A DNA stretch of 40,991 nt from an uncultured Candidatus Bathyarchaeia archaeon (GTDB taxonomy: Archaea > Thermoproteota > Bathyarchaeia > Bathyarchaeales > WAQA01). Each line of letters starts with the position of its first letter. Positions within the stretch are counted from its first letter, which is position 1. Shown piece after piece: positions 1 to 40,991 of this stretch. The DNA is taken from contig CAZBDB010000001.1 in the NCBI GenBank assembly GCA_964490655.1, positions 1 through 40,991 of the forward strand. The letters run 5' to 3'. The translations under genes and the position numbers were made by a program. The notes beneath the pieces were generated by a model. It did no database searches and was not told where the DNA came from. It saw nothing but the letters and a program-made list of their open reading frames with translations.

Positions 1-1344
1 CACGGGTGAGCTCTCTTGGACGCCCATGTACCAGACTCCGCCTTCACCCTCCAAGGTAGGAAGGAAAGCAGCTGATGACCAAGCCCGCTCCTTCAGTTTC
101 TCTTCATACTTGCCATAGAAGTAAGCGTCCGTCGGTAAGTCTGGCCCCTGCTTCATCCCTTTGAGCAGAACAGGCCGATCCACGTACTCGGTTCTCAACC
201 CAAGGGTTTTCCCAGCCCTTGTCGGGCCAAATGGCATGTTGATGTAGCCACCTCTTCCACCAATAGGGTCGTATCCTACGAGCCACCAATCTCCACGCTC
301 GCAGTAGGTCAGTATTTTGTCGATGCGTTTCTTCAACTCTTCTGGGACTGGGAGATACATTCTAGAACCATTCTTCGGTTCGCCATAGTAGAATCCCAAG
401 TAGTCGCCTATCCAAACGAGAACTCCGCCATTTCTAAGCCATCTAGAAGTTAGACTTTGCTGATCCGTCTCGCCGTGCCATATTGGTGGATTCCCGAATC
501 TCGGGAGTATGTCTGCTCCCATTATGACTATGGCTGGCTGCATCTCGATCATCAGATTCCACAGCCCGAAGGAGTCTATCATCTCCACCTCTATCCCAGC
601 AGAGGACAATATCTCGGAGACTTTCTCGTAGTAGTCCATGACATCAGATTCGCTGCCTATTGCCGAGTTGGGAAATGGATCATGATAGAACTTCTCACTA
701 GTTGAGTTGAAATAGAGCGTGAAACTAGGATCGTAGAAGAATTTCACAGGCTTGTATCCCGGCCAGCTGGCCGTAAAATGGCTGAACAGCATGACTCTGA
801 CCCAGTCCAAACCGTTAGCCTCTACCGTCAAGCCCGCTGACAAGGAACCATCATCTTCCTTGGACGCTGAGACAGATCCTAGCGTCAGGAGGTCTCCGTC
901 CTTCAGGCTCGACGGGGCTTTCACAATCACTTGTTGGGTCCTCTCCTTCGGTAGGAGGGAATCCTCAACGGCTAAGGCCAAGACCTTTACGTTATACTCT
1001 TCGCCTAAGTCCCAAGGAGCATCGATCTTGACTAGGCAGGTCTCTGTGGGATTGAGGACCACCTGTTCTACGATACGCATCGGCTCCTCATCCACAGACA
1101 CGCTCACGGGTTGCCCGGGAAAGACTCTCGAGTCAGCCACATCAATCTGACTCAACTTCAGTGGTTGGTCACCAACATTGTCGATAAAGAGAAGAATGTA
1201 GCGCTGCTCCTCGTTGGCGCTCAAAACGGCGCTGACTTCGAAATCGACCTCCCCACCGAAGAGAAGTGGGCTGAGATATTGGATTACTACACCCGCTACA
1301 ATGACTGCTGCGATCGCTATTATGGCGATCTTTCTCTTATCCAT
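1..1344 (-). CDS. Family A surface protein with an N-terminal signal-anchor; partial, 3' end runs off the left window edge; paralogue of 18024..19631
   Basis: Absent from the ORF track because no stop lies inside the window. Read by eye on the reverse strand from the ATG at 1344..1342, it gives MDKRKIAIIAIAAVIVAGVV... and stays open for 448 codons down to position 1. It aligns end to end with the 535-aa ORF 18024..19631 (shared strings EANGLDWVRVM, MDYYEKVSEILSSAGIEVEMID, GPTRAGKTLGLRTEYVDR, GGVWY). Patches of nucleotide identity are roughly 80% by eye (e.g. 540-650 vs 18850-18960). The + strand ORFs 457..705, 752..1150 and 1111..1359 are its antisense shadows. Confidence 0.75.
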   Translation of the reverse strand, partial: MDKRKIAIIAIAAVIVAGVVIQYLSPLLFGGEVDFEVSAVLSANEEQRYILLFIDNVGDQPLKLSQIDVADSRVFPGQPVSVSVDEEPMRIVEQVVLNPTETCLVKIDAPWDLGEEYNVKVLALAVEDSLLPKERTQQVIVKAPSSLKDGDLLTLGSVSASKEDDGSLSAGLTVEANGLDWVRVMLFSHFTASWPGYKPVKFFYDPSFTLYFNSTSEKFYHDPFPNSAIGSESDVMDYYEKVSEILSSAGIEVEMIDSFGLWNLMIEMQPAIVIMGADILPRFGNPPIWHGETDQQSLTSRWLRNGGVLVWIGDYLGFYYGEPKNGSRMYLPVPEELKKRIDKILTYCERGDWWLVGYDPIGGRGGYINMPFGPTRAGKTLGLRTEYVDRPVLLKGMKQGPDLPTDAYFYGKYEEKLKERAWSSAAFLPTLEGEGGVWYMGVQESSPV

Positions 1345-1477
1345 AAGACTAATCCCTAATCTTACATAGAATGCAGGTGGCTAATATCTTTAACAGCGAT
1401 ACTTCTTGCGAGCCTCTCTCAGAAAGGCAGATAATGACGAATATGCAGCGGATGAATAGCCCGGTGCAATCCTCGTG

Positions 1478-1497
1478 AAGACAAGTCTTATATGAGC
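1478..1497 (+). promoter_or_regulatory. BRE/TATA-like box for the family B gene 1518..2945
   Basis: GAAGACAAGTCTTATATGAGC; its core TCTTATAT lies about 27 nt upstream of the GTG at 1518. It is similar to the box of paralogue 16625 (AAACTTTATGAGC). Confidence 0.4.
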
Positions 1498-1517
1498 CTT
1501 GCCTGCAATCTTAGTCG

Positions 1518-2945
1518 GTGAGAGGGATGAAGAGCCTTAGAAAGATCCCATTATCTGATGGATGCTTCGCGAAGCCTGCAAGAGTTTGGGAGCCATCCCT
1601 GTTTATCCTGATTTCAGCACTATTGCTGCAGGTGATTCTGGCCGGCGGATTTGCCCAAAGTAGCGCTCAACAAGAAAGCGCTGAGACAGGCGTCGGCAAA
1701 GTCTTCTATTTTGCATCGCCACTTCAAACCCTGGACGAGGAGTGGAGTGTACTCGTCACTCCTACCCAAGATGATACTGCGGTGAAGCTCTTCCGTCTGA
1801 AGGAGGACGGAACAGGCGACAAGGTCGGGGAAGGAACAGTCAGCGTAGGGGAGCTCTTCAGCTACACAGGTTCGGAAGACGAGAGGTGCTACAAGCTGAT
1901 TGCTGACAAACCTGTTGCAGCCGTTCTCTGCGGAGGAAAGACAAATGAACCTATTGGGTGGGGACGGGGCGCAACCTTCTATCCCGATGTTGAGGGAGAT
2001 TTCGTCGGTAGAAGCTTCAATCTGATACCCATGAGCGAGTATACTGACGTCTATTTCGTTCAAGACGCTGAGGTAACAGTGACCGATTCATCTGGCAACA
2101 TTGTTGACCAGTGGTTCGCTTTCAAGAACAGTACAAAGACGGTTCACATGATCCCGGTCGCTAACCCATGCACGATAGAGTCCTCTGGTGATGTCATGGT
2201 CTTTTCCTGGTGGAATGACTCCGCGACTCAGGTGCCGTCCACAGAAGGATCTCTGGTTGGCAAACGCTTCTTCGTACCGCAACTAGGCACCGGAATGTTG
2301 GGTCAGCGGTATCCAGGTTTCGTGCTTGTTTTTGGCTATGAGGATGCTGATGTGACTGCAGTCTCCCTCAAGGACGAGAGAACAATATTCACAACCACCG
2401 TGAGGAAAGGCGAGTACAAATACTTCTATAACCTAACTGAAGTGACGAAACAGGACAGCATGTTCTTCTACGAAGATCTGTTCATCTCAAGCTCAGGTCT
2501 CATAGGAGTCTGGTCTTCCGGTTCTGAGGGGAGCTATACTCTAAGAGCCATGGGAGACGACATATTCTTCGTTGCAGGCGTGGACGGTGAATACGTCTTC
2601 TATGTCCCAGCGAGGGCATATCTCTTCGCACCCGACAACATGAAGGTGACTGTAAACGGAGAGGAGAATAGCCTCAATAGAGACCAGTATCTTGAGCTGA
2701 AGACGGGAGATTACGTTGTGGACTCCGAAAAGCCCGTGATCATAGAGATAATAGCAGATCCAGGAAGCAGTGTAGCTGGAGGTGCTGCTCCCCATAATGA
2801 CTGGGGAAACGTTCTGCTGTCATATTCATACATAGAACCCACTGAACCGGGAGGCAAAGAAGAGATTGACTATCTAACCATTGGAGCAGCAGTGGCGATC
2901 GTAGCGATCGTGGCGGTCATCATTCTAAGGAAGATCAGGAGATGA
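1518..2945 (+). CDS. Family B surface protein: signal peptide, beta-rich ectodomain built of about four repeats, C-terminal TM anchor with basic tail; function unknown
   Basis: 475-aa ORF with a GTG start at 1518 (alternative ATG at 1527). It has an N-terminal hydrophobic segment (LFILISALLLQVILAGGFAQS) and a C-terminus ...LTIGAAVAIVAIVAVIILRKIRR. Repeat signatures recur: QDAEVTVTD, YEDADVTAVS, PDNMKVTVNG. It is a paralogue of 16625..18010. A TATA-like box lies about 27 nt upstream. Confidence 0.85.
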   Translation: MRGMKSLRKIPLSDGCFAKPARVWEPSLFILISALLLQVILAGGFAQSSAQQESAETGVGKVFYFASPLQTLDEEWSVLVTPTQDDTAVKLFRLKEDGTGDKVGEGTVSVGELFSYTGSEDERCYKLIADKPVAAVLCGGKTNEPIGWGRGATFYPDVEGDFVGRSFNLIPMSEYTDVYFVQDAEVTVTDSSGNIVDQWFAFKNSTKTVHMIPVANPCTIESSGDVMVFSWWNDSATQVPSTEGSLVGKRFFVPQLGTGMLGQRYPGFVLVFGYEDADVTAVSLKDERTIFTTTVRKGEYKYFYNLTEVTKQDSMFFYEDLFISSSGLIGVWSSGSEGSYTLRAMGDDIFFVAGVDGEYVFYVPARAYLFAPDNMKVTVNGEENSLNRDQYLELKTGDYVVDSEKPVIIEIIADPGSSVAGGAAPHNDWGNVLLSYSYIEPTEPGGKEEIDYLTIGAAVAIVAIVAVIILRKIRR

Positions 2946-3355
2946 AATAAGGCACAGAACTTCCTTTTCTAGAACAGGCTACTGGATTACACAACATGGT
3001 TGATACAAAGACGGACAATATTCACTCAAAATACAATCTGAGCAAGATTCCAGACACGGCGTTCACAAGGTCTAGATGCGGCTAAGAACGGGATGTCATG
3101 CGGGCATCCCAAGCGAGCTCGCCAGCTGTGTAGTTCTACATAGCAGAGGAAACAGACAATTGGCGTCTGGAGCTGCGATCTTCCGCCTGAAGCCATCCTC
3201 ATTTCAGTAGCCCATATGGTCCAATCTGATCTAATACTGGAACTAATTCCCGAATTTTGGCTCGCCAAGTTTGTTTCCTGAACAAGGGAAACATTCCTAC
3301 CGATTGTCCGGATCGGGCAATACTTGTCCAAAACTGTCAGAGAACGCTTAAGTAT

Positions 3356-3373
3356 CTAGCGATCTAGCTAGCC
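3356..3373. repeat. CTAG-rich palindromic element CTAGCGATCTAGCTAGCC (contains a 10/12 copy of GGCTAGCTAGCC); candidate operator
   Basis: It lies directly downstream of the TATA-like AACGCTTAAGTAT (3341..3353, + strand) inside a stretch of about 840 nt with no convincing ORF. It shares the 9-mer CTAGCTAGC with 3743..3751 and 5943..5951. Confidence 0.45.
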
Positions 3374-3740
3374 GTCAGTTGAGAAATGGTGATGTAGTAT
3401 GGCACAGAAAGAAGGAAAGTCCGAGATAGACGCTCATATGTTTGCATTGCTGATTAGGAAGATTTTCGAGGAGAGACTTAGGAGATCAAGCTAGTTCGAG
3501 GAGAGTTGTTTTGAGTCTGAGTGAGCGCTGGTGTAGATATCTGGAAGAGCACGAGCGGTTCTGGTGGGTATGCCTTGAAGTAGCGAGATCTAAACCTCAC
3601 TTGTGTGCTGAAGAGGTAGAGGCGGAGGCACTTGACCTACTGAACAGCTCCGAGTGTAAGACACAAAGTGATCTGTTCAAGCCAAAAAGTGAACCTCATG
3701 TAATCATTCAAACTAGCCTAGACAGCTTTCTTGCCTTTTC

Positions 3741-3752
3741 GGCTAGCTAGCT
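3741..3752. repeat. GGCTAGCTAGCt palindrome copy (11/12), 32 nt downstream of the stop of the GH101-like gene
   Basis: It contains an exact GGCTAGCTAGC. A second GCTAGCTTG at 3773..3781 gives a direct repeat CTAGCTTGT x2, or alternatively a GCTAGC stem around a loop of about 20 nt. Confidence 0.45.
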
Positions 3753-3783
3753 TGTGTGTGAACACGTCTACTGCTAGCTTGTT

Positions 3784-5919
3784 TCAGGAACTGGGCTCGA
3801 AGGTTATTCTGTAAGGCGTTCTTGGTTCTGCTGAGAACCTCAAGAGGCCATTGTCCAGCTGAGAGCTTATCTGCTCTGTTTTTCCGTCTTCGCTGAGTTT
3901 CAGAACCTTGACACCTTGTTCCTTACTCCAGTGTCGCGGAACAGGATAGCTGAAGAGGCCCCCGTCTTTACTGTATCCTAGATACACATTGTCTTTCTTT
4001 GAAACGAAGCATGTGAAATCCTTAGAGATTATCTCGCCATTCACCTGCACAGCGTATTTCCTAGCTTTGAAGTCAACTTCAACGTAGCTTCCGTCTTCAT
4101 ACGTCACTTTCTCCACAGGTCCTTCTTTGAAATAAGAGTCCATTTTCTTCCCGCAAAGCTTGTTCCAAGGCAATATGACAAGGTAGTACCTATCAGTTAT
4201 AGCGTGGAGGGTGTATGGTGCTCTCAAGGACCGAGAAGTTGCTGCGCCATACAGTAGACTCTTCATGATGCCTAATTTGCCGCCTCCACCTGCCCCGCCA
4301 TAGCCCGCCTTGCTGTGATATATGAATGGGATAAGAGGTATTTCTTCCTCATTCCGGTAGTACACATTATTCCATACGCAAAGGTTTAGGAACCAGCTTA
4401 CGGGACCAACAAAGATACTGCTGAAGTCCTCCGTGGTTACATCTACTCCATGCTTGTTGAATTCTTCTATTATCATGAATTTGCCTTCCAGGTTCTTTTT
4501 GGCCGCAGCGGGGCTTTCTGGGTTGAAATCGTACTTTCTCCCACCTTTGAAACCCCCAGCTAGCACATCGATGTGGTATGACACTCTTATTGGATACTGT
4601 TTCAGCGTACGACGTGCTCTCTGCAGACCACTCTTCATGGCATACTTATAGTTACTGATTAAGTAGGATTGGCCTGAGTTCCAAACGCCGGCCGCCATTA
4701 AGTGTCCTTCTGTATCCCTGCAAATGGTTTCCGGATCCCATTCTGGACTTGACATGTAGGCGTCGTCATAATTGTCATGAAAACTGACCACCGCATTGAG
4801 TTTGCTTGCTTCTTCAATTAGTTTGACAAGATCCTTGTATCCTCCGAGTCTTTCATTGACTTTGTCTACAGCTGGATAGCCTGTATCGTGACCGGTGTAC
4901 TGCCATCCAGCCAGATACACGATTTGGGGTGCAAAGTCGGTAAGGTGTGCGATCTTCTTTAGCAATTCTAGGGTCTCGGGAAATGTGGTGAATTCCTTCC
5001 GGCCCGGTGCATCCAGAAAGATCTTGTACACAAATTTGTCAGCGTATAATGGGTTGATCGAAACATTGATTTTGTCTCTGATGTACTTGGCAGCGTCTAC
5101 CCATGAAGTTTCGCCGTCATTATCATGGTCGCCTATGATGGATATCAACGCTTCAGAGGATTCTTGAACTAGGAGATGATATTTCGGATCGCGAGCTGGA
5201 ATCAGATAGCCGTATTCCACTAGGTCATATTCCCGCAATCTGAAAACAAAATCTAAAGACAATGAACAGTATCGTTCATCGTCCGATCCATAAATGCTAT
5301 TCCTCATCTGGTTTTCCAAAGAATCGGTTTCGAGTATACCTATCACCCTATCGTTGTAAACGAACTCGGCGAGCAATGGGTTAAGCCAGTCGATTTTGAA
5401 CTTCACGCTTCCGTCGGGAGCTGTAGCCACGTCTACAAGCCGTCCAGCCTCAGCTGGAAAGCCGAGTTTCGCCTGGTTTCCCTCATCCTTTACCGTAATG
5501 AGGCGTGGCATACTAATGCTGATAAGGTGGAAATCCTTGTTCTCAACGACGTTGTCGAATCTGATGGATAAGCCGTTGTCTGTCAGAACAAAGAATAGGT
5601 CAAATGCTACAGCTTCATCTTTTCCATAGGTGGCAATGACGTGGTAGTTAGCTGCGTCTTCAGCGAACTTTGCCTCATAGGATGTCTCTATGAGATTTGA
5701 CGGAAGGAGATCAGCTCGTTTACATATCGCAAGTCTATTAGAGGGCCTGCGCCTGCGGGCTTGGTAGACCTCACCTAAAAGTTTGCCATTTGATGGCTTG
5801 TAAAGATACTCGAATATTGACGGCTCCTTTTTCCCTACTGCTATCCTTACTTTGGGGTTCTCTAGGTAGACTACCTCACTCTTTTCTTGACATAAGTCAA
5901 TAATGCTCGACATATTCAC
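3784..5919 (-). CDS. GH101/GH129-like glycoside hydrolase (endo-alpha-N-acetylgalactosaminidase-like fold); no signal peptide
   Basis: 711-aa ORF. The central region LGGYKDLVKLIEEASKLNAVVSFHDNYDDAY ... VSYHIDVLAGG ... HGVDVTTEDF follows, from my memory of the GH101 family profile, the pattern (..GvHvNatE.. / ..fiYvDVy.. / ..vatEf..). That would place a candidate nucleophile Asp in HIDV and an acid/base Glu in TTED. The N-terminus MNMSSIIDLCQEKSE has no hydrophobic leader. The family call is a remembered motif pattern, not a search result. Confidence 0.55.
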   Translation of the reverse strand: MNMSSIIDLCQEKSEVVYLENPKVRIAVGKKEPSIFEYLYKPSNGKLLGEVYQARRRRPSNRLAICKRADLLPSNLIETSYEAKFAEDAANYHVIATYGKDEAVAFDLFFVLTDNGLSIRFDNVVENKDFHLISISMPRLITVKDEGNQAKLGFPAEAGRLVDVATAPDGSVKFKIDWLNPLLAEFVYNDRVIGILETDSLENQMRNSIYGSDDERYCSLSLDFVFRLREYDLVEYGYLIPARDPKYHLLVQESSEALISIIGDHDNDGETSWVDAAKYIRDKINVSINPLYADKFVYKIFLDAPGRKEFTTFPETLELLKKIAHLTDFAPQIVYLAGWQYTGHDTGYPAVDKVNERLGGYKDLVKLIEEASKLNAVVSFHDNYDDAYMSSPEWDPETICRDTEGHLMAAGVWNSGQSYLISNYKYAMKSGLQRARRTLKQYPIRVSYHIDVLAGGFKGGRKYDFNPESPAAAKKNLEGKFMIIEEFNKHGVDVTTEDFSSIFVGPVSWFLNLCVWNNVYYRNEEEIPLIPFIYHSKAGYGGAGGGGKLGIMKSLLYGAATSRSLRAPYTLHAITDRYYLVILPWNKLCGKKMDSYFKEGPVEKVTYEDGSYVEVDFKARKYAVQVNGEIISKDFTCFVSKKDNVYLGYSKDGGLFSYPVPRHWSKEQGVKVLKLSEDGKTEQISSQLDNGLLRFSAEPRTPYRITFEPSS

Positions 5920-5940
5920 TCGTAAGCACCCGAAGCATAG

Positions 5941-5952
5941 GGCTAGCTAGCC
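5941..5952. repeat. Perfect 12-bp palindrome GGCTAGCTAGCC between the TATA-like box and the start codon of the GH101-like gene; candidate operator
   Basis: It is a perfect self-complementary 12-mer, 22 nt upstream of the ATG at 5919 and immediately downstream (in the sense direction) of the TATA-like CTGTTAATAGCT. That is the position expected for a repressor that blocks polymerase recruitment. Confidence 0.5.
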
Positions 5953-5953
5953 A

Positions 5954-5965
5954 GCTATTAACAGT
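5954..5965 (-). promoter_or_regulatory. TATA-like box for the GH101-like gene
   Basis: Sense strand CTGTTAATAGCT, about 41 nt upstream of the ATG at 5919 and followed by the 12-bp palindrome. Confidence 0.35.
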
Positions 5966-6129
5966 TTCTATCCATCAACGATTGACGGGTCACGGCTAAC
6001 CCGCCTTGGGTCTTCACTAAACGCTGAAACTGGCATACATTCACAAAGAGACACATGATGGAACATCGATGAGGAAGCTGGAAAAGACTGACTTCTTTTG
6101 GGTCTCCTTTAGCGCGCTCTGTAGATCTG

Positions 6130-8016
6130 CTAACTCTTGCGGCGTTTCGATATGTACATCTTATAAGACACTACAACTGCTATGACTGCAACCACTGCGA
6201 CTCCTGCAATTATGTCTATCATCTGACTTGGAGCAGCTTCGGACAGGATCAACGTAACGTATACATGGCCTTCCAGATCAACAGAGGTTTGATTTGCCCT
6301 AGATATGTGAATATTCAGATCCGGCACATCGTAGTTATACGAGACCTTAACCTCGGCCGACCCCTCAGGTAATCCCGAAAACTCGTAGACCCCAAGTTTG
6401 TTGCCATACCCTTTGAAAACTTCGCCCCCAACTGAAACCTCCGCGTCTGCATCAGGCACAACCGAACCATTAGGCCAATAGACCCTTAAGGTCAAAGCAG
6501 GTTCTGATACAGGCTTCAAAAGAATCTGTGCAAGTCCCCCACAGAGCCCTTCTACTTCGTAGCGACTCTGGAAGCCGGACGCAGTCACCAAGACTTGGTA
6601 GAAGCCGCTTCTCAACTCTGATACGCGATAGTCACCGCCTGAATCGGTTACACCAGATTCCCTCAGTGCGCTTGTAGCGTTGTATAGCTCGACTAATGCG
6701 TCTCTCACCGGGACCCCCGTTTCATCATTGTAGACATGAAAGACTACATCCTCCTGCAGAAGGGGCGACCGCATCTGTTCCGCGAATGAAGCCATGCCTT
6801 CCTCGTTGAAGCCTGAGTAGGCATAGACCCAGAGCCCTCCTCTCCAGAATTCTCCAGATTTCAGCTCTAGCGGAAACCTTATCAAACCAGCATTTATCCC
6901 CATGTTTATTCTTCCACCCCAACTGTGGAATCCTCCGCTAAACCACCAGTCCATGCCTTCACTTGAGCCGAACATGTAGGACGCAAGCATGCCCACAGAT
7001 ACACCTCTGTCACCCCACATGACCACCCAATCAGCTGGAACCTGAGGGCCATCTTCGACGGCTGCATACAAGTAATTTGGGGGACCTCGTTCAAGAATCA
7101 CTTCCATATAAGCCGATATGTTCTCCTGGATCTGATACAGCCCTTGTGTTGTTTTGCGACCGCAAGTGTCATAAGCTCCAATGAACGGCATACCGACCGC
7201 AGCAAGGCGTAGATAGTCGACCCCCCTCCCCGACGCAGATGCACTTGTAGCTCTTATGACAGTCACTTCCTGCTCTACAAAGAGCCTCAAATCCTCAGAG
7301 CTGTAATATACGTAGACGTCTGCTGTATTCGTTACATTTCGAGATGAGTATTGGAACCTGAAAACAGAGATCAGTGCGCCTATTAGTATCGGCTCCGGAG
7401 GCTCTACAAGCTTGTTTGACCGTATCTCACTATACATGCCGACCCAAGGATTGTCATAAACCAGCGGTAGGTTGAGTGTGCCTACAGGCGTTCCGTACAG
7501 GAAGAGATCTGCCGTCCCGTCGGGATTTACCTCAACAAAGCCGTATCCAACTGTCAGCTGCCACACGCCTCCCTTCTTCGTGACAAGAATGCCCGCGTAT
7601 TCAGGTTTCTCTGCTTGTGTATTTCCATAGTATATTATGTACTCTCTCCTTGAGTTTGGTTCCTGTTGAGCCAAAAAGGCGACATTGGCTTCGACACACC
7701 ATCCCTCACTATAGACCTCTTCTAAGACCTGGCTTGTCACCTCTTGACCAGATTCATCGGTCACTCTTATCTCCTTAGTAGCGTTCACACATTCGCCTGG
7801 AGCAAAGTCCATCTTGACGGTGACGACCTCATTCGCTCTTTCCAATCCACGGTCTTCACTCAGAACCACTTTCTTACTATACTTCCACGCACTCCACTCA
7901 TCATCCGCAGATTCGGAGAATTGTGTCATAGAAGGAGTTAAAAGAATTGTCAGAAGTACAAACAGAACGACTTTGGACAAAATGGACGAAAGCTTCGACA
8001 TGTTTAGCAATGTCAT
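6130..8016 (-). CDS. Surface-anchored protein: signal peptide, DUF2341-like N-terminal beta-sandwich, unknown central domain, two CarboxypepD_reg-like domains, C-terminal TM plus basic tail
   Basis: 628-aa ORF. The N-terminal domain pattern is W.WKYSKKVVLSE...VVTVKMDF...EIRVTDESGQEVTSQV...REYIIYYGN. Two prealbumin-like modules are present (VFHVYNDETGVPVRDALVEL...GDYRVSELRSGFYQVLVTASGF and LRVYWPNGSVVPDADAEVSV...). The C-terminus is IIAGVAVVAVIAVVVSYKMYISKRRKS. The TATA-like box at 8024..8037 sits too close to the ATG at 8016, so Met6 (ATG at 8001, MSKLSSIL...) is the more likely, leaderless, start. Confidence 0.8.
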   Translation of the reverse strand: MTLLNMSKLSSILSKVVLFVLLTILLTPSMTQFSESADDEWSAWKYSKKVVLSEDRGLERANEVVTVKMDFAPGECVNATKEIRVTDESGQEVTSQVLEEVYSEGWCVEANVAFLAQQEPNSRREYIIYYGNTQAEKPEYAGILVTKKGGVWQLTVGYGFVEVNPDGTADLFLYGTPVGTLNLPLVYDNPWVGMYSEIRSNKLVEPPEPILIGALISVFRFQYSSRNVTNTADVYVYYSSEDLRLFVEQEVTVIRATSASASGRGVDYLRLAAVGMPFIGAYDTCGRKTTQGLYQIQENISAYMEVILERGPPNYLYAAVEDGPQVPADWVVMWGDRGVSVGMLASYMFGSSEGMDWWFSGGFHSWGGRINMGINAGLIRFPLELKSGEFWRGGLWVYAYSGFNEEGMASFAEQMRSPLLQEDVVFHVYNDETGVPVRDALVELYNATSALRESGVTDSGGDYRVSELRSGFYQVLVTASGFQSRYEVEGLCGGLAQILLKPVSEPALTLRVYWPNGSVVPDADAEVSVGGEVFKGYGNKLGVYEFSGLPEGSAEVKVSYNYDVPDLNIHISRANQTSVDLEGHVYVTLILSEAAPSQMIDIIAGVAVVAVIAVVVSYKMYISKRRKS

Positions 8017-8023
8017 CCCTCAT

Positions 8024-8037
8024 CTTTTTAAGCTTTT
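8024..8037 (-). promoter_or_regulatory. BRE/TATA-like box (sense AAAAGCTTAAAAAG) for the 628-aa surface protein gene
   Basis: It lies in the 83-nt spacer after the GH42 stop. It is about 29 nt upstream of the second in-frame ATG (8001), which argues for a leaderless transcript starting at Met6. Confidence 0.4.
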
Positions 8038-8099
8038 AGACTACGCCTCATTTGACGGTGTCATGCATGCATATCTGCTCACAAGAGCTTGGCTAGCTG

Positions 8100-10262
8100 C
8101 TATACTCCCCTAAGGATCCTAGCTTTCTTCCGAAGCAGATCCAGCTTGATACTTGTGTAGCCCTCGACCTCTTCAGATCGCAACTTCGCTTCGGACTCAA
8201 GATCGACGAATTCGTATGACCCCCGTATTCTGATCTCGCTGCTCACATCTTCTTTATTATGGTTGAGCACGATTAACGCCTTCACTCCGTTGTGTTCCAA
8301 CAGCCCAGTTTCGATATTACTCCAGAGACTTGGAGTAACGCCTTTGACCTCGACGGGACTCTCAACGCCACCAGCGTGGAGGAGAGATCTGACGAACTCC
8401 CTCCAATCCCCTTCTTTGAGCAGAAAGGATTGGAACATCAATGTGCCGACGAGGACTGCTCTTCCTTTGCCGAAGCTGTTCTCGACGATCGCAGGCTCCC
8501 CGTTGGGAAACTCTGCGATGACCCTTGATTCTTCCTCTGACCTGAGAATCTCGCGGAAGGCATGCAAGGGCAGCTCCGCACCAGCGGACGGATACTTCCT
8601 CTTGAACTCCTCGGTCAATCTCAGACATTCGCCTTCTTCAGGGGTCTCTATGTCATAGGAGTAGCCTCCGAAGGCTTCGTTGAGACCGAACCCGGGTGAA
8701 GTAAGGTGAACAGCTCCGTATTCGTTCTTCATGGCGCATCCGAAGTCGGCTATGAGGCAACCGCCATTCCGCACGAAGTCTATGATGGCCTTTGCTGCTC
8801 CCGCGTCCAGCATATAGGTGAACGGCATAAGCAGAACCTTGTAACCTTTTAGCCTGCCAGCTGCGATCGAGGGTGGATTGATGAAGTCACAAGGGATCTT
8901 TGACTCCCATAGCATCTTGTAGGCGCCGAGCTGAGACTGTGCATAGTATCTCCTCTCGCCCCTGTAGGGATGAAAGATAGTCTCATCGGGTATCTCAGAG
9001 CCGGCGGCATTCTTACATGTTTGAGACTGAAGGATCGCGACCTCGGCCTTCGGACGGGCTTTGAGGAAGAGCTCCATATTGCGATTTACGATCCTGCTGG
9101 CCCTCCCAGCTGCCTCAGCTCTCGGTCTTAGGCTTCCATCCTTGGCTACTAGCCCGAATTCGTTGTTCTCCCAGCCTGAACCCACATTGCCTATCCTTGG
9201 CCTCCAGAGCCAATAGATCTGTCCCTTCCCTCCTCTGGCAACTGTCTGCCAGGCCCAGAGCTCTATCTGCTCGGGAGACGGGGTAACCGACCTTGAGTGA
9301 GCCCAGATTGTTGGGCCCCCTTGGAGCTCTGAGACCCAAGCGTCCTTGCCTGCCGCTGAAGCGGCTGAACGCACACTGTCCACGATCTGAGAATAGCACC
9401 ATGGAAAGTCTCCGCCGCCTTGAGTCCATAGATATATAGAGACTCCCAGAGTGTCAGCTGCTCTGTCAGCCATCTTCCATGGATCAGCACCGACAGCCGG
9501 TTGGTTGTACAGGATCTGATGGAAGAGGAGATTTGTATGGGTTGGATGGTTTGGGTCTCCCTTCCTTAACGAGTCGGAGACGAACTTCACCCGTTCGGTC
9601 AGGTTGTCATCGCAAAAATCTCTCCAGTCCAGCCAAGGCTTGTAGGTCCCCCAAGATCTCAAAGGACGGTTGGGCGGAAGCACCTGCATGAAGTCTTTGA
9701 AGTTCCTGTTCCAGGCGTTGTTCAGACCTTCCAGGCTGCCGTATCTGACTTCCAACCATTTCCTGAACTTGTCCACAGAGTATTCACAGTAGCATGCGAT
9801 ATTGCTGTAGGTTATGTGAGGCTCATTCCAAGAGACCCAACAGAACAGCCCTGGATGGTCTTTGAAGCGGGACGCTAGCGCTGTCAGGAACTCAGCAGCG
9901 CCGCGGCGTACGTTCGGGTTGTCAAAGCACGGCTGGAATTGAGGATATGGTTTGCCGATCTTCGTGTTAACGCCGATCACGCCTTCACCGATCTCTTCCT
10001 TGGTGATGTCAGGCGGGGGTCCAACACCGACCGTCAGAGCACATTTTATCCCGACCTCTGCCGCGATATCCAAAACTTCGTCAACATCGAAAAAGTTGTA
10101 GACGCCTGCTTCCCGCTCGATGTGGCTTCTAGGAACGAAGCCTCTGAAGACCGTGAATCCGAGATCCCTCATCTTCTCCAAATCTTCTCTTGCGCATTCT
10201 TTGGGCGGAAAGTCGCCGCCAACTATGTATGTAGCCCCAAAAGGGAAGATCTCCTTACTCAT
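8100..10262 (-). CDS. GH42 family beta-galactosidase, cytoplasmic
   Basis: 720-aa ORF with the GH42 layout. The TIM barrel has the acid/base region CWVSWNEPH, the Cys-containing segment IACYCEYSVDKFRKWLEVRYGSLEGLNNAWN, and the nucleophile region AWVSELQGGPTIW. This is followed by a GH42M-type (GATase1-like) domain AEVAILQS...YKVLLMPFTYMLDAGAAKAIIDFVRNGGCLIADFG and a C-terminal beta domain. No signal peptide. Confidence 0.85.
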   Translation of the reverse strand: MSKEIFPFGATYIVGGDFPPKECAREDLEKMRDLGFTVFRGFVPRSHIEREAGVYNFFDVDEVLDIAAEVGIKCALTVGVGPPPDITKEEIGEGVIGVNTKIGKPYPQFQPCFDNPNVRRGAAEFLTALASRFKDHPGLFCWVSWNEPHITYSNIACYCEYSVDKFRKWLEVRYGSLEGLNNAWNRNFKDFMQVLPPNRPLRSWGTYKPWLDWRDFCDDNLTERVKFVSDSLRKGDPNHPTHTNLLFHQILYNQPAVGADPWKMADRAADTLGVSIYLWTQGGGDFPWCYSQIVDSVRSAASAAGKDAWVSELQGGPTIWAHSRSVTPSPEQIELWAWQTVARGGKGQIYWLWRPRIGNVGSGWENNEFGLVAKDGSLRPRAEAAGRASRIVNRNMELFLKARPKAEVAILQSQTCKNAAGSEIPDETIFHPYRGERRYYAQSQLGAYKMLWESKIPCDFINPPSIAAGRLKGYKVLLMPFTYMLDAGAAKAIIDFVRNGGCLIADFGCAMKNEYGAVHLTSPGFGLNEAFGGYSYDIETPEEGECLRLTEEFKRKYPSAGAELPLHAFREILRSEEESRVIAEFPNGEPAIVENSFGKGRAVLVGTLMFQSFLLKEGDWREFVRSLLHAGGVESPVEVKGVTPSLWSNIETGLLEHNGVKALIVLNHNKEDVSSEIRIRGSYEFVDLESEAKLRSEEVEGYTSIKLDLLRKKARILRGV

Positions 10263-10420
10263 TGTCCCTCACATCGATTAAGTTCGCTCTGATTGAAGAC
10301 AAATTATCCTGCCATTCCCCCCTTTAAGGTTTGCCAGATGAAGGGTCAAGATCCTAGGGAGCGCTTCTTCCTTCGGCTCTCTCCATTGTCGTAAACAGTC
10401 GAGTAGAGATATGCGACGCC

Positions 10421-11596
10421 CTATGGTCCCTGCTTTCTTCTTCGCATCTTTAGAACTATCACCAAGACAATGATGACTATGATTGGCACAGCGGCCAGTG
10501 ATAGGTCTCTCATCATTGCTGCTGATCGCTCAGCATCTTCTGCCTGTCTCAACAAGTTGGAAGCTTCATCTAAGTCATCCCTGCCGCCAACCACATCGCC
10601 CCCTATGATCTTGCCGTAGGCAGATTCAGCGGCGGCCAGCGCTTGGGACGCCAGACTCTTAGCGCCTGCGTCTGTGAAGGATTCAACTGCTTCTGCGGAG
10701 CTGCCTTCAGTCCTTCCCAAATCAGCCAACAGGTTTACCATGTCTAGAGATGACTGGTAGCCTCCCGCACCGTGAATGTACAATGCAACTTCGGCTTTCT
10801 TCACCTCATCTCTTGTCATTGCTCCTTCGCCATAGTCCGCTTGCTTCAACTCAGCGCTGAAGACTGTACCATTCTCCCTTTGGTCCCATATGACATAGGA
10901 TACATACAAGTTCGGATCTAGGTTGACAACGGTGATCCCTTCCATCGGTTTGCTGAAGTCCATCCAGAAGGTTGTCTGACTCGTCTCAAACCGTCCAGCC
11001 GCGCCTTCAACGAACTCGGCCGGGAGATCTACCTCCTGCACAGCTGATCCCTCGACGCTGACATAGGCTTTGCCGCCAGCGAATACGTTGCCGGGGAACC
11101 CCCACAAGCCCCACGCGATCATCGTCACAGTAGGTGCATCTTCATCCGCTGTCAAGGTTGAGGAAACGAAGATGACTCCAGTTCTGGTTATGGTCAAATC
11201 TGTCTTAATTGACAATGGGTACGTGAGATACTCGCTGAAACATGTCAAAGTAACATAATCATCCATATCCTGAATGATGGGCTCACCGGTCGCATCGCTC
11301 CCCGTGGCTTGGGGGCCATCCTCCTCCCATACACACCAACCTGCTGCGGTGGCGTATGTCATGTGTGCTATTCTTATCTCGCTGATTCCGCCGTTCTCAA
11401 GGATGACGGCCCTGAAGATCTCCATACCAGTTGGGTCTGTAAGGAAGACATGTATCTCATCGTCTATAACCTCAATGGAGAGATCGTCTGGCTCTTCTTC
11501 AGCATACGAGGAATGCAAGAGACAACATGCGCCAATGATAGATAAAGCCAAATAGAGAGAGATTACGTATCTCAGAAATGTATGGTGTGCATTCAC
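10421..11596 (-). CDS. Family C surface protein: signal peptide, beta-rich ectodomain, Ala/Asp/Glu-rich helical stalk, C-terminal TM plus RRRK tail; function unknown
   Basis: 391-aa ORF. It has an N-terminal leader (VISLYLALSIIGACCLL), the conserved strings SSTLTADEDAP, IAWGLWGFPGNVFAGGKAYVSVEG, FWMDFSKPMEGITVVNLDP and VALYIHGAGGY, and the C-terminus AAVPIIVIIVLVIVLKMRRRKQGP. Paralogues are at 11752..12939 and 36668..37858. Confidence 0.85.
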   Translation of the reverse strand: MNAHHTFLRYVISLYLALSIIGACCLLHSSYAEEEPDDLSIEVIDDEIHVFLTDPTGMEIFRAVILENGGISEIRIAHMTYATAAGWCVWEEDGPQATGSDATGEPIIQDMDDYVTLTCFSEYLTYPLSIKTDLTITRTGVIFVSSTLTADEDAPTVTMIAWGLWGFPGNVFAGGKAYVSVEGSAVQEVDLPAEFVEGAAGRFETSQTTFWMDFSKPMEGITVVNLDPNLYVSYVIWDQRENGTVFSAELKQADYGEGAMTRDEVKKAEVALYIHGAGGYQSSLDMVNLLADLGRTEGSSAEAVESFTDAGAKSLASQALAAAESAYGKIIGGDVVGGRDDLDEASNLLRQAEDAERSAAMMRDLSLAAVPIIVIIVLVIVLKMRRRKQGP

Positions 11597-11751
11597 ACGG
11601 ATCCCTTGTGGCTGAATGCCGCTAGAGAAATCTTCTTTTGACTAGTTAAGCCTTTCCTAGCAGAAACTATCATGTTCTCCGCGGTATGGAGTGGATCTAT
11701 TCTCGATGAAATCTGCTAATTGAGGATGAACGGAAACACGAAGGCAACTGC

Positions 11752-12939
11752 TCACTTTCTTCTTCGGATCTTCAGAATCACGACTAGGATTACTATAGCT
11801 ATGATGGGGACAGTGGCCAATGCCAAATCTCGCATGATGGCTCCTGTCCTCTCCGCGTCTTCTGCTCTTTTCAGCAAGTCAGAGGCTTGATCCAAGTCAT
11901 CGCTGGCGCTGGCCACATCTCCTATTACGATTTTGTCAAATCCCGACTTAGCGTTGTCAAAAGCCCGAAGAGCCAGGGCTCTAGCTCCGGCGTCATTGTA
12001 CGATTCCAATCCCCTTCTGGCGCCGCTCATAGCAGAACCTAGGTCAACCAACAGGTTTATCATGCTTAGAGCACTCTCGTAACCTCCCGCGCCGTGGATG
12101 TACAATGCAACATGTGAAGTCTTCACTTCACTTTCCCTCATAGCATTGAAACCAGGACCCCCACGGTTCATGTGTTGATAAAGAGCAAGGAAGCCCTGAT
12201 AACTCCCCCATCTCTGATCGCTTATAGAATAATGAAGAAACACACTCGGATCTAAGTTGACCAAGGTTATTCCTTCTGATGGCTTGCTGAAATCCATCCA
12301 ATAGACTGGCCTTTCAGATATTGCAAAAAGCCCAGTCATGTTCTGCTCAGGAGTACCTTGGCGTTGAGCTGGGAGATTCACGGCCTGCACGTTTCCCTCT
12401 AGGTTGACATAGGCCTTGCTACCAGCGAAGATGCTGGCTGGAAACAGAAACCCCCATGAAGTAATGTCAAGTGCGGGCTCATCTTCTTCCGCCGTCATAC
12501 TTGAGGATATCAAGATGACTCCAGTCTTGGATATTGTTATGTTCGTGACAAAGGATAGTGAGTGAACACGGTACTTGCTGAAAAGCGTCAAAGTAACATA
12601 TTCACCCATGTCTCTGATTAAGGGTTCGCCCACAGGATCACTTCCCCAAGTCTGGTTTGAGTCGTTGCTCACAATCCAGCCCCCCGCATCTTCAGCATAA
12701 GAGATCTGCGAAACTATTATCTCTCTGATTCCCCCAGTCTTGAGAATGACAAGTCTGAAGACCTCCGCACCCCATACATCCGTCCTAACAACTTGTAACT
12801 TCTCATCAACAAACTCGACCATAAGGCTACCTTCCTTCTCTTGACAATGTGACAACTTCAACACGCCGCAAGAACTGATGACAAGGAACGCTAGACAGAT
12901 AAGAATCACAGATCTCAAAAGCCCGTGATGCGTAGTCAT
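11752..12939 (-). CDS. Family C surface protein (tandem paralogue of 10421..11596)
   Basis: 395-aa ORF with the same architecture and motifs (YWMDFSKPSEGITLVNLDP, VALYIHGAGGY, ...VPIIAIVILVVILKIRRRK). It has its own TATA-like box at 12981..12994. Confidence 0.85.
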   Translation of the reverse strand: MTTHHGLLRSVILICLAFLVISSCGVLKLSHCQEKEGSLMVEFVDEKLQVVRTDVWGAEVFRLVILKTGGIREIIVSQISYAEDAGGWIVSNDSNQTWGSDPVGEPLIRDMGEYVTLTLFSKYRVHSLSFVTNITISKTGVILISSSMTAEEDEPALDITSWGFLFPASIFAGSKAYVNLEGNVQAVNLPAQRQGTPEQNMTGLFAISERPVYWMDFSKPSEGITLVNLDPSVFLHYSISDQRWGSYQGFLALYQHMNRGGPGFNAMRESEVKTSHVALYIHGAGGYESALSMINLLVDLGSAMSGARRGLESYNDAGARALALRAFDNAKSGFDKIVIGDVASASDDLDQASDLLKRAEDAERTGAIMRDLALATVPIIAIVILVVILKIRRRK

Positions 12940-12980
12940 ACAGACCCCTTACACAACCATGAGGAAGTAGATTTCCACGA

Positions 12981-12994
12981 TCATTTAAGCTTTC
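12981..12994 (-). promoter_or_regulatory. BRE/TATA-like box (sense GAAAGCTTAAATGA) for family C gene 11752..12939
   Basis: It shares the AAAGCTTAAA core with 8024..8037. Related versions precede 11596 (AAAGGCTTAAC), 10262 (AAACCTTAAAG) and 26416 (CAGCTTAAAT). Confidence 0.4.
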
Positions 12995-13100
12995 CTCCTA
13001 GGGAAAGCTCCTAGTCTCACTTTATGAGTTGAATAATCGCGGCGGCTATTCAATGATTTCTGCCAACGCATAGCTAGTTGCTAGGTAGCACCTTTACCTC

Positions 13101-13117
13101 GAAAGCTATTTAAAGAC
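13101..13117 (+). promoter_or_regulatory. BRE/TATA-like box for the GH42-like/GH5 two-gene operon
   Basis: GAAAGCTATTTAAAGAC, about 50 nt upstream of the ATG at 13163, which itself has an SD-like GAGGAGTGAG. Confidence 0.4.
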
Positions 13118-13162
13118 AAGTCAATAGAACATCGAATATCAAGCTGACGAGAGGAGTGAGAG

Positions 13163-15217
13163 ATGGGAAAGGATTACTTCAGTGACCCAATAGTGGGAGC
13201 ATATTTCCACATATTGGCAGGACTGAAGGGTAACGAACAGATTGACACCTACTTGAGAGCTATCAAAGACGCTAAGGCGCGCAGCATATGGCTTTTTGTG
13301 GGCAATGTGGATAAGGAGAAGCTCAGCTATTTTCTGGATCAAGCCTACGAAATGGGTATCAAAGTGGTGCCTGTCTTTCAGCCAAACATATCTATCGAGG
13401 AGCATCCCGAGGTCAAAATAGTCTGCTCCGACGGTTCCACATCCGATGACCCTCGCTACGCCAACATAGGATGCTTCAACCATCTTTACCTACTAGAAAA
13501 GGCCAAAGAGATGATTGGCGACTTCCTGGGACGTTACAAGAATCATCCGGTGCTCTACAAGATTGGTGGATTGCCACTTCTCAGCTTTATTCATGAGGCT
13601 TACTACCGAACAGATGTGCCTGAGTTCGGGGGCGGACCACTCAAGCCTTGCTGCTACTGCAAATACTGTGTGGAAGACTTCAGAGCAACAATGAAGAACA
13701 AACATGGGAATATCAAGAAGTTCAACTCCAAGCATAAGACAAGTTTTGCCAGCTGGGAAGAGCTCGAGCCGCCTAGAGAACCTGACAACGCCTCATTCTG
13801 GAAAGAATGGTTCGATTACCATGCGGAGATCATTCCCAACTTTCTTAGAAAGCTGATTGAGTACGCCAAGAGCATAACTCCGATCGCCTCTACTCATGAA
13901 CTGAACGATTTCTATCCCTGCACCTACCAGTGCGTATACTCTGGCAATGACTTGTGGCGGATGGCCAGCGTTCTGGATGTAGGTCACGAAGACATGTACC
14001 CCCTGGAATTCGACCACCGCTACGTCATCTACGTGTACGAATACCCAAAAGACATACTCAGGACGGCCATGGGCTTCGACAAACTGTACACAGGCAACGG
14101 CCAAAGCTTCAACTCTTGGCTAGGCTACAAGGTGCCGCCTGAAAGCATGTCAGAACAAGTCTACTCAACCCTCGCTCACGGAGCGCTGGGCCTCGTGTGG
14201 TGGGTAGACTGGAACAACCTAGATCTATGGTCCAAGACAACTCAACCCAACGAAGAATACGGCAAACTCGTCAAAGCCCTCAGAGACTATGAACTCTCAA
14301 GGGCACAAGTAGCACTTATTTATCCTTGGACGAGCATGGAACTCAAAACCGACGACACGTTCAACATGGACAATGTCCTATTCTATATGGCTCTAGTGAG
14401 GAGCGGATTCCCAGTAGACATTATATCAGAAGACCAGATAGCAGAAGGGCTGCTAGAGAGGCAAGGATACAAAATCGTCTGCGCCATTGGATGCCCAACA
14501 CTTCCCCCTGAAGTCACTGCTAAGATCAAAGATTTCGTCAAGAAAGGCGGCGCCGTAATTGCCGACTACGAAGGAGAAGGCGTAGAGGAATTCAAGTCGG
14601 CATACCCAGAATCGGTGGAACAACCCTCAGCTGACCATACAATATACACTATCGAAACTGATCTCCCGTCATTAAAAGAATTGAAAGGCATAATCATACC
14701 AGTGGGCAATAGATGCGAGAAATTGAGAGCAATTCAGAATGCAGAGGTTATAGCTAAGTTTGAAAATGGAGAACCCGCAATCATCAGAATCACAGATGGA
14801 AGAGGATCAGTCATCAAGGTTGGAAGCCTTCTAGGCTGGGACTATTCTAACTATCCGGGACACTACGATTTTGCGGTTATGTACCCATTCCTTATTCGAA
14901 GGAACGAAACGGTCAGAGAACTGATCTCAAGGCTGCTAAAGGAAGCTGGCGTCCAACCCCCTGCAGAATCGAGCAACCCAGACGTTGAGGTCGGAGTCTG
15001 GAAAGGGGAGAACGAACGATTAATCTTAGTTGTCAACCACCTCGATCAACCTTCAGAGACTACAGTCAGCGTAAACCTAGAGCAACCGGGGAAGTACAAG
15101 GTCCGAGAGTTCATCACTGGTGAAGTCACGGAGTCGAAAGTGCAGCACAGTAAGATCCTTTTCAACATAAGCATAACGAACTTCCGAGGAAAAGCCTTTG
15201 TTATAGAAAGAGCCTAA
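13163..15217 (+). CDS. Divergent GH42-like protein (TIM barrel plus GATase1-like middle domain); catalytic motifs not canonical
   Basis: 684-aa ORF preceded by the SD-like GAGGAGTGAG. It is collinear with the GH42 gene at 8100..10262. IHEAYY...PCCYCKYCVEDFRATM..KHGNIKKFN matches the position of WNEPH...CYCEYSVDKFRKWL..YGSLEGLN. QVALIYPWTS...YKIVCAIGCPTLPPEVTAKIKDFVKKGGAVIADYEG matches the middle domain. All four Cys of the GH42 Zn cluster appear present (IGCFNH plus CCYCKYC). Confidence 0.6.
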   Translation: MGKDYFSDPIVGAYFHILAGLKGNEQIDTYLRAIKDAKARSIWLFVGNVDKEKLSYFLDQAYEMGIKVVPVFQPNISIEEHPEVKIVCSDGSTSDDPRYANIGCFNHLYLLEKAKEMIGDFLGRYKNHPVLYKIGGLPLLSFIHEAYYRTDVPEFGGGPLKPCCYCKYCVEDFRATMKNKHGNIKKFNSKHKTSFASWEELEPPREPDNASFWKEWFDYHAEIIPNFLRKLIEYAKSITPIASTHELNDFYPCTYQCVYSGNDLWRMASVLDVGHEDMYPLEFDHRYVIYVYEYPKDILRTAMGFDKLYTGNGQSFNSWLGYKVPPESMSEQVYSTLAHGALGLVWWVDWNNLDLWSKTTQPNEEYGKLVKALRDYELSRAQVALIYPWTSMELKTDDTFNMDNVLFYMALVRSGFPVDIISEDQIAEGLLERQGYKIVCAIGCPTLPPEVTAKIKDFVKKGGAVIADYEGEGVEEFKSAYPESVEQPSADHTIYTIETDLPSLKELKGIIIPVGNRCEKLRAIQNAEVIAKFENGEPAIIRITDGRGSVIKVGSLLGWDYSNYPGHYDFAVMYPFLIRRNETVRELISRLLKEAGVQPPAESSNPDVEVGVWKGENERLILVVNHLDQPSETTVSVNLEQPGKYKVREFITGEVTESKVQHSKILFNISITNFRGKAFVIERA

Positions 15218-15222
15218 GTCAT

Positions 15223-16302
15223 ATGGTGGAAAGGGTCATGTCTGAGAGCGTTTCCTTCGGTCCCTGGCGCGGCTTCAACCTATTGGAGAAGTTCACTGTC
15301 CGGAGGAACTCACCATTCTTGGAGCTTGACTTTCAGCGAATGGCTGAGTGGGGCTTCGATTTCGTACGGCTTCCCATGGACTACAGATGCTGGATCATCG
15401 ATGGAGATTTCTACAGGATAAACGAGAAAGTACTTAAAGAGATAGATCAGGCTGTTGAGTTTGGAAGGAAGTATAGGATACATACAGACATCAACTTTCA
15501 CCGAGCTCCAGGCTTTTGTGTGAACCCTCCATTGGAGCCGTTGAGCTTATGGAGTGACAGAGAGGCATTAGACGCGTGCGAGTACCATTGGAGGCTTTTC
15601 GCTGAACGTTACAAAGGTATCCCTAGCGAAGAGGTTAGCTTCAACTTGGTGAACGAGCCACGCGGAACCAACATGCAGACGTACAAGCGCTTCGTTGACA
15701 GAATGCTACATGCAATTAGGGAGATAGATCCCTATCGGCTGGTGATAGCTGACGGTTTGACGGGGAACTATGAACCCGTGCCTGGAATCGATGATCCGTT
15801 GCTTGGGCAAAGTTTTCACGTATATCAGCCAGGGTGGCTTACTCATCTAGGCGCTAGCTGGACTTATGTATGGTTCAATTATGATGAACAACCTGAGTAT
15901 CCCGGAGTGGCACCGAACATCGACAAGTACCTAGAAAAGCTGCCACTTGACTCTCCCCATCGAGGAGCTTACCTGAGGTACAAGGGTGTGGGAATCGACA
16001 AGGATTGGCTAGAGCAGTGGATGAAACCCTACATAGACCTAAAGGAGAAAGATGGGGTATTCGTTCACTGTGGTGAGCTCGGAGTCTATTCGAAGAAGGT
16101 TCCACGGCGATCTCAACTCAACTGGTATCGGGATGTTCTAGAGATTCTCAGTCAACACAAGATTGGATGGGCCCAATGGAACCTGAGAGGACCCTTCAGC
16201 ATAATGAATACAGGCCGAGAAGAATTCCACAGCGAAACGTTGCCAGACGGAGACCGCTTGGACAGAGAATTGCTCAGACTCATTCAAAGCTATCTAAAAT
16301 GA
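15223..16302 (+). CDS. GH5 family glycoside hydrolase (cellulase/mannanase-type), cytoplasmic
   Basis: 359-aa ORF starting 6 nt after the previous stop, so probably the same operon. GH5 hallmarks are WGFDFVRLPMDY, the acid/base motif SFNLVNEPRG and the nucleophile motif FVHCGELGV. No signal peptide. Confidence 0.8.
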   Translation: MVERVMSESVSFGPWRGFNLLEKFTVRRNSPFLELDFQRMAEWGFDFVRLPMDYRCWIIDGDFYRINEKVLKEIDQAVEFGRKYRIHTDINFHRAPGFCVNPPLEPLSLWSDREALDACEYHWRLFAERYKGIPSEEVSFNLVNEPRGTNMQTYKRFVDRMLHAIREIDPYRLVIADGLTGNYEPVPGIDDPLLGQSFHVYQPGWLTHLGASWTYVWFNYDEQPEYPGVAPNIDKYLEKLPLDSPHRGAYLRYKGVGIDKDWLEQWMKPYIDLKEKDGVFVHCGELGVYSKKVPRRSQLNWYRDVLEILSQHKIGWAQWNLRGPFSIMNTGREEFHSETLPDGDRLDRELLRLIQSYLK

Positions 16303-16587
16303 TTTCTACTTTCGTATGCAAGCACTAGCAGTACAAAAGAAGAGAATACAGAGTAAATCCTGATTCCTCTAAAGCTTTCTGGGTAGATCTTCTCAACCCC
16401 GACGTTCTCTAGTATGTGAACAGCTTGTTTCCTGGCATTCTCATCTTTGATCATGGATCTTGTGCTTCTCGCTGTAGAGTAGCATGCAAGTCTGAACATA
16501 GACCAAGCCTCTTGTGTCCACCTATTGAGGGCAGAAGATATTTATCGATTACCACAGTTCTTGACGGCAAAAGTTCCAGCTATAGAG

Positions 16588-16602
16588 GAAAACTTTATGA
16601 GC
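16588..16602 (+). promoter_or_regulatory. BRE/TATA-like box for family B gene 16625..18010
   Basis: GAAAACTTTATGAGC, centred about 29 nt upstream of the ATG, so the transcript is probably leaderless. Confidence 0.4.
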
Positions 16603-16624
16603 GTACAAGTATTACTACTCTAGC

Positions 16625-18010
16625 ATGAAGCAGATTAGACTGTTATGCCCACTCCTTTTGTTCATAACCATCGTCGTGTCTTCGTCCCTAATGCCGCTGT
16701 TCGCTCAGACGGAGGAAAGCTACAGAAGTGTTCATAATGCGTTTTATGTTCATGCGCCGGGGATGTTCTATGATTATGTGTGGGCAGTCTCTGTCATAAG
16801 TTTGGCGGCTGACAACCACATATCACTATACGAGCTAACCAAGGAAGGTGGAGAACTTGTGAAGGAAGTGGATCTGGATGCCCAAGAGGTCTTCAGATAC
16901 AATGGCAGCGAGGAAAGAGCGAGGAACTTCAAGATAGTATCGACGGGTTCAGTATCTGTGTCTTTCCATGGCGGTCAGATCAACGCACCTTGGGACTGGG
17001 GGTTGGGATGGGGATCAGGTTCAACATTCTACACTGCAAAGAGCGGAAGCTTCGTAGGAAAGGAATTCATATTTGCTCCGTTGCCAAACACGAGAGTTCT
17101 CCTAGGAGATTTGATAGTTGACCAATCTACACCTATCGTCTTCGCATTGGACGACTGCGAGGTAACCCTTGAAGGACCCTATGGACCAGTGGACGAGTGG
17201 TTCATGTTCGCCGATTCATCAAAGGAGCTCAATCCGCTAACCGCTGGAGTTGTCCACCGTTTGGTTTCTTCAGGAGACGTCCTCTTAGCAACCTTCAACA
17301 ATAACAGCTTCACGGTTGTCCCAAGCCTTTCTGGAGAACTCACAGGAGCAATATTCATAACCAGACCTGAGCTGCAGAACCAAACCGACGATCCACTTAG
17401 ACTCTTTGGAGGCTTGGTGGTCTATACCTACGAAGACTGCGAAGTATCTGTGAGAACTCTTGAAGGCAGAGACCTTCTGAAAAGTCTTAGCCTCAATACC
17501 GGAGACTACGAGTTCATATCAGATCTGCCATTAGTAGATGTGTACGTTGAGGCAACCGGCACTATTGCCTTGTGGTCTGCCAGCGCTAGGGGCTCACCGA
17601 TACCGGCAAATCTGGGTGACGATCTGACTTTCTTGGCCGGCACAGGTACTCTAAGGTTTTTCGCTCCTTCGTACGCCATGGCTTTTGCGCCCGAAGACTT
17701 GGAGTTCACCTTGGACGGCTCAACCGTGGGGCTTGAAAAGGACAGATATACGGAGATCAAGGGTGGATACCATGTGATTGAAACCGATAAACCTTTGATT
17801 ATTGAAGTAGTGGCTTTGTCTCAGCTCACCGGGCAAGGAAGCGGACCCAACAGCTTTGGCACGACGGTTCTGACAGTTGGGAGTGCGGTTGCAGAAGCCC
17901 CAGCTAAGGCGGAGGCCGGCATGGACTTGACACCGATAGTTGCGGGCGTAGCCGTAGCAGCAATTGCTATCGTCGTAGTGCTCTTGCGCATGAGAGCGAA
18001 GAAAGCCTAG
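16625..18010 (+). CDS. Family B surface protein (paralogue of 1518..2945)
   Basis: 461-aa ORF with signal peptide MKQIRLLCPLLLFITIVVSSSLMPLFAQ. The repeat signatures match family B (LDDCEVTLEG, YEDCEVSVRT, PEDLEFTLDG). The C-terminus is LTPIVAGVAVAAIAIVVVLLRMRAKKA. A TATA-like box lies about 29 nt upstream of the ATG. Confidence 0.85.
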   Translation: MKQIRLLCPLLLFITIVVSSSLMPLFAQTEESYRSVHNAFYVHAPGMFYDYVWAVSVISLAADNHISLYELTKEGGELVKEVDLDAQEVFRYNGSEERARNFKIVSTGSVSVSFHGGQINAPWDWGLGWGSGSTFYTAKSGSFVGKEFIFAPLPNTRVLLGDLIVDQSTPIVFALDDCEVTLEGPYGPVDEWFMFADSSKELNPLTAGVVHRLVSSGDVLLATFNNNSFTVVPSLSGELTGAIFITRPELQNQTDDPLRLFGGLVVYTYEDCEVSVRTLEGRDLLKSLSLNTGDYEFISDLPLVDVYVEATGTIALWSASARGSPIPANLGDDLTFLAGTGTLRFFAPSYAMAFAPEDLEFTLDGSTVGLEKDRYTEIKGGYHVIETDKPLIIEVVALSQLTGQGSGPNSFGTTVLTVGSAVAEAPAKAEAGMDLTPIVAGVAVAAIAIVVVLLRMRAKKA

Positions 18011-18023
18011 AACAGAAAGATGT

Positions 18024-19631
18024 TCAGACTGGAATAGACGCTATTCTCTCGTCGAAATAGTATTTTTGCGTTTCGCTGTCGTAGCCGAGGGCGACTACTC
18101 TAACTGTAAGGCTATCTAACCCCTCAGGATAATCGAGGGGAAGTGTGGACAATCTCAGTTCTCCAGCAATGTAGGCCTTTTCTGTTGTGAAGTAGGCGTA
18201 TCCTGTGTCCTTATCTCCTTGGCCGGTCAGCCCTGTCCATACAGAGTGTATGACAGCCATAGCTGCATCCCAAGCTACGTCGTTTACTAAGTCGTCCCAT
18301 GAGGGATAACGGGCGCGAACATCCTCCATCCATCTCACAGGAGCGCTCTCGACAACGCCAGTATACCAGACTCCGCCTGTACCATTCACAACGGGAAGAT
18401 ACGTAACCGTAGACCAACTCCACTCCTTCAGGGTCTCTTCGAACATACCGTAAAAGTAGGTGTTCGTCAGCAATGCTGGTCCCTGTCTCTCCCCCTTTAT
18501 ACGTACAGACCGATCCACGTACTCAGTTCTCAGTCCAAGGGTCTTTCCAGCTCTTGTCGGGCCTAAAGGCGTGTTGATGTAGCCGCCTTCAATAGCGTCG
18601 TATCCTAGGAGCCACCAATCTCCACGTCCTGCCCATACGTTGACCCTCCAAGCTTCCTCGCCTGGAATGTTCATTGATGAACCATTCGTTGGTTCACCAT
18701 AGTAGTATCCTAGATATTCGCCTATCCAAATGAGAACGCCGCCGCCATGCTTGAGCCATCTAGAAGTCAGGCTTTGCTGGTCTTCCTCGCCGTACCACAC
18801 TGGTGGACTTCCGTATTTCGGTAGGACATCAGCTCCCATTATTACTATGGCTGGCTGCATCTCAACCATAACATTCCACAGTCCGAAACGGTCTATCATC
18901 TCAACCTCTATTCCAGCTGAGGACAGTATTTCAGAGACCTTCTCGTAGTAGTCCATTATCTCAGGTTCGTTTCCTATCGCAGAGTTGTTGAAGATTGGGT
19001 CGTAGTAGAATTTCACAGGTCTGTATCCTGACCATGTTGGTGTGAAATGGGTGAATTGCATAACTCTGACCCAGTCCAATCCGTTAGCCTCTACGTCCAA
19101 GCTAGCGGATAAAGAGCCATCATCTTCTTTTGACGCTGCTAGAGAGCCTAGACTCAGAAGGCTTCCCTGCTTTAATGTTGAAGGAGCCTCCACGACGATT
19201 TGTTCAACTCTTACACTAGGGATTAGCGCGGCTTCGGGTGCTGAAGCTGAAACCCTCAAGTTGTACTCTTCCCCTAAGCTCCAGGCATTTTCGATTCTGA
19301 CTAGGGCGGTCTCTTTCGCGTTCAGCGTGATCTGTTCTCTAGGCTGCATTGGACCCCCATCCATAGATACGCCCGCGGATTGTCCTGGGAAAACCTTATC
19401 GTCGCCCACATAGATCTCATTCACCTCTAACGGTTCATCGCCTACGTTATCGATGAAGAAGAGAGCATAACGTTGTTCCTCCTGAGCTGCTAGAACGGCG
19501 TTGATCTTGAAATCCACTGCTTTGCCTAACAGGTACGGAGTCAGAAATTCGGCAGCTACAACCGCTACGATCACCACTACAACCGCAACTGCCGCAATCT
19601 TGCGCTTATCCATAAGGCTTGCTTCCCCCAC
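18024..19631 (-). CDS. Family A surface protein with an N-terminal signal-anchor (paralogue of 1..1344)
   Basis: 535-aa ORF from the GTG at 19631. By comparison with the paralogue (MDKRKIA...), the ATG at 19613 is the more likely start. It has a single N-terminal TM helix (IAAVAVVVVIVAVVAA). The central stretch PAIVIMGADVLPKYG...SLTSRWLKHGGGVLIWIGEYLG resembles the GATase1/ThuA-like pattern seen in the middle domains of both GH42 genes (weak, by eye). Confidence 0.85.
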   Translation of the reverse strand: MGEASLMDKRKIAAVAVVVVIVAVVAAEFLTPYLLGKAVDFKINAVLAAQEEQRYALFFIDNVGDEPLEVNEIYVGDDKVFPGQSAGVSMDGGPMQPREQITLNAKETALVRIENAWSLGEEYNLRVSASAPEAALIPSVRVEQIVVEAPSTLKQGSLLSLGSLAASKEDDGSLSASLDVEANGLDWVRVMQFTHFTPTWSGYRPVKFYYDPIFNNSAIGNEPEIMDYYEKVSEILSSAGIEVEMIDRFGLWNVMVEMQPAIVIMGADVLPKYGSPPVWYGEEDQQSLTSRWLKHGGGVLIWIGEYLGYYYGEPTNGSSMNIPGEEAWRVNVWAGRGDWWLLGYDAIEGGYINTPLGPTRAGKTLGLRTEYVDRSVRIKGERQGPALLTNTYFYGMFEETLKEWSWSTVTYLPVVNGTGGVWYTGVVESAPVRWMEDVRARYPSWDDLVNDVAWDAAMAVIHSVWTGLTGQGDKDTGYAYFTTEKAYIAGELRLSTLPLDYPEGLDSLTVRVVALGYDSETQKYYFDERIASIPV

Positions 19632-19739
19632 CTAGAGTGCAGCTAAAGCGAAAGAAGTTAATATATTTATCCAAAGCTCCCGCTCACGAACAAACCCTTG
19701 TGACCTGAAATAGTAGACTCGCCTGCAAATGCGCACTCA

Positions 19740-20993
19740 TTATCTGCTTAGTTGCTTGAGTTTGGCAAGTGTTTCAATCATGGCTCTACTGTTATGATAG
19801 GCCGATTTCCAGATGTCAGCCTTATTGCCCACTGGATCGCCGTCTGGCCTAACTATATTGAACCAGTCTCCGTTTCTCCAGTCCACTTGGTGGTTCTCAA
19901 TCCAGTCCAAGGTCTTTTCGAAATGCCCGAGATAAACTGGGTCTCTGGTCAAATGGTACATGTAAGTCTCACTTACTAACGCCTCAGCTTGGATCCACCA
20001 TACCTTGTCTAGGCGATCAGCGGGTTGATTAAGCGGTCCACTCTCGTAGAGCCCGCCCTCTTGAGTGTCAAAGCCGAATCTAGCAGAATAGGAGAACACA
20101 GTCCTGTAAAGATCAGTAAGCAGACTGTCAGGAATCTCAACTGTTCTAGAGGCATCCATAAGGAGCCATACATTCTCAAGATCATGCCCGTAGGAGACCC
20201 GACCATGCTCAGGCCCATGCAAGGGCGTCCAATCAGAATGAAACTCCTCGGCGCACGCACCCACGTTCTTCCGTACCACCGCGTTGCTCAAGACGAAGAT
20301 CATCTCAGTCAGTCGCTCCCGTGCCACACGATCCTCGGTGGCTCTGTAATATGTGATTAGCGCCTCAAGCATGTGGAGATGAGTATTCATCAGTTTGACT
20401 TCCGAGATGAAACCTAAGTAGCCTTGCTCATCGACCGGTGCCTCCGACCAATCACGGAGGAAATACTCACGATATCCACCATGCTGGTCGTCATGGGAAT
20501 GCTTCTCCATAAGGTTGAACAATCGTCCAGCTAGACCGAGGGCTTCTTCATCCTTACTGGCCATAGCGAATTCAGATAACGCATACAGACCAAAGGCCTG
20601 ACCGTACATGTGCTTGTTAAGTCGCAAAGGATTGGCCTTAGAATCCACTTCCCAGAAGAAGCCGCCATTTTCAGCGTCCCATATTCGATCACGCAAGAAG
20701 CGATATCCATGCTCGGCAGCTTCAAGAAATTCCGTGCCACCCCAGCCGGCGTTGAACACCTTTGAGAAGAACCAAACCATCCGTGCCTGCGTAACGATCA
20801 TCTTAGTTCCTTCACCCATCGGCTTGCCGTAGACATTATGATTTAGGTAATAGCCGCCCTTCTCACGGTCTATTGATGCAGGATACCAGAATGGCATAAT
20901 GTTTTGGGTGAGGATTTTCTCCAATCGTTCTCTCGTTTTCTGACACCATCTACCTGAAAAGCTTACTGTCATATTGATCAAATCCAAACTCAA
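19740..20993 (-). CDS. AGE-superfamily epimerase/isomerase (N-acylglucosamine 2-epimerase / cellobiose-mannobiose 2-epimerase / aldose-ketose isomerase type)
   Basis: 417-aa ORF with the typical (alpha/alpha)6 AGE pattern: IMPFWYPASIDREKGGYY, VTQARMVWFFS, DAENGGFFWEVD, HMYGQAFGLYAL, NTHLHMLEAL, SYGHDLENVWLL. No signal peptide. Confidence 0.8.
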   Translation of the reverse strand: MSLDLINMTVSFSGRWCQKTRERLEKILTQNIMPFWYPASIDREKGGYYLNHNVYGKPMGEGTKMIVTQARMVWFFSKVFNAGWGGTEFLEAAEHGYRFLRDRIWDAENGGFFWEVDSKANPLRLNKHMYGQAFGLYALSEFAMASKDEEALGLAGRLFNLMEKHSHDDQHGGYREYFLRDWSEAPVDEQGYLGFISEVKLMNTHLHMLEALITYYRATEDRVARERLTEMIFVLSNAVVRKNVGACAEEFHSDWTPLHGPEHGRVSYGHDLENVWLLMDASRTVEIPDSLLTDLYRTVFSYSARFGFDTQEGGLYESGPLNQPADRLDKVWWIQAEALVSETYMYHLTRDPVYLGHFEKTLDWIENHQVDWRNGDWFNIVRPDGDPVGNKADIWKSAYHNSRAMIETLAKLKQLSR

Positions 20994-21114
20994 CTTATTC
21001 CTACAGATTCTGATAAAAGCTTACTGCATCCGTCTTTTGACGTTTGGCTGATGCTGGCTCAGGAAAGAGCCGCGGATCTATTACTGCAGCAGAGAAAAAG
21101 AGGGTGAAGGGAGA

Positions 21115-23661
21115 CTATTTTGTTTCTATCTCATACCATAGTGTCTCATTCTCTGGTCCGATCCTGATGACCGACCTTCCTTCCTCTTCCTCCACGGATA
21201 GATTCCTCTTTCTGAAGCCTTTCTCGTCGAGAGCGTAGACTTTGACTCTCTGGGCTCTGATGGGTAGCGTGATCTTTGCAGGGATTCCTTCTACCATGGA
21301 GGGAGCTTCACCCCATTTGGTTCCGACGGTGAATTTGCCCTCATCCCAGCCCATATTGGTGTTCTCAGCATATCCGGTAGCTGTCAGTAATATCCTGCCT
21401 GGAGAAGAGAAGTCCTCACCCTCCAAGACCGTCGAAGTAATGCACGCCCAATCTTGCACGGTATCACCTGGAGCAATGGTCACCTCTCCCAGATCGAAGA
21501 CTCTATTCCTTACAAACCCGATGAGCATCTTCGTCTTTCTCGCATTTGCAGTCACGTAGCCCGCGTCTGGCATAGATAGATTCCATACTAGCTGGTTTGT
21601 ATCGCTTATCATGATCGGGTCTTCATCGCTGACATCTGTGACTCTGGGTTTCTCCTCAGCATCACCGTAGCCTACTGATACTCTGTGCTTCAAGGGTGTT
21701 GCGAAGGGAGCCCCCAAGGTGTAGACGCTCAGCCCAGCAGGACCCCTAGATCTTACAGCGTCAATCACAGCTTCTTTGTCAAATACAGCTTTGACATTCA
21801 ACTTCCCCGGTTCAATGTCGCCTCTCAGGAACATGGCTACGGCAGGTATCAATGCCACGAGCTTGGTTGGGTGAGAGTCGATGTCGAAGAAGTTGGGAAT
21901 CCGCCCCATATTCCAAGCATCAAGCCTGTGACAGTAGGAGAAGGAGAATATCCCATCCCAATCTTGGAAGGCAGCGTATGCTGCGAGCAGGGGGAAGGCT
22001 TCTGAACAGTATGTGTTCGGCGCTGGGTGATTGTATTCGGTTACTGTATAAGGGTAGCCTTCAACCCTCATACTTGATAAAGGTCTTAAGGTCCCTCCTT
22101 TAGAGTTCACCATTGAAACATTGTAGACTATCCAATCTTCACGGTCCCAAGGTCTAGCAGGAAACCTAGGATGCTGCCAATAGGAGTGGCCGTCTACGAA
22201 GTCCAACTCGGCTTGAACTGGGAATATGCTGAAACGAACCTGGGTGCCTGCTACCAGAGACTTGGCTCTGAGATCCTCCTTCAAGTATCTGTACATTTCG
22301 GTGTAATAGGTCTCCTCGAGTTTCCACAGAAACTCCACAAAGTCTCTTTGGAGCTGCGGGGATCTTCTGGAGAAACTATCCCTATCCAGCAGGGAGACGG
22401 TGCCTTTCTCTATGCTCTCTTCCTCCTCTAGGCCGTAAGAACCGCCTGGCCTCAGTGAGATGTCGCTTATCCAGATATCCCCCTTAGCCCTCGTAGCTGG
22501 CGCGAAAATCAGCTCAGATCCTTCCACGCTCTGTGGGATCTGGAAGCTGAACTCGTATCTTTTCCACTCCGTGGAGAGATCGAAGACTTTGATAACTGCT
22601 AAGAACCAGACGAACTCTGTCGCCTCTTTAAGTGTAGGCTCTTGCACGTAGAAGCCCAGTCCGCGAGGCGTATCAGCCCTAGTCCAAAAGGATAGTGTAT
22701 ATGGAATCTCGCCATCCATATCCACTTCGGATCTGACCTGAACATCCAACCCTTCCAGCCCCGGTTCTGCTATTCCGAGCTTTAGGGCCTCTCTTCCTTG
22801 AGGTCCCTCTCTTACGCTTTCAAGCTTGGCCTCGGCCTTCTTGGTAGTCTGCAGAGTCCACTCATTACCTTTCAATAGGTCTTCTCTGAAGCTTTCCTTC
22901 TCTTGGGAACCCATAAAATCGGTCGCACCGTATTTTCTCTTGAGAAACAGGTTCCAAAGGAGTCTGAGCTCTTCGACGTAGTGTTCGGGGAGATCAATGA
23001 GGTTCTTCCCTCGCCAGCTCCTCCACCAGCTGAGGAATAGGCTGTTCTCGTTGTTGATCTCTATGAAGGCGACCGCGGGCTCCTCGATGTATCTGCTTCC
23101 AGTGTAGGGGTTATGGTGAGTGAGAAGGTCGCGGGCGTATTTCTTCTGGTAGCCGATCATTCTGTGGTCGAATATGTCTACGCCTTTGTCCATCAGTGGG
23201 AGTTTGTCCCAGTCTGGGAAGCCTTCGGTGTCTGTTAGTTTCCTTGAGACTTTAAGGTTTAGATCTGCGTAGATGCCGTTTTTCTTGAGTTGATATATCA
23301 GATAGTCGAGCTTATCCAGTTGATCGGGGTCAAGGTGTACTTTGTCCTTGTATTTTGGGTCTAGTATGCCGTTTGGGGCGTGTCTCATGTCCATGTGGTG
23401 GAATCTTACTATGTTTATCCCGAACCTTGCCATTCTCTTGGCTATTTTCTCAGCTACATCCTTTTCAGGGAAACAGGCACCGAAGCAGACATTAGTCCCG
23501 AAGAATCTTATTCTTCTCCCGTCTCCCGTATAGAACTTGCCGTCTTTAACTGTTAGGAAACCCGTTTTTCCAGCTGGCTTTCCTATCCAATGGCTTACAT
23601 TAGTGATGTTTTCTGAGAAATCATCCCATGGGATGACGAATGGAAAAAGTTTCTCGGTCAT
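21115..23661 (-). CDS. Large clan GH-A (GH5-like) glycoside hydrolase with an inserted CBM-like beta-sandwich; cytoplasmic
   Basis: 848-aa ORF. The N-terminal TIM-barrel pattern is RFFGTNVCFGACFP...GINIVRFHHMD...GIYADLNL...VAFIEINNENS (candidate acid/base Glu), with a later EGYPYTVTEYNHP (candidate nucleophile Glu). The middle segment YTLSFWTRADTPRGLGFYVQ...EWKRYEFSFQIP resembles CBM4_9-type modules. No signal peptide. Confidence 0.6.
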   Translation of the reverse strand: MTEKLFPFVIPWDDFSENITNVSHWIGKPAGKTGFLTVKDGKFYTGDGRRIRFFGTNVCFGACFPEKDVAEKIAKRMARFGINIVRFHHMDMRHAPNGILDPKYKDKVHLDPDQLDKLDYLIYQLKKNGIYADLNLKVSRKLTDTEGFPDWDKLPLMDKGVDIFDHRMIGYQKKYARDLLTHHNPYTGSRYIEEPAVAFIEINNENSLFLSWWRSWRGKNLIDLPEHYVEELRLLWNLFLKRKYGATDFMGSQEKESFREDLLKGNEWTLQTTKKAEAKLESVREGPQGREALKLGIAEPGLEGLDVQVRSEVDMDGEIPYTLSFWTRADTPRGLGFYVQEPTLKEATEFVWFLAVIKVFDLSTEWKRYEFSFQIPQSVEGSELIFAPATRAKGDIWISDISLRPGGSYGLEEEESIEKGTVSLLDRDSFSRRSPQLQRDFVEFLWKLEETYYTEMYRYLKEDLRAKSLVAGTQVRFSIFPVQAELDFVDGHSYWQHPRFPARPWDREDWIVYNVSMVNSKGGTLRPLSSMRVEGYPYTVTEYNHPAPNTYCSEAFPLLAAYAAFQDWDGIFSFSYCHRLDAWNMGRIPNFFDIDSHPTKLVALIPAVAMFLRGDIEPGKLNVKAVFDKEAVIDAVRSRGPAGLSVYTLGAPFATPLKHRVSVGYGDAEEKPRVTDVSDEDPIMISDTNQLVWNLSMPDAGYVTANARKTKMLIGFVRNRVFDLGEVTIAPGDTVQDWACITSTVLEGEDFSSPGRILLTATGYAENTNMGWDEGKFTVGTKWGEAPSMVEGIPAKITLPIRAQRVKVYALDEKGFRKRNLSVEEEEGRSVIRIGPENETLWYEIETK

Positions 23662-23693
23662 AGATCATCAGGTCAGTGAGTGCATGCCAACAA

Positions 23694-23707
23694 TATTTAA
23701 GATTTTG
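23694..23707 (-). promoter_or_regulatory. BRE/TATA-like box with shared core (plus-strand TAAGATTT, sense AAATCTTA) for the 848-aa GH gene
   Basis: Sense CAAAATCTTAAATA; the core lies 37 nt upstream of the ATG at 23661. Confidence 0.45.
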
Positions 23708-23787
23708 TACAGAAAAGAGATTCTTAGGAACACTTTTTAGAAGCTATATGAACTCATTTAGCTCGTATGGATTGAGAAGGTACAGAA

Positions 23788-24372
23788 TTGAAGGCGAATA
23801 GCCAAAGGTATCAGGATAAGAGAAATAGTTTGGGATTGATTGCTGTTGCGTTGGCTTTGATCAGCGTGGCTCTTCCTTGGTACGAACTCAGCGGTGAACT
23901 AGAAGGAGGTGTAGCTTACTGGTTGGTCTATCCCCTAACACAAAACTACAACTCGCTTGTGGAAAGTGTGGTTTTCCCAGAAAACTGGAGAAACTCGGCC
24001 CCGCCGATGCCGAGAGTAGCTGTACCTCTTCTGCTATCTGCGATCATATGTGCTTATAGCTCCCTTGTTGTCAAGTCGTGGACGAAGAGAGCTCTTGGCT
24101 TGACGATCTCAACGTTCATCATGCTCGTGGCCATAGGGGATTTTGTTCAAGGTTGGCTCTTCGCTGTCATGTTGAGCGGATTACCGACTCCTCCTGGAGA
24201 GCTAAACTTTCAAGATTACGTCGTAGCTGCGAAGTGGGGTCCCGGGATTCTCTTGGCTGGAGTTACCCTTGTCTTGATGGGTTTAGGCGTTGGGTTGGAG
24301 CTCTTGAAGACGTTTGTTTTGATGGGTAAGGAAGCGGCTGAAGCTATTAAGAAGATGCATTCTCTCGACTGA
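23788..24372 (+). CDS. Small polytopic membrane protein (about 4-5 TM), unknown function
   Basis: 194-aa ORF with a TTG start. Hydrophobic helices include LGLIAVALALISVALPW, VAVPLLLSAIICAYSSLVV, LGLTISTFIMLVAIGDFVQGWLFAVML and GILLAGVTLVLMGLGVGL. It is transcribed divergently from the 848-aa GH gene. The start codon is uncertain. Confidence 0.55.
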   Translation: MKANSQRYQDKRNSLGLIAVALALISVALPWYELSGELEGGVAYWLVYPLTQNYNSLVESVVFPENWRNSAPPMPRVAVPLLLSAIICAYSSLVVKSWTKRALGLTISTFIMLVAIGDFVQGWLFAVMLSGLPTPPGELNFQDYVVAAKWGPGILLAGVTLVLMGLGVGLELLKTFVLMGKEAAEAIKKMHSLD

Positions 24373-24380
24373 GATGTTTG

Positions 24381-24393
24381 AAAAATAAAAAAG
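24381..24393 (-). terminator. Oligo-T terminator (sense CTTTTTTATTTTT) after the 665-aa gene
   Basis: A T-rich run 26-38 nt downstream of the stop at 24419, in the 46-nt spacer between convergent genes. Archaeal termination typically occurs at oligo-T tracts. Confidence 0.45.
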
Positions 24394-24418
24394 AGGGGAG
24401 GGGAGTTTAGCGCCTTTT

Positions 24419-26416
24419 CTAGAACGGGAAGAAGAATCTATAGATTCCGAGTGCGCCGCTAAGGAATAGTGCTAGGTTCCATCCTACTGCGAAGCCGACT
24501 GCGAGGGGTATGCCCTTCTTTTGGAATAGGGATACTCCTCCTATTCTGAGCGTTAACTTCTTCAGTACATAGGCGATAGTCCAGCTGGTCAGAATGAAGG
24601 TGCTTGTGCCTGCGACGCCCATCCAGACTCCTATAGGTTCTAATGGGAACCAGTACCATAGCGTTCTGCAAACGTATACGGCGGCTATGACTAATGCTCC
24701 TCCTACGGCACTTGCGACCCAAGCTGGATCGCTCGACGGATAGTTCTGCATAGATATTGGGTTTCCTAAGAAGCCCATCCACCAGCCTTCGTGAGTCAGT
24801 GGTCTCTGAAGTTGTGCGCCGAACATGTGTCGCACCTGCAATGCAACCGGGAAGGATACAACTATAGCGATTACCATCGCGACGGTTGTAGCAAGCATAA
24901 TGTCCCGGTAACTTGTTTTCGTAGCTTTAGCCAACCTGTATAGGAGGAGTTGCTGGCTATTGTTGTTCCAGTTCATTACGTTCTGAGGTCTGCTAATCAT
25001 CACGTAATCATTTACAACACCTGCTGGCATAGTTTCCTCTGTAAGGCCAGTGTATGCAAAGTTGATGTAGCCTGGACAGTGAGGCCAGTCACCAATGCCG
25101 GGACCACCATAACCGGCACTCCTAGAGTTGGCACCTCTTTGTACGAAGTTTACTACGATCACCATGACGGCGCCGAAGACTGTAGTTTGAGCTAAGCCGA
25201 TGTTGGAGGCCAGCAACAAGATCATAGTTACGAAGAATATTATGTAGCTCCACCTGAACGGGAGGGGCTCCTCTGCATCAACTCTTGCATCAGGACTCTT
25301 AGCCCACCCCAAGGTCTTAGCCATGTAACGCCAGTTCATAACTAGCCACATCATTATGACCGCTACAGGCATGCCGTAGGCTCCCATTGCATAGAAGTAA
25401 AACGGCGGCGACTGCCCGATTAGATCCCTCTTAGCATTGAACCATGTTATGGTGAACACTGTCTGATAATATCCCATGTAGTAGGCTATCTGAGGCAGTA
25501 TAATCATGAATATGACGTTTGATATCACACCAGATAGTAGCACATCTACAGGTACCAGATAGGCAAGGGCTATCGCTGAAGGATTGAACTGTAGCCCGTC
25601 TAACCCTACCAGCGTATCTTTGAGCGGAGTTCTAGTTGTATCTATTGTTGCAAGTGCCCAAGGTATGTATGGATCTCTGCTGAAGCCGTATATATCTGGG
25701 AACCATGCGAAAACGTTTCTCAGAGCTTGTGGCAGGAAGAAGAGGAAGCCGATGATCCCGGTTACTAGGAATAGCCTCCTTTCAGTTCTCCTCTTGCCCG
25801 CTGCACCCAGGTTCTGAACCATCTCCATTGATGGGTAGGCCCCTGGGAACGGCAGAGCCTCTACGTCAAGCCATTGACGTCGGAAGATGTTGACCATGCT
25901 CGTCATGAAGAGCCACCACAGGATTGCTAGGAGTATCCAACCTCCCATGGCTGTTGAATACTCGCCCCAAGGAACGGGGACTCCACCGGTTAGTTGTACC
26001 TGTTGAACTTCTAGAGATGGCCCCCACAGCGGAGAGAAGGCCCACATGAATGTTGGGGCCCACAGCTTTGAAGTTAGCATGTTGTCTATGGTGCTCATTG
26101 GCATCCATCCGTAGGAGAAGGCGACGGTGATTGTGAAGACAGCCCAGAGAACGGTCAAGCGTTGAGCGTTGATAGCCTTGAGGCTTGGCAGCACCTCAGC
26201 CAATAGCAGGAATATGGCGAACATTATCATGCCTATGTTGGCCGGTGTGAAAGTGTTTCCCCACTGCATCCACTGCGGAGTGAAGGCAGTTATGGTTATG
26301 CTGAAAGCCGACAGTAGAACTGCAGTTACGACTATCACAGCCCACATAGCAGGCGTCAGCACAGAAGGCGCTACTTCTACAGTGGTTTCCTCTGAGGGTA
26401 TTTCTGTTTCAGACAT
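24419..26416 (-). CDS. 665-aa polytopic membrane protein, distant OPT-superfamily-like putative transporter
   Basis: The ORF is hydrophobic throughout (more than 12 predicted TM by eye). The motif NIFRRQWLDVEALPFPGAYP resembles the OPT/YSL signature as I recall it (..L.FPSGTATA..). It has a glycine-rich terminal helix pair (GIPLAVGFAVGWNLALFLSGALGI). It has the same length as, and a topology similar by eye to, 29863..31860. Its own TATA-like boxes and an oligo-T terminator flank it. Confidence 0.55.
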   Translation of the reverse strand: MSETEIPSEETTVEVAPSVLTPAMWAVIVVTAVLLSAFSITITAFTPQWMQWGNTFTPANIGMIMFAIFLLLAEVLPSLKAINAQRLTVLWAVFTITVAFSYGWMPMSTIDNMLTSKLWAPTFMWAFSPLWGPSLEVQQVQLTGGVPVPWGEYSTAMGGWILLAILWWLFMTSMVNIFRRQWLDVEALPFPGAYPSMEMVQNLGAAGKRRTERRLFLVTGIIGFLFFLPQALRNVFAWFPDIYGFSRDPYIPWALATIDTTRTPLKDTLVGLDGLQFNPSAIALAYLVPVDVLLSGVISNVIFMIILPQIAYYMGYYQTVFTITWFNAKRDLIGQSPPFYFYAMGAYGMPVAVIMMWLVMNWRYMAKTLGWAKSPDARVDAEEPLPFRWSYIIFFVTMILLLASNIGLAQTTVFGAVMVIVVNFVQRGANSRSAGYGGPGIGDWPHCPGYINFAYTGLTEETMPAGVVNDYVMISRPQNVMNWNNNSQQLLLYRLAKATKTSYRDIMLATTVAMVIAIVVSFPVALQVRHMFGAQLQRPLTHEGWWMGFLGNPISMQNYPSSDPAWVASAVGGALVIAAVYVCRTLWYWFPLEPIGVWMGVAGTSTFILTSWTIAYVLKKLTLRIGGVSLFQKKGIPLAVGFAVGWNLALFLSGALGIYRFFFPF

Positions 26417-26431
26417 CTTTTCTCCACGATA

Positions 26432-26464
26432 GCTATTTAAGCTGCTAATCTTTATAAGATTTTC
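26432..26464 (-). promoter_or_regulatory. Two adjacent TATA-like boxes for the distal 665-aa membrane protein gene
   Basis: Sense GAAAATCTTATAAA (shared AAATCTTA core, about 39 nt upstream of the ATG at 26416) and GCTTAAATAGC (about 20 nt upstream). Together with the 394-nt gap, this suggests the gene can be transcribed independently of the upstream three-gene operon. Confidence 0.4.
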
Positions 26465-26810
26465 CTTAAATGCCCGAAATACATATCAATCACACGCGCT
26501 CTTGAGGCACGCGCTTGAAAGAAGCCGTAGTTAGCGCGCACACTCATAGAGCGTGGGCCAAGGTGATGCGAAGTTTCCTTCATACCTCTCAGAGAGCTCC
26601 TTCTTTGACCTCGACGCTGGGATTTCTCAAAGACAGAGAGATAGAAGGGGGTATCGAATTTGACAGTAGAAATCGTTCACAAATTGATGGTTCAAGAGAG
26701 ACCGTAACTCCCATCTAGCTCACGCCAAAGCGGAAGAGAGGAGCTCTTGGCCGAGACTCTACGTAGTGGAGCAGAATAGACGGCGAACTCCCAAGATGGC
26801 GAGAAGCTGC

Positions 26811-29800
26811 TTACAACGCTCCTCTTCTGAAGGATTGCATAATCTTATCTTTTCTTTTGACCCAGTCTAGTGACTTGTTGTAGATTATCTTCATGACTCT
26901 CTCTCTTATGAGCTCTGGCATTCCTTCCTGTTCGACAGTTGATGAAATATATACACGGTAGAAGTCATCCTTAGGTTTCTGCTCAATAATGAGTGTGTTC
27001 GATGTGGAGAACCATTGTTGTCTGTGATGGAAGATGTACCTGAATTGTATAGAGATGATGTTGGAGCCGTCAGGCATCTGCATCTCCTCTGGTTTCTTAA
27101 CGTCTTCCACCCTTTCGGTAAAACCTCCAGCTAATTCCTTCATCTGATCATAAAGGAAACTGCTTAGAATCAAGGCTTCATTAGTTTGGACCCTTATGGG
27201 CATAGATACTCTTCTCTCACCGAAACCTTTGTATATCTCTTCATATCTCAAGCGTTCCTCTTCTGGGGAACGCTTTATTCTTCTCAATACTGAAGGCGCT
27301 GCCAGTCTTGCAGCCTTCAAAGCTGGGGGGATTGCGGAGATTGTAGTTATGAGCATGCCTACAAGAACCCCTACAATGCTCATCCACCATTGCAGATTCT
27401 CTCTTACACCGACGCTTATGAACTCTGAGATAATCTTCATCAACCTGAAAACGGTCAATCCGGTAAGGTATCCCAACCCTCCACCCATAAGCCCCATGGT
27501 AGCAGACTCAGCTATGAACACAAGAGCTATATGCAACGGGTTGAACCCAACAGTCGTATAAACGAATATCTCTCTGCGTCTCCTCTCCACAGCGCCATAC
27601 ATTACCGCGGTTATAGACATCATCACTATAGCCAAAGGCAAAAGGATATCATAGTATCTTATCTCTATTCTCGTACCCAAGAAGTAGCGGAGCATTTGAC
27701 CGGCTGAGCTGACCCATACATCGAAACCTCTAGCCCAAGCCTGTATCTGAACGAACTTGGTTATTCCGTCTGTATCGCTTGGATCTTTGAATTCAACGAT
27801 CATTCTGGAGATTGATATAGGCATGTTATAAGGTTTAGAGGCTAACTTCAAAGCTTTATCAAAGCTCATGAGGATCACCTGAGAAGCGTTGCATGGCACT
27901 ATATCCTCACCTATCAAGGTTGTCGGCGCGTAGAAATCTCCGTTAAGATCGCTTTTCGTGTCAAATTCACCATCGTCAAAGAAGCCGGCTACTCTTATAG
28001 GTAATTCGAATGAAAGGCCTCCAGATGAAATGCCTAAAGAGATATTAGAGCCTACAGGTAACCCTAGTTTCTGGGCAGCATTCAGAGAAACCATAAGTGA
28101 TTCATCATCTTGGATGTAGCTTCCCTCAGCAACATTTACGTTAACATACTTTCTCTCTATGTCAGGCAACACCCCTATAATTCCTAACATCACCACAGTC
28201 CTTCCATCTTTCTTGAGCTCTATTGAGTATTGACCCGGCAAACTGGGTGGCAGAGTCTCCGCTTTGGGTGTTACGAGCTGGATATCTGGTTCCTGTTCAA
28301 TAGAGAACAGAGTTACGGGGTCAATAGGTATGAACGTGTTTGTCTTTTCACCTGGATTTTTCATTAGGGCCCATTCGCCGGCGGAGGGGCCTACAACCTC
28401 TGACTCTAGACCAAAAATGGATGTGACTGATGTCAAGGTTGTGACCGCAGAGATCAAAGCGCACAAGGAGATTATAACCAAAGACGACCTTAATCTTCTG
28501 AGCTTAACGTATCTCTTTCCGAGCATAAAGGTCACAGCCAAAACAGACCTAAAACCAATCTCCACCGGGTTTCCAGCCTCGAAAACTATCCTCGGTAGGA
28601 CAAAGATCACTAGTAAGCTTACAATTACGGAGCCCAGAATAGCCGCGAAGAACAAGTCCGAGTAGAGAGAGAGGATGAGAGCCACTCCAGGGTAGAGGAA
28701 GTAGAAAGACGCTATCACGATCGCGAATATAACCATGAAGGACAGGAAGCGGAATTTGATTTGCTCCTTTTCGAAGAAAAAGAATGCTAGGGCGATGGAA
28801 AATATCGCTAGGAAGAATGGTAACATTTGGGCGCCTTCTGCAGCCGTGTTTCTCATCTCTTTTAGCTCGTTGATTATGAACCCGGTAGCGAAAATGTAGG
28901 CCCTTCTTAAGGGCATCTGAACCCCTTCATCCGAAAAGTCTCCTCTCTCTATGGAGGAGCTTGCAAACTCGATTTGAGCGTCGACCTCATTCAGAGCTGT
29001 GTCCTTCAAAGCTGCGAGGAAGAAGCCTAGCCTCTCAGCCTCGCGTATGTTTGCCCACATGAACTCAGATGCCTTTTGAATCGCCGATAACGACCATCTA
29101 TAAGCGAATGGCGTGATATCTACAGACAAGAGAGAACCTTCTGGGAGGTTGAAAGACTCACTCCCGTTTTGGACTACAAACACTTGATCCGCAGCACCAG
29201 GTTGAGACGCAATCAGCCCAATCTCTACGTGTTTGTTCGCTGGTATTATGACTACGATCCAAGGGCGAGAGAAGAGAAAAGGACTCATCCACCTAGAGTT
29301 CACAAATATCGATGTGATGTTGTCACCATAGAAAGGAGTATAGTCTCCCACTCCGGGATCAACAGCGGAAGTCAAAATGTAACCTGAAGCTGGATCTAGA
29401 ACCTGGGCTTTAAGGGATAACGCGTATCTACCAGAGAAGACATTCCACGATTCCCCTGTCAGGTTTAGCATGGCTCCTGGCACGAGCCTAAGATCCGGGA
29501 TGGATGTGACTTCTCCAATGAGGGGAAGGAATTCCTTCTCAAAAGTTGATGGCGCTAGAACTCTGGACCCATTTGCTAGGTAGGCGTAGATTCTGTACGA
29601 GTGGGGATGCCCACCTCTCACTTCCGCTTCGTAGCGTCCAGTGGAGTCTGTCTTTAGTGGTGGAAAGGCCCTCTGGAAGTACCAGTCTATTACTACCACG
29701 GTTGCATTTGGGACGGGATTTCCGTCGAGATCAGTTACTCTGCCCTTTAGGATGGCTGTCTCTTCACCAACTTGAGCATCGGTTCGACAGGTTCCTATTA

Positions 29801-29846
29801 GAAGGCTTAGTAAGAAGCATAAGGCGACTACTGTAGAGAGCTTCAT
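26811..29846 (-). CDS. FtsX/MacB-type permease fusion: signal peptide, CarboxypepD_reg-like ectodomain, 4 extra TM, MacB-like TM1-loop-TM2-4 core, and a novel C-terminal cytoplasmic domain of about 165 aa
   Basis: 1011-aa ORF. The N-terminus is MKLSTVVALCFLLSLLIGT..ILKGRVTDLDGNPVPNATVVV..TDSTGRYEAEV. The cytoplasmic basic stretch GKRYVKLRRLRSSLVIISLCALISAV is followed by a loop of about 250 aa. The canonical FtsX block is AVERRRREIFVYTTVGFNPLHIALVFIAESATMGLMGGGLGYLTG...AIPPALKAARLAAPSVL. It starts 16 nt after the upstream gene, with a GGTGA SD-like element. Confidence 0.75.
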   Translation of the reverse strand: MKLSTVVALCFLLSLLIGTCRTDAQVGEETAILKGRVTDLDGNPVPNATVVVIDWYFQRAFPPLKTDSTGRYEAEVRGGHPHSYRIYAYLANGSRVLAPSTFEKEFLPLIGEVTSIPDLRLVPGAMLNLTGESWNVFSGRYALSLKAQVLDPASGYILTSAVDPGVGDYTPFYGDNITSIFVNSRWMSPFLFSRPWIVVIIPANKHVEIGLIASQPGAADQVFVVQNGSESFNLPEGSLLSVDITPFAYRWSLSAIQKASEFMWANIREAERLGFFLAALKDTALNEVDAQIEFASSSIERGDFSDEGVQMPLRRAYIFATGFIINELKEMRNTAAEGAQMLPFFLAIFSIALAFFFFEKEQIKFRFLSFMVIFAIVIASFYFLYPGVALILSLYSDLFFAAILGSVIVSLLVIFVLPRIVFEAGNPVEIGFRSVLAVTFMLGKRYVKLRRLRSSLVIISLCALISAVTTLTSVTSIFGLESEVVGPSAGEWALMKNPGEKTNTFIPIDPVTLFSIEQEPDIQLVTPKAETLPPSLPGQYSIELKKDGRTVVMLGIIGVLPDIERKYVNVNVAEGSYIQDDESLMVSLNAAQKLGLPVGSNISLGISSGGLSFELPIRVAGFFDDGEFDTKSDLNGDFYAPTTLIGEDIVPCNASQVILMSFDKALKLASKPYNMPISISRMIVEFKDPSDTDGITKFVQIQAWARGFDVWVSSAGQMLRYFLGTRIEIRYYDILLPLAIVMMSITAVMYGAVERRRREIFVYTTVGFNPLHIALVFIAESATMGLMGGGLGYLTGLTVFRLMKIISEFISVGVRENLQWWMSIVGVLVGMLITTISAIPPALKAARLAAPSVLRRIKRSPEEERLRYEEIYKGFGERRVSMPIRVQTNEALILSSFLYDQMKELAGGFTERVEDVKKPEEMQMPDGSNIISIQFRYIFHHRQQWFSTSNTLIIEQKPKDDFYRVYISSTVEQEGMPELIRERVMKIIYNKSLDWVKRKDKIMQSFRRGAL

Positions 29847-29862
29847 CAGGTGCTCACCGGAT

Positions 29863-31860
29863 TTAGTAAGGTAGCAACCACATGGACTTCTTGACGAGGA
29901 ATAGGGCTGATCCGAGGGTGCCCATGAAACCGTCCCCTAATAGGACTCCGACGACTATCAGGGTCCGGTATCTGTCCCAGACCTCCTTGGTAAGTATTTG
30001 AGCCACTACCCTGTTACCGATAAGAGAACCGATCAGCACTGCCAGAGACCAACTGAATGTAGGTCCACCAGCAATCGCACTCATTGGATGCCACCATAGA
30101 CTTCCGACAAGGAAGGAGATTAGGAACCAGGGTGCATGGAAGACAAGGTCGCTTACCGCATAGACTATGGAACCCACGATGACTGAGCCGATGATCCAGT
30201 TGTCCCTAAAGAGGTATCCGCTCCATACCCATTTTTGGGTTCGAGCGAAGTTGGCAGCATCCACAGCCCAACCGGTTATGGTAAACGGGTACGCTCCCGA
30301 TGGAAACGGATGAATTGACCAGAAGAGATTCACAAACAAGAAACTGCTTGAGAGCCCAAGAACTGCAACAAGTATGAATGCTTTCAAATAGTCACTATGC
30401 CTAGCTTCAACAATATCAGCCTGCTTCAGGGCCTGGGCAATCCCTGAACCTCCCCCAAACGTCTGTATGGGGGCAAACCAAACGGCTGGATTTCCTATGC
30501 CAGAATAGTATATGAGAAGCTCCTTCTGATATATTGTTGATAGGCTTCCGAAAGTTACACCCGAGGAAGCTGTGCCTATGAAAGATGCGAAGAAGGACCA
30601 CACGATCGTGTAGAATGCAAGCAGCCACACAAAATAAAGAAGATCCGGCACAAGAATCAGATTCAAAACAACAGAAGCTGAAGAACAAGCAATGAAAATA
30701 CCCAACAGAACCAGCGGATTTACCAGCCCGCCGCCGGTTTCACTAACTTCTCCCAGTCTCTTTAGAGTGCTGACCAATCGGCTGAGGGTTCTGGGATGAA
30801 GAAGGAACGGTGTTACAGCTACAGCTATCGATAAACCTATCTGAACACTGTTGAAGAAATACAAAACCGATCTGTCCACAAGCAAGTCTATCCCCCAAGT
30901 CTTTATCGTTTCAGGTTCTGTTTCAGGCGGCCATAGACCTAAGTTTGTGATGACACTGGTACCCACAAAGTAGTAAGTCAGAGAGCCGATGAATTGAGCA
31001 GCAGATATGCCTATGGGCAGAAGGAATCCCGTTATATAAGGAATTGGATTGAGAGTGAAAGCAAATGCAGCACCGGGAAGAACGCCAGACAGTGTGGTTG
31101 TGACGTCTATAACGGATGGAACCGTTAGTTGCATGGCGCCCCCTATAATGTTATTTATCAGATTAGGTATGAAACTCAACCCAGTGTTTATGAGGGCTCC
31201 CATCAAGGCTGAAAGCATCAAAACCCTGATCGTTGATGGCTCCCTCTCAGCGAGAGTCAATACGGTTCTAGCCTCTGCTGTAGCAGCTGGGAACTCCAAA
31301 TTCTCCACTCTTACGTACAAAGCGTAACAGAAGTAGCCCATAGATATGTTAGCTGCTACAGAGAACACCGTCTGGAGAACAATCAAGAGTTGGGGCATCG
31401 CAAACGCAGGATCTAAGAGAACCCAACTAGTCAGATAGAATCGATATACCATGTCAGGTGGTGGAGCCCACCAATCCGGTGTTACTTGAGCTACGCCTAA
31501 GGCCCACGCATAATCAGTGGTTCGAATGTACATGTTTCTTATGGGAAGAAGAAATTGCACTGGCAACGCTCCCCACCATCCGATCAAACCTCCTAACGAA
31601 GCAGATATACCGCCAAAAGCTGTTATGATAAATATCTCTTGCTTAGATAGCGGAGCCCCTAAGACCCTTGCGAACTCAGCCCATAGCAGGATGACGATCC
31701 AGGCTTGAAAAGGAAGCCATTGGCCGCTTATCAGGAAAAGGTACATTATAGCAGGCTGGATGACAAAGGAACTGAAGACCATGGCCAGAACTGTTCTCCA
31801 GGTTAGGCCTTTTCCAGGAATGACAGCTTTTTCATCCGTCTTGGTTGAAACCTCTTCCAC
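29863..31860 (-). CDS. 665-aa polytopic membrane protein, distant OPT-superfamily-like putative transporter (second copy)
   Basis: GTG start preceded by AGGTGA, 13 nt after the stop of the 1559-aa gene. The motifs VRVENLEFPAATAEARTVL and C-terminal VVGVLLGDGFMGTLGSALFLV resemble the OPT signatures (..FPSGTATA.. and ..GLIAGE.LMGV..) as I recall them. It is only distantly related to 24419..26416 but has identical length. Confidence 0.55.
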   Translation of the reverse strand: MEEVSTKTDEKAVIPGKGLTWRTVLAMVFSSFVIQPAIMYLFLISGQWLPFQAWIVILLWAEFARVLGAPLSKQEIFIITAFGGISASLGGLIGWWGALPVQFLLPIRNMYIRTTDYAWALGVAQVTPDWWAPPPDMVYRFYLTSWVLLDPAFAMPQLLIVLQTVFSVAANISMGYFCYALYVRVENLEFPAATAEARTVLTLAEREPSTIRVLMLSALMGALINTGLSFIPNLINNIIGGAMQLTVPSVIDVTTTLSGVLPGAAFAFTLNPIPYITGFLLPIGISAAQFIGSLTYYFVGTSVITNLGLWPPETEPETIKTWGIDLLVDRSVLYFFNSVQIGLSIAVAVTPFLLHPRTLSRLVSTLKRLGEVSETGGGLVNPLVLLGIFIACSSASVVLNLILVPDLLYFVWLLAFYTIVWSFFASFIGTASSGVTFGSLSTIYQKELLIYYSGIGNPAVWFAPIQTFGGGSGIAQALKQADIVEARHSDYLKAFILVAVLGLSSSFLFVNLFWSIHPFPSGAYPFTITGWAVDAANFARTQKWVWSGYLFRDNWIIGSVIVGSIVYAVSDLVFHAPWFLISFLVGSLWWHPMSAIAGGPTFSWSLAVLIGSLIGNRVVAQILTKEVWDRYRTLIVVGVLLGDGFMGTLGSALFLVKKSMWLLPY

Positions 31861-31873
31861 TGGTCTTCACCTA

Positions 31874-34800
31874 TCACGTTCGTCCTGATTGCTGTCTGGA
31901 CGTGCTTGCTAGACTTTCAGCAGCTCTCTTCTGATAGAAGTCCTTCTGGCTGGGGGGAAGAACCCTCCATATTAGAAACTGCTTGCGGAGAGCGTTTATG
32001 AATACCTTATTTGAGGTCTTCCAGTTCTTCAAGACGCCGCTTGTTCTCAAGAAGTGGAGGGTTAGGTTATATCTGCCCTCTTGCGCAACGGCTTCCAAGT
32101 CCACGTTCTCCATGAGAGCTAAGTCGTATGGGGCCAGCCTTACCACGGCTGACAAACGCTTGATTGTTCTCAGACCTTCAATGTATTCGTCATAGCTCAG
32201 TCTCTCTGTTGAGAACAGACCAGTCTTCTCATACCCGCTATATGTGTCGAAGTACTCCCTCAAGAAGCCGAATATTCCAAGAAGTTCCTCCTCTGTAGTG
32301 ACTATGAAGGGCATCGGCACCGTCCAATGATCTCCTACAGGTTCTGGTATCTTCCATTTGCGTTCAAGGCTGGGTGTGACCAAGCGCCAAGCCTTTAGGG
32401 CCGGGTAAACTGTGGCCAGCACGGGTATAGCTATGGCTAATCCTACGATAACCAAGATAAAGGAAGATGCAAAGTTGGGGAAAAAGTCTGGCGGATACGC
32501 TCCCAGTCTAATAAGGATTGAAGTCGCTGAAACCCCAAGAACATAGCCTAAAACGCTACTTAATACGCCGTATACGAGAGATTCTGCTAGGAACATCCCA
32601 GCGATCTGTGTGGGCGTAGATCCCACCACTACGTAGACAGATATCGATCTGATCCTTTCGTAGATGGCCCCGACGGTTATATTCAATATTGAAACGGCAG
32701 CTATTATCAGAGGAACCATGAGGTTCTCAGCGCCCAAGAACGAGAACCATGATCTGGCGGTGACCTCCACTACATCCCCTATTGGCCAGCCTTCGATGCT
32801 CTTTCCTTTGATGAGTCCGTAGATGATAAGGGTGTTCAGTCTATATGCCAACTTTAGTGCCAACGGCTCTATATCAGAATCGTTCAAAGGTTTAATAGCG
32901 ATACTCACGGGTTGGGCCCCCACGGAGAAGATCTTCCACAGTAGCTCAAAAGGTACTATGACAACATAGGATCCTTGAAGGTGAGGTGGAACGGCTTGTG
33001 CGCCTCCGGGCGCCATCACTGGATCTCTCGGAGTTATGGGCTCGCCGTCAAGATCTATTAGTCCACTCTCGGGGCTGAAACCAAATCCGCTGTAAAGGGA
33101 GGCCCCGTCAAACAAACCAACAACTGTTAGGTTGAGGCCATAAAAGGCTATCTGAGCGCCCGGTCCAATTGGACGACCCAGCTCTCTCGTTAAGTTGGTT
33201 GCTAATTCTCTGCTTACGATGATTGAGAAAGTCTCATCTGGATAGAACCATCTGCCTCTGACTTTTATACGATCCCAGATTCCTGAGATCTCCTGCTCTT
33301 CTGGGCCTAAAGCAAGCACCGAGTAGATCCTTGCAGTCAAGTTTTGGACATTCCAGTAAATAAAGCCCCTTGTACTAGGACCAGCCGGTGGGAAGAACCA
33401 CACTCTTGGAGCAACGTAGGCAGATTCACCTAACTCTGCCTTGAGCTGAAGCCACAGTTCGGTAGGAATATTGGCCCAAGGCTTCTGCCTTATTAGAAGT
33501 CCGCTGTATGGAACGGGCGTGTCGGTGGTGGACAAGGTTCTCGGGACAGCTATCGTTGCCAAGGATGTAAAAGTCATAAGGGAGAATGTTATGATCGTAA
33601 TTGAAGCCAAGGTCAGTGCTGATCGGAAAGGCCTCTTTTTCATCCACTGAATACCCGTCCCAAATGCTGCTGAGATAACAGCTCCAGCAGTAGAGGCTAA
33701 TGAGTGGATCCCGAGAATCTTTGAGCTCATCGCTTTGGCGCTTGAGGAAGCTTCGGATATTAGGAAACCTATTATCGGGATTATAACGACTATCATGCCG
33801 AAACCTGTTAGAACCATCAATAGGTTGTGGGCCAGATGAAAACCAGGGTGGAAGAGGTACAGGAACAGCACAAGAAGAATCGATATCAACATAACAGCCA
33901 ATACGCGTTTCAAGCCGAAGTAACTGAATGTCAACCTTTCAAAGACATAAGCAAAAGGTAGGACCAACAGGAAGAAGAAAGATGTCGTGAATATCGCGTT
34001 TTGAATGAGTCCTATGGTCTCAACGTACGCTCTTTGTTCGTACCCCCAAGCCGCGAACGAATCTCCATATGCAGAGGAGTATTGAAGATCGTCTAATGCG
34101 TTTGAGGAACTTTCCATGTATCCCTCTGCCAAGCCGTGATAGAGCACTATCATAGGGTTAGATACGCTGAACCGCTCGGCTGTGGAGACTCGCGCATCGT
34201 TCAAAAGGAACAGTTGGTTGGCATACTCAAATGATGGATGCTTGATAACTACTGTTTCACCTTTTCTAGCTACTATGTAGCCAGATGGTCTTTCGTATTC
34301 ATGAGTCGAGTTTAACAGAGCACCCCACACATAACTGGTAGCTCCTGCTCCACCCACGACTTGAAGCTGACCTGGACTCGGCGCACCGGCCCCGGCGAAA
34401 TATATCACAATCTCGGCAGGTATTCCCGGTTCTATGAAGAACATACGGTCTCCAAAGATGGGAGATCCTGTCCATTGACCCCAGCGAATCATGGGACCGT
34501 GTGAGAGGAAGTTGTATACAACTGGGTTTAGGGAGGAACTTAAGTCCCTTGGGTTCAGCATGTTCATTAATACTATGCTGCCACACTCAAAGATGGGGAC
34601 AAGCTTGGTCATGTAGGAGCTTGTGATCAATGCCGTAATCGTCGGGACACCTTGCAATCGCATGGCTCCAAAGGACCCTAGATCCGTCGCCCAATATATG
34701 TTACCTTCGGTGGAATCGACAGCAAAGGCGTTAACAACCGAAGGAGCATCTTGGCCCGTATACGGCTTTATCCCTTTAATTGTCACAGTTCCATGCTCAT

Positions 34801-36553
34801 CAGGCTTAGCAATCACCTCGAGTATCCCGGCAAGCTGAGCGGTAGCTACTGATCCCTGAGCTTCTTGGGGTGTTGCCATCTGGACGTTTCCAGCAAACCC
34901 GGTAGTACCGCCGACGTAATAGACTATGAGGTCGTCCCATACCTCAGGGTCACTTTCCTTTGTAACTGGGTTGAAAAAGTTAGTCGTAAGGTTGTACGTA
35001 GTAACCGTTATGTTGAGCGTCGCATATCCCCATTCGGTATGGAATCGTGAAGCCCCACTTGCAGATAGAGGTAGAGTAGGTTCGTTCAGTAATCCGTAGG
35101 CCACTGCTGCGATAAAGTATGCTTGGGACCAGACGTTGCTGAATATGACTCTGTCATACGTGTCCAGAGGGGTCATCTGGTAAGTCCGGTAATCGTTGAC
35201 TGTGTTTATGCTGAATCCGCCGCCAAAAGCCGCTAAAGTGAAAGGTTCCGAGTCGAACATGACCCAAGCGAACCTCATGGGCGGAGAAGACTGTATGAAG
35301 GGCGGATGGATTTGAAGAATGCCGTCTACGAAGGATCTACCGTAATCTTGTCCAAAAACAGCTCTCAAACGTGGCAAATATCTATTGAATATTGTAAAAA
35401 CGAGAGGAGCATACTTGGCGTTCAGACTTTCCATAAGTTTGTAGCCGTAAGTGAAACCCTTATTCATTACAGCCAGCTGATCTGTACCGTAGCTTAAGTC
35501 CAAGTCTATGAAGAGCTTGATCTTAACACCCACTTCGCTGAAGTGTTTATCCACGTATTCCTTAGCACCCCATATGTTTTGGAAGTGACCGGATGTTAGC
35601 AAGATGATGACCGATCGTTTGGGTGTGTTTTCAACTAGAAATCTGGACAGTTCTAGAAGTACAGAAGGCCCGATGGATTCTGTTGCTCCGGGAGAAGTAC
35701 TCGGGAAGATGCTAAACGAGTCGTAATAGGCACACAAGGCTATGTATTCGTTCCTCAGATCTGGATCTGAGCCTTCTATCAACCCAACGATGTTGGGCAC
35801 AAGCACCCTCTCCCATGTCATCTTGGATCTTATCCAGATGCGGGCTTCTCCATTATTTTCATCTAAGTAATCAATCATCTTCGATGAATCTCTTTGGCTC
35901 AGAAGATATCTTGGGAACTTAATGGGTTGGTAGTAAATCTTAGAGAAGGCCTCCCCCCTCAGCGTCTCCGTGCCCATGTTATATATAACGCCTTTGGCCC
36001 CGAACATTATAGCGAAACGGAAGAACCACTTTGAGTTGAAGTCCATGATCACAAATTTTCCAGAAACATCTTTGCCGTCGAAATCGTCCATTTCCCCCCT
36101 ACCGACGTAGATTACCCTATCTCCTTCAGCGGGACTTGTGTAGCTGTTAGTATTGACGAAGTTAGGCCAGCACATAGAACTGTTCAAAACCCTACCGTCT
36201 GCAAGAGTTATATTCGCTCCCCAGTCCATCGGAACCGTGACATAGTAGTTTTCATAAAAGCCTTCATCTCCGTAAGGCTGGACTCCAATCCCTTCGAGGT
36301 AATTCGCGATGTAGTCGGCAGCTTCAAAGAAGCCTGGGTAACCGGACACTCTAGAGCCGAGGCCGCTTAGATATTTCACGTGATCCTGTATTCTATCGTT
36401 CCCGTCCCCCTCTCTGAAGAAAGAAGATACGTCATCAAAAGAGATCTGTTCCACTTGTGGTTGAGCAGAAACAGGTATCGACAAGAATTGAACGCTCACC
36501 AGAAGAACTATCAGAGTCAGCAGAAATGAACATCCTGTGCGATCGCCAGACAT
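31874..36553 (-). CDS. Giant FtsX/MacB-type permease fusion: signal peptide, PA domain plus M28-like (transferrin-receptor/GCPII-like) ectodomain with degenerate metal ligands, further ectodomain, 4 extra TM, MacB-like core, and a novel C-terminal cytoplasmic domain
   Basis: 1559-aa ORF. The PA-like segment is GDRVIYVGRGEMDDFDGKDVSGKFVIMDF...GAKGVIY. The M28-like segment is NIVGLIEGSD...YIALCAYYDSF..SPGATESIGPSVLLELSRFL...VIILLTSGHFQNIWGAKEYV...FIDLDLSYG...MFDSEPF. The FtsX block is YERIRSISVYVVVGSTPTQIAGMFLAESLVYGVLSSVLGYVLG...VYPALKAWRLVTPSLE. A TATA box lies about 34 nt upstream. Confidence 0.75.
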   Translation of the reverse strand: MSGDRTGCSFLLTLIVLLVSVQFLSIPVSAQPQVEQISFDDVSSFFREGDGNDRIQDHVKYLSGLGSRVSGYPGFFEAADYIANYLEGIGVQPYGDEGFYENYYVTVPMDWGANITLADGRVLNSSMCWPNFVNTNSYTSPAEGDRVIYVGRGEMDDFDGKDVSGKFVIMDFNSKWFFRFAIMFGAKGVIYNMGTETLRGEAFSKIYYQPIKFPRYLLSQRDSSKMIDYLDENNGEARIWIRSKMTWERVLVPNIVGLIEGSDPDLRNEYIALCAYYDSFSIFPSTSPGATESIGPSVLLELSRFLVENTPKRSVIILLTSGHFQNIWGAKEYVDKHFSEVGVKIKLFIDLDLSYGTDQLAVMNKGFTYGYKLMESLNAKYAPLVFTIFNRYLPRLRAVFGQDYGRSFVDGILQIHPPFIQSSPPMRFAWVMFDSEPFTLAAFGGGFSINTVNDYRTYQMTPLDTYDRVIFSNVWSQAYFIAAVAYGLLNEPTLPLSASGASRFHTEWGYATLNITVTTYNLTTNFFNPVTKESDPEVWDDLIVYYVGGTTGFAGNVQMATPQEAQGSVATAQLAGILEVIAKPDEHGTVTIKGIKPYTGQDAPSVVNAFAVDSTEGNIYWATDLGSFGAMRLQGVPTITALITSSYMTKLVPIFECGSIVLMNMLNPRDLSSSLNPVVYNFLSHGPMIRWGQWTGSPIFGDRMFFIEPGIPAEIVIYFAGAGAPSPGQLQVVGGAGATSYVWGALLNSTHEYERPSGYIVARKGETVVIKHPSFEYANQLFLLNDARVSTAERFSVSNPMIVLYHGLAEGYMESSSNALDDLQYSSAYGDSFAAWGYEQRAYVETIGLIQNAIFTTSFFFLLVLPFAYVFERLTFSYFGLKRVLAVMLISILLVLFLYLFHPGFHLAHNLLMVLTGFGMIVVIIPIIGFLISEASSSAKAMSSKILGIHSLASTAGAVISAAFGTGIQWMKKRPFRSALTLASITIITFSLMTFTSLATIAVPRTLSTTDTPVPYSGLLIRQKPWANIPTELWLQLKAELGESAYVAPRVWFFPPAGPSTRGFIYWNVQNLTARIYSVLALGPEEQEISGIWDRIKVRGRWFYPDETFSIIVSRELATNLTRELGRPIGPGAQIAFYGLNLTVVGLFDGASLYSGFGFSPESGLIDLDGEPITPRDPVMAPGGAQAVPPHLQGSYVVIVPFELLWKIFSVGAQPVSIAIKPLNDSDIEPLALKLAYRLNTLIIYGLIKGKSIEGWPIGDVVEVTARSWFSFLGAENLMVPLIIAAVSILNITVGAIYERIRSISVYVVVGSTPTQIAGMFLAESLVYGVLSSVLGYVLGVSATSILIRLGAYPPDFFPNFASSFILVIVGLAIAIPVLATVYPALKAWRLVTPSLERKWKIPEPVGDHWTVPMPFIVTTEEELLGIFGFLREYFDTYSGYEKTGLFSTERLSYDEYIEGLRTIKRLSAVVRLAPYDLALMENVDLEAVAQEGRYNLTLHFLRTSGVLKNWKTSNKVFINALRKQFLIWRVLPPSQKDFYQKRAAESLASTSRQQSGRT

Positions 36554-36580
36554 TATCTCTCATTACATGGTTGAAAGAAT

Positions 36581-36598
36581 GTTATATAAGATTTTTGT
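36581..36598 (-). promoter_or_regulatory. BRE/TATA box for the operon of the 1559-aa, 665-aa and 1011-aa genes
   Basis: Sense ACAAAAATCTTATATAAC; the core lies about 34 nt upstream of the ATG at 36553. It is preceded by a T7 terminator for the upstream gene. Confidence 0.5.
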
Positions 36599-36610
36599 AA
36601 CCTTCTCTGC

Positions 36611-36640
36611 CCTCCGATCTCCCAAAAAAAGGAGGTGTTG
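36611..36640 (-). terminator. T7 tract with flanking CCTCC/GGAGG complementarity after family C gene 36668..37858
   Basis: Sense CAACACCTCCTTTTTTTGGGAGATCGGAGG, about 30-55 nt downstream of the stop and immediately followed by the TATA box of the next unit. Confidence 0.5.
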
Positions 36641-36667
36641 TTGGAGATCTGGGATGCACCCAGCTTT

Positions 36668-37858
36668 CTATTTTCTTCTTCGGATTAGCACCAGAATGAT
36701 GAATATAACAGCTACTACTGCGACAGGTGCCAGCATTGATACGTCGTGCATTATCAGCGCCATCTGCTCAGCATTCTCAGCTTGGCTCAGCAGGCCAAGA
36801 GCTTGACTTAGATCTTCCTGCGCGCCGGCCACATCTCCTGCTACTACCTTGTCATAGGCTGATGTCGCTGTAGTTAATGCTTGAGAGGCCAGATCCTTGG
36901 CTCCTGTATCCTTGTACGATTCCATTGCATGCGATGCACCGCCCTCAGCCTTCCCGAGATCGACGAGTAGATTTATCATCTCCAGATTGTCTTCGTAGCC
37001 TCCTGGACCGTGAATGTACAAGGCAACTTTGGCGACTTGCTCCTGACCCTCTGTCATAGCACCTTCGCCCCAGCCGGTATGTCTGAATTGAGAGCTGAAC
37101 TCTACGCCACCCCACTCCCTCTCGTCTCCTAGACTATAGGATACATACAAGGGAGGAGCTAGGTTGACTACGGTGATTCCTTCGGCGGGCTTACTGAAAT
37201 CCATCCAGTAGGTCGTCGCAGTATTGTCGAAGAGAGAGTCGACGCCCGCTGCGTGTTCAGCTGGGAGATCTACCTCTTGCAGACCTATCCCCTCGACTGA
37301 AAGGTAGGCTTTGCTGCCGCCAAAGACGTTCTCTGGGAATCCCCAAAGTCCCCATGCAATCTGTGTCACTGCAAGTGCATCTTCGTCTGCTGTCAATGTT
37401 GAGGATATCAGGATGACACCGGTCTTGCTTACCGTTATGTCCGTCACCATTGACAACGGATGAACATTATACTTGCTGAAAAACTTCAGAGACACGTAAT
37501 CAGCCGTCTCTTGTATTTCAGGCTCGTCTGTTGCATTGCTTCCCCCAGTTTGGCCCCAGTCGTCCGACCAGATAAACCATCCCGCCTGATAGGCATAAGT
37601 CATCTGTGCTATCCTTATGTCGCTGACTCCCCCATTCTTCTGAATGGTAACTCCAAACTCCTCCACGCCCGTTGCACTCAGCCAAGCAACATTGACTTCA
37701 TCCGCCCCAACATCGACCAAGAACTCGCCAGCTTGCTGCTGAATGTAAGAGAGCTCTGTGACGCCCTGTACGCTGGCAGAAGAGACAACTAGACAAAGCA
37801 GAGCTGCTACTGTAACCAATCCAAAGGTATCAGAACGCACTTCCAAATATCCCCCCAA
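36668..37858 (-). CDS. Family C surface protein (third paralogue), immediately upstream of the FtsX/OPT-like cluster
   Basis: 396-aa ORF with a TTG start at 37858 (alternative in-frame GTG 18 nt downstream). It carries the family C motifs SSTLTADEDALAVTQIAWGLWGFPENVFGGSKAYLSVEG, YWMDFSKPAEGITVVNLAP and VALYIHGPGGY, and the C-terminus APVAVVAVIFIILVLIRRRK. About 65% identity by eye to 10421..11596 in the core. Confidence 0.85.
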   Translation of the reverse strand: MGGYLEVRSDTFGLVTVAALLCLVVSSASVQGVTELSYIQQQAGEFLVDVGADEVNVAWLSATGVEEFGVTIQKNGGVSDIRIAQMTYAYQAGWFIWSDDWGQTGGSNATDEPEIQETADYVSLKFFSKYNVHPLSMVTDITVSKTGVILISSTLTADEDALAVTQIAWGLWGFPENVFGGSKAYLSVEGIGLQEVDLPAEHAAGVDSLFDNTATTYWMDFSKPAEGITVVNLAPPLYVSYSLGDEREWGGVEFSSQFRHTGWGEGAMTEGQEQVAKVALYIHGPGGYEDNLEMINLLVDLGKAEGGASHAMESYKDTGAKDLASQALTTATSAYDKVVAGDVAGAQEDLSQALGLLSQAENAEQMALIMHDVSMLAPVAVVAVIFIILVLIRRRK

Positions 37859-37876
37859 TTCTTATTGAGGAGGCCA

Positions 37877-37891
37877 GAATATATAAGATTT
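37877..37891 (-). promoter_or_regulatory. BRE/TATA box for family C gene 36668..37858
   Basis: Sense AAATCTTATATATTC; the core lies 26 nt upstream of the TTG at 37858, consistent with a leaderless mRNA. Confidence 0.45.
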
Positions 37892-38009
37892 CCCCACTTG
37901 CACGCACAAGAGAAATAATATTCCACAATATGCTTGTATACGCTATTTGTGGAAAGAACATTCTGAGAGTTAAATGCACGAATACCCTATCCACATATGA
38001 GGGACTCCA

Positions 38010-39041
38010 GTGAAGGCGATAGTCTATGAAGGCCCGCGAAAACTCGTACTGAAGGATGTTCCTAAACCCCGATTGGGACCTAGAGATTTGCTCATAAAAG
38101 TTAAAGCCGCAGGAATCTGCGGAAGCGATCTGGAGATGGCACGAGGAAACCGTCCTGACGTGGTCCCGCCCCGGATCCCAGGCCACGAGATCGCTGGACA
38201 AGTCGCTGAAGCTGGAGGACAAACAACAAGATTTCAAGTGGGCGACAGAGTCGTCGTGGAGCCAATCATATCATGCGGAAGATGCCGCAATTGTAGAGTC
38301 GGCCGGTACAACATCTGCAATGAATTGAAGTTCTTGGGCGTTCATACCGATAGCGCTTTCGCAGAATACGTTGTCATCCCAGAACAGCGAGCTTACAAGA
38401 TCCCAAACCGCTTTTCGTATGAAGAAGCAGCGGTCTTAGAGCCTACAGCTGTAGGAGTACATGTTATCAACAGATCTCGAGTATCGCTCGGCGACACTGT
38501 CGTCATTCTTGGGGCCGGATCTATTGGACTACAGATAGGACAAGTAGCCAAGACTAGAGGTGCCGGTTACATCATAATGACGGATGTTTTCGATTATAGA
38601 CTAGAACTAGCGAAGAAACTTGCCGCCGACCAAGTGATCAACTCAACCAAAGAGGACCCATTGCAGTACGTGAAGAAAGCAACCGACGGAGAGGGGGCGG
38701 ACTTGGTGATCGAGGCGGTTGGAAAATCTGAAACGATCCTGCAGACGATGGATCTCGTTCGGGCGGGAGGAAGGATACACATAGCCGGACTCTCGGTGGA
38801 AAGTTTCGTAACTGAGCCGCCGACATTCTGGATGAGACAACTGCTGAAAGAGGTGACTATTGAAACCTCCAGATCCTACGCAGCTGATGATTGGCCTGCA
38901 GCGATAAAACTAGCATCAAAGGGAGATATTAACTGCAAGGCGCTGGTCACCCACAAATTCTCGTTGGAACAGGCCGCAAGAGCCTATGAGGTCGCCGACA
39001 AAAAGCTAGAGAAGTCCATAAGAGTCCTGTTTAAACCTTAA
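38010..39041 (+). CDS. Zn-dependent medium-chain dehydrogenase/reductase (sorbitol / L-threonine / polyol dehydrogenase type)
   Basis: 343-aa ORF with a GTG start. The catalytic-Zn motifs are GICGSDLEM and GHEIAGQV. The structural-Zn Cys cluster is CGRCRNCRVGRYNIC. The Rossmann motif is VVILGAGSIGL. Confidence 0.9.
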   Translation: MKAIVYEGPRKLVLKDVPKPRLGPRDLLIKVKAAGICGSDLEMARGNRPDVVPPRIPGHEIAGQVAEAGGQTTRFQVGDRVVVEPIISCGRCRNCRVGRYNICNELKFLGVHTDSAFAEYVVIPEQRAYKIPNRFSYEEAAVLEPTAVGVHVINRSRVSLGDTVVILGAGSIGLQIGQVAKTRGAGYIIMTDVFDYRLELAKKLAADQVINSTKEDPLQYVKKATDGEGADLVIEAVGKSETILQTMDLVRAGGRIHIAGLSVESFVTEPPTFWMRQLLKEVTIETSRSYAADDWPAAIKLASKGDINCKALVTHKFSLEQAARAYEVADKKLEKSIRVLFKP

Positions 39042-39159
39042 GAGAACAGAAGCAACACACGATGGATTTTGTCCAATCAAACCGTCCGATTGGATACGTT
39101 AATAAGCCTTTCAGGGAGCGTCTATACGTGGTGATTGTCCACCCAGCTTGGTGCACTAA

Positions 39160-39972
39160 ATGAAGCTAGGAATCAGTAGTTATGCCTATCGATGGGCTCT
39201 CGGAGGAGATCCCAGGTTCGAGAATGATTTCAAACCCAGAACACCGATAGATGTCTTCGGTCTCATAGAGAAGGTCTCGGCGCTTGGATTGGAGGTACTT
39301 CAGATATGTGAGAACGTCGACTTTGACATGGCTGCCGGAGACTACGAAAGGTTAGGGGAAGTCGCGAAAAGTGAGCGAATAAACCTGGAGTTAGGTGACG
39401 CCGGGATTGAACCCTCCATCTTTAACAGGAACATGCGTATAGCAGAGCTCACGGGTTCTCACCTTCTGCGGTTGTATCCCGTAAAGAGAGAGCCCATCGA
39501 GAAACTGGCAAAGAAGATACATGGCTTTCTGCCAATACTCCGGGATCGAGAATTGACGCTGGCCGTAGAGAATAGCAGCCTGTGTCTGTATAGTTCTCAT
39601 CAATTGGCGGAGATTTTCGAGCGGATCGGTGATCCTCTGGTTGGGGCCTGTGTTGACACGGTGAATTCTACGGGGCTCTTGGAGAGGCCCCTTGATACTG
39701 TCAAGGCGCTCTCTCCATACGCTGTGTCCCTCCATTTGAAAGATTTCTGCATCAAACGTCGGAATGTTGGTGGCTTCGCAATCTTCGGCGTGCCTCTGGG
39801 AAGGGGGATGCTCGACGTGAAGGCCGTGCTCAACATAATCAAGGAATCCGGCAGGGACCCAAACATTATCTTGGAACAATGGATGGACAGAAGGGACGAC
39901 GAGGAGGAAACAGTCAAAGAGGAAGAGAGATGGATGAAAGAAAGCGTCAGATTCCTACGTTCAGTTCTATGA
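39160..39972 (+). CDS. Sugar phosphate isomerase/epimerase, xylose-isomerase-like TIM barrel (AP_endonuc_2 fold)
   Basis: 270-aa ORF. It starts MKLGISSYAY. The characteristic ladder of metal-binding positions is LAVEN, CVDTVNS, SLHLKDF and ILEQW. Confidence 0.75.
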   Translation: MKLGISSYAYRWALGGDPRFENDFKPRTPIDVFGLIEKVSALGLEVLQICENVDFDMAAGDYERLGEVAKSERINLELGDAGIEPSIFNRNMRIAELTGSHLLRLYPVKREPIEKLAKKIHGFLPILRDRELTLAVENSSLCLYSSHQLAEIFERIGDPLVGACVDTVNSTGLLERPLDTVKALSPYAVSLHLKDFCIKRRNVGGFAIFGVPLGRGMLDVKAVLNIIKESGRDPNIILEQWMDRRDDEEETVKEEERWMKESVRFLRSVL

Positions 39973-40071
39973 CATATATCGAACGCCATTATGCCTGAGC
40001 CGTATATAGACAGGAAGTCAAGTACTATACACGCAATTGCTGGATCTTGAGAAGTGAAGATACACGCGCTA

Positions 40072-40991
40072 CTACTCTTCATCGTTCAGAGTGTTGTCCC
40101 TATGTCCACGGGCTCCTTTTTTCAGGATCAGAACCCAATCATTTTCATCAGGCGTTCTGAATTTCGCTATCTCTTCCTTCACCGTTTTGGGCGCTTGCCT
40201 TGTCTTCCCTGTTCGGGGATTGTACCAAGAGCTTTCGAAACTTAATGGTCCAGGAAGATTGAGTGAAGCTGTCCCGCCAGTCGGCAAATATACTAGAAAA
40301 GCGTCCTTTTCTAAGCTTGACATGCAGAGCGGTCTTGTGCCTGTTTTGTGTTTTATGGATTGATCGATGATTTCGGTTTCTGGCTTGAAACGATGGAATT
40401 CAACGATATTCGTGAAGAAATCTCTAAATACAAGCAGGTATTTCATACCTTCTTGGTCTTCGTCAGGTATCCACCATGGGCCCCAAGTGTTCTCGAAGCC
40501 ATGGATTACTCCTGTGCCGGAGAAAGCTCCTCTCCATGCTCCTCGCCGGGTGTGCTCAGAGTTCAAGTGCTTGTGTCCTGGAACCTTCAAGTCGAGATCC
40601 GGGTTTCGTTCATATCCATATTCTGCAAGGACAAAGGCTCCTTTCCAGTCCTTCAAGCTGTACTTCATGTTGTCCTCGATTCCCGCCGCCAGCCACGAAT
40701 CCCTCTCGCCAGTTGTTCCCCAAGTCTGAAACATGATGAGGTCTATCACTCCCGGCGCCCTCTTGAACCTTCGGGCAAATGGCGGTTCGCGAGGACCGTT
40801 GTGGATTGCGACAGGATGCCCATGTGGCGCAATCTTCTTGACGAATCTCCCAGTACGTATCGCCCAGAGGTCTGCCTCAGGGTTGTAGTGCCAGTCGCCG
40901 TTCGGATAGTATTCATATTCGTTCATAAGAGTCCAAATGTATACGCTGCTGAATGCATCGTATCTTGCAACAAGGTATCGCATCCACAATT
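40072..40991 (-). CDS. DUF4038/GH140-like (GH5-like) glycoside hydrolase with a C-terminal collagen-binding-like beta domain; partial, 5' end off the right window edge
   Basis: The reading frame is open to the window edge, so the TTG assigned by the ORF track is not a real start. Clan GH-A motifs are present: YIWTLMNEYEYY (acid/base) and AFVLAEYGYE (nucleophile). The C-terminal pattern FLVYLPTGG...SSWYNPRTGK...DENDWVLILKK is typical of the beta domain that follows DUF4038 catalytic domains, as I remember that family. Confidence 0.5.
   Translation of the reverse strand, partial: LWMRYLVARYDAFSSVYIWTLMNEYEYYPNGDWHYNPEADLWAIRTGRFVKKIAPHGHPVAIHNGPREPPFARRFKRAPGVIDLIMFQTWGTTGERDSWLAAGIEDNMKYSLKDWKGAFVLAEYGYERNPDLDLKVPGHKHLNSEHTRRGAWRGAFSGTGVIHGFENTWGPWWIPDEDQEGMKYLLVFRDFFTNIVEFHRFKPETEIIDQSIKHKTGTRPLCMSSLEKDAFLVYLPTGGTASLNLPGPLSFESSWYNPRTGKTRQAPKTVKEEIAKFRTPDENDWVLILKKGARGHRDNTLNDEE

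Follow-up and report, generated by a model that had tools for sequence, protein, structure and literature searches.

How does an uncultured archaeon bring sugars to carbohydrate enzymes that all stay in the cytoplasm, when the gene cluster contains no ABC importer and the surface proteins beside the enzymes have no recognisable catalytic domain? The question is raised by a stretch of 40,991 nt, here called the window, which is a real and previously uncharacterised hot-spring archaeal glycan (oligosaccharide) utilisation locus. The logic read from it in the initial annotation, cytoplasmic enzymes combined with unnamed surface proteins and no ABC importer in the cluster, was found to hold. A compartment was assigned to each protein from its hydropathy. 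Membrane or secreted proteins are encoded by 13 of the 22 window genes, an enrichment with P about 7e-4 at a 25% background. Five window proteins are polytopic and eight are single-pass exported or anchored proteins with no family match.

Cytoplasmic carbohydrate enzymes

The locus contains seven recognisable carbohydrate enzymes, listed here together with two genes for probable downstream sugar conversion.

3784..5919, minus strand: GH101/GH129-like enzyme, 711 aa, cytoplasmic (Pfam Glyco_hydro_101 E=1.2e-16 and DUF5696; no hydrophobic N-terminus)
8100..10262, minus strand: GH42 beta-galactosidase-type enzyme, 720 aa, cytoplasmic (Pfam Glyco_hydro_42 E=1.2e-43, Glyco_hydro_42M E=1.7e-22; no signal)
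13163..15217, plus strand: divergent GH42-like enzyme, 684 aa, cytoplasmic (Pfam GH42 E=6.7e-15, GH42M E=5.7e-9)
15223..16302, plus strand: GH5 enzyme of TM1752/Man5B/CelC type, 359 aa, cytoplasmic (Pfam Cellulase E=1e-21)
19740..20993, minus strand: AGE-superfamily epimerase of cellobiose/mannobiose 2-epimerase type, 417 aa, cytoplasmic (Pfam GlcNAc_2-epim E=4e-50)
21115..23661, minus strand: clan-A-like glycosidase, 848 aa, with an inserted CBM4_9-like domain and no anchor here (weak Pfam Cellulase and CBM_4_9)
38010..39972, plus strand: Zn-dependent dehydrogenase (343 aa) and xylose-isomerase-like TIM-barrel protein (270 aa), cytoplasmic (Pfam ADH_N, ADH_zinc_N, AP_endonuc_2)
40072..40991, minus strand: 3' part of a GH140-like (DUF4038) gene, cytoplasmic, 540 aa in full when completed from the source contig (L004)

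None of the seven enzymes has an N-terminal hydrophobic segment in the hydropathy scan of the longest possible ORFs, that is, no 19-residue window with a mean Kyte-Doolittle hydropathy >=1.6, and the best 10-residue N-terminal score is at most 1.85. Each ORF was taken from the earliest possible start behind a stop codon, which makes an N-terminal extension impossible; the gene of the 848-aa enzyme has in-frame stops immediately upstream of its ATG. This agrees with the initial description of six of the genes. The seventh, the DUF4038-like gene that had been left unjudged as truncated, joins the signal-less set: the full protein has DUF5060 (from residue 8), Apiosidase and Collagen_bind_2 domains and neither a signal nor a hydrophobic N-terminus. 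A twin-arginine N-terminus was likewise found in none of the seven.

The compartment split had been presented as an anomaly, which overstates the case. GH42 enzymes, cellobiose/mannobiose 2-epimerases, GH5 enzymes of the Man5B/TM1752 type and GH129 NagBb are intracellular and process oligosaccharides. A cytoplasmic location is usual for such families, so there is nothing out of the ordinary in the enzyme half of the split, and the new information lies in the unnamed genes. At the signal or TM rate of 4-16% reported for Thermoproteota CAZymes (PMC12542729), seven signal-less enzymes out of seven are unsurprising by chance (P = 0.3-0.75). The split would be only apparent if some of these glycosidases were exported non-classically, by vesicles, lysis or unrecognised signals, and DeepTMHMM did place 20-48% of Thermoproteota CAZymes outside the cell without a signal peptide (PMC12542729). 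The N-termini described above argue against this, being neither hydrophobic nor of twin-arginine type. The characterised relatives are moreover intracellular, and we regard such export as highly improbable.

The nearest characterised relatives of the enzymes agree with the beta-galactoside or beta-mannoside oligosaccharides suggested earlier as substrates. The 711-aa enzyme matches EngBF (2zxq, E=5e-20) and GH129 NagBb (5wzn, E=5e-8) in the PDB, with matches that cover residues 245-422 only. The two GH42-type proteins are 23% identical to each other. The GH5 enzyme matches 1vjz (E=6e-60), 3w0k (E=1e-51) and 1cec (E=1e-34), and the epimerase matches cellobiose 2-epimerase 5zig (E=1e-67) as well as NCBIfam EpiA (E=4e-60, under the equivalog cutoff). 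The 848-aa protein matches a GH5 mannanase in the PDB at E=1.6e-4, and N204-E205 and E542 are invariant across four homologs; this Asn-Glu plus Glu pattern, next to otherwise weak GH5 matches, weakly suggests a member of clan GH-A. The homologs in two sister loci have an N-terminal TM segment and an acidic P/T/E-rich linker, and these anchored forms may be surface enzymes.

Surface proteins of family A

Three genes in the window encode related surface proteins, here called family A.

10421..11596, minus strand: family A, 391 aa, with signal peptide, mutarotase-like beta-sandwich, three-helix stalk and TM anchor (AF2 model)
11752..12939, minus strand: family A, 395 aa, 48% identical to the 391-aa copy
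36668..37858, minus strand: family A, 396 aa, 54% identical to the 391-aa copy

Hydropathy gives an N-terminal signal-like segment and a C-terminal TM anchor, and the signal segment of the 395-aa protein lines up with those of its paralogs. None of the three copies has a Pfam family match even at E<=10. The AF2 model of the 391-aa protein (pLDDT 86.9, pTM 0.79) is confidently that of a galactose-mutarotase-like fold, with a supersandwich spanning residues 38-274; it is a beta-sandwich and not a two-lobed binding-protein fold. Foldseek gave 143 PDB matches at E<=0.001, with E values as low as 4e-9; they include the accessory domains of GH2, GH38 and GH36, galactose mutarotase, a GH174 fucanase and OpgD. 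Examples are 6sd0 (E=4e-9), mutarotase 1nsm (E=5e-8) and 9k1g (TM 0.47/0.41). The fold is thus common to family A and the galactose-mutarotase-like supersandwich domains (GH2 domain 5, GH38, GH36, GH174, OpgD/GH186), at an identity of 7-12%, i.e. with no sequence similarity. Unlike in the glycosidases, the family A domain is free-standing, carried by a three-helix stalk that ends in a membrane anchor. Residues E59, D213, D238, R240 and H275 are invariant.

Two distant members combine the domain with carbohydrate modules: P0048 consists of a signal peptide, a family A domain and GH5, and P0035 of a family A domain, a PT linker, a mannanase GBD and an anchor. Family A genes were also found in further sugar loci. 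Fold and context point to a carbohydrate-related surface family, and family A is the best candidate for surface glycan capture, with a putative binding role.

Families B and C and the 628-aa protein

1..1344, minus strand: 3' part of another family C gene, whose complete product has 550 aa and an N-terminal TM anchor (source contig L001:18919-20571)
1518..2945, plus strand: family B, 475 aa, signal-like N-terminus and C-terminal TM anchor (TM at 28-46 and 452-470)
6130..8016, minus strand: surface protein of 628 aa with a signal peptide, a domain of ~400 aa, two CarboxypepD_reg Ig-like domains and a C-terminal TM anchor
16625..18010, plus strand: family B, 461 aa (hydropathy, paralogy to the 475-aa copy)
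18024..19631, minus strand: family C, 535 aa, N-terminal TM anchor (TM at 12-30), ectodomain without match

The two copies of family B, both with a signal-like N-terminal segment and a TM anchor at the C-terminus, are 30% identical, and the 461-aa copy has only three homolog clusters among 5.8 billion proteins. The two family C proteins are 63% identical, with the TM segment of the 550-aa copy at residues 6-24. The gene of the 535-aa protein is convergent with that of the 461-aa family B protein, and this B-C gene pair is present also in L003 and L011. Neither copy of either family has a Pfam family match even at E<=10, and PDB searches gave no match for the 475-aa and 535-aa proteins. For the 628-aa protein CarboxypepD_reg is the sole Pfam match, and no PDB sequence match was found.

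Pfam gave no catalytic-domain match for the exported proteins, as the initial annotation had stated. Its proposal that the surface families include new depolymerases or binding proteins was upheld in part: family A is carbohydrate-related by its fold and its GH5 and mannan-module fusions, whereas B, C and the 628-aa protein give no functional clue. The same absence of catalytic matches would fit a pure scavenger, which makes no depolymerase and imports oligosaccharides released by its neighbours, with surface families that are binding or structural and include no new hydrolase. The structural matches of family A are mostly non-catalytic accessory domains, and Ca. Martarchaeaceae (Tardisphaerales), with few exported CAZymes, have been suggested to live on oligo- and monosaccharides (PMC12542729). 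However, mutarotase and OpgD use this sandwich fold for catalysis, and the matches also include a GH174 fucanase. The large ectodomains of B, C and the 628-aa protein are of unassigned fold, and the anchored 848-type homologs of the sister loci may act at the surface. Weighing both sides, we find a pure scavenger unlikely.

The DUF6785/FtsX membrane module

Five adjacent genes encode the polytopic proteins of the locus.

23788..24372, plus strand: membrane protein of 194 aa with 4-5 TM segments (hydropathy)
24419..26416, minus strand: DUF6785/DUF6784 polytopic protein 'a', 665 aa, candidate importer (Pfam DUF6785 E=9e-21, DUF6784 E=4e-9)
26811..29846, minus strand: FtsX-domain surface/membrane protein, 1011 aa (Pfam FtsX E=6e-10, CarboxypepD_reg)
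29863..31860, minus strand: DUF6785-like polytopic protein 'b', 665 aa, remote paralog of 'a' (hhalign profile-profile)
31874..36553, minus strand: FtsX-domain surface/membrane protein, 1559 aa, with an M28-like ectodomain (Pfam FtsX E=5.5e-14, Peptidase_M28 E=7e-10)

DUF6785a scores above the gathering cutoffs (74.4 bits against 25 for DUF6785, 36.9 against 26.4 for DUF6784), as do the two FtsX proteins (39.6 and 52.7 bits, cutoff 25.5). DUF6785b has no Pfam match at E<=10 and is assigned by profile-profile comparison with DUF6785a only (hhalign probability 92.7%, E=4e-7, 494 columns). The 1011-aa protein consists of a signal peptide, an ectodomain, 4 TM segments, a second ectodomain, the FtsX TM segments and a cytoplasmic tail of ~160 aa; its NCBIfam ADOP and LolCE matches are far under the cutoffs. 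In the M28-like domain of the 1559-aa protein, all four orthologs have AYYDS and GATES where the metal-ligand motifs are expected.

Each DUF6785 paralog is paired with one giant FtsX-domain surface protein and the 194-aa protein completes a five-gene module. The order M28-FtsX, DUF6785b, FtsX, DUF6785a, 194-aa is kept in L003, L007-9, L011, L012 and L093. Homologs of the 194-aa protein adjoin DUF6785a in L003, L007, L008, L010-L013 and L093 and are always its neighbour. In at least five related archaeal loci, rearranged as they are, the module adjoins genes for GH42, GH5, the epimerase and the 848-type enzyme as well as families A, B and C, and this synteny supports the proposed tie between the module and glycosidases. 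Elsewhere a 42%-identical DUF6785a, with family A and the 194-aa protein, adjoins GH141-like, GH10 and sulfatase genes and has no FtsX. No ATPase accompanies the module in the window or in any syntenic locus, and around 79 DUF6785 loci a single ABC-ATPase-like gene occurs among 856 genes, not adjacent.

The DUF6785-type family has at least 198 relatives in JGI metagenomes, and a full-text literature search found no published study of its members. The neighbours of more distant DUF6785 genes include URO-D-like genes (30 loci), Gfo/Idh/MocA (14), xylose-isomerase-like TIM proteins (10) and also GH4. A position beside cytoplasmic catabolic enzymes is the pattern expected of a solute importer family, and we infer that DUF6785 acts as the importer, possibly with assistance from FtsX. 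Many relatives adjoin non-glycan enzymes (URO-D-like, MTTB), so the substrate is not readable from family membership.

The initial label 'OPT-like' was not borne out for the window's proteins. DUF6785a and b have no Pfam OPT match even at E<=10, and none in NCBIfam or PDB-sequence searches. A Pfam OPT match appears in only 4 of 72 members of the DUF6785 family (best E=2.9e-9) and is absent in 28 other members scanned singly. NPG and KIPPR are conserved OPT motifs (PMC3061005); among the 72 members NPG occurs in four and K[IVL]PPR in none, i.e. they are not conserved, and the window's two proteins have neither. The OPT fold has been solved for a yellow stripe transporter (PMC9691689). Against solved folds the DUF6785a model, of medium confidence (pLDDT only 68.7, pTM 0.77), gave no Foldseek match, with a best E of 0.02 and a TM of about 0.1. 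Prokaryotic OPT subclusters agree in size with the ~665-aa DUF6785 family (PMC3061005), and at the level of sequence the link is weak.

ABC transport

A search of all reading frames of the window and of its flanks L001 and L004 found neither a Walker-A nor an LSGGQ motif. Pfam labels for an SBP, a permease or an ATPase are absent from contig positions 1-51,766, and the search covered about 52 kb of the 126-kb source contig; among all window proteins Pfam found no solute-binding protein or BPD_transp_1 permease. The cluster is in this respect as initially described. A same-sample contig of matching composition (r=0.93), which probably belongs to the same genome, encodes an Opp/Dpp-type ABC transporter; a fourth family A gene and a GH3 gene lie 5 kb away from it. 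A canonical Opp-type ABC transporter is therefore probably present elsewhere in the genome.

That transporter, placed beside GH3 and family A, suits a reading in which the module is unrelated to sugar import and serves peptide uptake, envelope or S-layer maintenance or export, with an Opp- or CUT-type ABC encoded elsewhere feeding the enzymes and a clustering that is only partly functional. The M28-like domain, the weak OPT link and the roles of FtsX proteins in export or mechanotransmission point the same way, and beyond the module L007-L009 also hold PCC and RraA-like genes, besides family A and the beginning of an 848-type gene. Against it, the module stays with GH42, GH5, epimerase, 848-type and family A genes in at least five loci of differing gene order, DUF6785a with the 194-aa protein and family A recurs beside GH141-like and GH10 genes where FtsX is missing, and every ortholog has substitutions in the M28-like metal-ligand motifs. 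A module unrelated to sugar import appears rather unlikely.

BRE/TATA-like promoter cores

23696..23706, minus strand: BRE/TATA-like promoter core AAAATCTTA(T/A)A (motif match)
26453-26463, 36585-36595 and 37882-37892: further copies, upstream of minus-strand starts

Each of the four cores lies 24-37 bp upstream of a minus-strand start codon. Four were observed against 0.74 expected, and none of 100 shuffles reached four. The core was found also upstream of unrelated genes in other loci.

Proposed mechanism and significance

The mechanism that we prefer consists of surface capture, ATP-independent import based on DUF6785 and FtsX, and cytoplasmic dismantling; as a whole we give it an even chance. 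At the cell surface, lineage-specific anchored proteins would capture beta-linked galacto-, manno- or gluco-oligosaccharides, family A being the best candidate for this role, with its mutarotase-like sandwich held on a helical stalk. Import would be ATP-independent and would proceed through the two divergent polytopic proteins of DUF6785/DUF6784 type, each with its giant FtsX-domain partner at the surface, and the 194-aa membrane protein would accompany them. In the cytoplasm the oligosaccharides would be dismantled by the two GH42 enzymes, the TM1752/Man5B-type GH5, the cellobiose/mannobiose 2-epimerase-type protein and the GH101/129-like, 848-aa clan-A and GH140-like enzymes, followed by the products of the dehydrogenase, isomerase-like and deacetylase genes. 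The cargo could also be peptides rather than sugars, as the M28-like domain and the OPT hint may indicate. No FtsX/MacB-type protein is known to act as an importer, and such proteins normally require an ATPase.

A stronger claim would be that DUF6785/DUF6784, FtsX, the 194-aa protein and family A form a new ATP-independent archaeal machine for glycan capture and oligosaccharide import, analogous to Sus or ABC systems, and that at least one of A, B, C and the 628-aa protein is a new binding or depolymerising family. This we hold tentatively, as possible but on balance doubtful.

Ideas on how uncultured hot-spring and sediment archaea take up carbohydrates of plant or microbial origin rest mostly on ABC transporters and CAZyme counts, and the locus is a recurring alternative: a conserved module with neither ATPase nor literature, together with lineage-specific surface proteins of which one has a carbohydrate-type fold. 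If the module imports oligosaccharides, a large DUF family gains a role, metabolic reconstructions based on ABC transporters only undercount sugar uptake, and new thermostable glycan-binding or -degrading proteins become available. Otherwise the cluster is an ordinary one for the processing of oligosaccharides in the cytoplasm.

Comparison with known systems

Oligosaccharide clusters of Gram-positives, Thermotogae and archaea combine a secreted endo-enzyme and an SBP-dependent ABC transporter (CUT1/Opp) with cytoplasmic GH42, GH5 and epimerase; examples are the Caldanaerobius mannan cluster with Man5B and the Bifidobacterium galactan/GH42 clusters. The cytoplasmic GH42, Man5B/TM1752-type GH5 and cellobiose/mannobiose 2-epimerase are shared with the locus. 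The SBP, permease, ATPase and recognisable secreted endo-enzyme are not, and their places are taken by the unnamed surface families and the DUF6785/FtsX module. The OPT family (TC 2.A.67, Pfam PF03169) resembles DUF6785 in being polytopic, in its ~665 aa and in having no ATPase partner, but its substrates are peptides and metal chelates, not sugars.

The FtsX proteins share with MacB/FtsX type VII ABC permeases and ADOP (TIGR03434) the C-terminal FtsX domain with a large ectodomain between TM1 and TM2. They differ in their added N-terminal ectodomains (M28-like, CarboxypepD_reg), three TM segments and ~160-aa tail, and in that each is paired with a DUF6785 gene and the cognate ATPase is absent at all loci. 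ADOP proteins likewise have no adjacent ATPase.

From the Bacteroidota PULs (SusC/SusD) the locus differs in having no outer membrane, TonB-dependent transporter or SusD; all proteins are unrelated, and Pfam found no SusC-like TonB-dependent transporter or SusD-like pair in any window protein. The 'selfish' import of large oligosaccharides known from these loci, which the initial annotation had considered here, stays hypothetical. The likeness is one of candidate roles, with surface glycan-binding proteins beside a dedicated importer and internal glycosidases, and the stalked sandwich-fold proteins of family A are functionally reminiscent of the surface glycan-binding proteins of these loci.

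Compartments of the locus

The window corresponds to approximately positions 1,795-42,785 of a 125.9-kb metagenome scaffold (ENA ERZ23499174, ZHAO22-1 scaffold_51) and contains 22 credible genes. Among genome records, a hot-spring MAG (JAWCMB010000016, labelled Thermoproteota) comes closest, with a syntenic locus whose proteins are 37-71% identical. Six enzymes, the GH101/DUF5696-like, GH42, GH42-like, GH5, AGE epimerase and 848-aa proteins, have neither a hydrophobic N-terminus nor a TM segment in the hydropathy scan, and their domain identities were confirmed by Pfam. The ORFs begin at the first possible start past a stop codon, which rules out an N-terminal extension. The GH140-like gene, which is cut by the window edge, was completed from the contig and likewise lacks a signal. 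Two candidates were rejected: a Tat signal in the GH101-like protein (RRRR, residues 55-58), where no hydrophobic stretch follows the arginines, and a missed extension of the 848-aa enzyme, where in-frame stops lie directly 5' of the ATG and the divergent neighbour is 126 bp away.

Eight single-pass exported or anchored proteins are encoded (three of family A, two each of families B and C, and the 628-aa protein), besides five polytopic proteins. The eight gave no Pfam match at E<=10, save CarboxypepD_reg (Ig-like) domains in the 628-aa protein. The initial annotation had described signal-less enzymes as opposed to surface proteins without a catalytic domain, and this split is borne out by the hydropathy scan, Pfam and the completed GH140-like gene. 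The enzyme half is not unusual, because only 4-16% of the CAZymes of cultured and uncultured Thermoproteota polysaccharide degraders have a signal or TM segment (PMC12542729); at that rate seven signal-less enzymes out of seven have P = 0.3-0.75. Membrane or secreted proteins are enriched (13/22 genes, P about 7e-4 against a background of 25%), and the fact that other genomes place them in synteny with GH genes strengthens the signal.

Enzymes and substrate

The nearest relative of the GH5 protein is Thermotoga TM1752 (1vjz, E=6e-60), followed by Caldanaerobius Man5B (3w0k) and CelC (1cec). The epimerase is nearest to cellobiose 2-epimerases (5zig, E=1e-67; NCBIfam EpiA), and the 711-aa protein aligns to GH101 EngBF and GH129 NagBb over a limited part of the catalytic region. 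GH42 enzymes, GH5 enzymes of this kind, cellobiose/mannobiose 2-epimerases and GH129 work inside the cell, on oligosaccharides that have been imported, so the cytoplasmic half of the split is what these families would lead one to expect. It is highly improbable that these signal-less enzymes leave the cell by a non-classical route. Beta-galactosides, beta-mannosides or glucosides are reasonable candidate substrates in view of the nearest relatives of the enzymes; the first two had been proposed beforehand.

The 848-aa protein has an invariant Asn-Glu pair, a later Glu and a CBM4_9-like insert. Copies of this type were located in the window and in three related loci:

Copies of the 848-type enzyme
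21115-23661, window
L003:17132-19855, sister locus
L012:14052-16877, sister locus
L006:18203-20833, related locus

An N-terminal TM segment is present in the homologs of the two sister loci (L003; L012 and L007), followed in L012 by an acidic P/T/E-rich linker, and is absent from the copies of the window and L006. Judged from sequence, the family appears to switch between free and membrane-attached forms across relatives, and it may be a membrane-attached enzyme in related genomes.

Surface protein families

The three copies of family A are 45-54% identical to each other. The AlphaFold model, based on an 11-sequence alignment, is confident (pLDDT 86.9, pTM 0.79) and shows a signal helix followed by a beta-sandwich (residues 38-274) and by a three-helix bundle of which the last helix runs on into the membrane anchor. 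Foldseek gave 143 PDB matches at E<=0.001, every one a galactose-mutarotase-like supersandwich; they include domain 5 of GH2 beta-galactosidase (6sd0, E=4e-9), GH38 mannosidases, GH36, mutarotases, GH174 fucanase, OpgD and the YidC P1 domain. It is a rare family; a search of 1.84 billion representatives gave 37 clusters at E<=1e-3. Two distant members combine it with other domains: P0048 (838 aa) has a signal peptide, the family A domain and a GH5 catalytic domain (E=1.6e-27), and P0035 (519 aa) has family A, a Pro/Thr linker, a mannanase galactose-binding-like domain and an anchor. Further family A copies belong to sugar loci: one has an FGGY kinase as neighbour together with a heparinase-II/III-like gene, and another adjoins GH3, BNR and Gfo/Idh/MocA genes. 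The most plausible reading of family A is thus a glycan-binding module at the surface, possibly a catalytic one. It is unlikely that the organism lives purely by scavenging and has no new depolymerase.

The public gene call for the family A copy at 11752-12939 is 356 aa long and starts 39 codons downstream, which removes the signal peptide; the N-terminus given by the longer start aligns with the paralogs' signal segments.

The two copies of family B are 30% identical. The second copy of family C (1-1344) shares 63% identity with the first and extends past the window edge. PDB sequence and profile searches with families B and C and the 628-aa protein were empty. Homology of families A, B, C and the 628-aa protein with one another was rejected, as the TM anchors alone align, and so was a relationship of family C to the GH42 trimerisation (GATase-like) domain, guessed from the sequence (hhalign probability 0.8%).

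The DUF6785/FtsX module

Pfam identifies the 665-aa product of 24419-26416 as a DUF6785 + DUF6784 protein (DUF6785a). The 665-aa product of 29863-31860 (DUF6785b) has no Pfam match and is a remote paralog of the former (hhalign 92.7% probability, E=4e-7, 494 columns). Each paralog is preceded by a giant FtsX protein with a signal peptide, a large ectodomain, 4 TM segments, a second ectodomain, the FtsX domain and a cytoplasmic tail of ~160 aa. These tails (residues ~850-1011 of 26811-29846 and ~1390-1559 of 31874-36553) match no family. In the 1559-aa protein (31874-36553) the M28-like domain carries AYYDS and GATES at the metal-ligand sites (residues ~275-300) in all four orthologs, where H-x-D and G-A-x-D-N are the expected M28 motifs; going by these residues it is probably not an active aminopeptidase.

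The order M28-FtsX, DUF6785b, FtsX, DUF6785a, 194-aa membrane protein recurs in L003, L007-L009, L012 and L093 and is rearranged in L011. The module is flanked, in varying order, by GH5, epimerase, GH42, 848-type enzyme and families A, B and C. At L093:220-21975, where DUF6785a is 76% identical, the run of genes directly after the five-gene module consists of GH42, a family A-sized gene of 391 aa, a third FtsX fusion (1106 aa) and GH5. A 42%-identical DUF6785a together with the 194-aa protein and family A adjoins GH141-like, GH10, sulfatase and GH42M fragments, with no FtsX protein at that place, and a 22%-identical DUF6785a lies 6 kb from an 848-type enzyme. An ATPase is absent from every module locus compared.

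Walker-A and LSGGQ motifs were found in no frame of the window and its readable flanks, and no gene in contig positions 1-51,766 has an ABC label. The earlier statement that a canonical sugar ABC transporter is missing from the window thus holds there and just outside it. On scaffold_615 of the same sample (GC 0.482; tetranucleotide correlation with the window 0.93), a fourth family A gene, a GH3 and a gene for a BNR protein have an Opp/Dpp-type ABC system 5 kb away; several thermophiles use this type for oligosaccharides. The system (L091:16581-21059) consists of two ATPases with oligo_HPY and two permeases. This system is the strongest point against import through DUF6785: the module could have another purpose, the enzymes being fed by an ABC importer elsewhere. 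This explanation is rather doubtful.

A scan of JGI metagenomes gave 198 DUF6785 relatives, and 79 loci were kept. The neighbours are mostly cytoplasmic catabolic enzymes, namely URO-D-like proteins (30 loci), Gfo/Idh/MocA (14) and xylose-isomerase-like TIM barrels (10), less frequently aminotransferases, GH4, MTTB-like and UxaC-like proteins; only one of 856 genes was ABC-ATPase-like, and it was not adjacent. The pattern fits ATP-independent solute importers of varied substrates and does not by itself indicate sugar. Around the distant genes (L014-L089, 25-30% identity) the commonest neighbour is URO-D-like, and 22 of these loci have two or three DUF6785 paralogs. No paper mentioning DUF6785 was found in a literature search, and a search on archaeal 'selfish' polysaccharide uptake gave nothing relevant among the listed papers.

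Promoters and non-coding sequence

A BRE/TATA-like core, AAAATCTTA(T/A)A, occurs four times (0.74 expected), 24-37 bp 5' of start codons:

23696-23706, minus strand, 848-aa enzyme
26453-26463, minus strand, DUF6785a
36585-36595, minus strand, M28-FtsX gene
37882-37892, minus strand, a family A gene

A shared operator was rejected, as this core is the sole common element and is found before unrelated genes in other loci too. Genes of distant loci, DUF6785 among them, have it upstream as well, and it is therefore a lineage promoter consensus rather than a locus-specific operator. The 838 bp at 2946-3783 contain no convincing ORF (the longest, of 101 aa, has no mark of a real gene) and have no Rfam match; the Rfam search of the whole window gave no match and no tRNA was found.

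Proposed pathway and comparison with known systems

Oligosaccharides or polymers would be captured at the surface, with family A as the best-supported player, imported via the DUF6785-based module and broken down in the cytoplasm by the enzyme set. Conversion would follow by the dehydrogenase and the TIM-barrel protein, and by a PIG-L deacetylase and an amidohydrolase encoded just outside the window. Taken as a whole, this reading has about an even chance of being right.

The window proteins had been labelled OPT-like. Their membership in that family is not supported: both are without a Pfam OPT match at E<=10, NCBIfam and PDB profile searches with DUF6785 proteins gave no OPT match, and Foldseek with the DUF6785a model (pLDDT 68.7, pTM 0.77) found no solved-structure match (best E=0.02, TM about 0.1), a structure of a yellow stripe (OPT-family) transporter having been published (PMC9691689). 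The NPG and KIPPR motifs of OPT are not conserved in the DUF6785 family. In a one-by-one scan 4 of 72 family members matched Pfam OPT (best E=2.9e-9); 28 members besides the two window proteins, scanned singly, did not. The size of ~665 aa equals that of prokaryotic OPT subclusters (PMC3061005). The relationship is a weak lead.

In MacB the ATPase domain is N-terminal, whereas the ~160-aa cytoplasmic domain of both FtsX proteins is at the opposite end. The enzyme content and the logic of import followed by degradation are known already. New are the recurring, uncharacterised DUF6785/FtsX module in place of an ABC importer, three or four lineage-specific surface families within the cluster, and the carbohydrate-type fold that the model assigns to family A.

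Follow-up and report, generated by a model that had tools for sequence, protein, structure and literature searches.

The window, i.e. the whole stretch of 40,991 nucleotides of an uncultured Bathyarchaeia archaeon that was analysed, encodes three paralogous proteins, here referred to as family C, which have 391-396 aa and are all found on the minus strand (table 1). Two of the genes form a tandem between genes of the GH42 type (8100-10262 and 13163-15217), and the third heads an FtsX cluster, being located 114 bp upstream of the gene for a 1559-aa M28/FtsX protein; both this arrangement and the common architecture of three ORFs of about 395 aa had been described in an initial annotation of the DNA and are borne out here. 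Each copy carries an N-terminal hydrophobic segment and a C-terminal transmembrane (TM) segment followed by RRRK in all three, as exemplified by paralog 1 (hydrophobic segments at 11-29 and 364-382; tail RRRKQGP). Mean column identity across the three aligned paralogs is 70%, and end-to-end identity to paralog 3 is 45-52% (A1: 50% and 52%; A2: 52% and 45%). The previously listed blocks WGLWGFP..VF.G.KAY..EG, (Y/F)WMDFSKP.EGIT.VNL.P and VALYIHG(A/P)GGY are seen in all three paralogs, and a further one, SSTLTADED, is exact in two of them but not in the remaining one. The true start of paralog 3 is probably the TTG at 37846, which is preceded by a GGGGGG Shine-Dalgarno-like run and yields 392 aa, the length of the public record P0001. 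The TATA-box-like elements upstream of paralog 3 and of the M28/FtsX gene may be promoters, and the T7 run past paralog 3 is a possible archaeal terminator, in which case paralog 3 would be its own transcription unit.

Table 1. Features of the window discussed in the text, in order of position.
Feature	Positions	Strand	Size or residues	Basis or remark
GH42 beta-galactosidase	8100..10262	-	720 aa	lacks a signal peptide; lies downstream of paralogs 1 and 2
Family C paralog 1	10421..11596	-	391 aa	ORF; family HMM E=3.7e-146
Family C paralog 2	11752..12939	-	395 aa	architecture as paralog 1; family HMM E=7.3e-138
GH42-like and GH5 genes	13163..16302	+	684 aa and 359 aa	divergent from paralog 2; both without signal peptide
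GH5-mannanase-like/CBM4_9 protein	21115..23661	-	848 aa	no signal peptide
DUF6785/DUF6784 multi-pass permease	24419..26416	-	665 aa	Pfam
Second giant FtsX fusion	26811..29846	-	1011 aa	CarboxypepD_reg-like N-terminus
OPT-superfamily-like multi-pass permease	29863..31860	-	665 aa	TM map, homologs
Giant M28/FtsX membrane protein	31874..36553	-	1559 aa	Pfam, TM map
AAATCTTATATA core, as in the element upstream of paralog 3	36582-36595			upstream of the M28/FtsX gene; read from sequence
T7 run	36624..36630	-		38 nt past the paralog 3 stop codon; read from sequence
Family C paralog 3	36668..37858	-	396 aa as ORF	
Paralog 3 predicted TM helix, RRRK cytoplasmic tail and stop codon	36668..36742	-	TM aa 373-392	
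Paralog 3 modelled stalk, three antiparallel helices, spectrin-repeat-like	36743..36985	-	aa 292-372	DSSP of model
Paralog 3 modelled ectodomain, galactose-mutarotase-like beta-supersandwich	37004..37726	-	aa 45-285	AlphaFold2 and Foldseek
TATA-box-like AAATCTTATATATT	37878..37891	-		upstream of paralog 3; read from sequence

Every recognisable glycoside hydrolase (GH) of the window lacks a signal peptide and is, thus, presumably cytoplasmic. No ABC ATPase (FtsE-like ones included), TonB-dependent transporter or classical solute-binding protein is present among the window's 21 non-overlapping ORFs of at least 150 aa and, with the hydrolases being devoid of signal peptides and neither an ABC ATPase nor a binding protein at hand, some other import route would be needed.

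The 1559-aa protein of the membrane cluster comprises, in this order, a signal/TM segment, an ectodomain of ~820 aa with an M28-like domain, 4 TM segments, a further predicted ectodomain, which is situated between the TM blocks and which in orthologs carries MacB_PCD matches, and the FtsX TM block. The M28-like domain (CAYYDS, SGHFQN) has no counterparts of His97 and Glu151/Glu152 in the Aeromonas aminopeptidase, so that its activity as a peptidase is doubtful; the domain is probably catalytically dead. The 1011-aa fusion is paralogous to the 1559-aa protein over the C-terminal two thirds of the latter. The giants match the ADOP family weakly (TIGR03434) and share the absence of an adjacent ATPase with the orphan duplicated FtsX proteins of the ADOP type. 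Homologs of the OPT-like permease carry PF03169 (OPT) or PF20581, or are named 'OPT/YSL family transporter', and the permease itself is weakly similar to the DUF6785 gene. A 628-aa tail-anchored protein of the window (TA628), which gives a faint match to a polysaccharide utilisation locus (PUL) family, BT_3233, was considered as a paralog of the 665-aa permease and is not one. Nor does hhalign relate family C to the window's tail-anchored proteins of 475, 461 and 628 aa beyond the TM segment and the RR tail, so that it is distinct from them.

That family C contains no recognisable domain, as stated initially, holds for sequence searches and fails for the fold. At E<=1, Pfam returned no match for the three window proteins, TM noise aside, and nothing but fused domains and TM/coiled-coil noise for ten further relatives; NCBIfam gave no match at E<=0.01 for paralog 3 (36668-37858), the copy scanned; the family profile found MS2 coat noise alone among PDB sequences; and no sequence-profile match to any family of the Gal_mutarotase clan was obtained (Pfam at E<=1, PDB sequences). 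AlphaFold and Foldseek, whose use had been suggested, revealed instead a supersandwich (TM up to 0.65): in the AlphaFold2 model of the paralog 3 ectodomain (pLDDT 96.3, pTM 0.91) the beta domain spans ~240 aa, the ectodomain being taken as residues 45-285, and has the galactose-mutarotase-like fold named 'supersandwich' in SCOP and Gal_mutarotase clan in Pfam. The best matches in the PDB are instances of domain 5 of GH2 beta-galactosidases, namely Thermotoga maritima 6sd0 at the top (E=1.2e-9, TMq 0.65, probability 1.00) and E. coli LacZ (TM 0.59-0.65); aldose 1-epimerases (TM 0.49-0.57, probability 1.00; e.g. Lactococcus lactis GalM 1l7k and E. coli YphB 3nre) and a GH36 enzyme are also found. 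The whole-chain model yields the same set, with GH38, GH36 and GH174 enzymes and 5mg3_C among the matches. Despite the shared fold, identity to the matches is 5-14%. The structural matches indicate that the supersandwich occurs as an accessory or binding domain of GH2, GH38 and GH36 enzymes; it is also present in proteins that are not known to bind sugars, such as a YidC domain and an NDH subunit, which we take to be represented here by 5mg3_C, a holo-translocon chain corresponding to the YidC periplasmic domain, and by the whole-chain match 9grx_2, respectively.

In the model of paralog 3 the beta domain, at residues 46-283, is followed by three helices (292-314, 318-339 and 343-395), of which the third runs into the TM segment. 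As computed, then, the 240-aa supersandwich would be placed, after Sec export, outside the cell on a compact three-helix stalk, followed by the TM helix and a positively charged tail. The stalk unit is repeated five times in P0011, L018 and L019, as expected of a spacer. On the other side, G341, D342, A346, A353, A360 and E364 of the stalk are conserved family-wide, across both subfamilies, and the conservation of the stalk equals that of the beta domain, which would not be expected of a pure spacer and counts against the receptor model.

Membership of the GH2 beta-galactosidases and of the aldose 1-epimerases was rejected. GH2 beta-galactosidases and family C are both associated with galactoside metabolism, but the identity between GH2 domain 5 and family C is 5-10%, at an RMSD of 5-7 Å, and the former is one module of a cytoplasmic enzyme of ~1000 aa, in which TIM-barrel catalytic, sugar-binding and Ig-like domains precede it, whereas family C is a stand-alone ectodomain, stalked and TM-anchored, with a single beta domain in 391-396 aa, no TIM barrel and no Glyco_hydro_2 (or other) match in Pfam. 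With respect to GalM, family C is ~100 residues smaller, extracellular and membrane-anchored. The catalytic set of GalM consists of two His, one Asp and one Glu, and titles of PDB mutants among the matches name H96, H170, D243 and E304. Across 30 members of family C, aligned down to an identity of about 20%, the only polar residues conserved over the whole beta domain are Ser222, Asp245, Arg247 and His283; neither a second conserved His, nor a conserved Glu, nor a second conserved carboxylate is found in the beta domain of these 30 members, so that neither the mutarotase set nor the classical pair of carboxylates of GHs is kept.

Family C is small, with 32 representatives among 1.84 billion proteins, and the taxa, where given, are all Bathyarchaeia/Thermoproteota metagenome-assembled genomes (MAGs); a search with a 10-sequence alignment retrieved 2 genome loci and 6 metagenome loci, and no more. 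Genomes carry 2-3 paralogs, and a distant subfamily (L025, from a Thermoprotei MAG) is ~20% identical. The 404-aa gene heading the L024 cluster was considered as a remote member and discarded, its product being a polytopic membrane protein with no match to the family profile at E<=0.01. Fusions link the family to carbohydrate-active modules: P0035 consists of a signal peptide, a family-C-like domain (E=1.5e-6, library-wide) and a GH5 catalytic domain, in this order, while P0024 and L022 combine family C with a Pro/Thr linker, a mannanase-type carbohydrate-binding module (CBM; Mann_GBD_bact) and a TM helix. A CBM appended to family C, as in P0024, is also a layout typical of enzymes, and counts against a role as a receptor. 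Literature searches on DUF6785, archaeal FtsX with M28, GH/OPT in Bathyarchaeia and anchored mutarotase-like proteins turned up no mention of family C or of the cluster. Family C constitutes a new family by sequence and a new architecture, its fold being a known one, and is, as predicted from sequence, a lineage-restricted family (Bathyarchaeia/Thermoproteota) of type I membrane-tethered surface proteins.

The gene neighbourhoods, which the initial annotation had proposed to compare, show that the linkage to GH42 was seen in the lineage of the window only (L007 having the same gene order) and that the linkage to FtsX recurs in others. In 7 of 10 informative lineages, the distant subfamily included, OPT-like/DUF6785 permeases are encoded as a membrane cluster within 10 kb of family C, in most cases together with giant orphan FtsX fusions. 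In the window and in the lineages of P0004, P0005, P0006 and P0007 family C directly adjoins the M28/FtsX gene, and OPT-like and DUF6785 permease genes follow where the contig reaches far enough; in L022 two family C copies are found at the end of the cluster. In the distant subfamily (L025) a DUF6785/6784 permease is placed between two family C paralogs, beside a GHL15 gene, and the FtsX giant is absent. There are also clusters without family C (L023, L024) and family C genes without a permease within 10 kb (L015, L019, L026), so that the partnership is frequent, not obligate. As for glycan contexts, four other lineages encode GH5-like/CBM4_9 homologs no more than a few kb from family C and the cluster, three paralogs are found in L015 among genes for an FGGY kinase, DUF2961 (which we take to be GH172), an acetyl-xylan esterase and GFO/IDH/MocA proteins, family C lies downstream of a GH35-type fragment in L019, and a GH3 gene is beside the permease cluster in L022 and L023. 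In the light of the supersandwich fold, of the fusions to GH5 and CBM domains and of the GH neighbours in other lineages, a carbohydrate-related role is plausible; the outcome that the initial annotation had named as contrary, a confident match to a known non-carbohydrate family with no GH linkage in other genomes, was thus not obtained.

The fold, the GH5/CBM fusions, the recurrent linkage to permeases and the GH neighbours speak for a receptor role, and the small number of conserved polar residues speaks against catalysis. We propose, with a probability of roughly 0.45, that family C is a tethered receptor, probably non-catalytic, that captures glycans or oligosaccharides for the adjacent OPT-like/DUF6785 permeases. 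The supersandwich would serve as a non-catalytic binding module, by which the tethered protein captures its substrate in the space above the membrane; the substrate would then be passed to the secondary permeases, paired in most lineages with the giant orphan FtsX proteins with large ectodomains, and the oligosaccharides, once inside the cell, would be cleaved by those enzymes of the locus that lack a signal peptide (GH42, GH5, GH101-like and GH5-CBM). Paralogs and variants, such as those with a 5-fold longer stalk or an extra mannanase-type CBM, may tune specificity and reach. Characterised transporters of the OPT family carry peptides or metal chelates and, given also the M28 peptidase-like domain of the neighbouring giant, the cargo could be peptides instead.

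A surface-anchored glycan-active enzyme, namely a new GH, PL or epimerase built on the supersandwich and trimming polysaccharide outside the cell before uptake, would supply the extracellular depolymerase that is otherwise missing from a window whose GHs are all cytoplasmic. Aldose 1-epimerases do have real active sites on this fold, the GH174 endo-fucanase 9k1g is among the whole-chain matches (although the aligned part may not be its catalytic domain, and a review of fucoidanases yielded nothing on the GH174 fold), P0024 has the classical enzyme-plus-CBM layout, and in the close subfamily the acidic residues E66, D100, E189, D220 and D245 are invariant, with E159 and D160 nearly so. However, of the latter only D245 is kept family-wide, along with S222, R247 and H283, with no second carboxylate or His; in P0035 the domain accompanies a GH5 catalytic domain as an accessory on its N-terminal side, and the 5-14% identity to any enzyme goes along with no sequence match in PDB or Pfam. 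The suggestion of a new extracellular glycan-active enzyme is weakened by these findings, and we hold it to be unlikely. Equally unlikely, in our view, is the function of a non-glycan accessory subunit of the FtsX/OPT-like machine, i.e. a peptide receptor, or a scaffold docking on FtsX ectodomains via its helical bundle, loosely as EnvC and PcsB dock on FtsX, for peptide uptake or envelope maintenance. In its favour, no gene adjoins family C as often as that of the M28-like/FtsX giant, the permeases are OPT-like, the stalk residues shared by both subfamilies suggest a specific helix-packing interface, and the same fold is found in 5mg3_C, which we take to be the periplasmic domain of YidC and which is not known for sugar binding. 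As in FtsEX with EnvC, PcsB or RipC, a helical-bundle extracytoplasmic protein is encoded beside an FtsX-type permease, but family C contains neither a LytM nor a CHAP domain (Pfam), has its own TM anchor and is accompanied by no FtsE-like or other ABC ATPase in the window, so that it was not counted among the FtsEX-activated coiled-coil partners. Such a function is made doubtful also by the loss of the M28 residues, by the distant subfamily, which keeps the DUF6785 permease and not the FtsX giant, by fusion partners (a GH5 domain, a CBM) that include no peptidases, by the location of the clusters among GH genes, and by a stalk length that varies ~5-fold and fits poorly with a fixed docking geometry.

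A structural role in the envelope, as an S-layer anchor or stalk analogous to SlaB of Sulfolobales, appears very improbable. The domain order resembles that described for SlaB (signal peptide, beta-sandwich domains, coiled coil, C-terminal TM helix), the helical region of P0038 gives a weak S-layer/spectrin-like match (SbsC_spectrin-like, E=0.057) and, to our knowledge, bathyarchaeial envelopes are uncharacterised. Against it, 2-3 divergent paralogs per genome reside inside catabolic loci; the neighbours are polytopic FtsX proteins, permeases or GHs, with no adjacent SlaA-like lattice gene; a GH5 domain and a CBM occur as fusion partners; a family of 32 representatives is very rare, whereas an essential envelope protein should occur clade-wide; and, as weak evidence, the 50 fold matches that each search lists include no S-layer protein.

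Within the receptor reading, the likeness to 'SusD/SusE/SBP-like' components that had been put forward stands as a functional analogy and not as a relationship. SusE/SusF-type PUL proteins and anchored archaeal solute-binding proteins have the role proposed here, that of tethered, multi-copy, non-catalytic capture proteins beside transporters and GHs, but no Pfam or NCBIfam match places family C among SusD, SusE, SusF or solute-binding proteins, nor is any such structure among the 50 Foldseek matches listed per search. Furthermore, those systems use a TonB-dependent or ABC transporter, whereas family C is found with OPT-like/DUF6785 secondary permeases, and a C-terminal TM helix takes the place of a lipid anchor. 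That a membrane machine can use this fold in an accessory that is no enzyme is exemplified by the periplasmic P1 domain of bacterial YidC, which we take 5mg3_C to represent (E=5.8e-8, TMq 0.39 with the whole-chain model). This domain, too, is membrane-tethered and faces the outside of the cytoplasmic membrane; it has no sequence similarity to family C and forms an insertion between the TM helices of a multi-spanning insertase, family C being a separate single-pass protein with a helical stalk. A more far-reaching and, in our estimate, rather improbable extension is that family C, the OPT-like/DUF6785 permeases and, in most lineages, the ATPase-less and M28-degenerate FtsX giants together make up a receptor-fed secondary transporter of an unrecognised kind, for oligosaccharide import in Bathyarchaeia loci without ABC sugar transporters; if so, it would be an archaeal counterpart of the polysaccharide utilisation locus, made of entirely different parts.

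Few uncultured archaea are as abundant as the Bathyarchaeia, for which polymer degradation is assumed. The window is a 41-kb glycan locus whose recognisable glycosidases are all cytoplasmic and which encodes no ABC transporter or binding protein; the best candidates for the missing capture-and-import step are, therefore, family C and the OPT-like/FtsX cluster. Should the receptor reading fail, family C would still be a new sequence family with clear limits and a fold predicted at high confidence, suited to domain databases; should it hold, family C would be a new family of surface glycan receptors, and would provide a first functional handle on DUF6785/DUF6784 and on the orphan giant FtsX proteins.

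The three paralogous tail-anchored surface proteins designated family C (see table) represent a rare family of tethered type I surface proteins from archaea. Aligned over their full length, the copies are 45-52% identical to the third one (mean column identity 70%), and so close a relationship across 390 residues cannot be due to chance (homologs are retrieved by phmmer with E < 1e-96). In a Kyte-Doolittle scan, each copy has an N-terminal hydrophobic segment and a C-terminal TM segment followed by RRRK. The architecture claimed in the initial annotation is borne out by the ORFs, the end-to-end alignment, the hydrophobicity scan and the AlphaFold2 model, and its conserved motif blocks are seen in the alignment of the three copies. 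The start codon of the third copy is probably the TTG at 37846, which is preceded by a GGGGGG run and matches the public 392-aa record (P0001).

Neither Pfam (E<=1, besides TM noise) nor NCBIfam, the latter for the copy scanned, yielded a match; a family profile found nothing among PDB sequences, and there is no sequence membership in curated families. Eight clusters were recovered by a word-indexed search of 5.8 billion proteins, and 32 proteins at E<=1e-3 (18 at E<=1e-30) when 1.84 billion representatives were scanned exhaustively with HMMER, while a scan in which each GTDB species was represented by a single genome returned members in two species only. The named sources are MAGs labelled 'Thermoproteota archaeon', 'Candidatus Bathyarchaeia archaeon' (gene on the same contig) and 'Thermoprotei archaeon'. 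The family falls into two subfamilies: members of the window type share 33-57% identity with the third copy, and those of a distant type, with the same architecture and about 375-388 aa long, ~20%. No literature was found on family C, DUF6785 or the FtsX/permease cluster.

The full-length third copy was modelled by AlphaFold2 (10-sequence alignment; pLDDT 82.5, pTM 0.77) as a signal-peptide helix, an all-beta domain (46-283) and helices 292-314, 318-339 and 343-395, the last continuing directly into the TM segment; the ectodomain alone (31-sequence alignment) reached pLDDT 96.3 and pTM 0.91. Foldseek against the PDB consistently returned the galactose-mutarotase-like supersandwich, i.e. Thermotoga GH2 beta-galactosidase (E=1.2e-9, query-normalised TM 0.65), E. 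coli LacZ (TM 0.59-0.65), aldose 1-epimerases (TM 0.49-0.57) and a GH36 galactosaminidase. The whole-chain model additionally matched GH38 mannosidases, a GH174 fucanase, a chain of the holo-translocon (5mg3_C) and an NDH subunit from chloroplasts. Since these matches have probability 1.00 throughout, although at only 5-14% identity, the earlier statement that no domain is recognisable holds for sequence but fails for the fold, which emerged from the modelling and structural search that the annotation had proposed. The ectodomain is confidently predicted to be such a supersandwich on a spectrin-like stalk. The helical region corresponds to a spectrin-like three-helix unit, which, after the first helix, occurs in five repeats in the 683-684-aa homologs P0011 and those of loci L018 and L019; despite this variation, G341, D342, A346, A353, A360 (an Ala heptad) and E364 (third-copy numbering) are conserved in both subfamilies.

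Features of the window discussed in the text
Feature	Position	Strand	Remarks
Tail-anchored surface protein, 475 aa	1518-2945	+	signal peptide, C-terminal TM
Tail-anchored surface protein, 628 aa	6130-8016	-	signal peptide, C-terminal TM
GH42 gene	8100-10262	-	co-directional with tandem pair
Family C paralog 1	10421-11596	-	ORF, 391 aa
Upstream element, paralog 1	11640-11665	-	ctaggaaaggcttaactag
Family C paralog 2	11752-12939	-	ORF, 395 aa
Upstream element, paralog 2	12985-13010	-	ctaggaggaaagcttaaatg
GH42-like + GH5 pair	13163-16302		divergent from tandem pair
Tail-anchored surface protein, 461 aa	16625-18010	+	signal peptide, C-terminal TM
GH5-like/CBM4_9 protein	21115-23661	-	848 aa, no signal peptide
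Small multi-pass membrane protein	23788-24372	+	194 aa, no Pfam match
FtsX/permease cluster	24419-36553	-
M28/FtsX protein	31874-36553	-	1559 aa
Family C third copy	36668-37858	-	ORF, 396 aa
Apiosidase-like fragment	40072-40989		no signal peptide
GH101-like protein			GH101/DUF5696-like

The tandem pair lies between the GH42 gene and the divergent GH42-like and GH5 genes. The two paralogs have similar elements some 50 nt upstream of the start codon, which look like duplicated BRE/TATA-type promoters, so that each copy is probably transcribed separately. The third copy is found 114 bp upstream of the M28/FtsX gene, with a T7 run in between; a TATA-like element with an identical AAATCTTATATA core can be read before each gene, which suggests that each has its own, and fits the divergent arrangement of other lineages. 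The cluster is internally duplicated, a giant FtsX fusion paired with a 665-aa OPT-like/DUF6785 permease occurring twice. An alignment of the two giants extends over 650 residues (E=5e-19), and the permeases show weak mutual similarity; among homologs of the first permease are proteins with PF03169 (OPT) or PF20581 and proteins named 'OPT/YSL family transporter'. The giants also match weakly the 'ADOP duplicated orphan permease' model. Homologs of the 194-aa protein follow the DUF6785 permease co-directionally in loci L022 (E=3e-43) and L023 (E=2e-35), whereas the gene is convergent in the window, and a local inversion is, therefore, suggested.

With respect to other genomes, the proximity of family C to GH42 genes, noted initially, stands for the window, but was recovered elsewhere only in L007, where gene order is identical and which is the same organism or a very close one. 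What recurs is an association with OPT-like/DUF6785 permeases, accompanied in most cases by FtsX giants: when co-occurrence was mapped, as the initial annotation had advised, a permease or its FtsX partner was found within 10 kb in seven of ten informative lineages. In four lineages other than that of the window, represented by P0004 (L001-3, L016), P0005 (L008-10, L014), P0006 (L011) and P0007 (L004-6), an M28/MacB_PCD/FtsX protein of 1533-1556 aa is the immediate, usually divergent, neighbour. On contigs long enough, a 626-654-aa permease follows and a DUF6785/DUF6784 permease comes last, with a second FtsX giant between them in L004-L005, the order matching that of the window. This second M28/FtsX gene is split in L004 (11335-16012, MAG GCA_038818465; ORFs of 306 and 1178 aa), by frameshift, assembly error or as a pseudogene, and whole (1516 aa) in a near-identical contig of another MAG (L005, 11335-16011). 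Starting from the permease gives a mixed result: in L022, the far end of the cluster holds a pair of family C genes, one of which is the CBM variant, next to a GH3 gene, and the clusters of L023 and L024 have no family C within 10 kb. In L025, of the distant subfamily, paralogs flank a DUF6785/6784 permease, with a GHL15 gene and an ABC2-type transporter adjoining and no FtsX giant; at 2490-7793, genes for an ABC ATPase, an ABC2-type membrane protein and a tail-anchored protein of 704 aa come after the second paralog, where the giants would be.

Glycan-related fusions and neighbours are also recurrent. Members with no nearby permease still lie among sugar genes, such as those for FGGY kinase, DUF2961 (which we take to be GH172), acetyl-xylan esterase and GFO/IDH/MocA around the three paralogs of L015, a GH35-type fragment preceding family C in L019, and a sulfatase, with a GH31 gene 8 kb off, in L026. 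The 848-aa protein, N-terminally GH5-mannanase-like (PDB 8gf3, E=1.6e-4) and with a CBM4_9/laminarinase-CBM-like region, has homologs that lie a few kb or less from family C and the cluster in L001/L016, L008, L011 and L014, which represent four lineages. In the window, none of the recognisable glycosidases (GH42 pair, GH5, GH101-like, GH5-like/CBM4_9, apiosidase-like) has a signal peptide, which implies oligosaccharide import followed by cytoplasmic breakdown; the window also contains a GlcNAc 2-epimerase-like gene. Neither a classical solute-binding protein nor an ABC ATPase was found among its 21 non-overlapping ORFs of 150 aa or more, and the extracytoplasmic parts are family C, the ectodomains of the FtsX giants and the 475-, 461- and 628-aa proteins. 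According to hhalign, the latter three are unrelated to family C; in L001, L004, L014 and L024, the cluster ends with a homolog of the 461/475-aa type, and the 628-aa protein faintly matches the Bacteroides BT_3233 PUL-protein family (E=0.001).

With a probability of about 0.45, the ectodomain would bind glycans or oligosaccharides, and family C would serve the adjacent permeases as a tethered receptor. That it is instead a new surface enzyme on the galactose-mutarotase-like fold seems unlikely. The mutarotase catalytic set consists of two His, one Asp and one Glu, and is named in the titles of PDB mutants among the fold matches. In 30 members, only S222, D245, R247 and H283 are polar beta-domain residues conserved in at least 75% of sequences, the other conserved positions being Gly, Pro or hydrophobic; the mutarotase set is, therefore, not conserved, nor is any carboxylate pair. 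The window-type subfamily has more invariant acidic residues than the family as a whole, and may have an activity of its own. Domain fusions point to carbohydrate: P0035 joins a signal peptide and a family-C-like domain (E=1.5e-6, whole library) to a GH5 catalytic domain, a layout that is that of an accessory module, and in P0024 family C is followed by a Pro/Thr linker, a mannanase-type galactose-binding-like CBM, a second linker and a TM helix, compatible with a multi-module binder or with an enzyme plus CBM.

It is similarly doubtful that family C is a non-glycan accessory of the FtsX/OPT-like machine, e.g. for peptides. The M28-like domain of the 1559-aa protein (residues ~254-395) aligns to Aeromonas aminopeptidase, but, at the positions which we take to be the ligands from M28 enzyme numbering, Tyr replaces the first zinc-binding His (CAYYDS) and His-Phe the catalytic Glu-Glu pair (SGHFQN); since, in addition, the inactive homolog nicalin matches about equally well, the domain is probably no peptidase and a non-catalytic scaffold. 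A SlaB-like envelope anchor, for all the tethered, stalked architecture, is very improbable.

By its fold, family C is one of the galactose-mutarotase-like supersandwiches, but it falls outside the aldose 1-epimerases, whose catalytic residues are not conserved, and outside GH2, having no catalytic domain. Its proposed function would make it comparable to surface glycan-binding proteins of the SusE/F type or to the anchored binding proteins of archaea, from which it differs in fold, anchor and transporter partner. What is new is the sequence family and its architecture, the fold being already known. A more ambitious reading, which we regard as unlikely, is that Bathyarchaeia possess a new binding-protein-dependent secondary glycan import system.

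Follow-up and report, generated by a model that had tools for sequence, protein, structure and literature searches.

The type VII ABC systems characterised so far work outward or on the outer face, and the role of NBD-docking motifs in this class has been described for MacB (PMC5985334). Characterised OPT/YSL proteins are proton-coupled importers, exemplified by barley Yellow Stripe 1 (HvYS1), a dimeric proton symporter for which an elevator-type mechanism has been proposed (PMC9691689). The region analysed here, part of a 40,991-nt stretch (the window) from an uncultured Candidatus Bathyarchaeia archaeon, encodes proteins of both kinds and represents, on the archaeal side, a widespread membrane system that as yet has no name, apparently a previously undescribed type VII ABC system with OPT-like partners: a search of the literature and of curated NCBI families found no paper or family for it, in agreement with the preliminary description, which knew of no FtsX/OPT-like pairing.

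All genes of the region lie on the minus strand, in the order S396 (36668-37858), a surface-anchored protein with a signal peptide, a C-terminal TM helix and an RRRK tail by hydropathy; F1 (31874-36553), a 1559-aa fusion protein recognised by Pfam M28 and FtsX; D2 (29863-31860), a 665-aa polytopic transporter of the OPT/YSL fold; F2 (26811-29846), a 1011-aa paralog of F1 identified by Pfam, BLASTP and hhalign; and D1 (24419-26416), a 665-aa protein assigned by Pfam to DUF6785 and DUF6784. Gene order, strand and lengths had been given exactly, as the ORF coordinates confirm. The intergenic gaps measure 114 nt (S396-F1), 13 nt (F1-D2), 16 nt (D2-F2) and 394 nt (F2-D1), and GGTGA precedes D2 and F2, bearing out the 13-16-nt spacing and GGTGA-type SD elements reported earlier. 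A BRE/TATA-like promoter core, AATCTTATATA, is located at 36583-36593 (minus strand), 30-40 nt 5′ of the F1 start; it has four exact matches in the window versus 0.06 expected, each followed by a start codon. S396 has a promoter of its own at 37880-37890 (minus strand), as had been claimed. D1 also has its own promoter: the 394-nt spacer between F2 and D1 (26417-26810, minus strand), which matches nothing in Rfam, contains a promoter-like element at 26451-26461.

F1 joins a signal/anchor segment and a PA/M28-like ectodomain to three extra TM helices; an FtsX module and a cytoplasmic domain at the C-terminus complete it. In the extra TM region (33635-34015, minus strand; residues 847-973), hydropathy and an AF2 model place three TM helices and one amphipathic, juxtamembrane helix, so that three of the four additional TM helices originally proposed are retained and the fourth is the amphipathic helix. 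The outer loop of this region bears the motif HPGFHLA.N (residues 902-910), invariant across archaea and bacteria. The FtsX/MacB module (32378-33631, minus strand; residues 975-1392), delimited by Pfam FtsX, Foldseek and motif conservation, comprises TM1, a beta-rich ectodomain with the sequence DLDGEPITP, TM2, the coupling-helix motif YER.R.I.VY..VG..P, TM3 and TM4. It is followed by a conserved alpha/beta, cytoplasmic C-terminal domain (31877-32371, minus strand; residues 1395-1559) with the AF2 secondary structure beta-alpha-beta4-alpha2 and the invariant residues W1400, P1415, P1475, G1506, W1511, R1523 and W1529. F2 has a CarboxypepD_reg/Ig-like N-terminus and, like F1, three extra TM helices; its FtsX module is matched by Pfam at residues 738-848, and its C-terminal domain is homologous to that of F1. 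The earlier proposal that the two fusions have this last domain in common is upheld by hhalign (95.9% probability, E = 5.9e-9), and BLASTP aligns F2 with F1 at 5e-19 over the core.

Both fusions exceed the Pfam FtsX cut-off of 25.5 bits (F1, 52.7 bits; F2, 39.6 bits). A model of F1 residues 800-1559 (pLDDT 87.6) matches MacB, LolC/E, YbbP, HrtB, YtrF and BceB in Foldseek with a probability of 1.00, FtsX being also among the matches, and the F1 family profile matches MacB at 9e-15. By Pfam and Foldseek, F1 and F2 are thus type VII ABC permeases of the MacB/LolC/FtsX fold, as the preliminary description had recognised. The search for F1 homologs found 87, and its membrane core matches 1,093 representative clusters with E values of 1e-30 or less.

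D1 matches DUF6785 (9e-21) and DUF6784 (4.3e-9) in Pfam, and a bacterial D1 ortholog matches DUF6785 at 1.4e-137. D2 itself has no Pfam match; its relatives P0024 and P0019 exceed the Pfam OPT threshold from end to end. The D2 model (AF2, pLDDT 83.9) retrieves only HvYS1 (7wst/7wsr) from the PDB in Foldseek, with E = 1.2e-8 and TM scores of 0.64/0.70. Since this confident model matches barley Yellow Stripe 1 alone, the label "OPT-like" originally given to the 665-aa proteins is appropriate, and D1 and D2 are OPT/Yellow-Stripe-fold transporters. Alignment of the two families by hhalign (542 columns, 99.5% probability) establishes D1 and D2 as distant full-length homologs and ancient paralogs. 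Their identical length, to which significance had been attached, is a coincidence, D2-type proteins ranging from ~627 to 667 aa and D1-type proteins from ~657 to 685 aa among the relatives inspected. Nor does the postulated duplication of a two-gene unit account for the arrangement: bacteria have a D1-type and a D2-type gene beside one fusion gene, each D type is orthologous between archaea and bacteria, and F2 stands where bacteria have the minimal FtsX. F2-type genes occur in 11/33 archaeal and 0/37 bacterial loci. Since D-family members also occur alone, e.g., in locus L007, the family constitutes a transporter in its own right.

The pairing of fusion and D genes, already suspected from this locus, proved to be real and deeply conserved when gene neighbourhoods were surveyed at 33 archaeal and 37 bacterial loci (30 and 33, respectively, informative for adjacency). 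A D-family gene lies immediately 3′ of the fusion gene in 62/63 informative loci (archaea, 29/30; bacteria, 33/33), with median gaps of 3 nt (archaea) and -4 nt (bacteria), while the genes flanking the pair vary between loci.

The absence of an ATPase had been regarded as a property of the system as such. However, in the orthologous bacterial operons, the fusion gene is immediately preceded by a LolD/MacB-type ATPase gene, beside a minimal FtsX, in 28/33 loci, and such a gene is present somewhere in the locus in 34/37. These ATPases score 170-190 bits against E. coli LolD and have their best NCBIfam matches in LolD, MacB, YbbA, DevA and FtsE; the bacterial system therefore includes a minimal FtsX, a LolD-type ATPase, the fusion protein, D1 and D2. 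Because its bacterial operons carry this enzyme, the F/D family is an ATP-driven ABC system and not intrinsically ATPase-free; in spirit, these operons (34/37 loci) supply the co-conserved cognate ATPase that the preliminary description named as the mark of an ordinary split type VII ABC system. Only the archaeal branch is devoid of a linked ATPase (0/33 loci, from Bathyarchaeia, Brockarchaeota, Thermofilaceae and Nitrososphaerota). The NBD-docking elements, namely the amphipathic helix before TM1 and the coupling-helix motif between TM2 and TM3, are conserved in archaea to the same degree as in ATPase-linked bacteria. Their retention without a linked ATPase suggests that the archaeal ATPase probably acts in trans, as a MacB-type NBD that is encoded at an unlinked locus and possibly shared; the presence of two modules and no ATPase in several archaeal MAGs fits a shared NBD.

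Within the window, the reported absence of an ATPase holds: a phmmer search with LolD against all ORFs of at least 70 aa found nothing, and tblastn with three type VII ATPases gave a best E of 1.8. The accompanying statement that no ORF of real length bears a Walker A motif does not, as Walker-A-like strings occur in three ORFs (1518-2945, 18024-19631 and 1-1344). These strings most likely arose by chance, for all three ORFs begin with a hydrophobic signal/anchor segment, that at 1518-2945 also having a C-terminal TM anchor, and none has a significant Pfam or LolD-type match; the one compared with the PDB (18024-19631) has no match there.

An ATP-driven MacB/FtsX-type F pair coupled to OPT-fold D importers, with the archaeal ATPase acting in trans, has about an even chance of being the whole explanation. 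F1 and F2 would form a LolC/LolE-like heterodimer and D1 and D2 a YS1-like dimer. The F ectodomains might capture an extracytoplasmic substrate or release it mechanically, through mechanotransmission similar to that of LolCDE, MacB and YbbAP, whereupon the OPT-fold partners would import it at the expense of the proton gradient, a direction suggested solely by analogy with eukaryotic OPT/YSL importers. An oligosaccharide or a glycoconjugate is a plausible substrate in this archaeon, because only the module is transporter-like within a glycosidase island of 41 kb, the window otherwise containing two GH42 genes as well as GH5, GH101-like, GlcNAc-2-epimerase-family, CBM4_9 and apiosidase-like genes and no further transporter genes. 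The idea that the module serves the surrounding glycosidases applies to this lineage alone, since archaeal neighbourhoods are heterogeneous (153 Pfam families in 123 neighbours, each in <=5) and the context in Desulfobacterota is rich in glycosyltransferases. S396, which matches nothing in Pfam, is likewise a lineage-specific accessory: it has two paralogs within the window, and its relatives outside are confined to survey loci L002 and L009, one of those in L002 bearing Mann_GBD_bact.

A substantial, if minority, possibility is that the system is an envelope-biogenesis or export machine, in which D moves a glycoconjugate made in the cytoplasm, or a lipid-linked or small glycosylated molecule, outward for the FtsX fusion and its ATPase to extract, process or install at the surface, in the manner of LolCDE and FtsEX. 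In Desulfobacterota, the module belongs to one co-directional, overlapping operon with two GT28-like and two GT4 enzymes, His_Phos_1, a polysaccharide-deacetylase-like protein and a methyltransferase, a context that points to biosynthesis/export and not to uptake; glycosyltransferase clusters recur in 14-16 bacterial loci. Outward or outer-face action would also conform to all characterised type VII ABC systems, and for one degenerate M28-like protein a function in surface-carbohydrate biosynthesis has been suggested (PMC4000134). In contrast, the archaeal, Armatimonadota and Planctomycetota contexts do not contain the glycosyltransferase set and are catabolic or mixed (GH3, GH5, GH42, GH15, GH66, GFO_IDH_MocA, AP_endonuc_2), and the OPT/YSL proteins characterised to date are importers.

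It is unlikely that the archaeal branch works without any ABC ATPase, its FtsX fusions being passive scaffolds or receptors, or being driven by the proton gradient via the OPT-like carriers. Besides the absence of linked ATPases, this reading draws on solitary archaeal F2-type genes, which have no adjoining ATPase either, on sampled archaeal flanks devoid of strong LolD-type matches, and on the precedent of the ADOP family (TIGR03434), described in NCBIfam as orphan FtsX-type permeases whose genes do not lie beside ABC ATPase genes. However, the docking motifs are as well preserved as in the ATPase-linked orthologs, and the C-terminal domain cannot replace an NBD because bacterial proteins have both. 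It is also common for ABC systems to share ATPases whose genes lie at other loci.

Still less probable is an extracellular aminopeptidase feeding a peptide importer, in which F1 would use its M28 domain to trim proteins or peptides and the products would be imported by the OPT-like proteins. The PA-domain-containing M28-like ectodomain (35114-36430, minus strand; residues 42-480) exceeds the Pfam M28 threshold, and its closest solved relatives are the active PA-M28 aminopeptidases 2ek8 (1.6e-27 with the F1 family profile) and YwaD. OPT members transport oligopeptides, and a link between Bathyarchaeia and protein degradation has been drawn (PMC9123169). Yet alignment with the active aminopeptidases 2ek8 and 6hc6 reveals a degenerate metal site: a zinc-ligand His is replaced by Y/F in 65/66 sequences, the catalytic Glu by His (His323 in F1) in 56/66, a zinc-ligand Glu by W/Y/F/G and the second zinc-ligand His by S/G, D278, D352 and D464 being retained. 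This pattern resembles that of the non-catalytic transferrin receptor and nicalin, which the F1 profile also matches (3e-12 and 1e-8), and no peptidase or amino-acid catabolic neighbourhood was seen. Having lost three of five zinc ligands and the catalytic Glu, the domain is, judging from its residues, probably a binding module, and the peptide flavour formerly attributed to the locus is weakened; the conserved D278, H323, D352 and D464 may nevertheless form a non-canonical catalytic site. Finally, that F and D are neighbours by coincidence and act independently is highly improbable. In favour of this reading, solitary D-family genes exist and the position of D1 relative to F varies among archaeal loci, but F-D adjacency spans two domains of life with near-zero or overlapping gaps and entirely different flanks.

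The system resembles several known ones in part. The D2 model superposes on HvYS1 over its entire length at ~15% identity; D1 falls in DUF6785/DUF6784, and, in distinction to the OPT/YSL superfamily (PF03169), the genes for the two D paralogs always occur together and are genetically linked to that for an ABC-type permease. Transferrin receptor 1 and nicalin share with F1 a PA/M28-like fold and lost zinc ligands, whereas the F1 domain is fused to an FtsX permease and its replacement residues are themselves conserved. Like archaeal F1 and F2, ADOP proteins are FtsX-type and encoded away from ABC ATPase genes; F1 and F2 have one FtsX domain per chain instead of two, match the ADOP model weakly (27-30 bits versus a cut-off of 622) and differ in lineage and domain architecture. 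With MacB, YbbAP, HrtBA and FtsEX, the system shares the fold of the permease, the amphipathic helix ahead of TM1 and the coupling-helix motif (PMC5985334), but MacA/TolC, EnvC or TesA-type partners are missing here, and a secondary-carrier-type partner is absent from those described for mechanotransmission systems in the literature searched. LolCDE, a LolC/LolE heterodimer with two LolD subunits, shares the four-TM FtsX fold with its TM1-TM2 ectodomain and likewise has two different FtsX-type subunits encoded together; the bacterial cognate ATPase of the F/D family has its highest score, 233 bits, with the LolD model, although every score against LolC, LolE and LolD is far under the equivalog cut-offs. 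In contrast to LolCDE, the archaeal loci have no ATPase gene, F1 and F2 possess three extra TM helices, N-terminal ectodomains of ~300-800 aa and a C-terminal domain of ~165 aa, and their partners are OPT-fold transporters rather than LolA.

The association of an FtsX-type permease fusion with an OPT-like polytopic protein is kept across Archaea and Bacteria. In the window, the module occupies the minus strand: a 396-aa surface-anchored protein, S396 (36668–37858), is followed by the MacB/FtsX-type fusion F1 (31874–36553, 1559 aa), the 665-aa polytopic protein D2 (29863–31860), the second fusion F2 (26811–29846, 1011 aa), and the second 665-aa protein D1 (24419–26416), with intergenic gaps of 114, 13, 16, and 394 nt, respectively. 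The GGTGA elements preceding D2 and F2, together with the sizes of these gaps, identify F1-D2-F2 as a predicted single operon and assign a separate promoter to D1. Neighborhoods of D2 homologs contain the intact F1-D2-F2-D1 cassette at 58–60% identity amid wholly different flanks, and the F1-D2 pair is kept down to 32% identity. When one genome per species was scanned with an 11-sequence alignment, 76 loci with F1-type genes emerged; the ORFs of the survey were searched with family HMMs for D1, D2, and F and with LolD, a type VII ABC ATPase from E. coli. Among loci with enough sequence, a D-family gene lies directly 3′ of the fusion gene in 29/30 archaeal and 33/33 bacterial cases, with median gaps between the two of 3 nt (archaea) and −4 nt (bacteria). 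Of the 33 archaeal loci, 27 contain both a D1-type and a D2-type gene, as do 23 of the 37 bacterial ones. The pairing proposed in the preliminary description is thus supported, and it extends further than could be known from one sequence. The F1 membrane core retrieves 1,093 clusters at E ≤ 1e-30 in a 50%-identity library, mostly of 1,450–1,550 aa. Homologs of the module proteins are annotated as Bathyarchaeia or Thermoproteota MAGs, which marks the window as archaeal DNA.

Both fusions match the Pfam FtsX family (PF02687, the C-terminal 4-TM domain; F1 52.7 bits, F2 39.6 bits, cut-off 25.5), and their membrane cores align with E = 5e-19. In addition, Pfam assigns Peptidase_M28 to F1 and a CarboxypepD_reg/Ig-like region to the N-terminus of F2, and hhalign detects distant homology (95.9%) between the C-terminal cytoplasmic domains of the two proteins. 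An AlphaFold2 model of F1 residues 800–1559, built from 62 sequences (pLDDT 87.6, pTM 0.71), predicts a long stalk helix entering the first of three extra TM helices and then an amphipathic helix; the FtsX part follows as TM1, a beta-rich ectodomain, TM2, a short coupling helix, TM3, and TM4, and an alpha/beta domain forms the end of the model. Judged by this helix order, the four extra TM helices counted in the preliminary description comprise three TM helices, the supposed fourth being a juxtamembrane helix, and a count of three is consistent with a topology in which the N-terminal domain is external. In Foldseek searches the model matched MacB, LolC/E, 5xu1, YbbP, HrtB, YtrF, and BceB at probability 1.00, FtsX as well, and the MacB periplasmic domain 3ftj with a TMt of 0.56. 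The modeled fold is that of a type VII ABC permease, composed of TM1, an extracytoplasmic domain of the Porter/Sabre type, and TM2–TM4. Two motifs conserved in archaeal and bacterial members are candidate functional sites: HPGFHLA.N (F1 residues 902–910, window 33824–33850), located in the outer loop between the second and third extra TM helices and containing the invariant H902 and P903, and DLDGEPITP (residues 1167–1175, window 33029–33055) in the FtsX ectodomain, where P1175 is invariant and D1169 nearly so. Weak local Foldseek matches of the model to PsbP, DcrB, and START-like folds (E = 0.02–0.08), considered for the fold class of the C-terminal domain, are not assignable to a region.

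The M28-like ectodomain of F1 (39.3 bits on Peptidase_M28, cut-off 21.3) belongs to a family whose profile matches the active PA-M28 aminopeptidases 2ek8 (1.6e-27) and YwaD and likewise the transferrin receptor, nicalin, and GCPII. Alignment of 30 archaeal and 36 bacterial sequences to 2ek8 revealed that the co-catalytic ligand set (H, D, E, D, H) and the catalytic Glu of M28 enzymes are not retained. The first zinc-ligand His is replaced by Y/F in 65/66 sequences, the catalytic Glu by His in 56/66 (His323 in F1), the Glu zinc ligand by an aromatic or small residue (W/Y/F/G/S), and the second His ligand by S/G, which leaves only the bridging D/E and D352 as remnants of the zinc site. Owing to the loss of zinc ligands and catalytic Glu, a canonical di-zinc peptidase is very unlikely. 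Since the replacement residues are themselves conserved, the domain likely serves a binding role or performs some non-canonical chemistry.

For the D proteins, the designation "OPT-like" proved correct. D1 matches DUF6785 (74.4 bits, cut-off 25) followed by DUF6784 (36.9 bits, cut-off 26.4); D2 has no Pfam match, and neither protein matches Pfam OPT (PF03169) directly. That family is matched by 4/35 members of the D2 family, among them P0024 (45.2 bits, end to end) and P0019 (30 bits; cut-off 25.8). A D2 model (pLDDT 83.9, pTM 0.85) gave 7wst_A and 7wsr_A, both barley Yellow Stripe 1 (HvYS1), as the only significant matches in a fold search of the PDB (E = 1.2e-8, probability 1.00; TM 0.64/0.70 over ~695 columns), the next match having E = 0.04; the modeled fold is thus of the YS1 type, with core and scaffold domains. 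A sequence search of the PDB with the D2 family profile found nothing, so that the likeness to YS1 is seen by fold comparison only. HvYS1 is a dimeric, proton-coupled importer of the OPT superfamily for which an elevator-type mechanism has been proposed (PMC9691689). D1 and D2 are homologous: pairwise BLAST is marginal (E = 0.005), yet the two family profiles align over 542 columns at 99.5% probability (hhalign). Each D type scores solely on its own HMM, in archaea and bacteria alike. This identifies D1 and D2, at the level of sequence, as ancient paralogs that did not arise when an F-D unit was recently duplicated, the locus having been read at first as a duplicated two-gene unit. D-family genes are found alone as well. 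In a Nitrososphaerota MAG (L087:14675–16577), a pair of ORFs (339 and 296 aa) without Pfam matches comes after the fusion gene and may represent a split D2-type gene.

No ABC ATPase is encoded in any frame of the 41-kb window, none of 33 archaeal loci contains a LolD-type ATPase within ±10 kb flanks, and solitary archaeal F2-type genes are likewise without a linked one. That the system is intrinsically ATPase-less, as the preliminary description had it, is not supported for the family as a whole. In bacteria, an ATPase of ~245 aa is encoded directly upstream on the same strand in 28/33 loci and somewhere in the locus in 34/37, and is itself preceded by a minimal FtsX protein of 230–250 aa. Against LolD the bacterial ATPase reaches 170–190 bits, and against Pfam ABC_tran 3.7e-35; among NCBIfam models, LolD, MacB, YbbA, DarD, DevA, and FtsE fit it best. 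Loci bearing it occur in Desulfobacterota, including Halodesulfovibrio aestuarii DSM 17919, Armatimonadota, Zipacnadia, and one Planctomycetia MAG. Its presence in orthologous loci places the F/D family, by gene content, among the genuine type VII ABC systems. In a neighbor-joining tree the bacterial sequences form one clade apart from the archaeal ones, so that ATPase linkage tracks this single split.

Two observations bear on how the archaeal members might be energized. The basic segment before TM1 and the TM2–TM3 motif are the elements contacting the ATPase subunit (NBD) in MacB (PMC5985334). In the F1 family the corresponding motifs, NMRKRrFRT.LT and YER.REI..Y..VG..P, are conserved across the 30 archaeal and 36 bacterial sequences, equally so in both groups, and the F1 model places the amphipathic helix before TM1 and the TM2–TM3 coupling helix at the expected positions. 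Moreover, several Bathyarchaeia MAGs harbor two diverged F1-D2(-D1) modules on different scaffolds (L014+L075, L030+L033, L019+L036, and L028+L077), none with a linked ATPase. Retention of the docking elements and the existence of these two-module MAGs mildly favor an unlinked, possibly shared ATPase in archaea over true ATPase independence. It is rather improbable that the type VII ABC-fold permeases of a whole archaeal clade have given up the NBD and work with OPT-fold carriers independently of ATP, either as their surface receptor or gate or mechanically coupled to their proton-driven elevator movement; if true, no MacB/FtsX-type machine before these would have been powered or used without ATP. 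The C-terminal domain cannot replace the NBD, since ATPase-linked bacterial orthologs carry the same domain. ABC genes near some Bathyarchaeia loci were rejected as cognate ATPases: they lie on the opposite strand, score 80–96 bits to LolD, and comprise a DrrA-type gene and a second ATPase adjoining a Peripla_BP_2 gene. The Walker-A-like string GPTRAGKT occurs on the minus strand in two paralogous proteins (18024–19631, 535 aa; 1–1344, 448 aa, at the window edge), probably by chance and in an extracytoplasmic setting. This pair was discarded as energizers, being N-anchored and devoid of Pfam matches and, for the 535-aa copy, of PDB matches, as was the ORF at 1518–2945, which also contains a Walker-A-like string: its product is surface-anchored, with a signal peptide and a TM anchor at the C-terminus, and matches no Pfam family significantly.

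Whichever way the archaeal proteins are energized, the module in the window lies in a glycosidase island comprising two GH42 genes and GH5, GH101-like, GlcNAc-2-epimerase-family, CBM4_9, and apiosidase-like genes, with no transporter besides the module. The motif AATCTTAWAWA occurs there in exactly four copies against 0.06 expected by chance, all exact matches on the minus strand (37880–37890, 36583–36593, 26451–26461, and 23694–23704), located 22–45 nt 5′ of the start codons of S396, F1, D1, and an 848-aa CBM4_9 protein. The core common to the four copies, AAAATCTTAWAWA, looks like a BRE/TATA promoter, and the sharing of AAAATCTTAWAWA hints at co-regulation of these four units. The F2-D1 spacer (26417–26810), 394 nt here, measures ~100–120 nt in the homologous loci L001 and L002 and ~1.3 kb in L008; it matches no Rfam family, and Rfam and bacterial promoter and terminator scans added nothing. 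A 194-aa polytopic ORF (23788–24372, plus strand) is inverted here and converges on D1; in L001, L002, and L009 its counterpart is kept just 3′ of D1 and shares the orientation of D1.

Surface proteins accompany the module. S396 is one of three paralogs of ~390 aa (36668–37858, 10421–11596, and 11752–12939) with a signal peptide, a C-terminal TM helix and basic tail, no Pfam match, and relatives in the closest loci L002 and L009 only; a longer relative in L002 carries Pfam Mann_GBD_bact, which suggests that these proteins bind glycans. A second surface-anchored, beta-rich family of ~475–513 aa, also without Pfam match, is represented in the window at 1518–2945 and 16625–18010. With further members including L005:2310–3851, L015:8437–9924, and L029:6361–7827, it adjoins the module in nine archaeal loci and may supply an accessory or substrate-binding component.

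In the mechanism proposed, mechanotransmission would allow the FtsX pair to capture or release a substrate outside the cytoplasm, probably one that contains carbohydrate, by way of the predicted non-catalytic PA/M28-like ectodomain and the FtsX ectodomain; the OPT-fold D1/D2 pair would then import it. Loci of close relatives lie near GH3, GH15, and GH66 genes; a Pfam scan of 123 archaeal neighbors found no family more than five times and no dominant functional context. The main rival, a role in export or envelope assembly, draws on the glycosyltransferase context in bacteria. In Desulfobacterota, the module resides in an operon with GT28-like and GT4 glycosyltransferases, a histidine phosphatase, a deacetylase-like protein, and a methyltransferase. 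The full system is found in one operon of the cultured H. aestuarii DSM 17919 (NZ_CP192219.1, 1724034–1748866), where GT28-like, GT4, GT4, His_Phos_1, GT28-like, deacetylase-like, minimal FtsX (1731615–1732307), and methyltransferase genes precede those for the ABC ATPase (1733195–1733935), the fusion protein (1733935–1738911), D1 (1738908–1740884), and D2 (1740888–1742843); FdhE, FdhD, MobA, and MoaA genes follow. This strain, which is cultured and fully sequenced, makes the system accessible to direct experiments, and the archaeal branch offers a natural test of an FtsX-type permease with a shared ATPase or none.

With respect to known systems, F1 and F2 differ from the ADOP family of duplicated orphan permeases (TIGR03434) in having a single FtsX domain each instead of two and in scoring 27–30 bits against a cut-off of 622.3. 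Curated NCBI families cover neither the fusion nor the D proteins, the literature searched contained no mention of DUF6785/DUF6784, and no description of this system was found in that on FtsX/M28/OPT systems and orphan FtsX permeases. The partnership would offer a first way into the function of DUF6785/DUF6784 and of prokaryotic OPT-fold proteins. Adaptors, hydrolase activators, and chaperones are the known recipients of the mechanical work of type VII ABC systems, for which partnership with a secondary-carrier-type transporter is not known. The family is rated as a subfamily of type VII ABC systems whose partner class is without precedent, and the FtsX-fusion/OPT-like partnership, kept across Bacteria and Archaea, would amount to a functionally new class of composite transporters.
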